Origin: a virus
Reading direction: 5' to 3' (one strand)
DNA: 64,000 nt
IMG/VR virus record: IMGVR_UViG_3300025120_014381
Span: 1-64,000 of that record
The notes under the pieces were generated by a model, which had not been told where the DNA came from, did no database searches, and was given only the letters and a program-made list of their open reading frames with translations. The position numbers were made by a program, and so were the translations under genes. Shown one piece after another: positions 1-64,000 of the stretch; position 1 is the stretch's first letter, and each line of letters begins with the position of its first letter.

Positions 1-635
1 AATTTGCGGCGCCTATACACATCTTCACACTTACCTGGTTTAACCGGTCTACCCATCCAAGCATACTTAGGTTCTTCCTTGGCAATAGCAGCAATCAACG
101 ATCCATGATCATCAAAAGGCCTTGTGATATAATAGTTCATTATCATGTAAAATTCGTGCTGTTCCGGAGAACCAAAAGTTACATGTCCTCGACCATCAAC
201 TTGCTGACGTTTACTAAGTTTTTTGTGTAAACTGTATAATGCTTTAACATATTCTTGACCTAGCTCATATGCCTCTTGATGAAACTCCTTTAGCTTCACC
301 TCATCCTCAGGTGTAAATCTTTCTTCTGAAGAGTTCACCCATTCACAGTAGTCTAGTGTTGATTGTAGATATGCCCTGGCCTTGTTTTTGAGCATCTCAT
401 ATTCTATGTTAACTTTAAGCATACTTGCAGGAAGCTCCGGTTCTCTGGAACCCATTGCTAAAGCAAGTTGGTTAGCTTGCATTGTATCAGCATAATCACC
501 CGAAGCTTCTAATGATGATAATTTCTGTGCTAATCCGGGAATATTAAGACGTGCACGCTCACCTTGTTTCTGTGATTCATAATCTTTATAAACTTCGTTT
601 ATTAGATTTCTCAATGTTTGCCTTGTTATCTTCAT
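1..635 (-). CDS. Hypothetical protein with MKITR-type leader (partial, runs off window start; not in ORF track)
   Basis: ATG at 635 opens MKITRQTLRNLINEVYKDY..., open to position 1 in manual translation. Confidence 0.8.
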   Translation of the reverse strand, partial: MKITRQTLRNLINEVYKDYESQKQGERARLNIPGLAQKLSSLEASGDYADTMQANQLALAMGSREPELPASMLKVNIEYEMLKNKARAYLQSTLDYCEWVNSSEERFTPEDEVKLKEFHQEAYELGQEYVKALYSLHKKLSKRQQVDGRGHVTFGSPEQHEFYMIMNYYITRPFDDHGSLIAAIAKEEPKYAWMGRPVKPGKCEDVYRRRK

Positions 636-636
636 A

Positions 637-1212
637 TTACCACCATGTGTATCTTGTTTTTCCACCAAAAAGATGTGGATATCTACCAATCCGGCATGAC
701 CAATATCTTTTTGACATCTTATCTTTTGTCTCTTTGCACTTGTGACGTGCAACAAATGACTTACGACGTTTTAAGCTTTTTAATCCAACACTCATTCCTC
801 TCGCGCCGAAAGTTAGCTTCTTAACCTTTTTTGTCTTAGGGTTCTTTACGTATACTACGTATTTCCCACCCTTACCTCCGCTATTTCGCTTCGGCTTATT
901 TAGTTTGACTTTACGACCTTGATACTCAGCTTCATCAAGTGTATACATCTCCAAAATAGGAAAGTCTAAAGCAACAACCATACCATTATACTCGGCAAGT
1001 TGTCCTATGTCTGTTTTAATTAGATCAAAATCATCTTCATTTAAAGAGATGTCTCCACACTCATATGCAGTTCTTGCTTCATTTATCATTGCAAAAAAAG
1101 ATTTAGAACCCGGCCTGTAAATACTTTCATTTAGCGGTACATTATTTTCTACGTGGTATTTTAAACCTTCTGATAAAAGCTTTTTACTTTTCATTCTTCT
1201 GCTCCAAAACAA
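637..1212 (-). CDS. Conserved phage protein with acidic N-half and very basic C-terminal domain
   Basis: C-terminal AEYQGRKVKLNKPKR...YVKNPKTKKVKKLTFG...RRKSFVARHKC...YWSC; probable start is ATG 1194. Confidence 0.7.
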   Translation of the reverse strand: MFWSRRMKSKKLLSEGLKYHVENNVPLNESIYRPGSKSFFAMINEARTAYECGDISLNEDDFDLIKTDIGQLAEYNGMVVALDFPILEMYTLDEAEYQGRKVKLNKPKRNSGGKGGKYVVYVKNPKTKKVKKLTFGARGMSVGLKSLKRRKSFVARHKCKETKDKMSKRYWSCRIGRYPHLFGGKTRYTWW

Positions 1213-1615
1213 TTAAACTTGATAAGGATATTGTCGTGCGTTTATTACCCTCTCTGATAATTGCAGTTTTCGATGAAGTGTTATTGTGACGAATTTCTTC
1301 TAGTACACCCACGTGCATCTCTTGATTCTTGTTACCAAGATCAGATGTGATACCTGCGACTAAGTCATTTATCTTAGGTATTTTCGTATCCACCTGAACT
1401 TTTGATTTTCTTTTCGTGATTCTTCTGCACACTAATTTTGAAACTGCAAATACTCTTGGATAGTATGATGCATCGTGCGACTTCACAATCAGGTCGTATT
1501 TACCGACGACTAACACTTGGCAAACATTACTGGCTGAAAGCTTGAAGCGATCACCCTGCTCGACAAAGTTGTCGACGATTAGCTGATCACCTTTTTTAAA
1601 TTCAACGTCAGACAC
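1184..1615 (-). CDS. Hypothetical protein with two SH3/KOW-like repeats
   Basis: FKKGDQLIV and KINDLVA starts; GTG start with AGGAG RBS. Confidence 0.6.
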   Translation of the reverse strand: MSDVEFKKGDQLIVDNFVEQGDRFKLSASNVCQVLVVGKYDLIVKSHDASYYPRVFAVSKLVCRRITKRKSKVQVDTKIPKINDLVAGITSDLGNKNQEMHVGVLEEIRHNNTSSKTAIIREGNKRTTISLSSLIVLEQKNEK

Positions 1616-1673
1616 AAAAACTCCTGCTATAAATATATATCAAATTAAGCATAAGTTATCTTTCAGAAAAAAA

Positions 1674-1934
1674 TTAAATTCCGTCTGCTCCGATCGCCTC
1701 AACTGGACAATTTTCCATCGCCTCGTAGCATTCCTCTAACTCTTTTTCGTTTTCAGGTTGTTTGTAGACAACGTCATGATCACCATCATCACTCATTTTA
1801 AAGTTTCTAGGTGCACAATCAGAACATACAGAACAGATAATACATTCACGATCAACGTAAAAAGATACTTTTTGGCCAGCAATTATCGAAATACCACCAA
1901 CATTGTCTCGCCATTTATCATTTTTGTCTGCCAT
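1674..1934 (-). CDS. Ferredoxin (single 4Fe-4S cluster type)
   Basis: CIICSVC...CPVEAI motif. Confidence 0.9.
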   Translation of the reverse strand: MADKNDKWRDNVGGISIIAGQKVSFYVDRECIICSVCSDCAPRNFKMSDDGDHDVVYKQPENEKELEECYEAMENCPVEAIGADGI

Positions 1935-2307
1935 CTTTTTTTCTCTGATAATCTTGGATTGCTGCTTTTATTGCATCTTCTGCAAGGACAGAGCAGTGAA
2001 TTTTAACCGGTGGTAATTGTAGTTCTTCTGCTATGTCTATATTCCTAACCTGATTCGCTTCTTCAATGGTAATACCTTTCAATAGCGTCGTCACGTAAGA
2101 ACTACTTGCTATAGCAGAGCCGCAACCAAATGTTTTAAATTTAGCATCTTCTATAATACCATCTTCATTTATTTTAATCTGTAATTTCATAACATCACCG
2201 CACGCCGGCGCGCCAACAAGCCCAGTACCCACAGACGAATTACTTGGGTCTAGTGAACCTACGTTCTGCGGGTTTTCAAAATGTTTAATTAACTTATCAC
2301 TGTACAT
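1918..2307 (-). CDS. iscU: Fe-S cluster scaffold IscU
   Basis: GAPACGDVM, FKTFGCGSAIASSS, LPPVKIHCSVLAEDAIKAA motifs intact. Confidence 0.97.
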   Translation of the reverse strand: MYSDKLIKHFENPQNVGSLDPSNSSVGTGLVGAPACGDVMKLQIKINEDGIIEDAKFKTFGCGSAIASSSYVTTLLKGITIEEANQVRNIDIAEELQLPPVKIHCSVLAEDAIKAAIQDYQRKKDGRQK

Positions 2308-2323
2308 ATTATCTCCAAAGTTG

Positions 2324-2708
2324 TGGACCCGGCGGGAGTCGAACCCGCGTCCGCAATAGTCTTAGTTTGAGTCATTCACAAGCTTAGCTAATCATTTTTC
2401 CGATTAGCAGGATAGACACCAATTTTCCACCAACTCTAGGTAACCTTGAGTTCCCACCTCATACTACGAGGGTAACCATTGTAGATACGGCAAAGTCCAC
2501 TAGACTCCCTTATAACTTTTTCGTCTCATCCATCTGACTAACCTCTTGTTTTTCACCGAAAGAGATATCGGCGCCAATTAAGCAGCTATAGCTACAGAAT
2601 CGAAATGCGAATTATTATTTGCAATTATAAAATTTGAACTGTTGAGGGCGTATCTTCCCTGCTTGCACTCTCTCCTTGATTCTATTCCGTCGAAACCATT
2701 ACGGGCCC
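2324..2708 (-). ncRNA. ssrA: tmRNA; tag peptide ANNNSHFDSVAIAA (2622..2578)
   Basis: 5' GGGCCCGTAATGGTTTCGAC and 3' GGACGCGGGTTCGACTCCCGCCGGGTCCA form an Ala acceptor stem with G3:U70 plus a T-arm; resume codon GCA; tag ends AIAA-TAA; CCA not encoded. Confidence 0.96.
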
Positions 2709-2718
2709 TTACCTATAT

Positions 2719-2747
2719 ATTGTAATAAGAAATGTTGTTATTTTCAA
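2719..2747 (-). promoter_or_regulatory. Sigma70-like promoter for tmRNA-iscU-ferredoxin
   Basis: TTGAAA-N17-TACAAT, 10 nt upstream of the tmRNA 5' end. Confidence 0.7.
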
Positions 2748-2755
2748 TTTTTCTG

Positions 2756-3493
2756 TTACCTTACACAAAATTTTACTATATCATAATCGTCGTAAGCAGA
2801 ATATAAAAACTTTACTCCGTCATACAATACTATCTTATGGTCAACCACCGCGTTGTCTTGGTCCCTAGCAACATGATAAGAAGACGTAGCTTCACCTGAT
2901 TTAATTTTATTATTGAGATAGTTGGTGATTACATAATATGAAGCATTCTGATAACCTGATCTCGTCATGTGCTTTTCCTGGATAAATTCTGCTGTGTCAT
3001 CATGATGACAACCTAGTAGCGCAGCCTCTTCATTCATATAAGATGCTAGGTCTGGATAGTTTACCAGCGCTGTATCGTTGAATTCGGCGTTAAAAAAATT
3101 TAAAATATTAATTGATTTGTTTTTAATTGCGTCAAAAACCATTTGACCGGTGAGTATAAATTCATCATCATCATCAGGTAGTTCTGATTTTTCTTTGCCT
3201 AATACATCCACAGCTATCTCCTCAGCTGATGTCATTGGATCAGGCCTTAAACTTTCATCTTCTAAAGACATGTCCGCGGCAAGACTTCGTGCCATTCGTC
3301 TGTAGCTACTGTCTTGCTGCATTAAACTATCTAATCTAGGGTCCAAAGCACTAACTGCTGTATCTTTGGCAATACCAGGCATGTATGCATCTGATGCAGC
3401 TGTTGCAACTCCTTTTGGGTCAACAATAACATATTTGCCTTCGTGCATCGCTTCGTTTATTAATTGCCTTAGTTGTCTTCGTGTTATTTTCAC
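2756..3493 (-). CDS. Hypothetical protein with MKITR-type leader
   Basis: Start revised to GTG 3493: (V)KITRRQLRQLINE. Confidence 0.75.
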   Translation of the reverse strand: MKITRRQLRQLINEAMHEGKYVIVDPKGVATAASDAYMPGIAKDTAVSALDPRLDSLMQQDSSYRRMARSLAADMSLEDESLRPDPMTSAEEIAVDVLGKEKSELPDDDDEFILTGQMVFDAIKNKSINILNFFNAEFNDTALVNYPDLASYMNEEAALLGCHHDDTAEFIQEKHMTRSGYQNASYYVITNYLNNKIKSGEATSSYHVARDQDNAVVDHKIVLYDGVKFLYSAYDDYDIVKFCVR

Positions 3494-3500
3494 TGGATAC

Positions 3501-4010
3501 TCATCTAGAAAACATGTCAGGGCCAAAATTACCTATGCCATCATAAGGATCATGATCATAATCATCCGGACCATCGTAATTGCTATCCTCGTCAAATACA
3601 GGATAAAAATATACACCGGTATCACTATCATTACCTTGCATAGCATCTATAAATTCCTGGGATGCTTCGTACTTTTCATTATCTTCTAATCTTGATGCTG
3701 GGTGCGAAACAATTGCCATGACATCTGATTCTATTTTTCTATACTGCTCTTCTGTCAACTCATCAGCACTATCTGCACCATAATTATAAAATTCTATATC
3801 ACCCACGTGCAATGGGTGACTATTATCATAGAAAGCCATCTCAATTGATAGTCCTGTTTGTCGCCTACCATCGTCGTCACTCATGAGTGTGTATGAACCC
3901 GGCCTTCCGGAGTAACTTGGATCTGAGAAACGTGGGTCGTCTGTTGGATCTTTAAATCCTTTCATCGCTTCGCTAATTAAGCCTCTTAATTTTCTTCTTG
4001 TTATTTTCAT
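3501..4010 (-). CDS. Acidic hypothetical protein with MKITR-type leader
   Basis: MKITRRKLRGLISE. Confidence 0.75.
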   Translation of the reverse strand: MKITRRKLRGLISEAMKGFKDPTDDPRFSDPSYSGRPGSYTLMSDDDGRRQTGLSIEMAFYDNSHPLHVGDIEFYNYGADSADELTEEQYRKIESDVMAIVSHPASRLEDNEKYEASQEFIDAMQGNDSDTGVYFYPVFDEDSNYDGPDDYDHDPYDGIGNFGPDMFSR

Positions 4011-4411
4011 AATCCTTTTCCTACTGCTACAAACATGTTAACATAATAGTCCTCAAGATTTTTAGTTATTTCAGCAATAGTTTTAAATGCAAATTCCATC
4101 TGAATATCTGCCTCTAAATTTTCATCCTCAGTATAAAAGTTGTTAAAACCAGCATGAAAAATTCCTAGTAACTCGTTAACCCATCCATGAACGTGATTCT
4201 GAAAATCTATGCTATCAAGATGCTCACTTAACATTTCTTTTACTAGTTGTTTAAAATCAAGACCTAGTGAGTCACACAGCTCATATGCTTGTGCAACATA
4301 CGCACGATCATAAGTTGACAAAAATTCTGTTTTTATTTTTATCGCGCTGCGCGGATTTGTCGCAATGCTTTCACTTATAATTCTACGTAATCTATTTTTA
4401 TCTATTTTCAC
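4007..4411 (-). CDS. Hypothetical protein with leader
   Basis: MKIDKNRLRRIISES. Confidence 0.75.
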   Translation of the reverse strand: MKIDKNRLRRIISESIATNPRSAIKIKTEFLSTYDRAYVAQAYELCDSLGLDFKQLVKEMLSEHLDSIDFQNHVHGWVNELLGIFHAGFNNFYTEDENLEADIQMEFAFKTIAEITKNLEDYYVNMFVAVGKGL

Positions 4412-4693
4412 TTAAAGCCCCATTTGTTGACACATTGTCATGACTCTTTGTGAGCAATAGCTCGCAAACTGTGGACAACCATAATCAGCACACATTTCTT
4501 TACACATTATACTTACCTGCATTGGATCACACATTCCACGAGACAAGCAGCTCATGATAACTTGTTGTATGATCTGTGAAGTGTAGTCATATTCAGGTGT
4601 ACCTGGTTGCGGGCCGCCCATACTCATTTCAGACAAAACTTGTCTTGATTCTTGTAATAGTAATTTACGCAATTTATTTCTATTAAGTCTCAT
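4412..4693 (-). CDS. Small Cys/Met-rich protein with leader
   Basis: MRLNRNKLRKLLLQE; six Cys in C-half; AAGGAG RBS. Confidence 0.7.
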   Translation of the reverse strand: MRLNRNKLRKLLLQESRQVLSEMSMGGPQPGTPEYDYTSQIIQQVIMSCLSRGMCDPMQVSIMCKEMCADYGCPQFASYCSQRVMTMCQQMGL

Positions 4694-4755
4694 ATTTGCT
4701 CCTTTAAATCATTTATAATTATTACTTATTTTTTCTTTTTTCTTTTCAACATTGA

Positions 4756-6060
4756 TTATATGTCGTCTATATCTACATCGTAAAGATAGTCTAAAGATCG
4801 ATAGCTAGGTTGCGGTGAATCAATCTCGACGTTGGAAAGTGTCGGTGCGCTGTAGTGCATATCGGGTAAACTAAGATTGACACTGCTAACATTTGTTTCA
4901 AATTGTCTCGATGCATTATCGAGATCTAAATTAAATTCTTTACCACCAATGTCAAGTGCAATTAATTCACCACTAGATCTTCTTCCAAATTGCTCTTTAT
5001 GTATATCCCGCCATTCCAAATTTGATGTGATGATAATTTCTTCAATTAAGCCTAAGATATCTCTGTAATCTTCAAGAAGTGTAGCGTTATTGTTATTGGG
5101 TAGCTTTTTCTTACCCGGTATCCTTTCAATTAACAAGTGTTCTCTAAATAATTCTTCAAAATCATCAACAGCGCTAAAGTTGTTAACAATGCCTAAAACA
5201 TTTAAACACAACATTTTTAATGTAAGTGGGCTTCCATTGTCTAATTTTACCAAAACCTGCGTTGGGTTAACCTTACCATGTGCAACAAATAAGTTGTTGC
5301 ACTCAGCAGCAATCTGTCTTTTGTGTTTAGATGGAGTTGCAGGATCACTAATATATTGAATTAGTTTTTGGAATGTATCTAGCCCATATTTTATGACAAA
5401 TCTTTTTTGTTGATAGCCGGATGTAATTACATCTAAATAAACATTTTCTATTTCTGCTGCTATCGAGCCACCTAGCCCGTATAAGTTAAGTAAATTATCA
5501 AATTTAACATGTCTTACTTGAACAAACTTATTTAGAGCATGCTCGATGTTAAAAAACACAAACCCATCCGGGATAACTCTTTCCATTATAATATAAAAAA
5601 GCCTATTAATCTGTTTGTTTTTATTTCTTTTATTATGAGACGATCCATGCTTCCAGTACACAACAGGCCTGTTTAAATTGATTACACCTTTTGTATATAC
5701 TTTTGCTGTTTTATTTGGGCTTCTTGAAACCAAATTTAAGTTTTTTGCCGCATTATCAATAGTGTGGAAAAGTTTTATAACTTTATAATCATCAAGAGAA
5801 ATAACAATGCCTTCTGCACCACTAGCAATAATCCTTGGTTTATTTAATCTATTTTCTAGCCTAGGCAACCTCTCAGCATCAGCAAGATAATCAACAATTT
5901 TTTCTGCCAAAGGTCGGTATAAAGACCAGCCTTTGTCATGGGTCGGATCATTTGCAGCAATTGGGTCATAAAGATAAAAATTCTCGCTCATTAAGTAACG
6001 ATCATGTTTTACAAAAGACTCAAAGATCAATGTTCTAATTTTATTTCTATTCATTAACAT
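4756..6060 (-). CDS. Protein-kinase-like fold protein with leader
   Basis: IASGAEGIV (Gly loop), KVIK, YIIMERV, WRDIHKEQ (catalytic-loop-like), ALDIG (DFG-like). Confidence 0.65.
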   Translation of the reverse strand: MLMNRNKIRTLIFESFVKHDRYLMSENFYLYDPIAANDPTHDKGWSLYRPLAEKIVDYLADAERLPRLENRLNKPRIIASGAEGIVISLDDYKVIKLFHTIDNAAKNLNLVSRSPNKTAKVYTKGVINLNRPVVYWKHGSSHNKRNKNKQINRLFYIIMERVIPDGFVFFNIEHALNKFVQVRHVKFDNLLNLYGLGGSIAAEIENVYLDVITSGYQQKRFVIKYGLDTFQKLIQYISDPATPSKHKRQIAAECNNLFVAHGKVNPTQVLVKLDNGSPLTLKMLCLNVLGIVNNFSAVDDFEELFREHLLIERIPGKKKLPNNNNATLLEDYRDILGLIEEIIITSNLEWRDIHKEQFGRRSSGELIALDIGGKEFNLDLDNASRQFETNVSSVNLSLPDMHYSAPTLSNVEIDSPQPSYRSLDYLYDVDIDDI

Positions 6061-6127
6061 ATAAAACCTGTCCTATTATTCTATAATTATTATTTAACAA
6101 GATAAACAACTATATAAAATTATTCAT

Positions 6128-6427
6128 ATGAATAAACATCTTTATATAATCCAATCCGACGTAACTGGTGCCATCAAAGTAGGTATTAGTAAAAACCCCC
6201 AGAATAGGTTACGGCAGTTACAAACCGGTTCACCGTATAGACTTAAGTTGCTTGCCATAGTAAATGGTAGAGGTGACTTAGAAAGATCTCTGCATTCATA
6301 TCTGAAACCCTATAAACAAGCTTGCAAGGGTGAGTGGTTTGACTTTGAGTGCACTGGATCTTTTCCGGACTGGCTTAGTGAGATGGTTGACTGGGAGGTT
6401 GCAAATGTTTGGTGGGCTAAAAGTTAA
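6128..6427 (+). CDS. GIY-YIG-related T5orf172/MUG113 domain protein
   Basis: LYIIQ...IKVGISKNPQNRLRQLQTGSP...LE..LH...GEWF. Confidence 0.85.
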   Translation: MNKHLYIIQSDVTGAIKVGISKNPQNRLRQLQTGSPYRLKLLAIVNGRGDLERSLHSYLKPYKQACKGEWFDFECTGSFPDWLSEMVDWEVANVWWAKS

Positions 6428-7095
6428 CTGTTTAGTAGCAGCTGAAGCTGCTGGATTGTTTGCTGACTATTTCCAGTTACATGTAATATACCTAATCCAC
6501 CCCTAGCATTCCATTCAAGAATAGTCTCTTCCTTGTCGTCAATTAAAATATTAGGTGTGCCTGTTGATGATACCGCATAGTTTTGTTTTTCTACAGCTGG
6601 AACAATTACAACTTCTACTGGCTGTGGGCTTAGATTTTCTTGTACCCACATTCTTTTACCTTGATTAGCCGGCATGCCTTTTGTGCTGTTTATTGGCGCG
6701 CTAAGAATATTGACTGTTATACCTAAAGAAGTAATGAAAGGCCACAACATATCAGTACCGTCAATTAGCTTTGGTAAACTGTAAAAGAATTGCCCCGGGT
6801 CTTGAACAACAACAGCGTACTTGAGTCGCTTTAATAACTTAACAGCATTAATATCTGATCCCATTGGAACTCTAAAGTCTTGACCAAAAGCTTTTAGAAC
6901 TTTAGTTATTTTTTTTCTTAAAGACTTAGATTCAATGTACCCACCATCGGCAGCAAAACTTAAATACTCGTTCATCTTGAGGATCGCACCGGTGCTAAAG
7001 TCAGCAATGACTCCGTCCATATCACAGTATATTTGATACTGGATATCTAATGATTCTAATATTAAAGACTTAAGTTGGTTACGTGTTAACTTCAA
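6424..7095 (-). CDS. HAD 5'(3')-deoxyribonucleotidase-like protein with leader
   Basis: YCDMDGVIADF, ILSAP, ILIDD; start revised to TTG 7095 with GAGGGGG RBS: (L)KLTRNQLKSLILES. Confidence 0.8.
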   Translation of the reverse strand: MKLTRNQLKSLILESLDIQYQIYCDMDGVIADFSTGAILKMNEYLSFAADGGYIESKSLRKKITKVLKAFGQDFRVPMGSDINAVKLLKRLKYAVVVQDPGQFFYSLPKLIDGTDMLWPFITSLGITVNILSAPINSTKGMPANQGKRMWVQENLSPQPVEVVIVPAVEKQNYAVSSTGTPNILIDDKEETILEWNARGGLGILHVTGNSQQTIQQLQLLLNS

Positions 7096-7108
7096 AATTA
7101 CCCCCTCA

Positions 7109-7816
7109 TTACGGCATCTCATAACTAATATCATATTCATACAATATTTCTTGCATTTTTATTAACCAGGTTGATTTGTACTCACCCGGGTCCGTTCTTC
7201 CTGGCATTAATGCTGTACTAGTGCTATATAAACTGCTATCTAACAAGTCTCTAGCATCTAATAAAAGTTTAATTCTGTGTCGTGCTAACTTACCTAATCC
7301 TTCGATTATTTTTGCCTCCGCGGCGACAAAGGGTTGTCCTCTTATTCCTTGTCCTCTTAAGATTTCATAAAAGTTCGGGTATATATCGCCCTCTCTTAGT
7401 CTGCGACGCACTTGTTCAGTATTCTCGTACTGGCTTATGTCTCTTATACGACCGTTGATCATTCTAAAAACAGTATCACCAAATGGCGGTAAAATTGCTC
7501 TTCCATATACATCACCACCGTAAAGCTGTCGTTGAATTAAGGGTGTGTTATAGCTCGGATTATTTTGATAGTATCTTTGGATCTCTTGGTTTGTTTGAGC
7601 ATCAATAAGATCCCGTTCAACCGGTTGACCAAACTGTCTACTTAGCTTTATTGCTGCATCAAAAAGTGCCATGTCACCTCTGTTACCCGGGTTAGGTTCT
7701 AGTTTGTGTGGTATTCCAAGTTGTTTTAGCTTTAACTTTCTTGGCCGAGGATTGTTCATTTCTTCTAGAACACTTTCCCTTATTAATTTTTTAATCTTGT
7801 TTTGTGATATCTTCAT
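7109..7816 (-). CDS. Hypothetical protein with leader
   Basis: MKISQNKIKKLIRESVLEE. Confidence 0.75.
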   Translation of the reverse strand: MKISQNKIKKLIRESVLEEMNNPRPRKLKLKQLGIPHKLEPNPGNRGDMALFDAAIKLSRQFGQPVERDLIDAQTNQEIQRYYQNNPSYNTPLIQRQLYGGDVYGRAILPPFGDTVFRMINGRIRDISQYENTEQVRRRLREGDIYPNFYEILRGQGIRGQPFVAAEAKIIEGLGKLARHRIKLLLDARDLLDSSLYSTSTALMPGRTDPGEYKSTWLIKMQEILYEYDISYEMP

Positions 7817-8370
7817 TACGACTCCTTGCTTTCACTTGCGTACTTTACACCCATAATAGTACCTATTATGCTAAACGAGTTAGTTAAAAGTATACCGAAT
7901 AAGTTGCTCCATGTATTACCAATTAATGTTGTACCTATTCCCGTATACATTGAAAACATAAATAATCCAGTTGTAAAAACTCCGACACCGATTATAATCC
8001 AGAGCGCGACTTGAACAATCTTACCAATTAATTCAAACTGTGTTTTCTTTTGCATTAAGTCCAAGTCTGTCAAAGCAGCGTCTTTAGCTTCGTCTGCTTT
8101 TTTGACAGCTTCTTTCAGGTCAGACATTAGCTGTTCATTCTCTTCTTGCGAAGCAATCAACTCGCGATTTTGAATTTGTACTTGCTTTGTTACCTCAAGT
8201 CGTTTCTTTCTATTGGTAATATCTTGTGACTTTGCATCAAGGAGATACTGCTTAAATTCTTCATCTTCTTGTGCATCGATTAATTTAATAATGTTGCCTT
8301 CCAAAAAAACATTGCGCTGATCTCCAATTGCAATCAATTGCTTTTTATCATTTTCACAAAAAATAATCAT
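7816..8370 (-). CDS. Coiled-coil protein with two C-terminal TM helices
   Basis: Heptad-rich centre, two hydrophobic segments; stop/start coupled to the response regulator gene. Confidence 0.7.
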   Translation of the reverse strand: MIIFCENDKKQLIAIGDQRNVFLEGNIIKLIDAQEDEEFKQYLLDAKSQDITNRKKRLEVTKQVQIQNRELIASQEENEQLMSDLKEAVKKADEAKDAALTDLDLMQKKTQFELIGKIVQVALWIIIGVGVFTTGLFMFSMYTGIGTTLIGNTWSNLFGILLTNSFSIIGTIMGVKYASESKES

Positions 8371-8807
8371 TATTTATATACTTTAAAAGCCGCTGTTCTA
8401 TTCTTATAACCTTCGTAATCATCTCTGAAGGCTTCTAAACGAGGCTCAATATCATCAGACTTTACGATCCAGAACTGTGCGCCAGCGTGCAAACTCTTGT
8501 TTATTTCTTCTTGATCAGCAGAAGAGCTTATGATCCCAACAACGACACCGTTACCATACTCATAGTTTATTTTTTGAATTAATTCAATGCCATCAAAGGA
8601 GGATCCGATAATATTTAAATCGACAAAAACACATTCAGGTTTTCCTTTTGAATCTGTTTTCCATTGTTCAAATAAACGTGCTGCTTCGTCTGAAGACGTA
8701 ATGCTTTGTAGATCGAGTGTTATATCTAATAAACTACACGCATCTTCAAAAACCAAATGAAATAAATTTTCATCGTCAACTAATAAAATTGAATTAATCA
8801 TGTTCAT
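8370..8807 (-). CDS. Single-domain response regulator (receiver)
   Basis: ILLVDD, phospho-acceptor VFVDL, DGIEL, IISSS, AGAQFWIVK. Confidence 0.9.
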   Translation of the reverse strand: MNMINSILLVDDENLFHLVFEDACSLLDITLDLQSITSSDEAARLFEQWKTDSKGKPECVFVDLNIIGSSFDGIELIQKINYEYGNGVVVGIISSSADQEEINKSLHAGAQFWIVKSDDIEPRLEAFRDDYEGYKNRTAAFKVYK

Positions 8808-10042
8808 CGTATTTTCACCTTAATCATTGTACCGATGTCTAGTTTTTCAACAGACATTTGAAATCCATGTTCCTTAAATATGGCAACAGAAATGTTTAGT
8901 CCCAAACCTGTTCCTTTTTCTTTTTGACCTTCTTTTCTCTCATACGGCTGACTTAATTTATCAAAGTCTTTTTGTGACATACCGCGACCATTATCAATAA
9001 TTGCTAAATGTTTTTCATTTAACATTTCAACTCTTACAAATTTAGTTTTAGCGTCATTATATTTTAGTCCATTCCTTATCAGATTATCGATACCAGTACA
9101 AAATAACGCTTCATTTACCAACATTGTGGGAAGATCTTTAATTATAACTTGATCTGCATAAGCTGTCTTTTTTAAATAGTCTTTCAAAATATCAGCCATG
9201 TCATGCTCATTTTTTTCTAGTACTGCATTTTCCTTGACAAGATTAGTAAATTCAAAGACTCCTCTATAAACGCGCTGAGCATGATCTAATCCATCTTTAA
9301 TAAGCCTCAAAGATGTTTCAATTTTCAATTCTTTGATTTGTTCTGGTTTGATTCTACGTTCTAAGCTTTTGATGCCACGCGGAATGTAAGTATTAATACC
9401 ACTGTGCATGTCATGACGTAATATTTTTGCTGCATGTTCGAGGTATGTATTTTTGTTACGCAGTTCAAGTTGAGCGTTGTGCTCTCCTGTCACATCACTT
9501 GCAACATTGATTACTTGATATACAGCGCCACTTCCACTTTTAATAGGGTTATAAGAGCCGTAGAGCCAGACAACATCTCCTGACTTCTTTACTCTCTTAA
9601 ATTTATTTTTAATATTTTCACCGTTTCTTAGCTTTTTCCAAAAGTCTCTATACTTTTTACTCTTAACAATATCATTAGGGACGAAAAGCATATGATGTAA
9701 TCCTATGATTTCTTCTTGTGTGAAGCCTACAGCCTTGCAAAAATTGTTATTTGCTTTGACAACGTTTCCTTTGCTGTCATAGACAACAACAATGTTTGAG
9801 TTGTTAATTGCTTTAAGTTTGTCATTTATTTTTTGATTCTCATCTTTGTACTTAACATACATGTCCCAACCAAAAATAGCAGAAGCAGGCATGTAAATTA
9901 TAAACAGCATTATATTAAAAAGTGGGATACTGTAATTGAAGTGGATAATGTCAAGGTAAACAAAAGTTTGAGACATCATAAAAGCTATAGCTGTAAATGT
10001 TGCTAAACAAAAGGCTAACTTTGTTCTTCTTTTTAATTTCAT
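8804..10042 (-). CDS. Membrane PAS-domain sensor histidine kinase
   Basis: 2 TM, PAS/PAC (ANNNF, SYNPI, DVT), H-box RHDMHS, N-box NLIRNGLKY, DNGRGM, GTGLGL. Confidence 0.92.
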   Translation of the reverse strand: MKLKRRTKLAFCLATFTAIAFMMSQTFVYLDIIHFNYSIPLFNIMLFIIYMPASAIFGWDMYVKYKDENQKINDKLKAINNSNIVVVYDSKGNVVKANNNFCKAVGFTQEEIIGLHHMLFVPNDIVKSKKYRDFWKKLRNGENIKNKFKRVKKSGDVVWLYGSYNPIKSGSGAVYQVINVASDVTGEHNAQLELRNKNTYLEHAAKILRHDMHSGINTYIPRGIKSLERRIKPEQIKELKIETSLRLIKDGLDHAQRVYRGVFEFTNLVKENAVLEKNEHDMADILKDYLKKTAYADQVIIKDLPTMLVNEALFCTGIDNLIRNGLKYNDAKTKFVRVEMLNEKHLAIIDNGRGMSQKDFDKLSQPYERKEGQKEKGTGLGLNISVAIFKEHGFQMSVEKLDIGTMIKVKIR

Positions 10043-10566
10043 TATTCTTCCGATTTAAAAAACTGTAAGTCTAAAATTAGTTCTACGTTGTTATCAATTA
10101 GAAAGTTTCGAGTACTTGAGGCAACAAAGTCTAAAAACCAACGTAATCTTTGCACTGTACACGTCATTTTAAAACAATATTTTTCTTGGCCACATTCATC
10201 TATAACAGTTCCGTTATACTGACCTATTAATTTCACTTCCCTTGCTACTTTCTTTATTTCTAAAAGACCATTAACTATATACTCATCATCAACAATATCG
10301 ACACTAGTTGATTTAAATTTAATTTCAGGATAATTTTCACAATCAAAAAACTCATCAGATTTTAAGTGAATGTCCCGTTCTGGTTGTGATGTATAAAGAC
10401 TTGCAACATCAATAACACATTCAAGCTTTGCATCACTTAGATCTTCTTTTTCTGAGATTATTGTTGATTCATAGTTGTTAAAACACCCACTCACAGATGA
10501 TATCATCATATGCTTTACTTTAAAAGAGATATCACTATGCGTTTGATCGATGATATATTTTGTCAT
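10042..10566 (-). CDS. YceI-family lipid/polyisoprenoid-binding protein
   Basis: IDQTHSDISFKVKHMMIS, RDIHLKSDEFFD...YPEIKFKST. Confidence 0.88.
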   Translation of the reverse strand: MTKYIIDQTHSDISFKVKHMMISSVSGCFNNYESTIISEKEDLSDAKLECVIDVASLYTSQPERDIHLKSDEFFDCENYPEIKFKSTSVDIVDDEYIVNGLLEIKKVAREVKLIGQYNGTVIDECGQEKYCFKMTCTVQRLRWFLDFVASSTRNFLIDNNVELILDLQFFKSEE

Positions 10567-10620
10567 ATAATTAACTCCCTTATCTTATAATTATATTCAC
10601 AAAACTAATTTGAGGTAAGT

Positions 10621-11442
10621 ATGGCAAAAATTAAAAATATGGGAACAGCAACAATGCGTTTTAGCGAAGGATTGATTGTTACCGGTTCTGCAGGAATAGA
10701 TGAACATTCACTAGTCGTAACAGGAAGTTCCCGAATAATTGGTAATCTAATTGTTGACAGTCGCATTGGAATTGGAACAGAAAGCCCAGACTACAAACTA
10801 GAAATCGGTGGTAGCATGTCAATCGGTGAATATATTTATCATAGAAATGATACAGATACATTTATTAGATTCGAAGCCAACAAAGTTAGTATTGATGCTG
10901 GTGCTTCTAGTGGTGATGTAATTCTGTCAGGAAGTGTGCATGCGCCTAATGGTATTACAGGTTCTATAACAAATGCTGTTTCTGACATGGATGGTAATAG
11001 AATTTTAGGCGGTTTATATCAGCTTGACGACGGCTTAATTCAAAATCCTAATTCAAGTTATAGTAGAATTTACTTTCCCGCTGATGATACACTCGTAGAG
11101 ACAGTTGGACCAGTGTCTCATAATTATAAAATAGCACCATTTAATGGTGAACTAATAAAAATGCAAGTCAAGTCAATTCAAGATTTTACTGGGAAAGCAC
11201 TAACAGCTTCGCTTCATGTAGGTACAGGTACAAATAATGCATACAGCGCCACACCTGCTGTCTCTGTTGTGCTCAATGGTCAAGCTGCTCATTCCGTGTA
11301 TACCTTTGATTTTCTTGGAAGAAGTGGAACAACATTTAGCGAAGGTAATATATTTGGATTTAGCTTAGAATTGTCTGAAAATTTTGCCGGCAACGAAACA
11401 ATACACTTTACATCAGTTGTTAGATTTAATCCTTACTCTTAA
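10621..11442 (+). CDS. Tail-fibre/virion structural-like protein
   Basis: IGIGTESPDYKLEIGG repeat unit; TGS/SGS-rich. Confidence 0.6.
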   Translation: MAKIKNMGTATMRFSEGLIVTGSAGIDEHSLVVTGSSRIIGNLIVDSRIGIGTESPDYKLEIGGSMSIGEYIYHRNDTDTFIRFEANKVSIDAGASSGDVILSGSVHAPNGITGSITNAVSDMDGNRILGGLYQLDDGLIQNPNSSYSRIYFPADDTLVETVGPVSHNYKIAPFNGELIKMQVKSIQDFTGKALTASLHVGTGTNNAYSATPAVSVVLNGQAAHSVYTFDFLGRSGTTFSEGNIFGFSLELSENFAGNETIHFTSVVRFNPYS

Positions 11443-11949
11443 TCATTCTGGAAACCAAAATTTAGTTCCCATTTGCATATACGCTGGATGCATAATATGA
11501 CCAACAACTTCGACATGACCTAATCCAAGTGCATGACCTAATTCGTGCTCGAGTAATAAGTCAAGATTATATGTACCAGGCCTGAGTTTGATTACTGCAC
11601 CCCTCATCCAGCGAAGCTGTGTATATCTTGCAGTTTGCCCTAATACATTTATATTGTTTAACCTGGCATCACGTCTTATGATAATAAACCCTTCTAGATA
11701 TTCGTGGGCGCATGTTTCTTTTGAAGGATTCATTTCGTACATTGCTATTGGAAACCCTCTAAGCGTCCAGTAGTTAATGGCTCTAATAACAACAATTTCA
11801 GGGAGAGGTTTACCATAGCAGTTTAAAATAACAGGAGGTTCTGGCCACACCCATGCTTGAAAAACATTTGCTTCGTAAACTCTTTTCATTCCTAGTCCTA
11901 AAAAGAAACCAAAAATTAATGTAATAAAAAGATTAAACTGTTTACTCAT
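11443..11949 (-). CDS. Matrixin-type (metzincin) metallopeptidase, membrane-anchored or secreted
   Basis: HELGHALGLGH plus Met-turn IMHP; N-terminal hydrophobic segment. Confidence 0.85.
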   Translation of the reverse strand: MSKQFNLFITLIFGFFLGLGMKRVYEANVFQAWVWPEPPVILNCYGKPLPEIVVIRAINYWTLRGFPIAMYEMNPSKETCAHEYLEGFIIIRRDARLNNINVLGQTARYTQLRWMRGAVIKLRPGTYNLDLLLEHELGHALGLGHVEVVGHIMHPAYMQMGTKFWFPE

Positions 11950-13528
11950 CGCCGCATCCCCAAACTGCGTATTCTATTGTTATTGTTTGCCCGGGATCTG
12001 GTATGTTTCTTTCGTTAAATAACACAGAGTTAGTGGACGGTTCATACACCCACTCATAAGTCAGCTGGCCATTAACTGTTACGCTTATTGTCGACTCAAT
12101 CGGGTCATTTTCATCTATAGCGAAAGATATTTGTGTTGTGACTGTGTTTGCAAGGTTCTGCATTTGTTGGCCCCAATCAGCAGCACATATTGAATACCAT
12201 GCTCCATTATACCTCTGGGTCATATCATAATAACCCGCGCCAAACTGTATATTACGATTTGATGATATATAAGGGAAATTACATCCACCTGGGTAATCAC
12301 CTATCACAGCAAATTGTCTCATTAAATCAATAGATAATTTAAAACTATCAAAGAAGTTTGTATACGATATCCAACCTCCTTGTGAATGATCTGGTTCATC
12401 AGAAACATAGATTATCACCATAGTTGCATTTTCTCTATAGTAATGATTTCCTGGCGCAGCATCTCCTTCTAATGCATATTTTGCCATTTCAATACCCTTT
12501 TCCATTCCGCTCCCCCTAATCCCAATAGAAGAAATTACATTTTGCACCCACAAAACCGGGCTTGGATGTGTTGAATCAATCCAAGAATATCCGTCATATT
12601 GTCTAAACCTTGCTTCGTCTGTTGTAATAACAGCAAGATGATAATCTGAACCGGTACTTTCAAATACATTCATAAAAGAGTTCATTTGACTACTAAGCTC
12701 TTGTTGAAATATATTCATTGATCCGGAGTTATCAACTACAAAAAGCACATCTAAAAGAGATATCTCTTCTTGAATATTCGTTTGTGTGTGCCAATGCTCG
12801 ACGTCTCCTTCGCCATACTGCACCACCTCTGTAAGCGGCAATACTGGATCGTTTCCTTCTATTCTAATTACACTTTCATCATAACTAATATCAATCGGTG
12901 TATATGAAACTAGAAAATCAACTTCTTGCCCGGGCATTAATTCCCACGGTGGTGGAGGTAAGCTTCCCATTTCCATAATTATGTCTTGCGGTTGTGTTAC
13001 CATTTGTGTGACGCTGTCCACCGTCAACACCAGATTCCCGTCGTTGCGTATGGTGATTCTTTCTTCGTTGTCACATCCTATACTTATCTGACCGTAATCA
13101 AAGACTTCTGGTGTTACTGTCATGACTGGTGCGTCACCAAAACCAGAGACAGGCAACTCATACTCATTTTCATCTTCATCGTTAGTAACAAATCTAATTA
13201 AAGCGCCATTACTTTCGAAAGTCTCAGGAATATAATACACGTTAAATTCTTGTGTTTCTCCCGGGCCAATCGTGTAATTTTCTAATAAACTATCATCAAG
13301 GCTGAACCGGTCATTACCTGAAACTAGTTCTGGGTAGCTTATAATTAATTCTTCATCACCCGCATTAATAACAGCAAAAGTTGCTTGTCCAGATTCTAAT
13401 CCGGACTGTAAATGTCCAAATTCAATAGATTCAGGATAAACAACTAATTCTGGCTCAGTTTGTATTACTTTGTTGACGCCGTAATCATTGCAAGAAAGAA
13501 ACAGTAAAGCAAATAGAATGTACCACAT
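11942..13528 (-). CDS. Lipoprotein with two Ig-like (ASH-type) domains and a vWA domain
   Basis: Lipobox LFLSC; two P..F..G....N.G...L repeats; MIDAS DVLFVVDNSGSM; VSDEPD. Confidence 0.8.
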   Translation of the reverse strand: MWYILFALLFLSCNDYGVNKVIQTEPELVVYPESIEFGHLQSGLESGQATFAVINAGDEELIISYPELVSGNDRFSLDDSLLENYTIGPGETQEFNVYYIPETFESNGALIRFVTNDEDENEYELPVSGFGDAPVMTVTPEVFDYGQISIGCDNEERITIRNDGNLVLTVDSVTQMVTQPQDIIMEMGSLPPPPWELMPGQEVDFLVSYTPIDISYDESVIRIEGNDPVLPLTEVVQYGEGDVEHWHTQTNIQEEISLLDVLFVVDNSGSMNIFQQELSSQMNSFMNVFESTGSDYHLAVITTDEARFRQYDGYSWIDSTHPSPVLWVQNVISSIGIRGSGMEKGIEMAKYALEGDAAPGNHYYRENATMVIIYVSDEPDHSQGGWISYTNFFDSFKLSIDLMRQFAVIGDYPGGCNFPYISSNRNIQFGAGYYDMTQRYNGAWYSICAADWGQQMQNLANTVTTQISFAIDENDPIESTISVTVNGQLTYEWVYEPSTNSVLFNERNIPDPGQTITIEYAVWGCGDE

Positions 13529-13570
13529 AAAACACCCCCATATTTTTAAATATAGGAAATATTTTATTTT

Positions 13571-13756
13571 TTACGAAAATGTCACATGATCTGACAATAA
13601 AGCGTCAATTTTTTTGATTGTTTCACCTATTAGCTCAATGTGTTCGATTTCTCGCATAATAGCGTTGCGATTACTTCTCCAGTCATTTCTTTTCTGAAAA
13701 TTTTCTATTAACGTCATTCTAATGTTGACTAGTGCTTGTATTGTTTCTTTATCCAT
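13571..13756 (-). CDS. Small hypothetical protein
   Basis: AAGGAG RBS; overlaps upstream stop. Confidence 0.6.
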   Translation of the reverse strand: MDKETIQALVNIRMTLIENFQKRNDWRSNRNAIMREIEHIELIGETIKKIDALLSDHVTFS

Positions 13757-14321
13757 TCGTCACTCCTTGTAAAAACCAGTCAGGTGTTTTTGAACGAGGT
13801 TCCCACTTAGCAAACCTGACCTTGTCTTTAATATAATACTTTCTATAGCTTTGTATAGGATCATCACCAACTTTATATTCTTCTTTCATGCAGATAGGAA
13901 ATGGAGTTCTACCTTTCACAGGAAAGCTGGCAGGACCATTTTTTATGAGCCAATGATAAACCTCAGTAGACTTGTGAATCTTGTCATACCTCAAATTATA
14001 CTCACGTAGTAAACACCGCATTAACTCCATATGCCAACCATAGTTTTCTGCCGACTGTCTAGTCCAGATAGTGCAAGGATGATTGACGTGTGTCAGTCCC
14101 CATGGTGGCTGTTTATCTTGAGGCACGTTAACCCTTAAATATTCTTTAGCGTCTCGCATCAGCTTAAAGTCTGATCTCGTTTTGCCAAACTTATCAAGCC
14201 AACTCATCCAGTGCGCAGCGCATCCCATTTGACCTGCCTCTAAAATCATTTTAACCACGTGTTTATTGCAGTGGTATTCTGCAGCCTTCTGAGGCTGTTC
14301 ATCTAATACGAACATATTCAT
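13749..14321 (-). CDS. Pyrimidine-dimer DNA glycosylase (DenV/Pyr_excise-like)
   Basis: MNMFVLD...A.YHCNKHVVKMILE.GQM, HVNHPCTIW, YRKYY..DK. Confidence 0.8.
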   Translation of the reverse strand: MNMFVLDEQPQKAAEYHCNKHVVKMILEAGQMGCAAHWMSWLDKFGKTRSDFKLMRDAKEYLRVNVPQDKQPPWGLTHVNHPCTIWTRQSAENYGWHMELMRCLLREYNLRYDKIHKSTEVYHWLIKNGPASFPVKGRTPFPICMKEEYKVGDDPIQSYRKYYIKDKVRFAKWEPRSKTPDWFLQGVTNG

Positions 14322-14323
14322 TT

Positions 14324-15118
14324 TTACTTTCCTAGTAAAGTGTTAATAATTTTAATTGTTTGTTCGGGGTTTTTAGTTTCAAAACTTCTGTTAGGATCTT
14401 TTTCTTTAATGACTTCATAAAGTTCTTTGTCGTTACCGTTCTGTCTACATCTATCACCAATAAACCAGATAGCGTCTTCTTGGCTAAAATTTCTCAAAAC
14501 AAGTGATTTGTCCCACCCACGTGGGTATATATCAAAAGATGTTGAACCACCTAGTTTAACGTCAACATTTTCATATAGTGGCGATCTAAAGTACGCGTCC
14601 AGTAAAGACGCTCTGATGTTATGCTTCACGTCTAATGTTTTCCACACTGTTCTCTCGTCATGACTAGCATTTCTCCCAATAGGGCACCAGTTTATCATAG
14701 ACCCGCGACAGTCAATAAAATTACCTGTCAGTGGAATATGTCTACTGTAAACTTTACGTTTGATGCGCAATTGATTTTCAATTAAGTGATATATAATATT
14801 TTTATACTTTACTTTACCAAGTTCTTTTTCCATAGACATGTTGTATATGACTTTTTCTAAATTAGCCTCATAACGTATGTACTTGGTGCCATTATGTGGA
14901 AAGTAATACAGCTTATCATGATCAAAATTAAAATCTTCAAACATGATAGTGCATTGTTCTTTGATGTAATCCATACCAGAGCCGGTAACAATTCCAATTT
15001 CATATCCACACTCGTGGAGGCCTTTAAGCATATCGAGAACTGAACGTTCCATCGCTTTTCTGGCAGGTGTTAGTGTACCATCCATATCAAACAAAACTAT
15101 TTTTTTCATGCTAATCAC
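14324..15118 (-). CDS. Eukaryotic-type (SEC53/PMM2-like) HAD phosphomannomutase
   Basis: LFDMDGTLTPAR, RGSMINWCPIGRN, GGSTSFDIYPRGWDK, FIGD...GND. Confidence 0.82.
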   Translation of the reverse strand: MISMKKIVLFDMDGTLTPARKAMERSVLDMLKGLHECGYEIGIVTGSGMDYIKEQCTIMFEDFNFDHDKLYYFPHNGTKYIRYEANLEKVIYNMSMEKELGKVKYKNIIYHLIENQLRIKRKVYSRHIPLTGNFIDCRGSMINWCPIGRNASHDERTVWKTLDVKHNIRASLLDAYFRSPLYENVDVKLGGSTSFDIYPRGWDKSLVLRNFSQEDAIWFIGDRCRQNGNDKELYEVIKEKDPNRSFETKNPEQTIKIINTLLGK

Positions 15119-15567
15119 TCCTTACAGAAGTTTCTAACTGCGTTTATCAACCAGGAAGAAGATTGTGGCTTATCATTTCCGCCCATCCCCCAGACCATTT
15201 GTATACCTAATTCTTTACACAAATCCATTTCAGGTGTATTTCTGTCTCCTCTATCTCCACCATTTGCAAAAATATGTGGGTCAAGATGACGTAATGTTTC
15301 ACAAACTGTGTTGTCATCGTCTTTAGCTTCAACAACATCAACAACGCCTTTGATTGCATACAATATTTCTTGTCTCTCTTCATAAGGCATAAAAGCGTAA
15401 CCTTTCTTTCGAACAAGCCATTCATCAGAATTTGCAATGACAATCACATTGCCAAGTTTTGATGCATCTTGTATCATTCTTACATGCCCTATGTGGATCG
15501 GATCAAAACCACCAGAAACACAAACTATTTTTTTATTATCTATAAGTTGTCTTTTTTCTTTTTTCAA
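15115..15567 (-). CDS. Cytidylyltransferase-family nucleotidyltransferase (TagD/RfaE-II-like)
   Basis: SGGFDPIHIGH (HxGH), NSDEWL..KKG, FANGGDR, QSSS. Confidence 0.85.
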   Translation of the reverse strand: MKKEKRQLIDNKKIVCVSGGFDPIHIGHVRMIQDASKLGNVIVIANSDEWLVRKKGYAFMPYEERQEILYAIKGVVDVVEAKDDDNTVCETLRHLDPHIFANGGDRGDRNTPEMDLCKELGIQMVWGMGGNDKPQSSSWLINAVRNFCKE

Positions 15568-15797
15568 TGTGCTTTACCCTTTATATCGTAGTATGTAACG
15601 TTTATTATTCTACCTTGTGCCAAAACTTTGTACACTTTTTCCCAAATTAATTCTTTTGTACACCACAAATCATCATATTCTTTAGTATATCTCTTGTCGT
15701 GCTCTGACAATATTACGCCGATAAAAAAAGCGTTGTCATTCTTAGACAACGCTCTACCACGCACAATTACTAAGTCACCTTTCTTATAAGAAGACAA
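15564..15797 (-). CDS. Small SH3/KOW-like hypothetical protein
   Basis: YKKGDLVIV start; GGAGG RBS. Confidence 0.6.
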   Translation of the reverse strand: MSSYKKGDLVIVRGRALSKNDNAFFIGVILSEHDKRYTKEYDDLWCTKELIWEKVYKVLAQGRIINVTYYDIKGKAH

Positions 15798-15822
15798 CTT
15801 AAACCTCCAAGCTGAGAATATT

Positions 15823-16371
15823 TTAGCCTACACCTTCAAAAGATGCTGTACCGTTGATGCTACCTGTTAAAGACGGGAATTCACCGCTAGATATCATGGT
15901 CAAACCTGCTAAAATAGAGAATGAAGTTGCATGAGCTGCGGCAGGTGTGTTATCAGATGCGTTTGACATAAAAAATATTTCTTTGCAACGTATGTCTAAA
16001 TTAATCACTGTACCGAAAGTATCTGGATTTTGTGCTTTAGTGGCGGAAGCTGAGGGTATCAAGAAAAAGTTTCTATTATCTGTAGCTGAGATTGATGTTT
16101 TTGCTGATCCTCCGAGACTCACAGGCAACCTTTCTCCAGGTGCAAACATGCCTCGTTTGCTAAAACCAACTCTTAATTCATTCGCGCCAGTATTCCTGAT
16201 AGTTATGTGCTTCGTAACAAAAGGGAACGAAACAGAAACTGGCTCTGGGCTAGCACTATTTGCATCAATACCTTTTACTTCTGATGCTGCTGAACTCGTT
16301 ACGAAAGGTATACCACTTACTTGATACGCAGGTACAAAACTCGGACCTGACTTTGGCCAATTTATTGACAT
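15823..16371 (-). CDS. Probable virion structural protein
   Basis: PAYQVSGIPFVTSS, Ser/Ala/Gly-rich beta-type composition; AGGAG RBS. Confidence 0.55.
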   Translation of the reverse strand: MSINWPKSGPSFVPAYQVSGIPFVTSSAASEVKGIDANSASPEPVSVSFPFVTKHITIRNTGANELRVGFSKRGMFAPGERLPVSLGGSAKTSISATDNRNFFLIPSASATKAQNPDTFGTVINLDIRCKEIFFMSNASDNTPAAAHATSFSILAGLTMISSGEFPSLTGSINGTASFEGVG

Positions 16372-16441
16372 TGTAATCTCCTATTTTACTCTATGATATT
16401 AATTATCTGTCACAACTGATAAAATATACCATTCTTCTAAT

Positions 16442-16765
16442 TTACCTTTTGTCAGCACTGTCAGATAATTTGGGTGCACTTGGTTGTTTTTTACGACGAT
16501 TCCTAGTTTTTTTTGTTTTTTGTGTTTTACTAGTTTGCCTATGTACCTTTCGCTCATCTTTTGCTTCTTCCAACTTATCATCTTTATGACTAACAGCTTT
16601 GTTATATTCTTGCAAGCCACAAGGAATAAATCCGCGATATTCACAATATTCTATTAACCTTTCGTATGAAGTTAATTTATTTTTGTCGATAAAGATTTTT
16701 AAATTGGTTTTGTTTCGACGGAGTATATACTCTAATTTAATGCTCATAATCATCACCCTCCCCAA
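16442..16765 (-). CDS. Hypothetical protein with basic C-terminus
   Basis: ORF track; coupled to neighbours. Confidence 0.55.
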   Translation of the reverse strand: MGRVMIMSIKLEYILRRNKTNLKIFIDKNKLTSYERLIEYCEYRGFIPCGLQEYNKAVSHKDDKLEEAKDERKVHRQTSKTQKTKKTRNRRKKQPSAPKLSDSADKR

Positions 16766-17015
16766 GTTTTTGATAAAACCCGTTATCTATATATACTTCG
16801 GTGAATAAGTTTTTAACTAGTTTGAATGCAGCATTGCCATACTTTTGTTTAATATTTTCCAAGATTTCCCCTGGGTGATGATGTGCATCACTACTTAAAC
16901 TAGCTTGGATATCTGCTAAGAGAGTGTCAGACATGTCTTGATCCCAGTCGACACTCTCAAGTAAGGCAGTTCTAAAATTTAGATCTAGAAAAATTGATTT
17001 ATTATAGTCTGTCAA
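16737..17015 (-). CDS. Hypothetical protein
   Basis: ORF track; GAGG RBS. Confidence 0.55.
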   Translation of the reverse strand: MTDYNKSIFLDLNFRTALLESVDWDQDMSDTLLADIQASLSSDAHHHPGEILENIKQKYGNAAFKLVKNLFTEVYIDNGFYQKLGEGDDYEH

Positions 17016-17292
17016 CTACTTCCTCGCTCATAAAACCGCGAACTGAATCCTGAAAATCCGGATTAATAGCTAGCTTTTTTAAATCTTTTTCACTTAGCTT
17101 CAAATCATACAAGCTAGCTATTTCATCAGCAACTTTTATCAGTGCATTAACAAAAACGTTTCTTGCAGTTGAATGATTCATTTTAAAACCAGCATCGCGC
17201 ATTTCATCTGCTATTTCATGGTACGTCATACCATCAAACAACTTAGACGTACCGTAACCATTTTCACTTTTAAATCCTTTTGGCATTGCCAT
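17002..17292 (-). CDS. HTH protein resembling sigma region 4.2
   Basis: GMTYHEIADEM...MNHSTARNVFVNALIKV; own AGGGAG RBS. Confidence 0.7.
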   Translation of the reverse strand: MAMPKGFKSENGYGTSKLFDGMTYHEIADEMRDAGFKMNHSTARNVFVNALIKVADEIASLYDLKLSEKDLKKLAINPDFQDSVRGFMSEEVVDRL

Positions 17293-17313
17293 AATATATC
17301 TCCCTGTATTATT

Positions 17314-18063
17314 TTATTGTGCTAATTCTATTTCGTAAATATTTTCATCATTTTCGCTAACTTCAGATATACCAAATCGCATGCGAAGAACTAGTTCCTC
17401 ACGCTTAGTTAACGAAGTTAACGCCTTAACAATCCTAGCTCTGATTAGTTGATTATCCAGAATCTGTTCAATGTTTAGACTGTCATTGTCGGGTATTATG
17501 TCACCAAGTGTCCTGTTACCTTCTTCACCAATTTGCTGGTCAATAGACGCAACGCTTTTTGTTTTTACTGCTTCTAGCGCATTACGAACATGTTTTTCTG
17601 TTAAGCCAAGCGCTTCACAAATCTCGTCCATTGTAGGTTCATGGCCAAACTCGTCTTGGTACTCCTGCCTGAGTTGCCAAATTTTTCGAGCATTTGCTAA
17701 AGTATGGGAAGGAACTTTTAAGAGTGTGCTGTTTGAAGTCAAACTACGTGTGACAGCTTGTTTTATCCACCAACAAGCGTATGTTGAAAATTTAAAACCT
17801 TTGCGCCAATCAAATTTTTCAACAGCTTTGATTAATCCAATGTTGCTTTCTTGAATTAAATCTTCTAAGCTGCCACCATACTTGGCATATTTTTTGGCAA
17901 TTGAAATAGCCAATCTAAGATTGGATTCAATCATTATTCGTCTTGCTCTTAAGTCACCAGCTTCAATTCGTTTTGCTAATTCGACTTCTTGTTCTCTGGT
18001 CAAAAGCTTTGTGTGTCTTTTTATATCTCGAAAATACATCTCGAGAGAGGTTTTTGTTTCCAT
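17314..18063 (-). CDS. RpoD/SigA-like sigma factor lacking the region 4.2 HTH
   Basis: Regions 1.2, 2 (NLRLAISIAKKY, DLIQE, FKFSTYACWWIKQA) and 3 present; ends shortly after LTKREELVLRMRFGI; start revised to ATG 18063 (GGAG RBS). Confidence 0.92.
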   Translation of the reverse strand: METKTSLEMYFRDIKRHTKLLTREQEVELAKRIEAGDLRARRIMIESNLRLAISIAKKYAKYGGSLEDLIQESNIGLIKAVEKFDWRKGFKFSTYACWWIKQAVTRSLTSNSTLLKVPSHTLANARKIWQLRQEYQDEFGHEPTMDEICEALGLTEKHVRNALEAVKTKSVASIDQQIGEEGNRTLGDIIPDNDSLNIEQILDNQLIRARIVKALTSLTKREELVLRMRFGISEVSENDENIYEIELAQ

Positions 18064-18076
18064 ATTATTTATCTCC

Positions 18077-18097
18077 AATGTTTAATGTTTAATGTTT
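18077..18097. repeat. 7-bp tandem repeat (AATGTTT x3) in the sigma 5' UTR
   Basis: Read directly. Confidence 0.7.
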
Positions 18098-18110
18098 AGT
18101 TTGTATTGTT

Positions 18111-18139
18111 ATTATACTATGAAAGTGCGCAGGTTACAC
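18111..18139 (-). promoter_or_regulatory. Promoter GTGTAA-N17-TATAAT upstream of sigma gene
   Basis: Exact spacing; motif recurs elsewhere in the window. Confidence 0.75.
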
Positions 18140-18147
18140 CTGCGCAC
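18125..18147 (-). terminator. Hairpin after hsp20 (probable terminator) overlapping the sigma promoter
   Basis: GTGCGCAGG-N5-CCTGCGCAC 9-bp stem; short U tract on minus strand. Confidence 0.55.
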
Positions 18148-18163
18148 CCATAATTATTATTAA

Positions 18164-18571
18164 TTACTGTACAGTAATTGTTTTTGTTTCTGGTTTACGC
18201 TCTTGTAACAAAGGTACAGTGATCTGTAAAATACCTGCGTTATAAGCTGCATCGATACCATCAACGTTTACACCCTGAGGTAAATTCCAAGAGCGCTCAA
18301 AGGATGCATACTGAACAAACTCTTGTTGTACGTACTTTGTACGTTGTGACTCATTTAAATGTCCTTGAACACTGAGTACATTGTTTTTAATGTCAATTTT
18401 AAAATCGTTCCTTGCAAATCCTGGAACATATAAATAAAAATTAAAACCACCATCATCAGCTTGAGAAATGTTGCACTGTGGGTATACGTTTTTCGCAGTA
18501 CGCCTTGACTTGAGCCCTGACATGTCATTAATAAATTTATCATCAAAAAAATCATTTATAAAATACTTCAA
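18164..18571 (-). CDS. Small heat-shock protein Hsp20
   Basis: YPQCNI, VPGF, FERSWNLP, AAYNAGILQITVP. Confidence 0.92.
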   Translation of the reverse strand: MKYFINDFFDDKFINDMSGLKSRRTAKNVYPQCNISQADDGGFNFYLYVPGFARNDFKIDIKNNVLSVQGHLNESQRTKYVQQEFVQYASFERSWNLPQGVNVDGIDAAYNAGILQITVPLLQERKPETKTITVQ

Positions 18572-18628
18572 ATTATCCTCCTCTGTTAGTCATGAAGTTA
18601 ATACTAGCGTATACTAGCTAGTGTATTA

Positions 18629-18657
18629 ATAATAATCACAGTTTTTTATATTTACAC
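18629..18657 (-). promoter_or_regulatory. Promoter GTGTAA-N17-TATTAT upstream of hsp20
   Basis: Matches recurrent motif. Confidence 0.65.
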
Positions 18658-18673
18658 CCCTTTTTTAAAAAAA

Positions 18674-19012
18674 TTAAAAAATAAGTTTCTTGCCTTTCAT
18701 TGTTATGTTTCTCTTGTTGAAAGATTGCACAGCAACAGTTTTTACGCCTGGTAATTTCTTCACCAAGTTCGATACATTCTTTAAACTCTGATATATTTCG
18801 TCAGACTGTGGTAAATATTTTATACTCAGTGGTAACAGGCCGTCGCCGTCTGAGAAACGTGCAACTTTATCTTTTTGGCCAACAACAGCGATACCAGGAA
18901 GAATTCTAATCCGCGTCATCAAATCAGGTACGTGAACTTCATTTTCTATCTTAAGTGTGACCACAGCTGTCGCTAGTTTTCTCTTTAATTTATAGTTAGT
19001 TGCATTTGACAT
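18674..19012 (-). CDS. Hypothetical protein
   Basis: ORF with GGAG RBS; TRIRILPGIAVV. Confidence 0.6.
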   Translation of the reverse strand: MSNATNYKLKRKLATAVVTLKIENEVHVPDLMTRIRILPGIAVVGQKDKVARFSDGDGLLPLSIKYLPQSDEIYQSLKNVSNLVKKLPGVKTVAVQSFNKRNITMKGKKLIF

Positions 19013-19045
19013 GTGAACTCCGAACTATTAATAACTATATAATAA

Positions 19046-20644
19046 TTAATCATTTTGCTCAGTATTTACTTCAATCATTGAACAATCAGCCATTAATAAC
19101 ATTGTTGCAGCAGAAACAGCATTCTCTATAGCACATCGTGATACTTTTGCAGGATCAAGTACACCCAATTCAAACATGTCACCAAATTTCTTATTACGTA
19201 CGTCATAACCAAAACCAACCTCTGTTTCTTTCAGTTCGTTTAAGACTTTATGATGTGACAAACCAGCGTTATCTAGTATCTGTCTAAAGGGTGTTAAACA
19301 CGCTTCTATTAACAAGCGATATCCGGAAATAAAGCTTTTATCATGTTTAGATATATCATGATCACCTAGCTCTTGTGCTAATCTATACAAGGCAATCCCC
19401 CCACCCGGAAGTACTCCTTCTTCAAGTGCTGCACGTGTGGCATGCAGTGCGTCATCTACCCGATCGTAACGTTCAATTAATTCTGATTCTGTTGCAGCAC
19501 CGACCCTAAGTATTGCGATACCGCCTGATAATTGTTGTATTCGATATCGAAGCAATTCGCGTTCATTCTCACCTAACCCTGGATAGTTTAATTTTTCTCT
19601 AATAACATCCATTCGCGCTTGTGTCTCATCAGAACGTGATTCATCTTTTATTACTAATGTTTTACTCTTATGGATAATCATCTTTTTACATGTACCAAAC
19701 ATTTCCGGGTCAAAAGAAGTCATGTCAAATGCGCTATCTAACACCTTACCACCTACAATTGATTCTAGATCAAGTAACAAGTCGTGTCTTGCGCCACCAA
19801 AACCAGGTGATTTTATAGCTGCAACTCTGAGTGAACCTTTAACACGATTCAAAACTAATCCTTGCAGTGCGTCCCCGTCAACTTCATTAGCGACAACAAT
19901 AATTGGTCTTCCCATTTCAAGCGCTACTTCTAAAGGTTTCATCAATTCACGAACTGAATTGAAGCTTCGGTCTGCCATGAGAATAAGGGGTTTTGAAAAT
20001 TCAGCTGTCATTTTATTTTTGTCTGTTACGAAATACGGTGACAAAAAACCTCGCTCCATTTGGAAGCCGTCTACGACTTGCAAAGAGCTACTAAACCCTT
20101 TTGCTTCTTCAACAATGACATGCCCATCTGGTCCGGCAGCTTCTATCGCTTTAACAATAAGCTTTGCTACTTCTTTCTCACCATTCGCTGATATTGTTGC
20201 CACTTTAAGTAAGTCACTAGTGTCACTCACTTCCTGTGAGGTATTTTTAATTGACTCAATTAAAATATTTCTTGCATAATCAATACCTTCTTTTATTTGC
20301 ATCACATCAAAACCAGCTATTTTATATTTTAACCCTTCATTATAGATGAACTGAGCTAATACTGTTGCTGTTGTCGTACCGTCACCAGCTTCATCAGCAG
20401 TCCGACTAGCTGATTCTTTTATAATTTGTGCCCCTAAATTCTCAACTTCGTCTACTAGATTAACTGCTTGCGCAACTGTTACGCCGTCTTTTGTGACAAT
20501 TGGATGTTGGCCGGGACGATGTATTAAAACTAACTTGCCCTTTGGTCCCATAGTTACTTTAACTGCGTTAGCTAGCTTATTAATGCCTTTTTGAAGTTTT
20601 GAATCTAATTCTTGACCAGAATATATTTCGCGCTTAATTTCCAT
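19046..20644 (-). CDS. groEL: Chaperonin GroEL (phage-type, no GGM tail)
   Basis: TMGPKG, TKDGVTVA, AGDGTTTATVLA, EEGVLPGGG, GVLDPAKV. Confidence 0.96.
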   Translation of the reverse strand: MEIKREIYSGQELDSKLQKGINKLANAVKVTMGPKGKLVLIHRPGQHPIVTKDGVTVAQAVNLVDEVENLGAQIIKESASRTADEAGDGTTTATVLAQFIYNEGLKYKIAGFDVMQIKEGIDYARNILIESIKNTSQEVSDTSDLLKVATISANGEKEVAKLIVKAIEAAGPDGHVIVEEAKGFSSSLQVVDGFQMERGFLSPYFVTDKNKMTAEFSKPLILMADRSFNSVRELMKPLEVALEMGRPIIVVANEVDGDALQGLVLNRVKGSLRVAAIKSPGFGGARHDLLLDLESIVGGKVLDSAFDMTSFDPEMFGTCKKMIIHKSKTLVIKDESRSDETQARMDVIREKLNYPGLGENERELLRYRIQQLSGGIAILRVGAATESELIERYDRVDDALHATRAALEEGVLPGGGIALYRLAQELGDHDISKHDKSFISGYRLLIEACLTPFRQILDNAGLSHHKVLNELKETEVGFGYDVRNKKFGDMFELGVLDPAKVSRCAIENAVSAATMLLMADCSMIEVNTEQND

Positions 20645-20645
20645 A

Positions 20646-20855
20646 TTACCCCTTTAATAACCCCCTACCGGCACCGGGAGGTCTTTGTCCTTTTGCTAAA
20701 CTCTCTACGAGTGATTGTTCGATTTGTACAATTCTACGTTGCTGCGTTTCAACGTTAATTGCCACAAACAAATCGCCTTCTTTTTTTAATACTTCATTTA
20801 AAGAAATTTTATTCATCTGGCGTAGTGCCATTTGTACGTTGTCATCTAAATACAT
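20646..20855 (-). CDS. Small hypothetical protein
   Basis: GGAGG RBS; ends RGLLKG. Confidence 0.65.
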   Translation of the reverse strand: MYLDDNVQMALRQMNKISLNEVLKKEGDLFVAINVETQQRRIVQIEQSLVESLAKGQRPPGAGRGLLKG

Positions 20856-21652
20856 TATAATCCTCCGAATGTCTTTACATACTTATTCCAAGTTTTCTCT
20901 TTTAACATTGACTGAAAATCCATATCGTCAAATATATCATATAATTGTTCAAAATCAGAAACACCTTCATGCTTCTCCATGTCAGAAAGCTTGTCAGAGA
21001 AATCCACCAAGCGTATTAGATTAACATTTCTTTCAAATACCTGTTGTCTAATAGGGTCTTTTTTTAAGTACTCAGAAAGCAATTCTGGAGAACGTACCAG
21101 CTTGTCTGCAGTTTTATCTCCGCAACCTGGAATGCCGGAAATGTTATCTGTTGGATCGCCTCTCAGTGATTTCCAAGTGACATAGTCGTAGTCAGGGGTT
21201 TCAATCATTTTCTTTTTAACTGGATTGTAAATTTCGCAATTATCAAAAGCATTTAACAATTGATAAAAATCAGAATCAGAAGATATAATCGTACAGTCGT
21301 CACCTTTGTCGCAGTGAACTTTTACTAAGGTTGCAATCGTATCATCACATTCTAAGTTTGGATGTCTGACTGATGTAAAGGGTAAACACTCCTTAACAAT
21401 ACTAATGATCTGCGCTTTTTGCTCATGAAAGTGTCTGTCTTTATTTTCACGGTTTGCTTTGTAGGCATCGTTTAGCTGTGTCCTAAACTGTGGGTTGCCT
21501 TCTAACACAAAATAAACTAAGTCTGGTTTAAATTTTTCCACAAGAGGTCTTACACCTCTAAAGAAATTATAAACTACTGGGTAGTCTCCTTTCATGTAAC
21601 CACTTCTTGCTCTGTATATGAGATTGTATGCGTCTAGTAACAAGACATTCAT
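20855..21652 (-). CDS. 5'-3' exonuclease / flap endonuclease (PolI N-terminal, T4 RNase H-like)
   Basis: LLDAYNLIYR, YKANR, ECDD, SSDSDFYQL, GDPTDNISGIPGCGDKTA. Confidence 0.92.
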   Translation of the reverse strand: MNVLLLDAYNLIYRARSGYMKGDYPVVYNFFRGVRPLVEKFKPDLVYFVLEGNPQFRTQLNDAYKANRENKDRHFHEQKAQIISIVKECLPFTSVRHPNLECDDTIATLVKVHCDKGDDCTIISSDSDFYQLLNAFDNCEIYNPVKKKMIETPDYDYVTWKSLRGDPTDNISGIPGCGDKTADKLVRSPELLSEYLKKDPIRQQVFERNVNLIRLVDFSDKLSDMEKHEGVSDFEQLYDIFDDMDFQSMLKEKTWNKYVKTFGGL

Positions 21653-22131
21653 TGAGGTGCTCCTGCATTGTTGATTTGTTCCATGTTGATTTTGCCAAAT
21701 TTTCCATTGCCAAGATCTACTCTTATTATACCATCATCATCAAGCGGTTGCACTTCTTGTTCTTTTAATTCATTTTTGCCCTCTAAAACAAATTGAGCTT
21801 GTTCTGCAGGTTCTTCATAGACAGGTGTGTCGTACAATGAAGTATTAAAGATGTTAATTGACATTTCTTCTGCTAAGGTTACCATCTGTTCGATAGCATC
21901 TTTTGCATTGTTAATCATATAACTTTTTACTTCATCTTTTGAATTAAATAGTTCACCCTTTATTTTTTTAATGTCAGCTGTTGTACCTTTTTTGTCAGGA
22001 AACTTAACAATATATGTTTTTTCTTTTCCTTCTAGCGTTGTTCTAATTACTTCTTCGACAACTTGAATGGGTACTACTTTACTAGCGTCTGCTATTAAAA
22101 ATAAAATCTGTCCAACTTGGTATTGTTGCAT
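21649..22131 (-). CDS. Hypothetical protein
   Basis: YQVGQILF start; GGAGG RBS; upstream TTATAA-N17-TAAAAT (22151..22179). Confidence 0.65.
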   Translation of the reverse strand: MQQYQVGQILFLIADASKVVPIQVVEEVIRTTLEGKEKTYIVKFPDKKGTTADIKKIKGELFNSKDEVKSYMINNAKDAIEQMVTLAEEMSINIFNTSLYDTPVYEEPAEQAQFVLEGKNELKEQEVQPLDDDGIIRVDLGNGKFGKINMEQINNAGAPQ

Positions 22132-22203
22132 ATAACCTCCGTTTGGTTATATTTTAACAAATATTGGACAGATTTATAATTGTTTTATGTGAAAATTTAA
22201 GTT

Positions 22204-22713
22204 TTAGTATCTTCTAAAACCTAATCCTGGTAACATGTTGCCTTGGTGTGAATAACCTTTCTTACTTCTTCGCGGCTTGTTGTTACCATAGATCCAATCA
22301 CTAGTAAGATTCATTTCTTCCATCACGTTCGCAACTTCTTCATCAATTACTTTTTTGAGTTGTGATTCAAAAATTCTTCTCTTTCTATCTTCTCTAGACT
22401 CTCTCAAGGGACGTCTTCTTTTGCTTTCCATAATTCTCTTGGCGCGCCTAAGTTCTTGCACCAACATTGCTTCGTCTACATCTAGAACTTCATCAGCATC
22501 ATCCATTTCATACATATCTTCATCAACATCGTCCATCTCGTCCATGCCTTCCATGCCTTCCATGCCTTCCATGCCTTCTTCGGTATCTTCCATTTCATAC
22601 ATACCTTCATCAGCATCATCATGATTAGCACCTTCATTTAAACGGCCACCAGATCTGTTACTATTTGTTGGCAAACCTGCTAGTTTGCTTATTCTATCAA
22701 AATCAATACGCAT
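22204..22713 (-). CDS. Acidic, scaffold/prohead-core-like protein
   Basis: RISKLAGL, LNE, D/E/M-rich tract, LRE. Confidence 0.55.
   Translation of the reverse strand: MRIDFDRISKLAGLPTNSNRSGGRLNEGANHDDADEGMYEMEDTEEGMEGMEGMEGMDEMDDVDEDMYEMDDADEVLDVDEAMLVQELRRAKRIMESKRRRPLRESREDRKRRIFESQLKKVIDEEVANVMEEMNLTSDWIYGNNKPRRSKKGYSHQGNMLPGLGFRRY
22541..22576. repeat. 9-bp tandem repeat x4 encoding (EGM)n
   Basis: TCCATGCCT x4 exact. Confidence 0.9.
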
Positions 22714-22769
22714 AATGTATCCTCCACATGTATTTAAATATCACGTGTAAACTGTATTTTTAAAATATT

Positions 22770-23126
22770 TTATCTTGTTTGCAAATTTTTTCTAACGTTT
22801 TCTGTAATTTTCGTGCCGGCTGCTGCTGCAGTTTTTAGAGGTTGTAAACCTAACACACTGCGTACTTCATCATAAAGTGCCGGTTGAAGACCGCTTTTCA
22901 AAACAAGCATGTCAGCATACTGATGTAGATCCATTTCCATGATAGGCACTGGGTCTCCGTTTTCGTTAGGTTCAAACTCACCAGTATCTCTACTCTCAAA
23001 CACAAATAAAATTTTAGGCATAACTTCATCCTTAGGGACCATGATAAAAGGAAGGTTGCTTGTTGCACCGTCTTCTGATTCTTCATACATGATTTCAGGT
23101 ATCCAGTTTTTATTTTTTATACTCAT
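22770..23126 (-). CDS. Hypothetical protein
   Basis: GGAG RBS. Confidence 0.65.
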   Translation of the reverse strand: MSIKNKNWIPEIMYEESEDGATSNLPFIMVPKDEVMPKILFVFESRDTGEFEPNENGDPVPIMEMDLHQYADMLVLKSGLQPALYDEVRSVLGLQPLKTAAAAGTKITENVRKNLQTR

Positions 23127-23175
23127 TATATCTCCGTTTGTTGTATTTTACTTTAACAAAATAACAAGTAAAAAA

Positions 23176-24030
23176 TTAAAATAAACCTTGCTCATAACTA
23201 TGTTGTATTAAATGTGTTGCGTATTGAATTAATTCACCAGTTTGTGACCTTATATCTCTGGAGTTTAGATATCTACCTAGTACATCTTTTTGAGTGTCGC
23301 TTAAACGAGTAGCTGACATGACAGCACCGGGAGAAGGTGATCTTATTGCAGTAAGACGATTATTTAAATCAGCCGATTTTTGAGGTGTCACATTATCTAA
23401 ATTACCTGCTAATAGGCTTAAAAATATTACCTGGTCGTGTGTAATCCCCCGATATGAAGAACTACCTGATATTCTAAGAATATCTGAATCCGACTCTGCA
23501 GGTAAGCGATCAATTCCTTCTCTTGCTAAAACTTGCCTTATGTTAGAAATAAAGAAAGGAGCTGTCGCGACAACCTCAGCAGATGTTTTCAGATCGGAAC
23601 CCCCACCTTCATACCCGGAGCCCATACCGCCTTTTGATCGATCAAAGGGCAATCCTTCTTCGTGGACATTTTTGTACGCAATAAATGCAGTTTGAATCTC
23701 TCTTAATAAATCACATTTCCCTTTCATATTAAAAACTGGTATTAGTCCAAACATGTTTAAAAGAGGTAGTATGTCACCTGTAAATGCTCTGAAAACAGTT
23801 GGGCTCATCCAATTTGGCAAGTCCTCTTCTTTACTTCTAACAGTTCTAGAACTTTGAAAGAAAACTGTGAAGAACTCCAAAAACTCTTTATTAGGTTTAA
23901 AGTCGCACGATTGGGGTGCAAACATCTCACTAGACATTGCCAGATACTTAGCCTCAGTCAGATAATTTTGTGTTGTGGATTCTACAAACTCTTTAATTAA
24001 AACATTGAGTTCACCGCGCGTTAACTTCAC
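23176..24030 (-). CDS. Hypothetical protein with leader
   Basis: GTG start MKLTRGELNVLIKE. Confidence 0.7.
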   Translation of the reverse strand: MKLTRGELNVLIKEFVESTTQNYLTEAKYLAMSSEMFAPQSCDFKPNKEFLEFFTVFFQSSRTVRSKEEDLPNWMSPTVFRAFTGDILPLLNMFGLIPVFNMKGKCDLLREIQTAFIAYKNVHEEGLPFDRSKGGMGSGYEGGGSDLKTSAEVVATAPFFISNIRQVLAREGIDRLPAESDSDILRISGSSSYRGITHDQVIFLSLLAGNLDNVTPQKSADLNNRLTAIRSPSPGAVMSATRLSDTQKDVLGRYLNSRDIRSQTGELIQYATHLIQHSYEQGLF

Positions 24031-24705
24031 TTAGTACCTCTTCATTAAAAGCTTAACTTTTTTTCTAATTTTAGTTAAGTCCTGACTTTCATTTACTCTG
24101 ATCGGCGGTGCGCTATCTTCACCAGAAGACTGCGTCTTTGTTTTTTCTTGTGGTCGACTTTCCTTTTCAACCGAAGATTCACCCTCTTCACCAAAAGATA
24201 TTTTAGCGTTAAAAGGTGGTTCACTTGGATCTACCGCGTCTTCAGCGTCTAAAGCGCCTTGGAGAATTTTTGACAACTCGCCTAAAAACAAATGTAGAAT
24301 TTTTCTTTCATCATCATCCAGACGATCGTAATAACCTAATAACTCATCTTTAATTTCTTTATCTTTTGTTGACCGACCAGATCTTAGCGTGTTGATATCT
24401 TTTATTACGCTATCAAAGGAAACACCAAATGTCTCTGGATCTAAAGGTTCTTCTTTAGTTTCAGGTTCTTCTTTAGTTCCAGGTTCTTCTTTAGTTTCAG
24501 GTTCTTCTTTAGTTTCAGGTTCTTCCTCTTCTTGTTCTGATAAATTTACATTGTAAACAGCAGCGCTGTTTTCTAAGCTTTTAATATATCTTTCTTGCGC
24601 AATGTCAGTTGATTCATTTAATTGCTTTCTTGATTTCGTAACTGCTTCTTCTGACACAATTTTTAAAAGTTGTAGCAGTTCGCCTTCTGAATTAACTTTA
24701 AACAT
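24031..24705 (-). CDS. Acidic head-associated-like hypothetical protein
   Basis: LNES/LSEQ sites; INTLRSGRS; EEPETK repeats. Confidence 0.65.
   Translation of the reverse strand: MFKVNSEGELLQLLKIVSEEAVTKSRKQLNESTDIAQERYIKSLENSAAVYNVNLSEQEEEEPETKEEPETKEEPGTKEEPETKEEPLDPETFGVSFDSVIKDINTLRSGRSTKDKEIKDELLGYYDRLDDDERKILHLFLGELSKILQGALDAEDAVDPSEPPFNAKISFGEEGESSVEKESRPQEKTKTQSSGEDSAPPIRVNESQDLTKIRKKVKLLMKRY
24445..24525. repeat. 18-bp tandem repeat x4.5 encoding EEPETK
   Basis: AGGTTCTTCTTTAGTTTC units, one variant. Confidence 0.9.
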
Positions 24706-25080
24706 TTAATAACTCCTTTTAAATATATCTATTTTGCATGTGACATAATTATCTTCATTATTAGTTTCTAATTCATTAATAATAAAAACACCACAATCTT
24801 GCATATAATGACAACCGCGGATTGGAATAAAATAATTGACTTTTTTATTATGGATGTTGAAAATATATTTTAAGTCTTCATTATCTATAGCTGCTGTTAT
24901 TTTGGTTACCTCGTCACAGAAATTAATTTTAACTAATTTGACTTTAAAGCTTTTTGTATCATCACTGTGAAATTGAATTGGGATTATTTCTTTTTCTTCA
25001 ATAATCTTAATTGGACTTTCTGCTGCCAGATCTTCTTCTGTGATTACGTCTTTCAAACTTTCACTAACAAAAAAAGACAT
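24706..25080 (-). CDS. Hypothetical protein
   Basis: ORF track; tightly packed with neighbours. Confidence 0.6.
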   Translation of the reverse strand: MSFFVSESLKDVITEEDLAAESPIKIIEEKEIIPIQFHSDDTKSFKVKLVKINFCDEVTKITAAIDNEDLKYIFNIHNKKVNYFIPIRGCHYMQDCGVFIINELETNNEDNYVTCKIDIFKRSY

Positions 25081-25081
25081 G

Positions 25082-25504
25082 TTAAGCTCTGAATCGTATG
25101 ACGTTTATGTCTTCAATTATTTCATCTATTTTTTTGGACATGTCTAGATCACGATCAGTTACATCGTTTAAATCACGTGTGTATAAAGTAACAGTGACCT
25201 TTGTGTGATCGATCGTTATTTCTGGGTGATGATACATCTCTTCTGATAGATTTATTAATTCATTTATAAAATATGACAAAAATCTGACTGACTCGAAAGA
25301 GTATACTTTTTGCAAAGAATTTTTTTCACTGGTGTTAATCTGGCACCACGAAAACGGCTCCGGGTCAATAGGTAAATCTTCTTCACCTTCTGGGTACCCT
25401 GTCCCTAAATGGCGCATCATAGCTTTGCCGCTTTTTGTCATGTCAAACTCGTTGAGTGTTTGCTGCTGACGATTCTTCAATATGTTCTCTAACAACCTGC
25501 TCAT
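25082..25504 (-). CDS. Pterin-4-alpha-carbinolamine dehydratase-like protein with N-terminal extension
   Basis: L.KVYSF...FIN.....SE...HHPEI......V.V.L.T......VTDRD. Confidence 0.8.
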   Translation of the reverse strand: MSRLLENILKNRQQQTLNEFDMTKSGKAMMRHLGTGYPEGEEDLPIDPEPFSWCQINTSEKNSLQKVYSFESVRFLSYFINELINLSEEMYHHPEITIDHTKVTVTLYTRDLNDVTDRDLDMSKKIDEIIEDINVIRFRA

Positions 25505-25507
25505 TAC

Positions 25508-28147
25508 TTACCTCGTCTTACGTTCTAGATCTCTATATACTTTTTCTTGTGCTGTTGCTTTGATTGCAGACTCAATAGCTTTCATTAGATTCGCTGGGTT
25601 GTCTGTAAGGTCGTCCACAGCATCTTCAATTGCATCCTTATATATTGCACCATCAAAATCTTGGAGTTTATCTAAGATCCCGTCTTGCCATACTTCTTCA
25701 GCATCAACAAGTACTTCAGCAAAAACTTCTGGTGTCAATCCAATGTCCATAAGTTTTTTAACAATCTTGCCTTTCTTAGTCGATGGTCCAGCTTCATAGT
25801 CAGGTTTTGTCTTGAGTCTTGTAAAGTACTCAGCAATACCACCCTTTTCAGTAATAGTATTTTTACTAACCTTACCTTCGCCGACTCTAGAAATTATAGC
25901 ATCAGCAATTGCATCATTTAAATCTCCACGCATTGTGCTAAAGACAGCATCAACCGGCGCCATATTGACTTCTCTAAATACAAAACCGCCTACTAAGTAG
26001 AGTAAGTCATGGGCTGGGTGATCTTTATTTGAAGATATATCTGTGTAAGTGTCACCTTGATTAAACAGCTTTTGGAGTGTTTCTAGTACAGGAACAATTT
26101 GCTCTTTAAGTGAATTTAATATCTCAACTGTACCTACATGCTGAACTTTATTTTTTGCGTTAACTGTCCTCTTTTTTACTTTATTGCCACCGCTTGCAAC
26201 AAGCTTCTCATATTTTGGAATTAGTTTTGCATTAACAACAACAAGCATCTGGTCTACTAGTACTTCCGCGTTGAAGTCCATCAGTGCTCCAACATTTGAA
26301 GGGTTGCCCTCAATATCAGTGAAAGACATCATTTCAAGTTTTGGTTGTATATCTTTTAAGAAATACTGACGCATTCCTGCACTTCCTGAGTATCCAAAGT
26401 AAGGTGCTAAATCTTGGAAGTCAACTGTTTTTCCTCGAACGTGTCGTGCAGCAAACTCTTCTAGTGCAGTCATGTAATCTTCTGACTGTATTTCATCAAC
26501 TTCATCTGTTGATTCGTCTGATATATCAATATCACTTGTTTCCGGTTCGACAACTCTTTGTGCTTCTTCTGCAAACTCAAATTGCATTGTTATAAAAGTT
26601 TCAATCTCACTCATGAGTTCTTCTTCATCTAACGATAATATAATATCAGCATCACGAATTACATACAATCCAGGATTTGATCGATCTTCAAGTGAAGATG
26701 TGACAACTGCAGTAAAGCCATCAAGTATTTGTTCTTGGCTTTGCAAATCGACGTTATTGTGAAAATGAGTTCTATCTTTAAATTTGTTCTTCGTACCAGG
26801 AAGCTGGAGTGATTTTATAAACGCAGCAAACAATCTATCGATAACATTTTTAATAACAGCATCATCTCCCTGTGCTGCAAATCTACTAGTGCCTCCATAT
26901 CTTACGTATGATCCGGATATGTCCTTTTTTAATTCCATGACAAATTCATTAAAAGGTTTGCCAGCAGCTGCTGCGTAATCTTGTAAGCTTCTTCGTAATC
27001 TAGGCTTTTTCTTAATTACTTTTTGCAAAGCCTCGCTTATAATTACAAAAAGCTTCATTTGAATTTCTTGAATCTTTGCTAGCTTTTTGCTTTGATTTTT
27101 CATCTTATTGATATACTGAAACATTCTTCCTACATTTAAAGGAGTTAAAATTTCCTGGCTAGACAAACCAAACTCTTGGGTCACGGGTGTGATCATAGCA
27201 CCAAATTCTTTTGCCATTTTTGGATCCATCATTAACGCAGTTGCTTCATTATGTATTTCTTTAAATACTTCCTGAAGACTAGCGCTAGCATCCATTGCTG
27301 CTTTTTCTTGTGGCGTTGCATTATCATATGCTGATGTATTAATGTTTCCAGTTTCCGGATCGATGCTTGCCCCGCGTGATAAAAATTGTTGGAAACTATC
27401 AAAGATTGGCTTTCCTGTTCCTAGTTTTGTTTCGCCCGGGCGGGTTGGAAACAAAGGTCTATCATCATTAGGGTCTATATCTGTCCCAATGTCCATTTCA
27501 TCTTCTCGAAGCGCTTGCATGTAACCATTAATAAAATCTTGTGATCCCATGCTTAATTGTTGCGCTCGTTCCGCAGATGGATTAGCATCAGTTGTACCTG
27601 TGCGGTAGCCATCTAAATAAGCTTGTTTGTTCTCTGCACTTCCATAATCATCAGAAGCTTGCGCATCAATAGGTAAATTTTGTCTTTTTCTTACTGGTGC
27701 TGATTCCAAAATAATATTAAAATCTTTAATTGTCGTGTGTTTCGATATATTAAAAGATTCATTTATTGCATCCATACTTCTATCATCGTCTCTATCAAGT
27801 GCTTTATCTAAAAGCATGTGCAGCTGCCTATAAAAGTATTCAATTTGTGACACAGGCACTTCTTTGCAAATTAAAGTTGCAGAGCCACATAGTTCAGAAA
27901 TTGTACCGGGGACAAAGTCTTCATCTTCCACAGGCATTTTTGGAACTGATAATTGGACTGCCATATGATCAGATACTTTAATCGGTGTGTCTTCTTCGTC
28001 TTCGTAAAATCCAAATGGATCAGAGTTTGGAGACTGGATGTTAAAAGGATGAATCATCCTTCCTCCATGATCACCAGACGCTCTGTTTTCATTTAATCGA
28101 TTTTTTAACAAATTAAATAAGACGCGTTTTTTAACTGCTACTTTCAT
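25508..28147 (-). CDS. Large hypothetical (probable virion/internal) protein
   Basis: 879 aa; leader MKVAVKKRVLFNLLKNRLNE; several INE/ILE sites. Confidence 0.7.
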   Translation of the reverse strand: MKVAVKKRVLFNLLKNRLNENRASGDHGGRMIHPFNIQSPNSDPFGFYEDEEDTPIKVSDHMAVQLSVPKMPVEDEDFVPGTISELCGSATLICKEVPVSQIEYFYRQLHMLLDKALDRDDDRSMDAINESFNISKHTTIKDFNIILESAPVRKRQNLPIDAQASDDYGSAENKQAYLDGYRTGTTDANPSAERAQQLSMGSQDFINGYMQALREDEMDIGTDIDPNDDRPLFPTRPGETKLGTGKPIFDSFQQFLSRGASIDPETGNINTSAYDNATPQEKAAMDASASLQEVFKEIHNEATALMMDPKMAKEFGAMITPVTQEFGLSSQEILTPLNVGRMFQYINKMKNQSKKLAKIQEIQMKLFVIISEALQKVIKKKPRLRRSLQDYAAAAGKPFNEFVMELKKDISGSYVRYGGTSRFAAQGDDAVIKNVIDRLFAAFIKSLQLPGTKNKFKDRTHFHNNVDLQSQEQILDGFTAVVTSSLEDRSNPGLYVIRDADIILSLDEEELMSEIETFITMQFEFAEEAQRVVEPETSDIDISDESTDEVDEIQSEDYMTALEEFAARHVRGKTVDFQDLAPYFGYSGSAGMRQYFLKDIQPKLEMMSFTDIEGNPSNVGALMDFNAEVLVDQMLVVVNAKLIPKYEKLVASGGNKVKKRTVNAKNKVQHVGTVEILNSLKEQIVPVLETLQKLFNQGDTYTDISSNKDHPAHDLLYLVGGFVFREVNMAPVDAVFSTMRGDLNDAIADAIISRVGEGKVSKNTITEKGGIAEYFTRLKTKPDYEAGPSTKKGKIVKKLMDIGLTPEVFAEVLVDAEEVWQDGILDKLQDFDGAIYKDAIEDAVDDLTDNPANLMKAIESAIKATAQEKVYRDLERKTR

Positions 28148-28186
28148 ACTAACCTCGCGTGATATGTATTAACTATTATGTAGATA

Positions 28187-28582
28187 CTAATTTTGATTGA
28201 CAGAATACGTAATTCCTATAGTCGTTGCTGTCCCTAAAGCAAAACCACCAAAAAACGCTAACCTCTGGATCCAGTCTTTGCGTGCCTGTATTTTTATTTC
28301 TTCGTCACGAAGCTCAATCATCTGCTTGTACATCGTTGTATTCGCTTCACATTTTGTGTAGTATAGATCATATTTAAGACTTAGTTCGTCAGACTTTCTT
28401 TGTAACTCAAATTCCTTGTCTAGATCCGCCTGCAGTAATTCTTTTTCGTGCGTTGAAATTATTTGTGCTAGAGCATCATGTGTCAATAACTTCCCAGTGA
28501 ATGGTGCCTGGTCACCCTTGTCGACGTTTGCGTAATCAATATCGGCAGCCCAAATTGTACCGATTAAAGCTAATAAAAACAT
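28187..28582 (-). CDS. Signal-peptide, coiled-coil, C-terminal TM protein (spanin-like?)
   Basis: Hydrophobic N- and C-termini flanking a coiled coil. Confidence 0.5.
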   Translation of the reverse strand: MFLLALIGTIWAADIDYANVDKGDQAPFTGKLLTHDALAQIISTHEKELLQADLDKEFELQRKSDELSLKYDLYYTKCEANTTMYKQMIELRDEEIKIQARKDWIQRLAFFGGFALGTATTIGITYSVNQN

Positions 28583-28914
28583 TATTCCCCCTTTAACTTA
28601 TATTTCTCCTTTAGGATTTTATCAAGTTCTTCAGGATTGTTTTCTAATTCTTTTTGACGTGAGGATTTAATTTCAGCAATCTCCTCGCTCTTGCGCGCAA
28701 ACTCTTCCTGCGCAGCAGACCTTTTCTCAAGATGTTGTTCATATATGTCTTCTTGGGCCGCGATAATCTTCTCGCTGCGCTTCTTTTCAAACTCACTGTC
28801 ACCTTCCTTTACTACTTTCCTACTGTCTCTTTTGCTTGATGCCACTATCGCAATAATTGCAAGCACTCCGCCAACTAACCATTGCCATTTGTCCTTAAAC
28901 CACTTCCACTTCAT
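28582..28914 (-). CDS. N-terminal TM plus coiled-coil protein (i-spanin-like?)
   Basis: WLVGGVLAIIAIVA followed by a charged coiled coil. Confidence 0.5.
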   Translation of the reverse strand: MKWKWFKDKWQWLVGGVLAIIAIVASSKRDSRKVVKEGDSEFEKKRSEKIIAAQEDIYEQHLEKRSAAQEEFARKSEEIAEIKSSRQKELENNPEELDKILKEKYKLKGE

Positions 28915-29786
28915 TAATAACGCCCGTAATATCTTTTTCTATATAATGAACCTCGAGATTCTCCAAACTTTATATTGTTAGATAGTGTATTATTCTCTTT
29001 AAGCTCACTAGCATCTACACTAGTGCCTTCATCGTCTTGGGTTTTAAGATACTTAATAAACTTAAGTACTCCATCTAAGTTGTCTTTGTAACCAGCTCTT
29101 TTAGCTATCCCTGCAGCATCACCCTTATTCTTTTCAAGATAATCAGGTGTCAAAGTGTCTTCGTGATACCCGCCTTTTAGTGCTGCTGCGACAGCATCAG
29201 AGGTGATCCACGCTTTCCATTTTTCTGTCGTTTTATTACCCCAGTCGCCGTCATCTGTTGCACCAATAATTCTTTGAATTTCTTTAACTTTTGCAACCCC
29301 GGATGAAGATAATTTCTTCTTAGATTTTGTCTGAGCCGGCTTACTTTGTGCTTTTTCAGCTGATTTAGCAGCTGTTGCTGCTAGCGTCTCAACTTCTCCT
29401 TCTTTTTTGTTTTCATACTCAGACCTGTACTTTCTCATTGCTTGTTTCACGACTGGATCTTTAAGGACGCGGTTGTTAGGAGATTTTTTCTCCATACCTA
29501 ACATTGTTAACATAAATGTGTCTTTGTTAAAACCATTAGCGTCATAATTCGGATCATTAAGTAACGCTGTTGCTGCATTATTTAATAAGACTTCTTTGGC
29601 AGCATCTATCTCATCTGACTTTTTTTGTCCTTTAGTAAAAGAAGTATAAACTCTTGCAGACGCAGCATCTAATGTACCCATTCCTTCTGGCGCATCAGAG
29701 ACTTCGCTGATTAAGCTTTCTAATTTAAAATTTCTTCCATACAGTTCATTAATTAGTTTCTGATTGTGTGCGTACTTTGTTTTCAT
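28914..29786 (-). CDS. Protein with peptidoglycan-binding-like motif
   Basis: VKEIQRIIGATDDGDWGNKT; start revised to ATG 29786. Confidence 0.55.
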   Translation of the reverse strand: MKTKYAHNQKLINELYGRNFKLESLISEVSDAPEGMGTLDAASARVYTSFTKGQKKSDEIDAAKEVLLNNAATALLNDPNYDANGFNKDTFMLTMLGMEKKSPNNRVLKDPVVKQAMRKYRSEYENKKEGEVETLAATAAKSAEKAQSKPAQTKSKKKLSSSGVAKVKEIQRIIGATDDGDWGNKTTEKWKAWITSDAVAAALKGGYHEDTLTPDYLEKNKGDAAGIAKRAGYKDNLDGVLKFIKYLKTQDDEGTSVDASELKENNTLSNNIKFGESRGSLYRKRYYGRY

Positions 29787-29790
29787 TTTA

Positions 29791-30060
29791 TTATCCCCTC
29801 CATATCTTTGCAAAATCAATAGCTGACTGGCCGCCGATGTACATCATTGCGATCATGCCCCATGTATCTGCATCTAAGCCGGCATAAACTAAAAGAGCTG
29901 TTGCTGTACCAAATACTAATAACTTGCGAGAAATAATCTTCTCTTGCATGCTATCGAGTATCCCTTTTGTTTTTCGATCCAAATACAAATCTTTCTTGAG
30001 TGCTTCTACTTTCTCAGCAGGTAAATTTTTTACAGCATCTTTTATTTCTTCAATTCCCAT
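29791..30060 (-). CDS. Holin-like small membrane protein
   Basis: SRKLLVF.. two TM ..YIGGQSAID. Confidence 0.55.
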   Translation of the reverse strand: MGIEEIKDAVKNLPAEKVEALKKDLYLDRKTKGILDSMQEKIISRKLLVFGTATALLVYAGLDADTWGMIAMMYIGGQSAIDFAKIWRG

Positions 30061-30074
30061 TTTTAATCCTTACT

Positions 30075-30416
30075 TTACATTTTTTCTAAGCTTTGTATTT
30101 CTTTGTACAATTTTTTAAGTTCTTGGATTGTCGGTAGTTTATCAGCAACTGTTTCACCTTCGTCTAGTTCATCCATTCTTGCTAAAGCATCACCCACCTT
30201 GTAAACAAATTCTGATATACTTCCTAGCGTTGATCTCATTTTTCCTGTCTGATCTTCTGCAATATCTCTTATTGATTTACCTGCTGTCATTATTTTGCCG
30301 CCGGCAGACTTTACTTTTTTTCCTGACTTACTACCAGAAAATTGCGCCATTTCAGAAGCATTTAAAACTTCTTCCATTAAAAGTTTTCTGAGCCTTGATC
30401 TGTTTAATTTTTTCAT
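30075..30416 (-). CDS. Hypothetical protein with leader
   Basis: MKKLNRSRLRKLLMEE (ATG 30416). Confidence 0.7.
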   Translation of the reverse strand: MKKLNRSRLRKLLMEEVLNASEMAQFSGSKSGKKVKSAGGKIMTAGKSIRDIAEDQTGKMRSTLGSISEFVYKVGDALARMDELDEGETVADKLPTIQELKKLYKEIQSLEKM

Positions 30417-30417
30417 A

Positions 30418-30699
30418 TTAATCCTCATCTTCTATCATACTAAATATGCTCTCAACATCTGATTTGCTAAAATTCTTTTTTGCCCGATGCTTCTTTTCTT
30501 CTACAACATCATCAAGAAATTTCATAATTTTATTATCTTCAATCTCAATTCGCTTAGCAAAAGCCTCGATTACTTCTTGCATCGATAAGCTCCGGGCTGT
30601 ACATGCCATTTTTAGCGCTGTGTGACTATCTTTTGTTAGATTGAAGTGAACTGACTTCTTAACCAAGACATCGTATTGTCTAGACATGTCATCCTCCAC
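30418..30699 (-). CDS. Ribbon-helix-helix-like DNA-binding protein
   Basis: KSVHFNLTKDSHTALKMAC....LSMQEVIE. Confidence 0.6.
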   Translation of the reverse strand: MEDDMSRQYDVLVKKSVHFNLTKDSHTALKMACTARSLSMQEVIEAFAKRIEIEDNKIMKFLDDVVEEKKHRAKKNFSKSDVESIFSMIEDED

Positions 30700-31300
30700 T
30701 CATTCCTGCGCCGGCTGGATTAGCGCCAACAGCCAACGGGACATCTTCTGCGTATTTAATGTCAAATTCTTTTGCTGAAATACCGAACTGCTCATCAAGT
30801 ATATCTAGATATCTCACAACAAACTTATCACCATAATTTTCATCAAGGAAGTTTTTAGTTCTATTGATGATTGCAGTTTCAACATCTAATAATTGTCGGT
30901 GGTTCATGATTAATCTTGCAACTTTAATCGTAAATTTGTCGATATCTAAATCAGGAACAGCATCTGCAACTGCAGCCTTTGCAGTTATCGCTTCTGATCC
31001 TGTTGGACTAGTCTCTTCTTCAGGCGCTTCATCTCCAGATTCATCTGCATCTGCGGGTTCATCCTCTTGTTCGAAAAGAAACTGAAGTGAAGTTTTATTT
31101 AAAGACTCCATTATTTTATCATCTTCATTTCGAATAGTTCTCTTTTCGTACATTAATATTAAAGAATCAATTTGATCATCAACAGAATCATCTGCTTTTC
31201 TTGCCTTAGTATTCGAGTTAGCAGTTACGCCAGCCTCAGGTGCATCTCCTAAGTCTTCTTCTTGTTGCTCAAAAATCAATTTATAAAGTTTTTCTTTCAT
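30689..31300 (-). CDS. Acidic hypothetical protein
   Basis: LIFEQ/LFEQ sites; DSVDDQIDSLI. Confidence 0.65.
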   Translation of the reverse strand: MKEKLYKLIFEQQEEDLGDAPEAGVTANSNTKARKADDSVDDQIDSLILMYEKRTIRNEDDKIMESLNKTSLQFLFEQEDEPADADESGDEAPEEETSPTGSEAITAKAAVADAVPDLDIDKFTIKVARLIMNHRQLLDVETAIINRTKNFLDENYGDKFVVRYLDILDEQFGISAKEFDIKYAEDVPLAVGANPAGAGMSGG

Positions 31301-31301
31301 T

Positions 31302-31979
31302 TTAACTCCTCAGAATCTGGATCATTTTGTCAGCTTTTACGACGCGTTCTTCGATCACAGGCCAACGTAATAATTTCATCATTGCTCTAGCGTAAGTGCT
31401 AACGTCTTTTAAGTAATCACGATAATATGCATGCTGCCATGCATCCATTACGATGATAGGATACGATCCAAAAGGAATGTTGTTTGAATGTAGATCAACG
31501 ACGGCGTTCATGTAAGTTTGTGTGAACGTGTTTAAATAAGTTATCGCCCAACCACATTGAGAGGCTGCTGCGCATGCTAAAAAATCTTTTTGCCAAGCGT
31601 CAAAACTCCCAAAGTCTCGTGCTAAGCGCATATAAGAAAGAGAGTCCATTTTAATTTCAGAATTTGGATCACCAACATTAGCGAAATATAATTCGTGTAA
31701 GTATACACCATTCATATTAAAAGTCTCATCTAATTTTAAAGATCTAAATTGTGAATGATTACAGTTCACATTTTGTTTATCAACAGTGTCAAGTTTGGCA
31801 CTGACTTCATTAAAGTTTTTAAGATACCCTTGGTAGAGTTCAATGTGATTTTGGTAATTGTCATTACTTAAAAATTCTGAATTAAAACTAAACTTTTTTT
31901 CTTGTGCTGACAAAGCTTCATCAATTCTTAGCGAGTCGCGTATAACTGATTTAATTTTTCCATTAAATAATTTTTCCAT
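31302..31979 (-). CDS. Fe/Mn superoxide dismutase family protein
   Basis: H..LY.GY, LHELYF, DFGSFDAW, GW, DAWQHAYYRDY. Confidence 0.88.
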   Translation of the reverse strand: MEKLFNGKIKSVIRDSLRIDEALSAQEKKFSFNSEFLSNDNYQNHIELYQGYLKNFNEVSAKLDTVDKQNVNCNHSQFRSLKLDETFNMNGVYLHELYFANVGDPNSEIKMDSLSYMRLARDFGSFDAWQKDFLACAAASQCGWAITYLNTFTQTYMNAVVDLHSNNIPFGSYPIIVMDAWQHAYYRDYLKDVSTYARAMMKLLRWPVIEERVVKADKMIQILRS

Positions 31980-31982
31980 TTT

Positions 31983-32222
31983 TTACACCGTTTCGTATTC
32001 TTTAAAGTCAGACATAGGTATTTCTACATAAACTTTCTTTTTTGACATAGGGTTGCTATAATATCGATATGCAACAATTAAGGGTTCCTTACCATTAATT
32101 ACAATTTTTTGAATAGTATATTCAATTTTTGTAGGTTTGTGTCTTATTAACAAAGACTTTGACAACATATTGATTATCTTGCCCTTCTTCTTTTTAATAC
32201 CTTTTTTTAAATTCTCTTGCAA
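31983..32222 (-). CDS. Small hypothetical protein
   Basis: TTG start with GGAG RBS. Confidence 0.55.
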   Translation of the reverse strand: MQENLKKGIKKKKGKIINMLSKSLLIRHKPTKIEYTIQKIVINGKEPLIVAYRYYSNPMSKKKVYVEIPMSDFKEYETV

Positions 32223-32261
32223 GACAAACTCCGCTGTACAATTTAATTATCAATTTCTCAT

Positions 32262-32687
32262 TTAATTATCAACTAATTTTATAACTGTGACATTACATTC
32301 GTTCAATATATCAACGCCAGACATGTCTGGTTTATAATCATTAATGTACAACACCTGTTCTATTCCAGAGTTAACAATACATTTTGCACAGACAGGACAA
32401 GGAGCGTGAGTTAGATACATCTTTTTTGGTTTAGGGTTGTTAAAGTCACATTTAATTAATGCATTAACCTCTGCGTGTATAAAACCACTTTTGCCTGTCT
32501 CCAGAGAATCCCTGCAGTTTGGTCCTCCTTTCTGGTCGCCATTATAACCTAACGCTAGTACTTGTGTATTGTCATTAGTAACAATGACTGCGCCTACTTG
32601 AAATTTCGGATCAGGAGAGCGTTTTGCAATATCTAAGGCAAATCTTTGCCAGATACTGTTCCACTCCGGTCTATCGTTTACTTTCAT
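32262..32687 (-). CDS. dCMP deaminase (ComEB family)
   Basis: RS.D...QVGAVIV, GYNG, HAEVNA, PCPVCAK. Confidence 0.92.
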   Translation of the reverse strand: MKVNDRPEWNSIWQRFALDIAKRSPDPKFQVGAVIVTNDNTQVLALGYNGDQKGGPNCRDSLETGKSGFIHAEVNALIKCDFNNPKPKKMYLTHAPCPVCAKCIVNSGIEQVLYINDYKPDMSGVDILNECNVTVIKLVDN

Positions 32688-32823
32688 TTTTTTCACAAAT
32701 AATTCTTCTCATGATTGTCTTCGCGGTGGCATAATTGTAGCAAGGAATAACGTCGTCTTCAGAAATAACAACTTCATATTTACCATAAAACTTAATAGAA
32801 TCTCTTATGTATGGATATATCAT
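32671..32823 (-). CDS. 50-aa hypothetical protein (below ORF-track cutoff)
   Basis: Manual translation MIYPYIRDSIKFYGKYEVV...KR*; fills the gap between DHH and deaminase genes. Confidence 0.5.
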   Translation of the reverse strand: MIYPYIRDSIKFYGKYEVVISEDDVIPCYNYATAKTIMRRIICEKNESKR

Positions 32824-32826
32824 AGT

Positions 32827-33663
32827 TTAAACTTTGTCAAAAAGATCTTCGATATTGAAATCTCCAGGCAGTACAAACCCAGCTGCTTTTTTATGTCCAC
32901 CACCACCATATTCTTTAGAAACTTCAGAGACGTCAATCTTATCGTGGAAAGCACGAAGACTAACTTTTATAATTTTTTCGTTATGATCGTAGTACCAGAT
33001 CATTGCAAAGTCACAGTCAGGTGCCAATCGTGCACCTATTTCAGACATCCAATGAGAAGAGTTAACAACTAAAACGTTTTTACTATTTATTTTCCTAGCA
33101 GCAGCTTTGTCACACACTTTCTTAACTACAGTTTTTGAATAAGCTAATATATAGCTGCCTCTTTTAACAGCATCATCAAACACAGAATCATCCTCAAACT
33201 TTTCAAATTCTTCAAAGTCGTGAGGCACCATGTCAAACGCCGCGCTGAATTCTTTTGAATAAGGTAGTTCCCAACGCCATAAGTCTCTATCTGTAATATA
33301 CTGGATAAACTTTGGTGACTCTTTACCTGGGTGGAAAAATTCCCAAGACAATGTTGCACCAGACTTATTCATATCAAATATTGTATTTGATATATCATGC
33401 AATTCGACAACTGCTGACTTGTGATGATCAATAACTAAAAGTTCGTTTGCATCTTTAATCATTTGTTTTGTTGTCGCATTATTAAAAGAAAAGTCTAGTA
33501 TAACAACATTCTTTCCTTTTACGTCAGGGGGATTAGTTCCGTGCTTGCAAGCGTAGTACTCAGCACGATTACCTAATAGTTTCCAAGCTGAATAAGCTGA
33601 TCCGAAACCATCAGTGCAATCGGCATGATATATTACAACGTTAACACTCGAAGGTTCTAACAT
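32827..33663 (-). CDS. DHH/DHHA1 phosphoesterase
   Basis: YHADCTDG, IDHH, SLR, GGGGHKKAAGF. Confidence 0.9.
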   Translation of the reverse strand: MLEPSSVNVVIYHADCTDGFGSAYSAWKLLGNRAEYYACKHGTNPPDVKGKNVVILDFSFNNATTKQMIKDANELLVIDHHKSAVVELHDISNTIFDMNKSGATLSWEFFHPGKESPKFIQYITDRDLWRWELPYSKEFSAAFDMVPHDFEEFEKFEDDSVFDDAVKRGSYILAYSKTVVKKVCDKAAARKINSKNVLVVNSSHWMSEIGARLAPDCDFAMIWYYDHNEKIIKVSLRAFHDKIDVSEVSKEYGGGGHKKAAGFVLPGDFNIEDLFDKV

Positions 33664-33676
33664 ACGTCTCTCCTAA

Positions 33677-34258
33677 TTACTCACGCATATAATTATGATG
33701 TTCTTGACATCTTGGTTCGTAAAGTTCTGCACCACCTACTTGAATTTGTTCTACTGATGGATCAGATTCAAAAGGTTCTACTTGTTTTACATTTGATTTT
33801 ATGTATGTGTATCTTGCATCTTTTTGGCAAACGCTGCATACAGACTTACACTTTATTATTCTTGTACAAAAAGGCATTAGGTCTTTGACTTCTTTAAAAG
33901 GCTCTCCGGCAAAAGACAGGTCTATTGAAGATACTACCACGTCATATCCTTTCTTGTATAAGGTTAAACATGCGGCGGCGCCACCCTCAATTAAAAATAA
34001 TTCGTCTATCAAAACGCAATCAACCTCTTTTTGCTCTGCAATCTTTTTAATTATCTCTTCACCAGTAGAAACTAAATGCGCTGGAATTTTATTGAAGTTA
34101 TGTGTAACTATCTCGCCAACTTGCGAGTATCTATCATCAAGGCTAGACTTGAATGCGATAACCTTCTGCTTTTGATAGTATCTTTTGTCAGCTTGCATCA
34201 ACAACTTTGTTGTTTTTGAACTAAACATAGGGCCGGTGTATAGTATTAAATCAGCCAT
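33677..34258 (-). CDS. tdk: Thymidine kinase (type II)
   Basis: GPMFSSKTT, IDE, CSVC, VGG.ELYEPRC..H. Confidence 0.9.
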   Translation of the reverse strand: MADLILYTGPMFSSKTTKLLMQADKRYYQKQKVIAFKSSLDDRYSQVGEIVTHNFNKIPAHLVSTGEEIIKKIAEQKEVDCVLIDELFLIEGGAAACLTLYKKGYDVVVSSIDLSFAGEPFKEVKDLMPFCTRIIKCKSVCSVCQKDARYTYIKSNVKQVEPFESDPSVEQIQVGGAELYEPRCQEHHNYMRE

Positions 34259-35261
34259 CTCTCAGTCCCCACCACTGGATTGTGAGCTCTAAACCTTCCC
34301 AAAATTTTACTAGAGGTTCATAGCCAAAATCATTCTTAGCTTTAGAGACGTCTGCTTGTGTGTGCATGACGTCGCCTGGGCGCCAATCAGCATGTCTAAT
34401 CGTGCTATTGAATTCTGAGACGAAATAATCCAACACCTCTTTATTGGAGACCTTGTTGTTACACGCGATATTATAACAGTCTCCAGCAAAAGGACCTTTA
34501 GCATTTGCTGATAAAATGTTTGCTGAAACTACATTATCAATATAACACATATCGCGTGTCTGGCTTCCGTCTCCATCAGAACGACACTCAAGATTGTTTT
34601 TAGTTGCGTGACACCAAGCAGAAACGGCTGTTGAATATGGGCTGTCTCCGTACTGACCTGGCCCAAAAACATTAAAATATCTCAAGCAAACAATATCAAG
34701 CTTGTACAAGTGCCAGCACATCTTTGCAAATTCTTCTATCGATGACTTTTGCCATGCATAAGGTGACTTAGGATCTTTAGAAGCAGTTTCTTTTGTCGGT
34801 AGTTCAATGGCACCTCCATAAACAGAAGAGGAGGAGGCCCAAACAATCCTATCAACAGCACCACTGGCTGCCTCAAATAGTTTTACTGTTTTTGCTATGT
34901 TAACTTCTGTAGTATACCAAGGTTGTTCAACTGAGTAACTGACTCTTGGTACTGCTGCCTGGTGAAAAATAACATCGTAACATCCTTGATATACAGCATT
35001 CAACACATTATCGTCCGCAAAATCATCTTGTATCACTAACACTTCATCACTTTTTCTTTTTTGATCTTCAGGGATTTGCATCATGTAAATTGTATAAAAT
35101 GAGCCGTTTGGTAAAACTCTAATATTTACCCCTTCCAACAATTCTAAATGGCCGTTTGACATGTCATCAACAATGTCAACTTGCCAACCTTGTTTTACCA
35201 GCTCTTTTGTGAGGTTGCTTCCAATAAAACCACAACCTCCTGTCACTAGTGCTTTTTTCAT
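34251..35261 (-). CDS. NAD-dependent NDP-sugar epimerase/dehydratase (extended SDR)
   Basis: TGGCGFIGS, HQAA, SSSSVYG, YAWQK, RYFNVFGP. Confidence 0.92.
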   Translation of the reverse strand: MKKALVTGGCGFIGSNLTKELVKQGWQVDIVDDMSNGHLELLEGVNIRVLPNGSFYTIYMMQIPEDQKRKSDEVLVIQDDFADDNVLNAVYQGCYDVIFHQAAVPRVSYSVEQPWYTTEVNIAKTVKLFEAASGAVDRIVWASSSSVYGGAIELPTKETASKDPKSPYAWQKSSIEEFAKMCWHLYKLDIVCLRYFNVFGPGQYGDSPYSTAVSAWCHATKNNLECRSDGDGSQTRDMCYIDNVVSANILSANAKGPFAGDCYNIACNNKVSNKEVLDYFVSEFNSTIRHADWRPGDVMHTQADVSKAKNDFGYEPLVKFWEGLELTIQWWGLRDG

Positions 35262-35281
35262 ATAAACTCCTTAACATAGAT

Positions 35282-35310
35282 ATTATATCTTACAATATTG
35301 AGATTTATAA
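35282..35310 (-). promoter_or_regulatory. Promoter TTATAA-N17-TATAAT
   Basis: Variant of the recurrent motif upstream of the epimerase. Confidence 0.5.
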
Positions 35311-35856
35311 TACTACTTCAATATCACTTGTGTCTATATCGAATTCATTGAATATTACATCTTGGCCGCCTAATTCTTTAATTTCCATGAGAAACCAAAA
35401 GCCTGCGATGTTTCCCTCTAACTCTTCAACAATATTTGCAACAGCAACGGCAGTACCTCCCGTTGCTAGCACATCATCAACAATCAAAACGTTATCTTCA
35501 CGCGTAATATCTTCTTCATGAATTTCTATCGTAGCTGATCCATATTCTAACTTATAAGTTTGGTGTGCAGTTTTGCGTGGTAGCTTTCCTGCTTTCCTTG
35601 CTAGCACCATAGGTAAACCGGTTTCATATGCGAGAATTGTTCCAAAAAGAAAACCTCGTGAATCTATCGCTACAATCTTATTAACCATACCTTCACGTTT
35701 AATTTTTCTAACGTAATGCGTCATTAAGTTTCTAAACTCTGTCTGATCTTGAAAAAGAGGTGTGATATCTTTAAACGTCACGTTCTTTTTTGGAAAATCA
35801 GGTACATCAATAATTAATTTTTTAATTCTTTCTAACATGAATTTGTGTTCACTCAT
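35305..35856 (-). CDS. apt: Adenine phosphoribosyltransferase
   Basis: PDFPK..V.FKDITP, SRGF, RKAGKLP, LEYG, VDDVLATGGT; start revised to 35856. Confidence 0.92.
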   Translation of the reverse strand: MSEHKFMLERIKKLIIDVPDFPKKNVTFKDITPLFQDQTEFRNLMTHYVRKIKREGMVNKIVAIDSRGFLFGTILAYETGLPMVLARKAGKLPRKTAHQTYKLEYGSATIEIHEEDITREDNVLIVDDVLATGGTAVAVANIVEELEGNIAGFWFLMEIKELGGQDVIFNEFDIDTSDIEVVL

Positions 35857-36316
35857 TTTTTCTTTCCTTCCATATGTCATTTTTATTTTTTCTTTCAAAA
35901 AAGCTAACATTGACTTTTTTCTCTTCATCATTAAGCGTGTAAGATGCAATTAATCCAGCATGACTAATTACACTTAAGTTAGTTATAACAAACTTTCCAC
36001 AGCTAATTTCTATTATCTCGCCTATATTGATCGGATAACCAAAGGCAGTTGTGAAAAATGTATTTTTGTTTATTTCAATTAGTGTGCTTGTTTTCTCTTC
36101 GTATCTAAATAGTCTTCTTTTATCATAGTGGCGTTTTCTTAGTGTCTTCCACCTAAACGAACTACTAATTGATGATTCCATTTTAGGAAATGCTTGTTTA
36201 AAGATATGTTTTCTCCTTTGGCAACCGTGACTAGGAGGTCCCCAAATGACATAGTCAGGAAAACAAATTTCATCTTTAAGAAAAATGCATTCAAAAATAT
36301 TTTTATCTTTTATCAT
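35849..36316 (-). CDS. Hypothetical protein
   Basis: ORF track; ATGA overlap with the upstream gene at 36316. Confidence 0.55.
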   Translation of the reverse strand: MIKDKNIFECIFLKDEICFPDYVIWGPPSHGCQRRKHIFKQAFPKMESSISSSFRWKTLRKRHYDKRRLFRYEEKTSTLIEINKNTFFTTAFGYPINIGEIIEISCGKFVITNLSVISHAGLIASYTLNDEEKKVNVSFFERKNKNDIWKERKNE

Positions 36317-37233
36317 ATAACATGTCCTGAGCCTACCGTGAATTCCATTTTGCAATAATTACCTTCACGGTCACATTTAAAATACCTAAATACTTCTGCT
36401 GTTAAATACTTCAGGAAGTTTAGATCGTAATGCACTGTATCTTTTGCATTAGAAGACCGTAGGTAAAAACGTGCATCCATGTGATCGTCGCGGATTAAAA
36501 AGTGACATGTGGCAATGCAACTACTGTCTGTGTATATGAAGCGACGTGAGTTTATTGTTTCTTTGCGTTCGTAAGGATTTTTTCCTGCTAGCTCGTCTTT
36601 GATTGTTTTAAATACTGAGGCCTCGATTCTTTCGTAATAATCTTTCTCTTTTTCATAAACTAACATTTCTTCGTTAATGTCAGAAAAATCACCTGTGTCA
36701 TAGTGCACAAAGTTAAAACCCACTACCTCTTGTAATTGGTTTGCAGATGATGTACCTAGTGTTTGCAACATAGCGTCCCGCAGATGATGCGCAGAGTTTC
36801 TTTCGAATGATCGATACTGGTTAACCAGGCTTTTAACGAGAGGTTCATCCACAACACTTCTTATTATAGTTACGTTGGCGTGGTACTGGAATTCTTCTAC
36901 AGCTTCAGAGAAAAGATTATGTAGTTTACGCAGACTAGCAAGATTTTGAATTGGGTCGCCACGCTTTGAAAATCTATCAACAATAACCTCCCAGTCAGGC
37001 AAGCAAATAATTAGCTGGTTGTTAAGATTAAACAGTTCACGTTTTAATTGTTCAACGTGGTTGAAAGTATTTCGGCCATAGTATTTTGCATGGATCAGCA
37101 TAGACAAAGCTGATCGATCTTGGATGTTCCATTGATAATTTGATTGTTCGTGTATCATCTCGTATAAAGTTGTTTTTCCGGAACAATCAGGACCTTCAAT
37201 AAAAATGTAATTAATTGGTGTTGAGTAACTCAT
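36313..37233 (-). CDS. dNMP (thymidylate-type) kinase fused to a minimal thymidylate-synthase-like domain
   Basis: IEGPDCSGKTT and DR motif; C-terminal SC-x19-RSSN...HYD...VGSGHV matches ThyA core spacing. Confidence 0.8.
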   Translation of the reverse strand: MSYSTPINYIFIEGPDCSGKTTLYEMIHEQSNYQWNIQDRSALSMLIHAKYYGRNTFNHVEQLKRELFNLNNQLIICLPDWEVIVDRFSKRGDPIQNLASLRKLHNLFSEAVEEFQYHANVTIIRSVVDEPLVKSLVNQYRSFERNSAHHLRDAMLQTLGTSSANQLQEVVGFNFVHYDTGDFSDINEEMLVYEKEKDYYERIEASVFKTIKDELAGKNPYERKETINSRRFIYTDSSCIATCHFLIRDDHMDARFYLRSSNAKDTVHYDLNFLKYLTAEVFRYFKCDREGNYCKMEFTVGSGHVI

Positions 37234-37462
37234 CTTCTATTTCCTCTATTTTTGCAATAAATAAGTTTTCGTGTTCTTTGATTTTTCCGTTATAAAAGAC
37301 AGAATAAAAATTGTTTCTAAGTTTAAGTGGATTTCTTTTTACGACAATACCGTAAGCGTGATCAAATCCGGCTTTGTCATGGAAGGGAACTACACAAAGC
37401 TCGCCTATCTCAAATTTTTTATCTTCAGGTGTTGTAAATATATTCATGTCAATCTGTGACAA
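37211..37462 (-). CDS. Small SH3/KOW-like hypothetical protein
   Basis: FEIGELC...GIVV...YSVFY. Confidence 0.55.
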   Translation of the reverse strand: MSQIDMNIFTTPEDKKFEIGELCVVPFHDKAGFDHAYGIVVKRNPLKLRNNFYSVFYNGKIKEHENLFIAKIEEIEDELLNTN

Positions 37463-40400
37463 GAGGTCTTACTTTTGCTACACTTGTTGATGCACCCCAG
37501 TTTGGATCATTAGAAGCTTGCACTAACCAGATTGAATATGGCACCATGGATGACGGTTTATTACCCCACATTCTTAACCAACCTGTGTTATTTTCATAAT
37601 CAGTAATCTTGAGTCGATAAAACGTCTTCTTATTCTTAGTTGTCTTTTTAATCATTTCAACGATACAACACCAAGCAATACCTTTTTCGCCCGGCTCCAT
37701 ATTTAATACAGACTTAACGTTAGCACTTTTAATCTTTTCCATCATATCATCAGGGAATGCTAAATCATCACGAGTTGCTGAACACAAGTCCTGATACATT
37801 GTCAGTTTGTCAATTCGACCCCAGTCCTCAATGTCTTTAGTTTGTTCGATCAAGATAGGCAACATTTCAGGAGCATTTTCTTTCTTTGCCTTGCGCATTG
37901 TCATACCCCACTTGCTTTTCTTTAATGCGTTGTAATTCTCAATGATAATATTATAAAGCTGATTGTGATTATCAATAGTGCCGTCCCACATCTCTTGTAG
38001 TCCGTTAAATGCTTCGACTTTGCATAGTGAAGCAAATCCTGTTTTATTGAGTTTAGAATGGCGCCATTTACCTGTTTCATCAAATAATATATCAGCAACT
38101 GATTCATATGGTCTATTTTGCATGATTTCAACAACAGCAGTTTTACCTACACCCTTAATGGAAGTTAAAGGAGGAATAAATGCTTTTTTATTGTCTGACC
38201 ATTGCCAATACGTACCTGATTCATTTACATCCGGTAATTCAATACGATAACCCATTTCTTTAATTTCAGCAATTGCTTTTGATAATGCATTTGGGTTATT
38301 GTTTTCAGATTCAAGAATCGTCCCCAACCAATCAGTTTCATAGTATGTGTGAAGCCAAGCAGCGTAATAAGAGCCAATGGCGTAAGCAACAGCATGTGAT
38401 TTATTAAAGCCATACACAGAGAAGAATTCAATACGTTCCCACAGCTCTTGTGAGATATGCTCAGGTACTCCATTGATTTCTTTTGCACCGTTGACAAATC
38501 TTGAGCGCGCTTCTTCACGCTCACCACCTTTATTACCCATGGTATCAAGCGACTTCTTAACTAATGTTTTGCGGAGTTTATCTGACTCAGCAGGTGTAAA
38601 GCCACCAAGTTTCTGTGCAAGAAGCATAAATTGTTCTTGGAAAGTTACGTGACCAAATGTGGGGCCGAGTATTTCTTTAATAATAGGATGTGCATAATGT
38701 ATTTCATCAGAGCGAAGCTTGTCTTTAACATACTTCTTATGAACATTGGCGCGTAGAGGACCAGGTCGATATATCGCGGTCAATGCTGCGAGTTCGATAA
38801 TTGTTGTTGGTTTAGCATCCTCACAGAATCGACGCGCGCCTTCAGCAGTGAATTGGAATACACCGGTCTTGCGACGTTGATGATAAACATGTTTCCAAAC
38901 TGTATCATCATCTTGCTCGACATAGCGACAATTAAGGTGCTTGTCAAACCAATCACGTATTTCGAGAAAGGTAGGTTCAGTGCCCGTTTCACGAGTGATA
39001 ATGCGCTTGATACAGTTTTCTACGTCTTTAAGGAGTGTTAGCCCAAGAAAGTCAAACTTAATAAAACCGTTATCCTCAAGATTACGAAAGTTCATCCCTT
39101 CAGTCCAAGGGGTTTGCAGTTCACCACGTACACCAATAATGGGCATTGATTGTTCTAGTGCTTCAGGAGGGCCAATAATAACACCACCCGCATGGCGACC
39201 AATAGATCTATTTTGCATAAAGAGTGCTTCGATATGATCCTTCACTTTTGGATACTTTTCCATAAACTCGCGATAACCTTTTGAATAATTCATACAGTCT
39301 TCATGTTTGAGAACAAATACAGACTTCTCGGTATTTTCATCACGAGCCTGGGACATTACATCGTCTTGCAGTGGACCAGTCATTTTGTTTACTTCAGCAA
39401 AATCAACTTCATAGAACTTAGCAATATCCTTTACTAGTGACTTTAACTTAAGTGTGTTAAAGTTGGATACTGGGATTACAGCCTGATCACCGTATAGTTC
39501 ACGTGCTGCATCAATCAAGGCATCACGATTACCAGCATCAGAATCAATGTCCGGCCAAGACGTACGATGGCGCCCAAGAAATCGTTCCCATAGCAAGTCG
39601 TATTTAAGTGGGTCGACTTGGGTGATACCTAACAAGTAGTTTACAAGTGAACCGCCACCAGAACCGCGTGCAGGACCAAACAGTGTATGATCTGCTGCTT
39701 TGTGAAACACTTCATACATTACTAGGAAGTAGTTTTCGAACCCGAGGTATTTAATGTCATCGAGTTCGTGCTTCGCCCGGGCAACGTATTCGGTATTGGT
39801 ATGAAGTCCTTCTTTAATGAGCGCTGCTTTGACCTTTTTTGCAAGTTGTTGAAAAGCAGTTTCGTTAGGCTTATTGAAATCGGGAAGCTTAACGCTAGTA
39901 TCAATCCAACAATCTTCACACTTTTCCCACGCAATGTCATGGGTGATTTCAATTGATCGTTTAATCTTTTCTTCATAGCCCTGGTAAGTATCTTTGTACT
40001 CGTCATAATGACGCGTAAATTCATTCCACATCTGACTAGCGTTTTTCGGGTATAATTCACACTTTAAGTCTTCAAACTCTGGTAGTGGAGAGGGATCGTT
40101 ACCCATCCAACCTAGTTTTTTGTAAAGCTCGCGAGCTTCCCACTTATCCGGTGAATAGTAATGAGAATCAGGTGTAGCAATTAACTGCAATCCTGTTGCA
40201 TCTGAATGCCGAAGTAGATGGTGATTTACTAAATGTTGTTGCTTAAGACGATTAAACTGTATTTCTAGATAGAAATTATCTTCACCAACTGCATCAACAA
40301 ATCGATCAGATAAATACATTAACTCCTGCTGGATTTTTTCATCACCTAGTTTTAGTGCATTACCACGCATAATTCTATTTGAAAAGATACCGCCTAGACA

Positions 40401-40967
40401 AGCAGTTGAAACAGTTAAACCCTTTCCGTACTTTTTAAGTAGATCAAAGTCAATGCGCGGATATCTATAAAAGCCGTCTGTGTAGGCACGTTTAATTAGA
40501 GTAAATAAGTTACCTAAACCTTCACGGTTCTGTGCTGTTACTACCAGATGATAACGTCGTTTCCATTCGTCCTTACCCAAGTCAAACGATTTTGTTTCTT
40601 CTTCGTTTTCGATAATATGACCGCCTTCTTCATCTTCTTTCAGGGCTTTAAGTTTTGCATTGGCACGATCGATCTTTGACTGTTCATAGTCTGATTTCCA
40701 GTCTTTAAGCGATGGGACAAAGTAAAACTCGCAACCGTATATTTGACGGAATTTCTTGCCTTGCTTTTTAACTTTTTGCGCATGTTTATAAGCGTGTGCT
40801 AGACCAGAACCGTTACCGTGATCAGTTAATGCCCAAGCATCCATACCATTTTCTAGTACAAAGTCAATATGGTCGGATGGGTACCCTAGGCCGTCGAAAA
40901 CAGAGAAACCTGTGTGTCCGTGAAAACCAACAAATCGATCGGGTGGGGTAATTAGCTTGATGTCCAT
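37449..40967 (-). CDS. dnaE: DNA polymerase III alpha subunit (family C)
   Basis: PHP HGHT.FS..DG, ALTDHG, RGSGGGS, PDIDSD, GRHAGG, KFDFLGL, FNKSHA; start revised to ATG 40967. Confidence 0.97.
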   Translation of the reverse strand: MDIKLITPPDRFVGFHGHTGFSVFDGLGYPSDHIDFVLENGMDAWALTDHGNGSGLAHAYKHAQKVKKQGKKFRQIYGCEFYFVPSLKDWKSDYEQSKIDRANAKLKALKEDEEGGHIIENEEETKSFDLGKDEWKRRYHLVVTAQNREGLGNLFTLIKRAYTDGFYRYPRIDFDLLKKYGKGLTVSTACLGGIFSNRIMRGNALKLGDEKIQQELMYLSDRFVDAVGEDNFYLEIQFNRLKQQHLVNHHLLRHSDATGLQLIATPDSHYYSPDKWEARELYKKLGWMGNDPSPLPEFEDLKCELYPKNASQMWNEFTRHYDEYKDTYQGYEEKIKRSIEITHDIAWEKCEDCWIDTSVKLPDFNKPNETAFQQLAKKVKAALIKEGLHTNTEYVARAKHELDDIKYLGFENYFLVMYEVFHKAADHTLFGPARGSGGGSLVNYLLGITQVDPLKYDLLWERFLGRHRTSWPDIDSDAGNRDALIDAARELYGDQAVIPVSNFNTLKLKSLVKDIAKFYEVDFAEVNKMTGPLQDDVMSQARDENTEKSVFVLKHEDCMNYSKGYREFMEKYPKVKDHIEALFMQNRSIGRHAGGVIIGPPEALEQSMPIIGVRGELQTPWTEGMNFRNLEDNGFIKFDFLGLTLLKDVENCIKRIITRETGTEPTFLEIRDWFDKHLNCRYVEQDDDTVWKHVYHQRRKTGVFQFTAEGARRFCEDAKPTTIIELAALTAIYRPGPLRANVHKKYVKDKLRSDEIHYAHPIIKEILGPTFGHVTFQEQFMLLAQKLGGFTPAESDKLRKTLVKKSLDTMGNKGGEREEARSRFVNGAKEINGVPEHISQELWERIEFFSVYGFNKSHAVAYAIGSYYAAWLHTYYETDWLGTILESENNNPNALSKAIAEIKEMGYRIELPDVNESGTYWQWSDNKKAFIPPLTSIKGVGKTAVVEIMQNRPYESVADILFDETGKWRHSKLNKTGFASLCKVEAFNGLQEMWDGTIDNHNQLYNIIIENYNALKKSKWGMTMRKAKKENAPEMLPILIEQTKDIEDWGRIDKLTMYQDLCSATRDDLAFPDDMMEKIKSANVKSVLNMEPGEKGIAWCCIVEMIKKTTKNKKTFYRLKITDYENNTGWLRMWGNKPSSMVPYSIWLVQASNDPNWGASTSVAKVRPLVTD

Positions 40968-40997
40968 GTAGAAAAACTCCTTGTTGTATTTTGTTTT

Positions 40998-41026
40998 ATT
41001 ATACACTAAGGAGTTTAAGATTACAC
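40998..41026 (-). promoter_or_regulatory. Promoter GTGTAA-N17-TATAAT upstream of dnaE
   Basis: Exact match to recurrent motif. Confidence 0.75.
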
Positions 41027-41036
41027 TTTTCAATAT

Positions 41037-41438
41037 TTATTCTTTGCAAGCATCACAAAGTGTGTATATCCAGCCTCGCTTTTTTTCATTAGGTGTTGAA
41101 GCATTCCCACATTGCGAACAGATTCGATAAGACATTGACTCTGCAAGATCAATAATCCCATCAATGAATTCGTCGCTTCCCTGGACATAGAAACGAAGGC
41201 CACCAAATTTCTCTTTCACTTGCGTCGCCTCGCATACAACATGCTCTTCCTCGGGTTTGTTACGATTAGCATTGTCCATTTGATTCTTGATATTGCCACA
41301 CATTGTGTCTATTAACGAATACCATCCATCACCACATGCTATTCCGTAACACATTGCTGTTACAGTCCTGTCTAACTCTCGCTGTCTGAATATTACTGGA
41401 TAATCATTAAATAGCTTTTCTTGTAATTCTTTCTTCAT
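41037..41438 (-). CDS. Conserved phage protein with C-terminal Zn ribbon
   Basis: CGDGW, QVKEKFGGLRFY, C..CG...TLC..C. Confidence 0.75.
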   Translation of the reverse strand: MKKELQEKLFNDYPVIFRQRELDRTVTAMCYGIACGDGWYSLIDTMCGNIKNQMDNANRNKPEEEHVVCEATQVKEKFGGLRFYVQGSDEFIDGIIDLAESMSYRICSQCGNASTPNEKKRGWIYTLCDACKE

Positions 41439-41625
41439 TGTTGCCTCTTTGTATTAATTTAACGCCGCCCTTATTACCATCATGAACAATTGATATTATT
41501 TTAGAGCGTGACAATATTCTAAGTTCCGTGTAATGAAATCTAACAACTGACTCTAAAACAATTCCATAAACAATTTGTCCCTTATAAGTAATTGTTTCAA
41601 TCAAGTCACCTGAATAGAATTCCAT
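41407..41625 (-). CDS. Small SH3/KOW-like hypothetical protein
   Basis: FYSGDLI...YGIVL. Confidence 0.55.
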   Translation of the reverse strand: MEFYSGDLIETITYKGQIVYGIVLESVVRFHYTELRILSRSKIISIVHDGNKGGVKLIQRGNNEERITRKAI

Positions 41626-41627
41626 TG

Positions 41628-42617
41628 TTAAAAATATTCAGTTAAGTCAATATTTCTCGCTTCTGCTTCTTCTAGATATCTTAATGGGTTGTAACCTTCA
41701 GACTTTAAAATACTTTCGAAAGACATTTTTATTCCTTGCGATAAACTTATTTTTGGTTCCCACCCAGTTATCCTCCTAGCTTTTTGTGATGACAAGATAT
41801 GATTACCCATATATTCTGTTTGTGGCAGCCATTCGATTGTATCTGCGAAACTCTGGCCACACACTTCATCCATTAGCTGAATGATTTCACCGGTGACTAA
41901 TGGCGTTTCAGCTGCGATATTATAATCGTCATTCCAATATTCTTTTTTGCTCATACAAGTAAAGACACCATCACAATAATCATTGACGTGTAAGTAGTCT
42001 TTAATCTTTGTTGGGTCAAGGAACATTTTGACTTTAGGAATTCCATTAAGCTTGGCGTATATCGTTTTAGCAATCAAAGAGTTCATGTCACCCTCACCAC
42101 CATATGCAAAGAGTGGTCTTACGATCATCCATGCGTCACTGTGTGACTTAACGATTTCTTCTGCAGATAATTTCTGACAGCCGTAAAAAGTGCTCGGTCC
42201 TCGATCTGAATCCTCAACGATAGCTGTTTCTTGATATTTGGGAGTATCATAAATAACTGTAGTACCCATATAACAGACAGGAATTCCGCACTTCTTTGCA
42301 GCACGACAGATATTAAAAGTACCCTGGACGTTAGTAAGTGTTGATTCTTTTGCATTTAGCGCGACGACATCAGTACCTACAACTGCTGCGTTATGGATGA
42401 CATAGTCAATATCGTTGACTTTAAAGAATGCTATCCACGCTTCTTCTGAATTACGATGAACACAAGGCTCACCTTTTTCCGTCGTAAACTGTGCCACAAA
42501 TGCGGCATCTTCGTTTAAATCGTGCACGCCCGATACAAAATGAAAACCGTGTTTTTTTGCGCGATTGGCTAAATTAGTACCTATAAAACCTTTTTCTCCA
42601 GTTATAAAAACATTCAT
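41628..42617 (-). CDS. Divergent NAD-dependent epimerase/dehydratase (extended SDR)
   Basis: TGEKGFIG, HNAA, TNVQGT, YGCQK, DYLHVND. Confidence 0.85.
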   Translation of the reverse strand: MNVFITGEKGFIGTNLANRAKKHGFHFVSGVHDLNEDAAFVAQFTTEKGEPCVHRNSEEAWIAFFKVNDIDYVIHNAAVVGTDVVALNAKESTLTNVQGTFNICRAAKKCGIPVCYMGTTVIYDTPKYQETAIVEDSDRGPSTFYGCQKLSAEEIVKSHSDAWMIVRPLFAYGGEGDMNSLIAKTIYAKLNGIPKVKMFLDPTKIKDYLHVNDYCDGVFTCMSKKEYWNDDYNIAAETPLVTGEIIQLMDEVCGQSFADTIEWLPQTEYMGNHILSSQKARRITGWEPKISLSQGIKMSFESILKSEGYNPLRYLEEAEARNIDLTEYF

Positions 42618-42695
42618 TAATACACACTCCTATTTTTTAAATTTATCAATTGCGTTTAATATATATTATATAAAAGGTAGCGAGGAATTTACAGT

Positions 42696-45545
42696 ATGAA
42701 TAAAAAAAGTTTAAGTCGCGGCGATCTAAGAAAAATTTTAATCGAAGCATTGGAAGTTTATTCAGAAGAAAAAAACCCAGGATTTGAAAGAAATAGTCGA
42801 CATCGGGAAGCAATATCACTACTCAAAACAAGAAAGAAGAATGTGACTGATGTCTATTTTCTAGATGCAATTAAGAAAGAAGGGATAAAAACTTCTATTA
42901 ATCTAGATAACTATTTTTTCTGGAGTCAGAATCGTTCATTTTGGAGCTCATTGTCTAGCTTTGACGAATTAAAAATTGGTGAGTCTGGTATTAATTTAGG
43001 TATCAGCAAAAGCACAGATCCTTATATGTATCAAAAAATTGGTGCAAATAAATACAGAGTAGTTGCAGGACCGAAACCTGAACAAATGGGTTTTGAATTT
43101 ACAAAAATGCCAAAATCAGACCCTTCACCGAGCAAAAATATACAGAAAAAAGACGTGCCAAAAGAAGATTTGATCAAACATGAGTATACAATAGGAAATA
43201 CAGGTGTTGCAAATGCCGTGAAAGGTACTAAAATGATCAAAAGGGTAAAAGGAGACATTTCAAGAAAAATAGTCATGACCTATTTAATGCCCGATTCTTT
43301 AAAAGCGATGGAAATTCAGTCTAGAGTGCCACCAAAACCATTTAAAAAAGTTGATGATAAAAAAGAAATTGGTGAAGTTGTTAAAGAATTTGAGAGGCTT
43401 ACCGGCAATAAAATACCTTTTGACATAGGCGCTGGTAAAGAAAAGATTGTATCTAAATTATCAGGTAAGAAGTTACCTCCAAGCGAATTCATAAACACTT
43501 TTGGTCCAATAATTAAAAATTCGGTGGGGACGTCAGGCGTTTTTCCTTCTGTGACATTAGCTCAAGCAATCTTAGAAACAGGGTGGGGAAGATCAACTGT
43601 GGGTGATGCAAATAATATGTTTGGCATCAAAGCAAAAGGCAAAAAAACACAGTATTGGCAAGGTGATTCAACAGTCAGTAAAACAACTGAATATATTAAA
43701 GGTAAAAAAGGCAGCTATAACCTAGGCTTTCGAAAATACAGATCAATTGAAGACAGTATCAAAGACCATAATTTGCTTTTACAAAAATCTCGCTATAAAA
43801 AAGCGATTAATGCTGTTACACCTGAAGAACAAGTAAAAGAAATTAAAGCAGCAGGTTACGCAACTGATCCTAAATATGCTGAAAAGTTAATAAGCCTTAT
43901 TAACAAATACGATTTAAAACAATTTGATAGTGAAGTTGCAGCATTGAAGGCATCACAAAAAAGTGACGCGTCAAGATTAGCAGAAAACAAAAATAGGAGA
44001 AAAGGCGAAATGATTATGACAGAAGAAAAAATAAGGTTAATGGTTAGAAATTTACTTCTTAATGAAATCTCAGGACAGGACAAAGAACATGTAAAATTTG
44101 TTCAACGAGTAATTGGCACAAAAGATGATGGTGACTGGGGTGACAATACTAATGATGCGTGGATACGTTGGGTTGAAGAACATGTAGATGTCCTCGAGAA
44201 GATGGCTGAAGATGCATCGTTAACAAAAAAGAATATTTTAGATATTAAAGCTGACGCTGCGGAAATTGCAGCCGTGATACTTGGCGAGAAATCAAAAGAA
44301 AATTTAGCAGGTGTTAAAGAACTTGTGAAAAAGTACTTGGATATTGTAAACACAGTAAAGTCAAAATTCAATACTGGCGATAAATATGAGTTTGTCCGGG
44401 GGCCAATAAACGGCTTGTACCGAGGTGGTTTACAAGGTATGAAAAACAATTATATAAAATTTTATTACAATGATATCGCGATTGCATTCGATATTAAAAC
44501 TGGTGAAATAAAGCAAAGAAAACGCGGGGAACAAAAACCTTTTGGGTTTGGACAAGGCAAAAAATTAAAAGAACATGTCCAAACAAATGTATTGAAAGAA
44601 AACTTTATTAACCCAGCTAAAATATACATGGATCTAAAAGCAGGGGACAAAATTGCTAATAATTCTGTGTACAACGCTATTGTCGTCGATGTCGGGCCCA
44701 TTCAGTTCGAGGATGCTTTAGATGATGGTTTGGAAAATTATAAAAAAAATCAATCAAAAGAAAAAGGCCAGCTTGTTGGAGAAGTCGAAGTTGTGGGCGA
44801 AGATATCGTTTACAACAATTTAGTATTTCGATCTGTGCCTAGTCCAAAAATTGTAGCGAAGGCTAAACAGTTGTACAATAGTTTTCGCGCAGCGCCTAAA
44901 GATCAAGAGTCCCTAAATAAATGGAGAGAAGAGAACATTTACGGTGCTTACGATAAAAAATATTTAAAAAGTACTTATACTAATAGAGGTAAAATAAGTG
45001 GTTTTGCATCAACTGAGCAGAGTGCATGGAGCTCTTGGTTTTTAAATATATGTGCGCTAGAAGATCCTGTTTTTAGTTCACAGATTAATAGTGGAAAACT
45101 TTGGGTTGGTTATCCTATTAATTCTGCTACAAATTCTGACAAATTAGGTCTTTTTGATTTGCAGAAGAAAGTCATGGAAAACCCAAATGAATATAAAGGT
45201 AAAACTGTCTGGATACCTTTTGATATTAGTATCGGTGTTCCTGTCGTTCCTGGAGATATGATATCTACTCCTAGAAGCGGAGGAAATCACATGAGAATTT
45301 TTGTTGATTCGAATGGAACAGTAATGGGAGGAAATGAAGGATATCACCCAAAATATAAAGGTCCAAAAGGAAAAAGGGTAAAAGTTGAAGGATCACCCGA
45401 GGGAGGTGGCATGGGTAAAGGATCAGTAAAATTAAATGACCTAGGTACACCGGTGCCAGGACAATCGTATGCACGAGGACATACCTACAAACACATATTA
45501 AAAAAAGTTTATATAGTCGGGGCTAAAGACAGAAACTTTTCATAA
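42696..45545 (+). CDS. Multidomain (probably virion-associated) peptidoglycan hydrolase: GH73/FlgJ-like glucosaminidase, PG-binding-like motif, C-terminal DUF2272/CHAP-like region
   Basis: AQAILETGWG, NNMFGIKA, FRKY, GYATDPKY; QRVIGTKDDGDWG; AWSSWF...H....GGNE; N-terminal leader. Confidence 0.8.
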   Translation: MNKKSLSRGDLRKILIEALEVYSEEKNPGFERNSRHREAISLLKTRKKNVTDVYFLDAIKKEGIKTSINLDNYFFWSQNRSFWSSLSSFDELKIGESGINLGISKSTDPYMYQKIGANKYRVVAGPKPEQMGFEFTKMPKSDPSPSKNIQKKDVPKEDLIKHEYTIGNTGVANAVKGTKMIKRVKGDISRKIVMTYLMPDSLKAMEIQSRVPPKPFKKVDDKKEIGEVVKEFERLTGNKIPFDIGAGKEKIVSKLSGKKLPPSEFINTFGPIIKNSVGTSGVFPSVTLAQAILETGWGRSTVGDANNMFGIKAKGKKTQYWQGDSTVSKTTEYIKGKKGSYNLGFRKYRSIEDSIKDHNLLLQKSRYKKAINAVTPEEQVKEIKAAGYATDPKYAEKLISLINKYDLKQFDSEVAALKASQKSDASRLAENKNRRKGEMIMTEEKIRLMVRNLLLNEISGQDKEHVKFVQRVIGTKDDGDWGDNTNDAWIRWVEEHVDVLEKMAEDASLTKKNILDIKADAAEIAAVILGEKSKENLAGVKELVKKYLDIVNTVKSKFNTGDKYEFVRGPINGLYRGGLQGMKNNYIKFYYNDIAIAFDIKTGEIKQRKRGEQKPFGFGQGKKLKEHVQTNVLKENFINPAKIYMDLKAGDKIANNSVYNAIVVDVGPIQFEDALDDGLENYKKNQSKEKGQLVGEVEVVGEDIVYNNLVFRSVPSPKIVAKAKQLYNSFRAAPKDQESLNKWREENIYGAYDKKYLKSTYTNRGKISGFASTEQSAWSSWFLNICALEDPVFSSQINSGKLWVGYPINSATNSDKLGLFDLQKKVMENPNEYKGKTVWIPFDISIGVPVVPGDMISTPRSGGNHMRIFVDSNGTVMGGNEGYHPKYKGPKGKRVKVEGSPEGGGMGKGSVKLNDLGTPVPGQSYARGHTYKHILKKVYIVGAKDRNFS

Positions 45546-45571
45546 AAAAACCCTACTGAGCGTAGGGTTTT
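45544..45571. terminator. Bidirectional intrinsic terminator between convergent genes
   Basis: A7-CCCTAC-N5-GTAGGG-T4. Confidence 0.75.
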
Positions 45572-45596
45572 AGGGTTTATAAGATTATAGTCAATA

Positions 45597-46046
45597 CTAT
45601 TCTATTTCACCTTGATATCGCATTTCAACTAGTTGACTAGAACCTACACAATCACTCAGGTAGTTGTCTAACTGTTTTAGCGATGTGCAGACTGCTTCAC
45701 CACTTGCTGCTAGCATGAGATTAAATTGTGCACCTGGTGGAAGACCATCACAGAAATATACAATAGGTTTTTCCAAACAATTCATATAACCTGCCTCAAA
45801 AATACTTCCCATATCTTTATTGCGTGTATTGCACAACATCCAGTCACATTCGTGCAAGTGTTGAATGTTTCCTTTAAAGATCTGGTCTTGCATTGATTCT
45901 TCAGCATCATTATCACAAAGATTTTCATCCTTAGGTGAAAAATAAGAAATACCATGCTTTTCAAAAACTGCCTTAATATTTTCTACTTCTTCCATCCATT
46001 CTGGTGAAAACCAACCACTAGCTAAATAAACTTTTCCTAAACTCAT
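45597..46046 (-). CDS. Nucleoside 2-deoxyribosyltransferase / dNMP N-glycosidase family protein
   Basis: VYLASGWF, SP, D.GSIFEAGY, KPIV, NLML. Confidence 0.85.
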   Translation of the reverse strand: MSLGKVYLASGWFSPEWMEEVENIKAVFEKHGISYFSPKDENLCDNDAEESMQDQIFKGNIQHLHECDWMLCNTRNKDMGSIFEAGYMNCLEKPIVYFCDGLPPGAQFNLMLAASGEAVCTSLKQLDNYLSDCVGSSQLVEMRYQGEIE

Positions 46047-46047
46047 A

Positions 46048-47034
46048 TTATTTTCTCCCCATAAATTGATTATATTGATATTTTAATTGTGCAATATCTT
46101 CGTATGTTTCGTCCCAAAGTTGTTCAAATATTGTTGGTGCGTCTGGTGGGTGTGTACCATTAATATCCTCACGTCGAGACTGGTAAATTGTATCGTTAGG
46201 ATGATACTCAAACTTATCATTCTTAGGTTCTGGCCAGTACAGATTTGTACCTCGTGATGTTTCGCCACCTTTACCATCAGGCACACGGAATGTTTTAATA
46301 TAATGCATATCTGGCTTGTTAAAGTCAATTCTTGCAGATGCTTCTGGCAACACCTTTAAAACTTCTCGCGCCATATAAGCTGCAAGAAGATTATCAGCTG
46401 CAGGTTGAATTTGCATATCTTGGCGTTGCGCGATGAAACCTAGTAAATCTTTAAGATTAAGACGCATTAGATAGAATGATGTCATTGCTTTTGGAAGAAT
46501 CATTCTAGCATCCATCATAGACACTACTTTTGAATCTGTCATATCTGAATAAAGCTGTTTTGACTCTCGTACGATCTTTTTATATCTCGCCAAAAATTCA
46601 GGTGAATTCTGGACGGCTTCTGGAATTACTGCCGGATCATCTCGTAAGTCACGATCGCCTGTGCATTGTGCAGCAAAAGAACCTGCTCGGTGCCTAATGA
46701 TATGCGTCACTTCTTGAAATGATAAACCGGAAAGCTTAAAGGTAAAGCCTAAACATTCCATTGGTGTTGGAAGCGCACGAAAACAGAGGACGTCCTCAAG
46801 ATTTGCAGATAACTCTTTCAGTGATGCTGTTGCTGGGTTTGTTTCGTCATGATGATCTGCCCATGTTGCCTTCACATATTGCCAAGCGACGTTCAAGGCT
46901 TGTGAACGTGTTGGTGCGTCGATCAATTCAACTTTTAAATGAGCTAAGTTGTTAAAGAATTCTGTTCTTGGTTCTTGACCGAACTTTAATTCCATTGGTA
47001 AATCGACAGGTTTTAAATCTAAATTTTGTGGCAT
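46048..47034 (-). CDS. Divergent flavin-dependent thymidylate synthase (ThyX-like)
   Basis: HIIRHRAGSFAAQC, DARMILP, NLKDL..F...R. Confidence 0.8.
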   Translation of the reverse strand: MPQNLDLKPVDLPMELKFGQEPRTEFFNNLAHLKVELIDAPTRSQALNVAWQYVKATWADHHDETNPATASLKELSANLEDVLCFRALPTPMECLGFTFKLSGLSFQEVTHIIRHRAGSFAAQCTGDRDLRDDPAVIPEAVQNSPEFLARYKKIVRESKQLYSDMTDSKVVSMMDARMILPKAMTSFYLMRLNLKDLLGFIAQRQDMQIQPAADNLLAAYMAREVLKVLPEASARIDFNKPDMHYIKTFRVPDGKGGETSRGTNLYWPEPKNDKFEYHPNDTIYQSRREDINGTHPPDAPTIFEQLWDETYEDIAQLKYQYNQFMGRK

Positions 47035-47070
47035 AGAATCTCCTTTTGAGTTTTAAATTTGTATATAATG

Positions 47071-47099
47071 ATTATAGACAAAAAAAAGCACTATTACAA
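47071..47099 (-). promoter_or_regulatory. Promoter TTGTAA-N17-TATAAT upstream of thyX-like gene
   Basis: One mismatch from recurrent motif. Confidence 0.65.
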
Positions 47100-47150
47100 A
47101 ATAGTGCTTAAAAAGTTTACTAAACTAATTAATTTTATTGATCAGGAAAA

Positions 47151-47378
47151 CTATTTAATTAAGTTAACTGATGATGCCATTTCAGGATTAAAGTCTCTTC
47201 GAAGTTCGATAAGTGGGTTAAAGCGAATATTCCCGCGCTCTATAATCAAAGATCCCTGGGGCTTGACTAATGAACCTTCGACGTCTAGTGCTTCAAAGTC
47301 TATCTCAGTTCTTTTATTGTAAGTAATATCTTTTTCTTGAGCTTCTGCAGTAAAAATTGAAATGAGTAATAAAAACAT
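47151..47378 (-). CDS. CglF/GltF-like (adventurous gliding motility) small secreted protein
   Basis: Signal peptide, then YNKRTEIDF...VEGSLVKPQG....R...FNPLIELRRDFNPEM..S, the pattern recalled for myxobacterial CglF. Confidence 0.75.
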   Translation of the reverse strand: MFLLLISIFTAEAQEKDITYNKRTEIDFEALDVEGSLVKPQGSLIIERGNIRFNPLIELRRDFNPEMASSVNLIK

Positions 47379-47416
47379 GGTTTTTCCTTTGTTGGGTTGT
47401 ATTGTTGTATATTAAT

Positions 47417-47445
47417 ATTATATATGGTTAATTAGACAGTTACAC
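47417..47445 (-). promoter_or_regulatory. Promoter GTGTAA-N17-TATAAT upstream of cglF-like gene
   Basis: Exact match to recurrent motif. Confidence 0.75.
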
Positions 47446-48412
47446 TTTTGTTGTCTTTTTTATTATACTTTACAATCTTATTAACGTCTTCTATTGTTGT
47501 TTCTTCATCAATAAACAACATAATGTCAGCGACGTCTGTGTTGTATTCCTCAGCAAAGTACTTATATTCTCTTTTTCCTGATTTAAAATCTTCCAAAGCC
47601 TTGCTATTTCTTTTAAGTGCAGATAATCTTACAGATAATTCTTCAACTCCGAGATTGTCAGGAGGCGTTTCATATAAACCTTGATAGTACATTGCTAGTC
47701 TGAGTACTAAATCTTGTTCTGCGTTACTACTACCAATTCTTTTCGGTTTGTCATAGAAAACAATATACTCAGTAATCTGTCGTTTATTACCTTTTACTAA
47801 ATCTTTTCTTAACGCACCTTTTAATTGACTAACATTAAAATTACTTTTAGGACCTTTGCCGCTACTATCAGAAAGAGCTTTGATCGCGCCGTTTTTAATA
47901 TGACCTACTTCGTGCAGAAGAAGCGCTAATAATTCTTTTTCGCTAGAGTTTTGGGCATAAAGTTTAAATACAACTATCAAAGGGTTGTTAAGTCTATCAT
48001 TGTTAATTTTAGATATTACATGTGGAGGTAAACCGATATCTTTTGGGACTTTGTCAAAATGCAAAACTTTCCTATCTTCACCTTCTTCATCGCCATAACC
48101 GGCATGAAACGCCAATGCCTTTATCCCTTTAAACTCAATGTCAACTTTATCAGTAATGTGAAGATAAGTTTGATTGATTATTTTGATGACTTCATTAACT
48201 GTCGCTCCATCAATATTTTGACTTTTTGTATCAGCATTTTTAAGTTCTTCTATTACTTCATTTTTTGCTATTTTAAAAGCTTTGTTTAACTTATCTTCTA
48301 GACTAAGCATTTTAGAGCTAGCATAAAAATCATCTTCTTCGTCACTTAGCCAGTCTTGTTCGTTAATAAAATTTTCTACAATTAATGATATTTGTCTTTT
48401 TGTAAGTTTCAT
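47432..48412 (-). CDS. HEXXH metallopeptidase-like protein with leader
   Basis: LLHEVGH and downstream EELSVR; start revised to 48412 MKLTKRQISLIVENFINE. Confidence 0.6.
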   Translation of the reverse strand: MKLTKRQISLIVENFINEQDWLSDEEDDFYASSKMLSLEDKLNKAFKIAKNEVIEELKNADTKSQNIDGATVNEVIKIINQTYLHITDKVDIEFKGIKALAFHAGYGDEEGEDRKVLHFDKVPKDIGLPPHVISKINNDRLNNPLIVVFKLYAQNSSEKELLALLLHEVGHIKNGAIKALSDSSGKGPKSNFNVSQLKGALRKDLVKGNKRQITEYIVFYDKPKRIGSSNAEQDLVLRLAMYYQGLYETPPDNLGVEELSVRLSALKRNSKALEDFKSGKREYKYFAEEYNTDVADIMLFIDEETTIEDVNKIVKYNKKDNKSVTV

Positions 48413-48437
48413 TAGCGCCTCGTCATATAAATACATA

Positions 48438-49382
48438 TCAACTAATTGCTTTAATTTCAAACAAAACTTTCATTGCTTGATGGTAGCTGCTGAAGTGATA
48501 TATACTTTCGTGACTTAAATCTTCATTATAAGATTTTAAAGGTACTAAACACTTAATTCCGTGTTTGGCGTAATCCTCAGCATGTTTTGGCGCGTCATCT
48601 ATTGCAAACTTAATTTTACCTTCGTCATAGTACTTTGATTTTGCGCACCACCTAAACTTTTCAGGTGAGAATGAGATAGCATCACAAGGAATATTTTGTT
48701 GGTGTATCCAAAAATATGTATCATATAGACATTGCAGTTCTTCTTCAGGGCGTGCTGTTAAAAGATGAATCCAATAGCCTTTATGTTTTAATTGCCACAG
48801 AAGTTCTAAGTTATCAGTATCTATAGTTAGATTCGCAAACCCTTCGTCGTCAAGAAACATTTTAAATACATACTCAGAATTTAAATTAATTTTTGAGAGT
48901 GCTGTGATAAAGTAATACTCTTTAGAGTCTACATCAGCTCGGACTCCAAATTTTTTATACAGCCAATCAGAAAAGCCAACTCTAAAATTAGCTAACACGT
49001 CATCGATATCCACGATAGCGACAGGTTGACCTTCCCACTTTTTCTGTTGTAAGCTGTGGTGCTTGTTAAGATAAACATCTTTTTTCTCAAAGGCTTTTTC
49101 AAATTCTTTTGATGTAATGCCCCAAGTGTTTAACGTTGCCATCATGTAACGGATAACGTCGACCGTTTCATATAAAACTGTTGATCTATTTGCTAGGGGT
49201 TCAGTGTGTGAATGATGATTTTTATATTGGGTTGCGTTAACTAGTGCACTTAGTTCTGCATGGGCACACAAAACGTTATCTTGTGTTATCTTTTCTTTTA
49301 GTTCTTGGGATAATTGATCACTTCTTCCGACAATTTTTTTATTATATTGTAATTGTTGTAATAGCATCTGTTTGAATGTCAA
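48438..49382 (-). CDS. All-alpha NTP-pyrophosphatase-like domain fused to HAD 5'-nucleotidase-like domain
   Basis: N-terminal AEL...YETVDV; C-terminal VDIDDVLANF, LTAR, K, AIDD. Confidence 0.75.
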   Translation of the reverse strand: MTFKQMLLQQLQYNKKIVGRSDQLSQELKEKITQDNVLCAHAELSALVNATQYKNHHSHTEPLANRSTVLYETVDVIRYMMATLNTWGITSKEFEKAFEKKDVYLNKHHSLQQKKWEGQPVAIVDIDDVLANFRVGFSDWLYKKFGVRADVDSKEYYFITALSKINLNSEYVFKMFLDDEGFANLTIDTDNLELLWQLKHKGYWIHLLTARPEEELQCLYDTYFWIHQQNIPCDAISFSPEKFRWCAKSKYYDEGKIKFAIDDAPKHAEDYAKHGIKCLVPLKSYNEDLSHESIYHFSSYHQAMKVLFEIKAIS

Positions 49383-49614
49383 AGGTCACCTCAGTATCAG
49401 GTTGTGTTGTTACATGTTTTTTAAATGTATCTACATAATACTGAAATTCTTTGGAATTTACATTACTAAACAGAAACATTGTGTTGCCTGCATTTATAGA
49501 ACCTGAAAATGACCCGTGAGAATCAACTTGTGTCTTAATTTCATCAAAAGACAAGTTTGTTTTTTCTCCGTTAAAAATGACATTTGAATCCATTATTTTC
49601 CTCTCAGTAGCCAC
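49342..49614 (-). CDS. Hypothetical protein
   Basis: ORF track. Confidence 0.55.
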   Translation of the reverse strand: MATERKIMDSNVIFNGEKTNLSFDEIKTQVDSHGSFSGSINAGNTMFLFSNVNSKEFQYYVDTFKKHVTTQPDTEVTFDIQTDAITTITI

Positions 49615-49984
49615 TTAAAAGACGCTGCCTAATCTTAGTATCCTTTTTTAAATATGCATCAAACAATTCTTTTTCATTAAATCCTGTCACTATTAACATT
49701 GCAAAGAAATAGTTTAAAGCATCTACAACTTCTTCTAGAAACTCTCCACGATCCAACGCTTGTTCAACGTTCGTTACACGATGAGGTTTCCAGTTCTTTA
49801 AATGTTGCAATGCTTCAAACATTTCTTCGACGCCCTTTAAAGCAAGGTCGCGGCAGACTTGTTGTGATTCTTTTTCAGCAATGTCAACAGGAAAGTCTGG
49901 GTAAGAACCCGGGATTGTTTCTTTCATCATTTTCATAAAAGAAAGGCGCAATTTAAACATTTCTTCAAGTCTACAGTTTTCCAC
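49604..49984 (-). CDS. All-alpha dUTPase/dCTPase (MazG-like superfamily)
   Basis: EEMFEA..H..NWKPH, LEEVVDA.NY. Confidence 0.8.
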   Translation of the reverse strand: MENCRLEEMFKLRLSFMKMMKETIPGSYPDFPVDIAEKESQQVCRDLALKGVEEMFEALQHLKNWKPHRVTNVEQALDRGEFLEEVVDALNYFFAMLIVTGFNEKELFDAYLKKDTKIRQRLLSGY

Positions 49985-49986
49985 GA

Positions 49987-50211
49987 TTACTCTCCTTCTG
50001 TTTTTAACTCAGAAGCTTCTTGTAACATTTTTTCAATGTTCTGCTCTTGACTTTTTTCGTATTCTTCGTTCAAGAATAGCTCGCCTTCATCTAGCGCTAA
50101 TCTTACCATTCTAAAGTGGTCAACAATGTCTGTCCCAGTTAAAAGACCTAGTTGTAGAATTTTGACAAAGTGTGCAATAACACTATCATTTAATTTAACG
50201 TTGTTGTTCAT
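49987..50211 (-). CDS. Small hypothetical protein
   Basis: LQLGLLTGTDIVDHFR; GGAGAG RBS. Confidence 0.65.
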   Translation of the reverse strand: MNNNVKLNDSVIAHFVKILQLGLLTGTDIVDHFRMVRLALDEGELFLNEEYEKSQEQNIEKMLQEASELKTEGE

Positions 50212-50219
50212 ATTCTCTC

Positions 50220-51026
50220 CTATTTTTGAACAGCCGGCACCCAGTGTGTAGTTCGTTTATCAAGCGTTTGTTCTTTGATAATTTCATTACCACAAGGTGA
50301 GGTTTTTTGATTATACACAGCGAAACGCTGACTGTACAAACCTTTTTTGCCGTTAGGCTTTCTATAGTTTTGTATTGTTGCACCTCCTGTACTATACGAC
50401 AGTTGTATTATTCGTCTACATGCATAGAATAGTTTGTTAGACTCATCAGTTGTGATATGTGCACACAATCGGTGTGGTGATATCTTTGCGTCATAAAGAC
50501 ATTCTGCTTTAAGGTAGTTTCCGATACCGCTTACATTTTTTTGATTCATTAAAAATTCTGCAATTGTTTTGTTAGGCTTCTTTTTTAAAAGAATATAAAA
50601 TGTATCAGGACCCCACGCATCTTTAAGAAAGTCTGGCCCTATTGACTTGAGCTTTTTAGCTAAGTCTTTTTTATTAAGTGCTATTTTAAAAGTACCAAAA
50701 TTTCTCATATCATTATAATACAAGGATAGTGATTCGTCTTCAAACTCTAGTTTGAGCCTAGAGTGGTTTGTTGTATTGTTCGACCACATTCCTGTCATTC
50801 CCAGTGTATTAAAGAAGTATACGTCGTCTTTGAATGAAAAGTATATAAACTTCCCCTTACATTCGACATGTTCCAGCAACAAGGGGAATCGCCAACTTGG
50901 GTTATTGACGTTATCAATTGGTTTCTTAGTATATCTTCCAGATAACACTGTCAGTCTTTTAAGTACTTTTCCTTCATATGATTTTAAAAAGTCTACTGTT
51001 GTTTTTACTTCGGGTCCTTCAGGCAT
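50220..51026 (-). CDS. Fpg/Nei family DNA glycosylase with zincless finger
   Basis: Start revised to 51026 MPEGPEV; GKF, LGMTG, DMRNFG, H2TH GIGNY; C-terminal RTTHWVPAVQ lacks the CxxC pairs. Confidence 0.92.
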   Translation of the reverse strand: MPEGPEVKTTVDFLKSYEGKVLKRLTVLSGRYTKKPIDNVNNPSWRFPLLLEHVECKGKFIYFSFKDDVYFFNTLGMTGMWSNNTTNHSRLKLEFEDESLSLYYNDMRNFGTFKIALNKKDLAKKLKSIGPDFLKDAWGPDTFYILLKKKPNKTIAEFLMNQKNVSGIGNYLKAECLYDAKISPHRLCAHITTDESNKLFYACRRIIQLSYSTGGATIQNYRKPNGKKGLYSQRFAVYNQKTSPCGNEIIKEQTLDKRTTHWVPAVQK

Positions 51027-51447
51027 GTGTTTCCTCCAGCCAAGATTTATAATTTTTAAGTGCACTATCTGTTGGAATGACTTCTCGCCATTCTCCCTTA
51101 ACAAAGATTCGATACGCGTCTGACCCATATTTTCCAATACCATACAATTTAGTTGGGTCATCTTTCCAGTCTTTTTCGAGGTAATCAATTGACATCTGTT
51201 TTAAAGCGCGGGTACGTCTGTCTACCAAACCCAAAGGTTGTATTAAAGACTTTAAAGCATGCTCATCTAACTTTGATGCATCTTCAGGTGTAGGCCAATT
51301 TTTTAAAAAATCCCAGAAATATGGTTCAGATGAGCGCCGCTTTGTTAAATTACAAAATATGCAGCAAACAAAGATCCTCCACGGATCTTTGTTTAATTCT
51401 TCTTGTAAAAGTGCATAAGGTGACATGTGTATCTTCTTTTTTATCAT
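51019..51447 (-). CDS. MBD4-like HhH mismatch DNA glycosylase (stand-alone catalytic domain)
   Basis: SPY.LLQE.L..DPW....CIF.N.T, PLGL, LYGIGKYGSDAYRIF, EW..V.P.D..L..Y..WL. Confidence 0.88.
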   Translation of the reverse strand: MIKKKIHMSPYALLQEELNKDPWRIFVCCIFCNLTKRRSSEPYFWDFLKNWPTPEDASKLDEHALKSLIQPLGLVDRRTRALKQMSIDYLEKDWKDDPTKLYGIGKYGSDAYRIFVKGEWREVIPTDSALKNYKSWLEETHA

Positions 51448-51480
51448 GTTTTATTATTTTTTATCATGTTTTATTATTTT
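51441..51480. repeat. Exact 20-bp tandem duplication spanning the MBD4-like start codon
   Basis: TTATCATGTTTTATTATTTT x2. Confidence 0.85.
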
Positions 51481-51521
51481 TTACTACATACATATAATAC
51501 AGATATGTTTAGGAGTTTTAC

Positions 51522-52430
51522 ATGAAAATAACGAAAAAGCAGCTAATTAACATTATTAATGCTTCTTTACGAGAGTCCAAGATTGCTCAAGGTATACTTG
51601 ATAAAGGCGTTGATCAGATTCCCTCAGGTGCATCTGGAGGTAATGAATTGGAAGGTGCTATTTCAAAATTTCAGGAAGTCGTTGATACTTTATCAGAAGC
51701 CGGTGCAATTGCTAAAACTAGCTTTACTGTGGCAGACCTAGGAGCCTTAGGAACAAATTCTTCCATGCGAAGAATTATACTGACAATTGCTAGAAACGCC
51801 ACGCCTATAGTGAGTATACTTAAAAGCCCACTATTTACTGCGCTGACTATGGGGGCGCAGACTGTTAGTGTAGTGCTAGGTGCCTATGCACTATTACCAA
51901 TTGCGATTTCAAAAACACTAGAAAATATGGGGACGGTAGAAGGTGCTGTGGATCGTCAGCTTAAGCTTAAGCGTAGCAGTGATGAACTTCCGAAAGATTA
52001 TGCACTGGAAATTACTGATTTTGCTAAAAGTTTTGAGGATCGTTCTTATTTAAAGCGCGTGGGCGGCATGGACGGTCGCGATGATGTATTGCGTGTTCTC
52101 GCAATGGACATTTTAAGCGAAAAAGGCAAAAACATTTCTAATAGAATGTTGCAAAAAGGAAAAATATCAAAAAAGTTTCATGGCGAAGTCTTAAAAGTTC
52201 GTAATAAGCTAAAAGCAGAGACACAACCCACACTAAATGATTATCATGCGCGACTAAAAGAATTAAAAAACGCACCCGATCAAGCAGATATTAAAAACAA
52301 AGCAATTGCAATAAATGCTGTTTGTAGTGTTTTTAGCTTATTAGGCTTCGAAGTTGAATTGGGTCCTGTTAGTATTTCTGCAGACACTATTGTTGATAAA
52401 TTAGCAGGTGTTGTTAACGTTGAAGTTTAA
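51522..52430 (+). CDS. Hypothetical protein with leader and central hydrophobic segment
   Basis: MKITKKQLINIINASLRES; AGGAG RBS. Confidence 0.7.
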   Translation: MKITKKQLINIINASLRESKIAQGILDKGVDQIPSGASGGNELEGAISKFQEVVDTLSEAGAIAKTSFTVADLGALGTNSSMRRIILTIARNATPIVSILKSPLFTALTMGAQTVSVVLGAYALLPIAISKTLENMGTVEGAVDRQLKLKRSSDELPKDYALEITDFAKSFEDRSYLKRVGGMDGRDDVLRVLAMDILSEKGKNISNRMLQKGKISKKFHGEVLKVRNKLKAETQPTLNDYHARLKELKNAPDQADIKNKAIAINAVCSVFSLLGFEVELGPVSISADTIVDKLAGVVNVEV

Positions 52431-52432
52431 TA

Positions 52433-53158
52433 TTACTTTTTTTTAAAAAACTTTTTAGGTCTAGTACCTACTTTTCGCTTACTATATTTTCTTCTTGCCA
52501 CTTCAGAAACTTTTTGTTCTGTAAAGTCAAAACCATAGTGTATTAGTATCTTTTTTAATTCAGCATCTCTCTGTTTTTTAGGAACATGAAACCACTGCCA
52601 GCCTATTAGATTTTTCGTATCTTTTACTCTGTTTTTCTTCATGGTGCAAGCGGGAGTTATCTCTTCACTGATCACGCTTTCCGGTATAGATATATTTAAA
52701 TCAAAAGCAACCATTATTAGATCACCGTATAACTCACTATTGTAAGCATTTTGTGTAATTCTATACTGTTCTGTCAGTTGATCCTTTAAGTGCTTTGAGC
52801 GTATTTCCGATGTTTTATCTGGGTGTGTCACCATTACAATCTGTCGATAAATTTTTTTTGCCCAAGGTTTTACATCAGCTGAAACCTTAGAAGCACTCTG
52901 CGTTAATTCTTGTTTACCAGGTTTACTGATTGCTGTATTTGTTTCACTATTTTTTGGTAAGTGGCCCATAAAAATTTTATCATACAGCGCTTGTTGTCCT
53001 TGTGAAATATTTTGTCCCGCAAGTTTATTACGAAAAAAGGAAAGTCGGTAATTTAAGTCAGCTGAACCTACATCATACTCTTTTTTAACTTGTAATTCTT
53101 CTTCAAAAACAAACTTGTATTCTAATATTTTAACTCTGTCTGCGCTGTTTAATTTCAT
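52433..53158 (-). CDS. J-domain (DnaJ-like) protein
   Basis: KKIYRQIVMVTHPDK...YRITQNAY. Confidence 0.7.
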   Translation of the reverse strand: MKLNSADRVKILEYKFVFEEELQVKKEYDVGSADLNYRLSFFRNKLAGQNISQGQQALYDKIFMGHLPKNSETNTAISKPGKQELTQSASKVSADVKPWAKKIYRQIVMVTHPDKTSEIRSKHLKDQLTEQYRITQNAYNSELYGDLIMVAFDLNISIPESVISEEITPACTMKKNRVKDTKNLIGWQWFHVPKKQRDAELKKILIHYGFDFTEQKVSEVARRKYSKRKVGTRPKKFFKKK

Positions 53159-53354
53159 TGTATATTTCTTTGATTAGTAACACCGGCCAGACAATCACTA
53201 ATCGCATGTCAGAATTAATTTTATTTTTTCTTTCATTAGCTTTTTTTCTGAGCTTTACATCGCTTGACATTAAATTTATTACTTTAAGTTCTCTATGAAA
53301 AATATAAAAAATCACAACAGTCATAGTAACATAATATAAGAGAAAAAACATCAC
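53130..53354 (-). CDS. Small membrane protein
   Basis: Two hydrophobic segments; WP motif. Confidence 0.55.
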   Translation of the reverse strand: MMFFLLYYVTMTVVIFYIFHRELKVINLMSSDVKLRKKANERKNKINSDMRLVIVWPVLLIKEIYNEIKQRRQS

Positions 53355-53839
53355 TTATTACCTTTCGAGAGTCGCTTAATGATATTGTATATTTCCTTAT
53401 CAGTTATTGCCTTTCGAGATTCTTTGACTACATTTCTTCGAGACTTATTTGTAATTCCTACTTTTCCTGATTTACTCTTCTTTTTAACCTCTACAAGAGA
53501 AGCTGTGGTCTTCGTACGAGGTTTTGCTTTTACAGTAACTGCTTCGGCTGTTACCTTGAGCCTTTTATCAAATAAACCTTGTAACTTAAGAGGTTCAAAA
53601 AATCGATCATCTACAACAACTTCTAAAGTCATATCGTAGATTCCTTCCTTTAAAACATGATCAAGTGGTGGTAACGTTACTGTTACTTCATCACCAGTGC
53701 TTTCTCCTTCAAAAGCAAGTGACATGTTTTTTGATTCTAACATTAATCTACATTTTGCTTCGCCAGGTCGAGTACCTTCAATTTGAACCTGGAAAGTTAA
53801 TTCGTTTTCCTCATCAATCATTAAATCAATTTTTGACAT
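53351..53839 (-). CDS. Hypothetical (probable structural) protein
   Basis: Beta-rich N-domain LEVVVDDRFFEP; AAGGAG RBS. Confidence 0.6.
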   Translation of the reverse strand: MSKIDLMIDEENELTFQVQIEGTRPGEAKCRLMLESKNMSLAFEGESTGDEVTVTLPPLDHVLKEGIYDMTLEVVVDDRFFEPLKLQGLFDKRLKVTAEAVTVKAKPRTKTTASLVEVKKKSKSGKVGITNKSRRNVVKESRKAITDKEIYNIIKRLSKGNK

Positions 53840-54179
53840 TTTTACTCCTTACTTCTTTTACTATGACTTTAATATCAGGTTGATGCACAGCAAGACGTGT
53901 GGGCCTGGCTTCAATCCTAGGTGTTGGTTTGTCAACAAAAGTCGATCTTACAGTATTAATTATCGGTTTGACGAGGTCTTTTCCATTAATAGAAACCAAA
54001 GCAATAGAAACTTTTAATTCATCTAAAAAATCGCCAAATTCTTGTTTGGCGCGGCGGCCTCTTCTTACTAAACCTCTGGTAACTTGCGCAACAATAGCTG
54101 CTGGAATTAAGCCGCGTGCTATTAAGTTAGTAGGTGTTGCACCTGGGCCAAAGCCACGAGTTACAATAAAGCCCGGCAT
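53826..54179 (-). CDS. Hypothetical protein
   Basis: IVTRGFG...LIARG. Confidence 0.6.
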   Translation of the reverse strand: MPGFIVTRGFGPGATPTNLIARGLIPAAIVAQVTRGLVRRGRRAKQEFGDFLDELKVSIALVSINGKDLVKPIINTVRSTFVDKPTPRIEARPTRLAVHQPDIKVIVKEVRSKNVKN

Positions 54180-54610
54180 TAAATACTACCTGTACCAATC
54201 AATCGTCTTTCAAATAATTCTGTTATCGATGAGTCTCCATTCCGATCAAGTAATTCATAGCGAGCTATTTCTGTTGTATTATCATCTTGAAAAAATACCA
54301 TTTGTTTTGTGTCTTCATCTACTTGCCATCTACCGGTGTGTATATATCTAGATATTTTTTGATCGATCTTAACTTCTTCAGTGGCATAAACGCTTGTATT
54401 ACCATTTACTGACCAGACAATCGAACCACTAAATTGTGTAGATAAATCAAGCTGGACACCGTACAATCCAGTATTTGTACCTAACTCATACACACCGGTG
54501 TTTCTAACAGAAAGTGCACTTGAACCGAGTGTGTCAAATAGCTGGTATCTTATACTTCCTGATATGCCACCTAAACTTTTACCTAAATTAGCTGTCTGTA
54601 GTACTTTCAA
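54179..54610 (-). CDS. Probable virion structural protein
   Basis: GRWQVD....QMVFFQDDNTTEIARY.L. Confidence 0.55.
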   Translation of the reverse strand: MKVLQTANLGKSLGGISGSIRYQLFDTLGSSALSVRNTGVYELGTNTGLYGVQLDLSTQFSGSIVWSVNGNTSVYATEEVKIDQKISRYIHTGRWQVDEDTKQMVFFQDDNTTEIARYELLDRNGDSSITELFERRLIGTGSI

Positions 54611-54977
54611 ATTCTTCTCTTGTCTCTAATTTTTTGTGGTCTAGACCCAGGGATTCTTTTGTTTTCGCTTCTGATTCTTTCGTTGGCTTTTCTAAGTCGT
54701 TTCCCATTTCTATTTTTCTCTTAATTTCTTCTATTTGCTCAATCAAAGATAGACGAACAGAATTTTCCGTGCTTTGTGTTAAAACAAAATCTCTAATGTT
54801 GTATAACGCATTAATTAAGTATCTTACTTTTTCTTCATCGTTGTCAAAATTTTTACTAACAACCTCCTTAAGTGATGCATCAACAAAAACTTTTAACTGT
54901 GTTAGCTGATGTAAAGTTTGTTGCGTCAAAGCCGGTTTTATTAAATCAATATACTGTTGTTCCATTTTCTCCTCCAA
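54588..54977 (-). CDS. Hypothetical protein
   Basis: ORF track; probable ATG 54965 after GGAGGAG. Confidence 0.6.
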   Translation of the reverse strand: MEEKMEQQYIDLIKPALTQQTLHQLTQLKVFVDASLKEVVSKNFDNDEEKVRYLINALYNIRDFVLTQSTENSVRLSLIEQIEEIKRKIEMGNDLEKPTKESEAKTKESLGLDHKKLETREEFESTTDS

Positions 54978-55000
54978 AATAAGTATAACATTATAAAATA

Positions 55001-55029
55001 AAAAGGAAGAGCAGTAAACTGCTCTTCCT
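55001..55029 (-). terminator. Intrinsic terminator after tail-fibre gene
   Basis: AGGAAGAGCAG-N4-CTGCTCTTCCT 11-bp stem followed by U-rich tract on minus strand. Confidence 0.8.
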
Positions 55030-55054
55030 CAATAAGTGTATAATTAATAAGCTA

Positions 55055-57202
55055 TTAGCGTGTTACAATTGTTACAACATCATCAGCTTCTAAATCGAAA
55101 CCAAAACGAAGAATTCTTGCTTGGCCTACAACTGCTACATAATCAACTGCACCAGTCCCAACATTGACATCAGTACCAGAAAGTAATAGCTGACCATTTA
55201 CAAACACGTCAGATCGATCAAAAGCAAGTGATCTAAGATCGTCAGGTTGTGTACCAGCTGCAAGCCCAGATGTTTGCATATCAACATTCGAACCAGAAGC
55301 GATTCCAGCTGCACCAATAACTCTTGCGGCTTTCTTGATATTAGCTCCACCTACATCGGCAAAACTTAGTACACCAGAACCATTAGTCGTCAGTGCTTGT
55401 CCATTACTACCAACACTACTTGGTAATGTAAGCGTAATATTACCTGTTGAAGCTGGACCTGCAAGTGTGACAGCATTTGAGCCATTTGCATCAGCTTCTT
55501 GGAAACTGATTTTACCAGCAGCACCACCACCGTCAAGAACTAAATTAGAACCTGAGAGCGTTGTTACGGGTGCTGTTAACGTGGAGTCAAAGTTTAAGAA
55601 CCTGTACTCATCAACAAGAATTCTGGCATTATCATTAGCTTTAACATCAATCTGTAATTTTGTACCAGGAGATCCAAGAACATCTTGGAAAACTACCTGT
55701 CCACCACCTGGTCTGAAAGTAATATTTCTAAGTCCAGATGAAGATAAGATTAATTCAGTAGAACTTCCACCAAGACCACCAACTTGTGCTTCTGAAACAT
55801 TAAAGAAAGTATGACTAGTACTACCCAAGACAACGTCGTTACCTTGTGCACCAGAGATTACAAATTGAGAACCATTCAAGTCAGCTTTTAATGTTGCAGC
55901 AAGTTGACCAATTTGATTAACGTTAATTGTCGCACTGTTTGATTCTAAGCCTAAACTACCACCGTTGTGCCCACCAGAAACGATTAGATCGTTACTTGAG
56001 AAAAGAAGTTTACCTTTACCTGTTCCGTTTTCTGAAAGAGAGATATCCTTGTTGTTACCAGCGTTAAGATTTAAGTGGTTTGCAGTTGTAATTTGTAAGG
56101 CTGCAGCACCAGCAAAACCTGGCGAACTGTCATTAATCTGGATCTTGTTTGTGTTGCCTTTAACCTCTAAAGAAGCTGCGCGCCAACTAATATCAGTAAA
56201 GTTAGCAGTAGAAGAGTTACCAATAGATCCACTATGAGAAGCAACTGCCCCAACGCCAAATGAGTTGTTTGAACCGTTGATCTTACCAATAATAACATCT
56301 GGTCTTGCTGAAACATTAGAACCTGATGTAAAGATAATACCAGAGTCTGTGTTTGCAGCGACTGAGTCACCAGCAAGAGCAAGAAACTTATCATGAATTG
56401 TCACATTAGTCGAGTTAACAGTAGTTGTTGTACCTGCAACACTAAAGTTACCAGCAACGACAACAGTTGTACTAGAACCACCTAAAGTTAATGCATTTCC
56501 ACCAACACTAGCACCAATATTAGCAGCACCAGCAGCAAAGTCTAAGTCGTTACCTGAAACAGTTAAGTCTCCAGCAATAGTAGCGTCACCATCATTATTT
56601 AACGTAATTGTAGTTGTACCGTCAGCAGACTTGATATCTTGCCCACCAACAACAATGTCACCGCTTACTTTTACAAGATCTTCTGTAAGAAGAAGTGTTC
56701 CACCAGTTTCCGAGTCAATTGTTGAACCGTTTGTGAGTGTAACCTTACCGCCTCCAATTGTAACGTCTCCAGCGAACGTTACATCTCTGTCTGCAGAGTT
56801 AAGGGTAATGTTTGGTGTTGTACCTACTGCATTACCTAAACCAATTTTAAGTTTATCGTCTGTATCGTCAAGCCCTACATAAAAGTCTTTTGCGTTACCG
56901 TCAAATACGATCGCTGTGTCCTCAGCACCTGCATCACCAATTGTGAGTGTTGGGGTTGTGCCTTTAAGTGTTATGTCAGTATGAAATTCACCTGCTGCTG
57001 CTTTAGCAAAAGTATCACCACCGTGAATTCTTTTAATTGCTGACGCCATTTCTGAAAGAACGCCTACCATCGAACCTGAAGTCAAACCTAATGCTAATAA
57101 ATTAGCCCCTGCGTTTGCACCAAGATTGTCGACGATGCTGCCTTCTCTGTCTGCGAATGACCCGGTCAATTGACCTAGTCTGAGTTGTGTTCTTGAAGCC
57201 AT
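55055..57202 (-). CDS. Tail fibre-like protein
   Basis: Gly/Ser/Thr-rich; GTTTTVNST, LTLP...G..GQALTTNGSG.LSF, DVFVNGQLL. Confidence 0.75.
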   Translation of the reverse strand: MASRTQLRLGQLTGSFADREGSIVDNLGANAGANLLALGLTSGSMVGVLSEMASAIKRIHGGDTFAKAAAGEFHTDITLKGTTPTLTIGDAGAEDTAIVFDGNAKDFYVGLDDTDDKLKIGLGNAVGTTPNITLNSADRDVTFAGDVTIGGGKVTLTNGSTIDSETGGTLLLTEDLVKVSGDIVVGGQDIKSADGTTTITLNNDGDATIAGDLTVSGNDLDFAAGAANIGASVGGNALTLGGSSTTVVVAGNFSVAGTTTTVNSTNVTIHDKFLALAGDSVAANTDSGIIFTSGSNVSARPDVIIGKINGSNNSFGVGAVASHSGSIGNSSTANFTDISWRAASLEVKGNTNKIQINDSSPGFAGAAALQITTANHLNLNAGNNKDISLSENGTGKGKLLFSSNDLIVSGGHNGGSLGLESNSATINVNQIGQLAATLKADLNGSQFVISGAQGNDVVLGSTSHTFFNVSEAQVGGLGGSSTELILSSSGLRNITFRPGGGQVVFQDVLGSPGTKLQIDVKANDNARILVDEYRFLNFDSTLTAPVTTLSGSNLVLDGGGAAGKISFQEADANGSNAVTLAGPASTGNITLTLPSSVGSNGQALTTNGSGVLSFADVGGANIKKAARVIGAAGIASGSNVDMQTSGLAAGTQPDDLRSLAFDRSDVFVNGQLLLSGTDVNVGTGAVDYVAVVGQARILRFGFDLEADDVVTIVTR

Positions 57203-57353
57203 TTTTTTCTCCCTTGTTTTAAAATAATATAGCTTAAAATAATTTTTCTAACTTAACTATAACTATCAACAACGAAACACAACTTCAATATATTTAGGTC
57301 AGTATTTTACTAACTATTAAGACCTCTGATTTATATATCTCATCTAAAAGTAA

Positions 57354-57581
57354 TTAATTTTTAAAAATAAGATTTTTTAAATTCTTAACGTGCGCATCAA
57401 ACTTTGCAGATTCTGAATTAGCAAAAGAAACAGCATGCTGTCCGGCTTCATTTTTTGAATCATCAAATTCAAAACGAAACCTTCCGTTTCTTTCCCTGTT
57501 AGCATTTAACAATTTCATACCCTTCATCATTAAAAAAGCGGCAATCGCAATATCAGACGTTACATAGATATTTTGACTCAT
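57354..57581 (-). CDS. Small DUF5659-like protein
   Basis: YVTSDIAIAAFL..KG..L....RFRFEF. Confidence 0.55.
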   Translation of the reverse strand: MSQNIYVTSDIAIAAFLMMKGMKLLNANRERNGRFRFEFDDSKNEAGQHAVSFANSESAKFDAHVKNLKNLIFKN

Positions 57582-58936
57582 GATACTACCTTGTTATACA
57601 TTGCTAACACTAAGCTGCCCACCTCGGGTACCGAACCGGTTGCAAAATACACATTAGAACCGGTGACTGAATAATCTTGAAAAGTTGTTAATCCGGGGGG
57701 TGTTTGGAGTTGTCCATTCACAAATATACTTATCTCGTTAGAAGTAAAAGGTGTATTTGCGAGAGTAAAAAGTGTGTTCAAACCATTGGAAGTTCCAGTT
57801 AACAATTCATTAAAGACAAACTCCTTATTGGTCTTTAATGACCCCGATATTTTTACATCACCCCCAAAAACTGTTGTGCCCTTGTCTGATGTAGAACCCA
57901 TCGAACTAATAGAACCTGATATAAAGAAATTATTATCAGTACCAGCAAAGCTAGGCAAACTACCATTAGCACCTGATCCGATTAAGACAGAGCCAGTGAT
58001 AGCTAATGCTATACTATTTGAACCGGCAACTTTTAATTGGATTGGCTGTCTGTCAACTGTTACAACAGCTCCTGCTCCTGCACCACCTTCATCATATGCT
58101 TGATCAAGCGTATTTTGTGTGTCAGAACCAGCACCACCAGTTGAGCTTATTGTGACTTGTCCACTAGAACCTGATGTTATTGTTACATTATTACCGGCAA
58201 CTAAATATGATTTACCGTCTGTAAGCTGTTGCAAAGATCCGGAGAGGGTGTTTTCAAAAAATCCTTCACTTGCAAAATTTCCAACATATGCGAAGGCTTT
58301 AGCGTGTGCAGGTATTTTAGACGAATTATAATCTTGTAAAAATAATATGCCATTGTAAAAATCTACATTCCAATCAATATTATCTAAAAGAGGTATTTCA
58401 TCGCCAATACCTCCCGAACCATCATCTTTGTAAATTTTTATTATATATGGATTTGGCGCAGTTCTTGAGAAAAAAGGTGGTATTAATTGAACACGACCTA
58501 AAGTTTCATGAACTGTTTTGTTATTGTTGAAGTCGCCGTTTCCTTTCTTAAGATTACTTGAATTTGATTGATAGTCTGATCTAAAAGCAAATTCATAAGT
58601 GTGAGGTCCAGAAGTTTGTGAAGCTTCGCCAGAATCTGACCCGGCACCACCATCAGGTGATGTTTCATTTGCGTCATATGTTGTACCTGCCAAAGAAGAT
58701 AAGGCAAAGTGAACATACTCAACTGTGGTGGGAGCACCGTTCGAGGCACTTTGAAGCAAATAAAGTGTTTGGGATGGACTGTCTGGTATTGATTGCCCGA
58801 ACAAAAGAGAAGAAGCCGCTTGGATATTGGATCCAATTAATTCCTCGCCATCGGTCTTTAAGTTTGAGGTGTGCGCCTTACCTAAAAGTTTCTTTTGGGC
58901 AAAAAATGTAGCTGAAGTATTACTTTTTCCTGCCAT
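57578..58936 (-). CDS. Virion structural protein
   Basis: SGSLQQLTDGKSYL, TLDQAYD.GG, FVNGQLQ; ATG 58936 overlaps the upstream stop. Confidence 0.65.
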   Translation of the reverse strand: MAGKSNTSATFFAQKKLLGKAHTSNLKTDGEELIGSNIQAASSLLFGQSIPDSPSQTLYLLQSASNGAPTTVEYVHFALSSLAGTTYDANETSPDGGAGSDSGEASQTSGPHTYEFAFRSDYQSNSSNLKKGNGDFNNNKTVHETLGRVQLIPPFFSRTAPNPYIIKIYKDDGSGGIGDEIPLLDNIDWNVDFYNGILFLQDYNSSKIPAHAKAFAYVGNFASEGFFENTLSGSLQQLTDGKSYLVAGNNVTITSGSSGQVTISSTGGAGSDTQNTLDQAYDEGGAGAGAVVTVDRQPIQLKVAGSNSIALAITGSVLIGSGANGSLPSFAGTDNNFFISGSISSMGSTSDKGTTVFGGDVKISGSLKTNKEFVFNELLTGTSNGLNTLFTLANTPFTSNEISIFVNGQLQTPPGLTTFQDYSVTGSNVYFATGSVPEVGSLVLAMYNKVVS

Positions 58937-61900
58937 TATCCGCTCCACGTGACAGTAATCTTATTAAGATATCCTGTCCAGTTTTTGTGTGCAGAAATTT
59001 TTACCACAACATACTCAGCTCCTGATGCAGTTCCGTCGACAGTCGATCCGTTAAATGTACAAACGTTTGTTGCATTCGACAAATCAACGGTAGAATCAGC
59101 ATCTCCAAACAAACAACCATCACCATCAGTAATATTACCAGAACCTGCTGAGGGTGTGCCTAGATCCAAAAATCCTGTTTTTCCTGGTACTTTTAACTCT
59201 ACAAAAATATTTTTATTTGAACCTAAGGAGGAAGATTTTCCAACTATGGTGGCATCTCCGTTAAGAACTAGTGTTATTCTTGCTAAGTCGTTTGATGTTG
59301 GATTTAAGAAACCTCTGTAATATTCCCTTGTTGACTCACTTAATGAACTATAATTTACATTGTTTGGAGGTCCATCAAATATGCCTCCATCAGAATAATT
59401 TCTAAAGTCACCGGCACTTCCTCCGTCGAGCGGACTTATTAATTTATTATCAAAAAGCATTAAACCATTAAAGTAATTTGGAAAATTAGAATTGTCATTT
59501 AACGATCCCGTAGATGACCATTTAAAGAGACCGTTTGTTACATTAGCTTGTGCTAAATAACTTCCACTTTGTATTCTAAATGATTCTCCACTAAAATTTT
59601 CAGTTGTATTGACATTTGAAGCGTCACTTGCGGAAAATACTAGTAAAATTGACGATGTCATTACCAAAGTGCTGTGTGTATCTAAATTGGTCTTCAAAGG
59701 ATGATCAAAGACTAATGATCCTGTCATGGACTTTCTTGCATAATTTGCGTATGTTCCTACAAGAGAACCGGTTGACGAAAATCTAAGTGATCCTGTTACT
59801 GTACAAGTTTGTTGCTCAGAATTTGTAGTTGTTTTTAACGTTTGAAGTGACGCAATTGATGCAACTGAAGTTTTTGTAGATGTTATTCCGGTACCTGACT
59901 GTATAATTTTAACACCACTTGCGTTTGATAAGTTTGCAAATGAAATTGCAGAATTACTGTCTGAATACACATTTCTGTAAATATTATTTACTTTTACCTC
60001 TAAACTTCCGCTAGGTTGGACAAAATATTTAACACCACTTAAATTAAATATTTCATCATCTTTTGCAGGTTGAAATTTTAGGTCTGTTATACTTAATCCG
60101 TTTGCATCATTGTCATTAACCCATTCGACATAATTTGTTGTTCTAGTACCCCATGACCCAACATGTTTTACTCTTGCATAATTCCAACCGTTTCTTTGAT
60201 GTGTGGTGTGCACCCTATATTTTCCAGTTCTTTGTATTTCAAGAAAGTGAGGTACTTCATTATCAAATTCTGCCGCTTTCCAGACGCTTAAATCAAAAAA
60301 TCCACTGTTGCTCGTAAATGTTGTACCTGTTCCGGAACCTGGGTTACCTGCACCAACGTTATCAAATGCACCTGCTAAATTTACTGTATGCACATTTGAT
60401 CCGTTTACTTCAAGAACTAAAGATCCGCTGTTTGCGTCAGAAAAAGAATTTGCAACAAAATCAGGAGAAGTAGCAGACACATCTTCATTTAAGTCACCTT
60501 CTATTACCGTGTCAAGTGCAAAAACTGACCTACGAAGATTATTTGAATTTGCTGACGTTTCATAAAGACCGTTGACGTCAACAGCTGCTTCTATACCGGC
60601 TGATGAACCGACACTGGTATAACCTGATATAGCTTTTGATGACCCAAATGATAGATTCGAATCTGTTCCATCATTATTGCAGTCGATATCGTCTAAGTCA
60701 GGTATTGCTGATATTGTTCCTGTACCTGCACCAAAAGAAACTGTTATACTGTCGATGTAACCTGACCAATCAGCGTCAGCTTCGACACGAACCCCAATGT
60801 ACTCATTATTACCTACACTAACTGTGCCTAAAGTAACAATGTTAGTTGCGTTTAAAGAATTATCAAAAGAAAGCGATCCGTTAGCAGTATGAGCCCCGTC
60901 ATTATCTTCATACTCATCTAATACAAATTCTGTTGCAAGATCTAACCAACCTGTTGATCTAGTGCCGTCACTTGGAAATTTTACAAAAACTCTTATTCTT
61001 CCACTATTGAGTACTGTTGCTGCAGGAACAATGGTCGACCCAGCTCCATTTATTGTTATAGAAAAATCTTGCTTATCTGAGCCAGTTTCATTTTTAAACC
61101 ATCTATAAAATGTTCGCTGGCCGGATTGTCCAGAATAATTAGGATTTTCACTTGGGGCATTATCTAATTTACCACCATCAGAAGTTGAACGAAAGTCACC
61201 AGATAAAAGTGTGTTGGTCGGAGAGTACAATCTACTATCATAGAACTGTAGACCGTTAGTATGTGCTCCATTAGAAGCAGTCATATGAACAGTACTGTCC
61301 CAAGCATTGTCGGAGTGTACTAAAGAAGCTTGTGTATCATAAGCACCACTAATAATTCTGTATTCTTCGCGTCTAAAATTCTCAACTAATGCTGTTGAAT
61401 TATTAGTCAAATTATACATTAAAATACCTGTGGCAACTGATTCGCCACCAGCAGACAAGTTTGTTTTAAAAGGATGTGTTACATTGATTGATGATGTCAG
61501 AGCGCCACTTAAAAAATAATTAGCTGATACTTGCCCGGAGCCGGTTACATGCAAAATCTTAGTATGATTTTCGCTAACACCAATAGTTGGTTTTGACTGA
61601 GCTGCTATGCTAAAAGAAGGGTTAGAAGATAGAAGTGAATTATTGTTAGTTGTAAAAGTTATGTTATTACTGTCGTAAACATTTCTATAAGCATTTTTTA
61701 CTCTTGTTTTGTATTCACCCGTACCACTTCTAAAATATTCAATTCCGGATAAGTGTATACTTCCACTCCCTTCGAAGCTAATTGTATTACCTTCAGCTGC
61801 TAAAGGAGTCGCTTCATCATCATTAACCCACTCTATATAATTTGTTGTGGTGGTTGAACCACTCTTAACATGTTGAATTCTCGCGTAATTCCATCCTCTG

Positions 61901-62733
61901 CGCTGACTTCCAGATGCAATTACAAATTGTCCTGTTCTATGTTTAAATGAATCAAAAGCGTTACCATTTGAAAACGTTCCTGTGGTAGGTAATGAAAATA
62001 AGTTAAAACCCGATCCATTGGCATCTAAGTGAGAACCGGTTCCTATACCTGATGAGCTGCTTCCAATTGATGCTACAGTCAAATCTATTTGTTTAACAGT
62101 CGTACCATTAACGTTTAACTTTAAAACACCAATATCACCATCACCGAAAGAAAAGGCAGGAAAATTTACTACATTATTTCCTTGACTATTTGCAGAAACG
62201 TCAGCATTGAGTGCACCGCTAATGTGTGTATCTCCGTTAAATGCACCCAGCCTTATACTATTGCTACTTGTCAAAACATTATATGCACCATTAACATCAA
62301 CAGTAGCTGCCACACCGGCTGTTGCAGCAACACTAGTATACGATGGATTACTAGAGGCTAAGTTATTAGAAGAGCCAAAAGATAAAAATAAGTTTGTGCC
62401 TGTTTGAGAGGAATTAATATCATCTAAGTTTGGTGCAGGAGATGGTGCCAGTGCTTTAAGTACTTCATTTATTCTATCAACTGCAGTCCCTACAGGAGTA
62501 TTAATTGTAAAGTCTGTAAAAAGACCATCTAAATAAGTTCCATCTTCAGCTTCACCAATAGCTGTTCCAGCATCTAAGCTTGCAGTAATGACAAAATTAC
62601 CTGACCCATGATCAGAGATAGTTATATTAGGACCAGCTTTTAAACTTCCTGATAAAAAACCGCCGAAACCGTCGGCAACCTGAATTGACCCTGCCGAGCC
62701 GGTAGACTCGTTTACTCTTAACGCTGTCATCAA
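58936..62733 (-). CDS. Large virion structural protein with an internal tandem duplication of about 590 aa
   Basis: P.LDDI...LSFGSS, GWNYAR..H, TNY.EWVND, HP.KTNL, GDFR each occur twice. Confidence 0.75.
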   Translation of the reverse strand: MMTALRVNESTGSAGSIQVADGFGGFLSGSLKAGPNITISDHGSGNFVITASLDAGTAIGEAEDGTYLDGLFTDFTINTPVGTAVDRINEVLKALAPSPAPNLDDINSSQTGTNLFLSFGSSNNLASSNPSYTSVAATAGVAATVDVNGAYNVLTSSNSIRLGAFNGDTHISGALNADVSANSQGNNVVNFPAFSFGDGDIGVLKLNVNGTTVKQIDLTVASIGSSSSGIGTGSHLDANGSGFNLFSLPTTGTFSNGNAFDSFKHRTGQFVIASGSQRRGWNYARIQHVKSGSTTTTNYIEWVNDDEATPLAAEGNTISFEGSGSIHLSGIEYFRSGTGEYKTRVKNAYRNVYDSNNITFTTNNNSLLSSNPSFSIAAQSKPTIGVSENHTKILHVTGSGQVSANYFLSGALTSSINVTHPFKTNLSAGGESVATGILMYNLTNNSTALVENFRREEYRIISGAYDTQASLVHSDNAWDSTVHMTASNGAHTNGLQFYDSRLYSPTNTLLSGDFRSTSDGGKLDNAPSENPNYSGQSGQRTFYRWFKNETGSDKQDFSITINGAGSTIVPAATVLNSGRIRVFVKFPSDGTRSTGWLDLATEFVLDEYEDNDGAHTANGSLSFDNSLNATNIVTLGTVSVGNNEYIGVRVEADADWSGYIDSITVSFGAGTGTISAIPDLDDIDCNNDGTDSNLSFGSSKAISGYTSVGSSAGIEAAVDVNGLYETSANSNNLRRSVFALDTVIEGDLNEDVSATSPDFVANSFSDANSGSLVLEVNGSNVHTVNLAGAFDNVGAGNPGSGTGTTFTSNSGFFDLSVWKAAEFDNEVPHFLEIQRTGKYRVHTTHQRNGWNYARVKHVGSWGTRTTNYVEWVNDNDANGLSITDLKFQPAKDDEIFNLSGVKYFVQPSGSLEVKVNNIYRNVYSDSNSAISFANLSNASGVKIIQSGTGITSTKTSVASIASLQTLKTTTNSEQQTCTVTGSLRFSSTGSLVGTYANYARKSMTGSLVFDHPLKTNLDTHSTLVMTSSILLVFSASDASNVNTTENFSGESFRIQSGSYLAQANVTNGLFKWSSTGSLNDNSNFPNYFNGLMLFDNKLISPLDGGSAGDFRNYSDGGIFDGPPNNVNYSSLSESTREYYRGFLNPTSNDLARITLVLNGDATIVGKSSSLGSNKNIFVELKVPGKTGFLDLGTPSAGSGNITDGDGCLFGDADSTVDLSNATNVCTFNGSTVDGTASGAEYVVVKISAHKNWTGYLNKITVTWSG

Positions 62734-62830
62734 CTATACTCTAACTAAAACTAAACTAAACTAAACATAAAAGAGAAGAATCTCTCGAACGTATAAATAT
62801 ATTTATCCGGGAAAAAAAGTAAATTCTTTT

Positions 62831-63724
62831 TTAATTAATCTCAGATAGAAGCTGCTGTATATCTAATCCTGCGCAATCTATTTTCTTACGTGTTAAATGA
62901 TAGTGGCTTACAAAACCTTTAAATCTGCCGGCAGCTGCAGAAGTTGAAACATTTTTGAGAGTGTTGCCTTCTTTATCTTTAGGACATTTTAAAGGAATTC
63001 CAACACCGACATTAATAGACTTCCAGAGTGCTTTCAAAGCTTCTAACTGGACTGGGTAAAATCCAGTAAAATCTTTAAGTGGTGCTCCGTGCACAGTTTC
63101 ACCGCTTATTATTGGCCTCTCTCCGTATCCATTTTTTTTGTACCAACCTTGATATTTAGGATCATATGCATTTGATATTTCTACCCCAATTGAATTGTGA
63201 TTAAGTTTCTTACTTCCAGCATGATAAGCAGCATGATTTGTGTCAAGTAGTTGATATATTGTACCGTCATTATCAATTAAGAAGTGAACAGCTAATCCTC
63301 GTTTTTCAAGTACTTTGTGACATGTCCTACTATTCAAACAAACATCCCAGTGATTTACAAACATGCTAATTTCTCTTGGCTCAAAATAAGATGTGTAACC
63401 TTTTCTAGCTTTATAACCTTTGTCTTCAGACCAAAGAACAACTTTTTCCCATTCAATTGGTATAAAATTTCCGTGGTGAACAATATGAGCGTTTTCTTTT
63501 GATTCTATAGTATCAGGCTCATAATCATCAATTTCACTCTGTCTTTCAGTAAATATTCTTCTGTGTGTCCCGGGACCGCACAATCCATCTGGTTTCAAAC
63601 CATTCTTCTTCTGCCAAACTTTAATTGCATCAATTAAATCTTCATCAAATTCATTACAGTTAAACCACTCAGGAGTCCAACCTAACTTAGCAGATGAACT
63701 CTCGTTATAAAAAATTTTATCCAT
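62831..63724 (-). CDS. N-acetylmuramoyl-L-alanine amidase with PG-binding domain (endolysin-like)
   Basis: WQKKNGLKPDGLCGPGT; HWD, HFLIDNDGTIYQ, AYHAG, SIGVEI, H..L...KID. Confidence 0.88.
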   Translation of the reverse strand: MDKIFYNESSSAKLGWTPEWFNCNEFDEDLIDAIKVWQKKNGLKPDGLCGPGTHRRIFTERQSEIDDYEPDTIESKENAHIVHHGNFIPIEWEKVVLWSEDKGYKARKGYTSYFEPREISMFVNHWDVCLNSRTCHKVLEKRGLAVHFLIDNDGTIYQLLDTNHAAYHAGSKKLNHNSIGVEISNAYDPKYQGWYKKNGYGERPIISGETVHGAPLKDFTGFYPVQLEALKALWKSINVGVGIPLKCPKDKEGNTLKNVSTSAAAGRFKGFVSHYHLTRKKIDCAGLDIQQLLSEIN

Positions 63725-63975
63725 CAGATACCTCTTTTTACGCGCTGTGTCAACAAGTAATAGTAGCCTTCATATTGATTTGCTGCAGAGGCAAGATAGT
63801 CATCCATGCCTAAGGTAAGTGCTCCACACTTTTCTAGAATTTTATATAATTCAGTTAAGTTTGCAATATGATTTCTCATATATTCTAAACCAATTCCTGC
63901 AATAGCGTCAGCACCTCTTCCAGCTGGAGTCTCATATTGGGAAAGAACTTTTGCTGCGATTTCAGTTATCATCAT
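63724..63975 (-). CDS. Hypothetical protein
   Basis: ORF track; coupled to amidase; may extend past the window end. Confidence 0.5.
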   Translation of the reverse strand: MMITEIAAKVLSQYETPAGRGADAIAGIGLEYMRNHIANLTELYKILEKCGALTLGMDDYLASAANQYEGYYYLLTQRVKRGI

Positions 63976-64000
63976 TGGACATGCGACGTCTTCAGTATCT

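Follow-up and report, generated by a model that had tools for sequence, protein, structure and literature searches.

The 64-kb stretch of DNA analysed here (the window) is part of a 73-kb IMG/VR contig from an uncultured marine giant phage, with a G+C content of ~36% and a CheckV completeness of 27%, which puts the whole genome at roughly 270 kb. Its genes around dnaE are arranged as follows.

32262-32696, minus strand: dCMP deaminase (PF00383, 1.8e-21)
32827-33663, minus strand: DHH/DHHA1 phosphoesterase, NrnA/RecJ-like (PF02272, 6.5e-9; PF01368, 3.9e-6)
33677-34258, minus strand: thymidine kinase, TK (PF00265, 3.6e-36)
34251-35261, minus strand: SDR1, WbgU/WbpP-type UDP-hexose(NAc) 4-epimerase-like (PDB WbgU, 2.2e-46; PF16363, 3.5e-44)
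35305-35856, minus strand: adenine phosphoribosyltransferase, APRT (NF002636, 197.5 bits, cut-off 125)
36313-36798, minus strand: mini-TS domain, TS-like fold, 161 aa (residues 146-306 of the fusion kinTSl, 36313-37233)
36799-37233, minus strand: YorR/Tmk-like P-loop nucleotide kinase domain, by fold and profile (residues 1-145 of kinTSl)
37449-41033, minus strand: DnaE-type (family C) DNA polymerase alpha subunit, 1194 aa (PHP, DNA_pol3_alpha, finger, HHH_6)
41628-42617, minus strand: SDR2, extended-SDR NDP-sugar epimerase/dehydratase-like (PF01370, 1.6e-31)
42696-45545, plus strand: glucosaminidase-domain protein, 949 aa (PF01832, 3.8e-33; matched in 3 of 81 related loci)
45597-46046, minus strand: nucleoside 2-deoxyribosyltransferase-family protein, NDT (PF05014, 1e-16)
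46048-47034, minus strand: ThyXl, atypical ThyX paralogue, 328 aa (Thy1, 5.9e-19, 69 bits)
48438-49382, minus strand: fusion of an all-alpha NTP-PPase-like and an NT5C-like HAD domain
49604-49984, minus strand: MazG126, MazG-like all-alpha NTP pyrophosphohydrolase, 126 aa (phrog_12184, 3.5e-14)
49987-50211, minus strand: u74, conserved 74-aa protein
50220-51026, minus strand: Nei/Fpg-family DNA glycosylase/lyase (H2TH, Fapy_DNA_glyco and C-terminal domains)
51019-51447, minus strand: stand-alone MBD4-like HhH-GPD glycosylase
52433-53158, minus strand: conserved 241-aa protein at the upstream block edge (27 of 81 loci by tblastn, 31 loci by clustering)

Every enzyme named in a preliminary description of this DNA was located at its stated coordinates by Pfam, NCBIfam or PDB-sequence matches. 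The single minus-strand block described there holds for these enzymes, but not throughout: the 949-aa plus-strand gene within it is an insert outside the pathway. A 168-aa ORF at 35849-36355 is probably not a gene, since it is without homologues in all 81 related loci. Two further proteins are conserved: u74, which has no Pfam match and always lies between Nei and MazG126 where present, and the 241-aa edge protein, whose protein Atlas matches are viral hypothetical proteins only. The DnaE is less than 30% identical to that of every GenBank phage.

Conservation of the gene neighbourhood, proposed beforehand as a check, is strong. The gene order recurs in 81 related viral loci, the arrangement is far beyond chance, and the conservation reaches three unrelated viral lineages as well. 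Matches per 81 loci, many of which are incomplete, numbered 80 for ThyXl, 78 for NDT, 69 each for the MazG-HAD fusion and MazG126, 64 for u74, 62 for SDR2, 52 for DnaE, 46 for Nei and 28 for kinTSl. APRT was matched in only two and is an accessory gene. DnaE is followed by kinTSl in 22/22 assessable loci, and SDR1 comes after kinTSl in relatives, where the same block also holds ribonucleotide reductase, canonical ThyX and IMPDH/GMP reductase. The block is best read as the module that serves nucleotide precursors and replication in a widespread lineage of uncultured marine jumbo phages.

The gene downstream of dnaE had been described as a kinase-TS fusion. A kinase is indeed joined to a TS-like domain, but the latter is truncated, a Pfam search of it with PF00303 gave no match, and its TS identity was recognised from fold and profile only. 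The AF2 model of the fusion protein is a confident fold (pLDDT 92.8), and the best Foldseek matches of the mini-TS were 9iqu (the dCMP hydroxylase AfhB, 8.2e-7) and 9iqc. By VIA, MilA (Z 12.1), AfhB (Z 11.9) and ThyA (Z about 10.7) were tied within 1 Z unit, so the fold does not separate the sub-families. Profile comparison with the PDB gave marginal support for T4 dCMP hydroxymethylase (gp42, 0.0036) and AfhB (0.073), and 21 of 30 protein Atlas feature matches of the fusion protein fell in the PF00303 set. The kinase domain matched YorR best (3kb2, Z 13.4 by VIA, with dTMP kinases at Z 11-12; profile 1.8e-8) and also phrog_761 thymidylate kinase (5.1e-10). Similarly, the best match of DLP3 gp78, a kinase adjoining a 5-hydroxy-dCMP (5hodCMP) synthase, is YorR 3kb2 (PMC13326640, Table 1).

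The mini-TS of the window carries Cys239, Arg259-Ser260, Asn262, Asp270 and His304. E196, R230, R231, C239, R259, S260, D270 and H304 are invariant in 24/24 fusions, and 18/18 stand-alone forms likewise share an unvarying catalytic Cys together with the Arg-Ser, Arg-Arg, Asp and His. In a HMMER alignment C239 corresponds to C148 of T4 gp42, RS to RS and D270 to D179, with the C-terminal SxH motif aligned as well. The position equivalent to N177 is Asp in 24/24 members of the mini-TS family, and in the window protein Asn262 occupies the D169 position, with Asp236 three residues ahead of the Cys. A 2026 paper (PMC13326640) assigns N177D/D169N TS homologues to the flavin-dependent 5-hydroxy-dCMP synthases and states that an Asp in place of N177 favours dCMP; the signature of the validated enzymes, derived from full-length homologues, is N177D / D169N / L143(D/E). 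The window mini-TS matches this signature, supporting a predicted dCMP-type active site. The diagnostic Asn, however, is not conserved in the family: the D169 position is Asn in 6/24 members, Glu in 2/24 and Asp in 16/24.

At 161 aa the mini-TS is far below any characterised TS-family enzyme; AfhB chains, for example, have 217-234 aa. It lacks what ThyA has ahead of about residue 58 and beyond His207, and its end coincides exactly with the C-terminal end point of AfhB, a flavin-dependent dCMP hydroxylase. The family comprises 422 clusters at 50% identity (163 at E <= 1e-10), mostly fusions of ~300 aa, and none was found in cultured phages.

The atypical character of the ThyX homologue is borne out. 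ThyXl scores 43.7 bits against the NCBIfam thyX equivalog (cut-off 87.9), its signature is changed to RHRAGSFAAQCTGDR, replacing dUMP-binding residues, and it has a conserved C-terminal extension of about 90 aa. It folds like ThyX, and the structures that match best are PolB and an atypical ThyX from C. glutamicum. A canonical ThyX with its canonical motif accompanies the atypical copy in 4/4 larger relatives, lies ~3 kb upstream in 20 of 81 loci, and occurs together with ThyXl in two distant lineages (G005 and G006). As a second copy beside canonical ThyX, ThyXl probably does not serve as the thymidylate synthase.

NDT lies 1 bp downstream of ThyXl, and the catalytic Glu of the NDT family and the C-terminal residues are invariant. 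In the MazG-HAD fusion the N-terminal domain is dimeric-dUTPase/MazG-like (profile vs PDB 1w2y dUTPase, 5.2e-4) and the C-terminal domain resembles NT5C-like 5'(3')-deoxyribonucleotidases (3bwv, 1.1e-4), with invariant HAD motifs. MazG126 likewise conserves its acidic metal-binding residues (invariant E54, E57, E84, E85 and D88).

A cluster of ThyX-like protein, NT5C-like HAD, kinase and mini-TS appears again in three unrelated viral lineages. Two loci (L101 and L102) encode a short TS homologue, ThyX-like protein, Rossmann protein, NT5C-like HAD, kinase and mini-TS, L102 additionally with dCMP deaminase; a third (L103) encodes dCMP deaminase, short TS homologue, Rossmann protein, mini-TS, HAD, kinase, MazG, DnaE and ThyX-like protein. 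The deaminase adjoins the mini-TS in L102 and L103 too. Four further loci (L093-L096) have a stand-alone mini-TS within a cluster that resembles the Afh cluster; the one scanned with Pfam (L094) encodes a kinase, TS homologue, mini-TS, HAD and NTP-transferase+APH protein. Since a longer TS homologue accompanies the mini-TS in L093-L096 and L101-L103, the mini-TS may be accessory there and not the primary C5 enzyme. The preliminary description recognised this enzyme combination from no characterised pathway, a view now partly overtaken: N177D/D169N 5hodCMP synthases adjoin a Tmk/YorR-like kinase, a dCTPase, a HAD phosphatase, NDP-sugar genes and glycosyltransferases (PMC13326640).

Judged from sequence, the enzyme set beside the DNA polymerase probably builds an altered cytosine for phage DNA. 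We give about an even chance to a pre-replicative, cytosine-directed C5 modification, which would be a new variant of known TS-homologue pathways. The non-canonical pyrimidine proposed at the outset gains from the conserved neighbourhood, the dCMP-type signature and the extra ThyX; its sugar decoration is the weak part. In such a pathway a MazG-like pyrophosphatase would cut a canonical dNTP, dCTP or a different one, down to its monophosphate. The mini-TS would bind dCMP through the Asp at the N177 position, and its invariant Cys would attack C6, activating C5. This chemistry is probably flavin- rather than folate-dependent, because parts of ThyA are missing and the end point is that of AfhB; the Asn at the D169 position in the window phage would fit a 5-hydroxy-dCMP product. 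The fused YorR/Tmk-like kinase could then form the diphosphate and host NDP kinase the triphosphate, for incorporation by the adjacent DnaE. ThyXl, which has the fold of a flavoprotein but another sequence in place of the dUMP-binding signature, is probably a flavin/one-carbon partner or a second pyrimidine-modifying step. Removal or recycling of deoxynucleotides that are canonical or unwanted is the probable task of the NT5C-like HAD fusion and the NDT-family enzyme. dTTP would come from dCMP deaminase and TK, and from a canonical ThyX encoded at another place in the genome.

It is possible, though not our favoured reading, that the block merely serves ordinary dNTP supply, salvage and repair and that the phage DNA is canonical. 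TK, dCMP deaminase, APRT, DHH, MazG, Nei and DnaE fit nucleotide economy and replication, as do the ribonucleotide reductase, canonical ThyX and IMPDH/GMP reductase of relatives; TK, dCMP deaminase, ThyX and APRT would suit the provision of dTTP just as well, and heavy demand for dTTP is plausible given the AT-rich genome. MazG, HAD and NDT would then be house-cleaning and salvage enzymes, and the SDRs auxiliary sugar genes for host surface or virion glycosylation. ThyXl would methylate thymidylate precursors (or UMP/dUMP) as a second or specialised enzyme, consistent with its nearest folds: PolB, which is a UMP/dUMP methylase, and an atypical ThyX described in its PDB title as not required for thymidylate synthesis. 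The fusion would combine a dNMP kinase with a non-catalytic or regulatory TS-like domain, sensing or channelling dCMP/dTMP, for example. However, a domain that only binds nucleotides would hardly be expected to keep its catalytic residues invariant in all the fused and stand-alone mini-TS sequences compared, ThyXl persists alongside canonical ThyX in 80 loci with identities of 58-92%, and the same unusual set clusters in three unrelated lineages.

A thymidine/uracil rather than cytosine target appears unlikely. ThyXl would then be the key enzyme, the mini-TS and kinase would serve a C5-modified dUMP that is incorporated and perhaps elaborated further, and one route would be 5-hydroxymethyl-dUMP by hydration, not reduction, of the exocyclic methylene intermediate described for ThyX in PMC8989533. 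The MazG-like domains do resemble dimeric dUTPases. In Geobacillus phage GR1, the sole TS-type gene encodes a full-length, 47%-identical ThyX-like protein and adjoins DnaE (annotated as PHP domain protein), an NDT-family gene, an HD-domain protein and a glycosyltransferase. About 11-13 kb downstream lie an amidoligase, a gamma-glutamylcyclotransferase and TK, gene types that go with thymidine hypermodification. Against a dUMP substrate, the Asp at the N177 position in every mini-TS favours dCMP (PMC13326640). Furthermore, dTMP is already supplied by the canonical ThyX and TK kept in relatives, and the residues aligning with the dUMP-binding signature of ThyX are gone from ThyXl. GR1 may also use a different scheme, since the 25 kb examined hold no mini-TS homologue.

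It is very improbable that ThyXl and NDT together release a modified pyrimidine as the free base, to serve as a small molecule or to be exchanged into nucleosides, outside any DNA-modification pathway as such: TS-homologue and N-glycosidase pairs do occur in nucleoside-antibiotic pathways (MilA/MilB, BcmA/BcmB), MilA is among the top fold matches of the mini-TS, and the adjacent, nearly ubiquitous ThyXl and NDT with its invariant residues would suit such a role, but the NDT profile favours nucleoside deoxyribosyltransferases (6evs, 7.9e-13) far above dNMP N-hydrolases (DNPH1, 0.53), and the link to DnaE, kinase and TK points to nucleotide use in replication.

Returning to the cytosine pathway, later sugar decoration is possible. 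NDP-sugar enzymes are present, including SDR2, whose best PDB match is Pal (6bwl, 1.8e-16), but a Pfam scan of 20 neighbour clusters that occur frequently showed no glycosyltransferase. Such genes occur in 3/5 relative records searched (none in G000 or G001), only about 100 kb from the block, where GT1 and GT2 together have the look of a polysaccharide cluster, as the ordinary-module reading would expect. Outside the block, the window also encodes a phosphomannomutase-like HAD protein (14324-15118, minus strand; PF03332, 5e-34) and a cytidylyltransferase-like nucleotidyltransferase (15115-15567, minus strand; PF01467, 4.5e-12), a pair that adds sugar-activation capacity.

The two glycosylases would handle deaminated or oxidised pyrimidines. 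The MBD4-like assignment is sound: the match to the PDB MBD4 glycosylase domain (8.8e-34) covers residues 9-141, the whole length, and GIGKYGSDAYRIF aligns with the MBD4 catalytic-loop stretch. MBD4 acts on 5-substituted uracil opposite G. Nei-family enzymes excise 5-hydroxycytosine, so Nei could conflict with unprotected DNA containing this base. The Nei/Fpg protein matches NF002211 at 7.3e-45, under the cut-off, and its true start, MPEGPEV, lies 54 codons inside the listed ORF.

The enzymes named in the preliminary description were all recovered within the window by Pfam, NCBIfam or PDB-sequence matches. The block that holds them (32262-51447), described there as lying entirely on the minus strand, does so for most of its genes and is interrupted by a plus-strand gene for a 949-aa glucosaminidase-domain protein (42696-45545), which was matched in only 3 of 81 related loci. 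The source contig is 73,420 bp long in IMG/VR and 27% complete by CheckV, implying a genome near 270 kb, and the G+C content of the window is about 36% throughout. Window DNA was found in 24 sequencing runs from 18 studies, stored as assembled contigs and labelled marine or seawater metagenome; one run contained 0.95 of the sampled words and may be the source sample. The DnaE of the block carries PHP, pol III alpha, finger and HhH domains in order (PF02811, PF07733, PF17657 and PF14579, all above their Pfam cut-offs) and is less than 30% identical to any counterpart in 50,697 GenBank phage records.

Relatives of the block were collected by searching with its atypical ThyX paralogue, which returned 153 related viral stretches; 80 loci were kept (58-92% identity, on contigs of at most 284 kb) and one was added by its kinase-TS gene. 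Conservation of the gene neighbourhood had been proposed earlier as a check, and when 27 window proteins were compared with these 81 loci by tblastn the order indeed recurred: u241, (MBD4-like glycosylase), Nei, u74, MazG126, MazG-HAD, ThyX-like, NDT, SDR2, DnaE, kinase-mini-TS, SDR1, TK, DHH and dCMP deaminase.

Loci among the 81 relatives in which each window protein was matched by tblastn, contig ends having cut many loci short; u74 and u241 are conserved proteins of the block, SDR1 and SDR2 NDP-sugar SDRs
46048-47034, ThyX paralogue: 80/81
45597-46046, NDT: 78/81
48438-49382, MazG-HAD: 69/81
49604-49984, MazG126: 69/81
u74: 64/81
SDR2: 62/81
DnaE: 52/81
Nei: 46/81
36313-37233, kinase-mini-TS fusion: 28/81
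SDR1: 27/81
MBD4-like glycosylase: 19/81
TK: 18/81
DHH: 14/81
dCMP deaminase: 9/81
u342: 4/81
APRT: 2/81

The kinase-mini-TS gene followed DnaE in 22 of the 22 loci in which this linkage could be assessed, namely those that include the C-terminal end of DnaE and 1300 nt or more beyond it. Inserts between the core genes vary among relatives and include ClpP, DnaJ, VWA, HNH, RNR and IMPDH/GMP reductase genes. For u241, the protein Atlas gave viral hypothetical proteins only. A 190-aa protein without a Pfam match (13749-14321, minus strand) has homologues inside the nucleotide block elsewhere (L007:6806-7363 and L066:6045-6608), so genes evidently move in and out of the module. In two relatives (L097 and L098, at about 2000-7350) the DnaE homologue was matched as two pieces roughly 1.4 kb apart, corresponding to query residues 6-457 and 458-1154, which suggests an intein or homing-endonuclease insertion in the polymerase gene.

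The gene downstream of DnaE encodes a YorR/Tmk-like kinase fused to a TS-like domain of only 161 aa (mini-TS, residues 146-306). Pfam detected the P-loop only; PF00303 gave no hit at gathering score in this protein and none over the cut-off in the viral records G000-G004. Structure comparison of an AF2 model (pLDDT 92.8, pTM 0.88) revealed the TS alpha/beta fold. The kinase part (model residues 8-148) matched YorR (3kb2, Z 13.4) and dTMP kinases, while the TS-like part matched MilA (Z 12.1, 145 aligned residues, rmsd 3.6), the phage HY126 dCMP hydroxylase AfhB (9iqu; Z 11.9, 148 aligned, rmsd 3.0), 9iqc (Z 11.6) and ThyA (Z about 10.7), scores that leave the TS families tied. Foldseek ranked 9iqu first (8.2e-7) and 9iqc second (4.9e-6), with probability 1.00. 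Sequence profiles gave a similar picture: the profile of the fusion family matched YorR at 1.8e-8, T4 dCMP hydroxymethylase at 0.0036 and AfhB at 0.073, PF00303 accounted for 21 of 30 feature hits in the protein Atlas, and the mini-TS matched a short TS homologue of another virus with 87% probability (E 4e-6). In the profile alignment C239 falls on C148 of T4 gp42, RS on RS, Asp270 on Asp179 and the terminal SxH on GSLHVY or SAHVFE; AfhB and the mini-TS stop at the same place, directly after SxH.

Each of the 24 aligned homologues of the fusion has about 300 aa, of which the last 2-20 follow a conserved (N/G)S(A/G)H motif, so the short TS-like part is its normal state and the gene is not broken. 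A group I intron or frameshift had been suspected after the TS-like domain, as the ORF ends GSGHVI where ThyA has GDxHxY and a 456-nt gap lies beyond. This reading was ruled out by the common end of the 24 homologues, by L082, where APRT directly follows the kinase-TS gene, by Rfam, which finds no intron, and by three-frame translation, which shows no continuation. The 456-nt stretch itself (35857-36312, between the kinase-mini-TS gene and APRT) is absent in L082, the closest relative, and may be an insertion or regulatory spacer; a 168-aa ORF there (35849-36355) had no tblastn homologue in the 81 loci.

The residues E196, R230, R231, C239, R259, S260, D270, F273 and H304 are invariant in 24 of 24 fusions; they include the catalytic-Cys position C239 and the Arg-Ser (R259-S260) and Arg-Arg (R230-R231) pairs, which bind nucleotide in the TS superfamily, a role of R126 and R127. 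D270 occupies the position of N177 in E. coli ThyA. At the D169 position the window has Asn262 (RSSN); of the 24 family members, 16 have Asp there, 6 Asn and 2 Glu. The putative counterpart of L143, placed by sequence register, is D236, three residues before C239, and relatives have an acidic residue at -3 or -2. The mini-TS ends 2 residues past the conserved His, and ThyA chains of at least 264 aa align with it over only about 142 residues; by length and aligned ranges, the ThyA-type N-terminal segment and C-terminal tail are absent, and these missing segments are presumably the folate-binding parts. With a mini-TS-only profile we obtained 422 clusters (50% identity) at E <= 0.001 and 163 at E <= 1e-10. 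Those among the 150 clusters listed were all of at most 337 aa and mostly kinase fusions, and some mini-TS proteins stand alone (163-200 aa) with the same invariant residues. Three tblastn queries found no member of the family in GenBank phages, and the whole fusion matched cultured phages only over its kinase stretch, in Pelagibacter phage HTVC119P.

The ThyX paralogue has the ThyX fold. It scores 69 bits against PF02511 (Thy1; cut-off 24.8), and Foldseek retrieves the PolB UMP/dUMP methylase (4p5b, 2.9e-9), then the atypical C. glutamicum ThyX (3fnn, 3ge9), then the M. tuberculosis and T. maritima ThyX enzymes, with E-values of 2.9e-9 to 1e-6 and a TM by target of 0.6-0.7. With these it shares the fold, the RHR triplet and the ARxxLP segment. 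It differs from ThyX and the atypical relatives in its signature, in about 90 additional C-terminal residues, whose sequence is conserved and whose model is poor (overall model moderate, pLDDT 73.8), in failing the NCBIfam thyX equivalog TIGR02170 (43.7 bits against a cut-off of 87.9) and in having a canonical ThyX alongside. The signature reads RHRAGSFAAQCTGDR where ThyX has RHRxxSxxExSxRY and is invariant in 27 of 27 sequences; the stretch VTHxIRHRAGSFAAQCTGDRDLR is conserved throughout, with no substitution between A121 and R131 in any of the 27. In the alignment Ala, Gly and Asp stand where T. maritima ThyX has E86, R90 and Y91.

A canonical ThyX (E 1e-38 to 1e-52) accompanies the atypical one in all four larger relatives G001-G004 and is also present in G005 and G006, and no ThyA was found in G000-G004. 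In 20 of the 81 loci it lies about 3 kb upstream, adjoining ribonucleotide reductase (representative Thy1 match 1.1e-51); its motif in L085 is RHRTWSYNEISRRY. The family profile of the paralogue aligned with the canonical ThyX of G003 over just 50 columns, a comparison that adds little. In these genomes the paralogue is an extra copy; the exception is Geobacillus phage GR1, which has the atypical form only and supplies the one homologue in a cultured phage that was found for DnaE, the fusion, the mini-TS or the paralogue. In GR1 (L083; OK896991.1, 16752-41693), on which no paper was found in the literature, this only TS-type gene is neighboured by DnaE, NDT, HD-domain, glycosyltransferase, nitroreductase-like and dUTPase genes; some 11-13 kb downstream there are genes for an amidoligase and a gamma-glutamylcyclotransferase. 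A predicted complex of the ThyX paralogue with the mini-TS (score 0.00, mark 0.32) is evidence neither for nor against binding.

The pyrophosphatase MazG126 has retained the acidic residues that are typical of its family and shows a weak resemblance to dimeric dUTPases. MazG-HAD (314 aa) joins a dUTPase-like N-terminal domain (1w2y, 5.2e-4) with few invariant acidic residues to a C-terminal domain that resembles 5'(3')-deoxyribonucleotidase (3bwv, 1.1e-4), in which all HAD motifs are invariant. NDT matches PF05014 with 61.6 bits (cut-off 28.8), has an invariant E84, the catalytic Glu of the family, and is far closer to true deoxyribosyltransferases (6evs, 7.9e-13) than to dNMP hydrolases (0.53). 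The MBD4-like glycosylase was aptly named, since its residues 9-141 give a close full-length match to the MBD4 catalytic domain (E 8.8e-34); GIGKYGSDAYRIF aligns to GIGKYGNDSYRIF of MBD4 over the catalytic-loop stretch, which includes the catalytic Asp. The true start of Nei, MPEGPEV, lies 54 codons inside the longest ORF.

Loci from other viral lineages, obtained via stand-alone mini-TS genes, demonstrate that the mini-TS and kinase are a recurrent module, found alongside ThyX-like, HAD, MazG and dCMP deaminase genes. For example, L101 and L102 (the latter with 46% G+C and from a 100% complete record) both have, in order, a short TS homologue, a ThyX-like protein, a Rossmann-type protein, an NT5C-like HAD, a small kinase and the mini-TS. 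The short TS homologue has RSLE, GND and a C-terminal GSMHIFE, the ThyX-like proteins (350 or 326 aa) are 27% identical to that of the window (E 2e-15), and L102 additionally has a dCMP deaminase. Similarly, L103 (29% G+C) encodes a dCMP deaminase, a short TS homologue, a Rossmann protein, a mini-TS, a HAD and a kinase, together with a MazG126 homologue, DnaE (28% identity) and a ThyX-like protein. L093-L096 have in common a set of genes arranged much like the Afh cluster; in L094, which was scanned with Pfam, it comprises a Tmk-like kinase, a T4-gp42-like TS homologue (PF00303, 8.1e-22), a mini-TS, a small HAD and a 511-aa NTP-transferase plus APH protein, and this genome also has a true ThyA. 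A longer TS homologue thus accompanies the mini-TS in the other lineages, whereas in the window lineage the mini-TS is the only TS-superfamily member. The Rossmann-type protein (298-332 aa, N-terminal GxGxxG, no Pfam match; L101:5740-6738, L102:5951-6949, L103:7112-8008) adjoins the module or sits one gene away in three unrelated lineages and may be a further flavin- or NAD-dependent component.

The closest precedents are TS homologues with N177D, an acidic L143 and D169N, which are flavin-binding, O2-dependent 5-hydroxy-dCMP (5hodCMP) synthases; the D169N signature predicted the activity of nine further homologues and was proposed as diagnostic (PMC13326640). Their genes adjoin a thymidylate-kinase-like "nucleotide kinase" (that of DLP3, gp78, has YorR, 3kb2, as its best Foldseek match), dCTPase, HAD phosphatase and NDP-sugar genes and GT-B DNA glycosyltransferases, and the known pathways are those of RB69 gp48, DLP3 gp80, RL38J1 gp216 and HY126 AfhB (PMC13326640 and Table 1 therein; PDB 9iqu, 9iqc). 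Like these enzymes, the window mini-TS combines a TS fold and the catalytic Cys with Asp at N177 and Asn at D169, and it has a putative acidic counterpart of L143; as in AfhB, the protein ends right after SxH; it has a YorR/Tmk-like kinase as partner, here fused N-terminally, and its genome encodes an all-alpha NTP pyrophosphatase, a HAD phosphatase and NDP-sugar enzymes. It differs in that the TS-like part is just 161 aa, kinase-fused and without a PF00303 match, and in that the signature was defined on full-length enzymes and 16 of 24 mini-TS family members have Asp at D169. The polymerase of the 5hodCMP pathways is of the T4-type family B, whereas that of the window is DnaE; moreover, the conserved core of the window includes an atypical ThyX paralogue and an NDT-family gene, and an arabinose-5-phosphate isomerase, an AfhE-like enzyme and an adjacent glycosyltransferase are lacking from the window.

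In T4, gp42 is the dCMP hydroxymethylase, gp1 the dNMP kinase, gp56 the dCTPase and cd the dCMP deaminase. The logic of that system (gp42 structures 1b49, 1b5d) is alike, in that dCTP is destroyed and dCMP is modified at C5, phosphorylated and incorporated; gp42 is a TS homologue with Asp at N177 and the best sequence-profile match of the mini-TS. Unlike gp42, the mini-TS is fused to its kinase and, to judge from its length and aligned ranges, apparently lacks the regions that bind folate in ThyA. A TS homologue, a kinase and an NTP pyrophosphatase acting before replication are therefore already known. The combination had been put forward as unrecognised, which holds for its particular parts, found in no paper searched, and not for its general logic, known from T4 and from the 5-hydroxycytosine work of 2025-2026. 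Within the literature searched, only PMC13326640 was relevant, and term searches of PMC7824862, PMC8670742 and PMC8989533 gave no description of this set of enzymes. That literature and the cultured phages yielded no 160-aa TS core fused to a kinase, no ThyX that is not a thymidylate synthase, no such NT5C-like HAD fusion, no such NDT-family enzyme and no such linkage to DnaE.

Our preferred reading, which on the evidence of sequence has about an even chance of being correct, is that the block makes a C5-modified cytosine nucleotide. dCMP is indicated by the Asp at N177 and, for the window phage, 5-hydroxy-dCMP by Asn262, and the C-terminal truncation shared with AfhB and the absent N-terminal part speak against folate; because Asp occupies D169 in 16 of 24 members, the signature fits this phage and not the mini-TS family as a whole, and the product could be another. 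Against a cytosine modification stand the size of the mini-TS, below that of every characterised family member, fold scores that leave the TS sub-families unseparated, the Asp of most relatives at the diagnostic position and the longer TS homologue found beside the mini-TS elsewhere, which suggests that the mini-TS may be accessory. Nei-family enzymes might attack unprotected 5-hydroxycytosine, and a Nei is encoded by this phage; the want of a nearby glycosyltransferase likewise counts against it. Beside these points stands the alternative of ordinary metabolism in a phage with canonical DNA, which we regard as somewhat unlikely: a second pyrimidine-nucleotide pathway is likelier than plain dTTP supply because the mini-TS shows no variation at its catalytic residues, is fused to a kinase and is tied to the polymerase, because the ThyX paralogue has been retained in addition to a canonical ThyX, and because the set comes together again in viruses that are not related.

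A scheme directed at thymidine, with the ThyX paralogue at its centre, appears quite improbable. Thymidine hypermodification from 5-hmdUMP is alike in that a TS-family enzyme makes a C5-modified pyrimidine nucleotide before replication, which is then incorporated (PMC8989533); it is unlike in relying on a dUMP hydroxymethylase of the classical ThyA type and on DNA kinases and transferases that act after replication, and no such enzyme was identified here. Production of a free base is highly improbable, NDT standing with the true deoxyribosyltransferases.

The earlier suggestion of a sugar decoration has weak support, with NDP-sugar enzymes encoded in the window and glycosyltransferase genes present only far from the block in relatives. 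SDR1 is WbgU/WbpP-like (2.2e-46) and SDR2 a generic extended SDR, both within the block. Outside it, some 17 kb from the closer edge, are two overlapping minus-strand genes (14324-15567), for a phosphomannomutase-like HAD protein of eukaryotic type (5e-34) and a cytidylyltransferase-like protein (4.5e-12). In L030 a phosphomannomutase homologue lies 6 kb upstream of the ThyX paralogue. Neither the block nor any of the 20 frequent neighbour clusters scanned with Pfam includes a glycosyltransferase. With the GT1, GT2 and GT1_4 families, GT1 and GT2 genes were located about 100 kb from the block in G002, G003 and G004, and none in G000 (27% complete) or G001 (70% complete). These clusters, at about 203-213 kb in G002, 125-149 kb in G003 and 154-172 kb in G004, each hold two to three GT1-family and two to three GT2-family genes, far from the nucleotide block.

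A bolder version of the cytosine reading, unlikely as a whole, is that the kinase-fused mini-TS and the ThyX paralogue form a new two-protein flavin system that wholly replaces DNA cytosine. The mini-TS would contribute only Cys-activated dCMP, and the reactive flavin, in the form of a hydroperoxide or N5 one-carbon adduct, would come from the ThyX-like flavoprotein; the resulting C5-modified dCMP, 5-hydroxy or something unprecedented, would be channelled by the fused kinase to a co-evolved DnaE replicase. Cytosine would then be replaced in abundant marine jumbo phages and in unrelated lineages with DnaE or other polymerases, and the D/N/E switch at D169 would mark differing products among sister phages. 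At 90% identity, public metagenomes contain at least 1088 clusters of the ThyX-like gene alone, so these phages are abundant in the sea. If their DNA cytosine is replaced, sequencing and quantification of marine viromes would be affected, as would restriction and CRISPR evasion, and the newly found 5-hydroxycytosine chemistry would reach wider. A 160-aa TS core with a kinase would show the minimum that a TS fold needs, and a ThyX that is no thymidylate synthase, together with the mini-TS, how flavin chemistry was recruited twice. The host is uncultured, and the block genes are short enough to fit the published E. coli plasmid LC-MS assay.

Outside the block, the window encodes several further functions:
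2321-2708, minus strand, phage-encoded tmRNA (Rfam RF00023, 103 bits, full length; ARAGORN tag peptide ANNNSHFDSVAIAA)
8370-10566, minus strand, two-component cassette of a YceI-like protein (10042-10566), a PAS histidine kinase (8804-10042) and a receiver domain (8370-8807)
17314-18078, minus strand, sigma-70-type factor with regions 1.2, 2 and 3 clear and region 4 weak
19046-20644, minus strand, GroEL-type chaperonin
20855-21652, minus strand, 5'-3' exonuclease
31302-31979, minus strand, Fe/Mn superoxide dismutase
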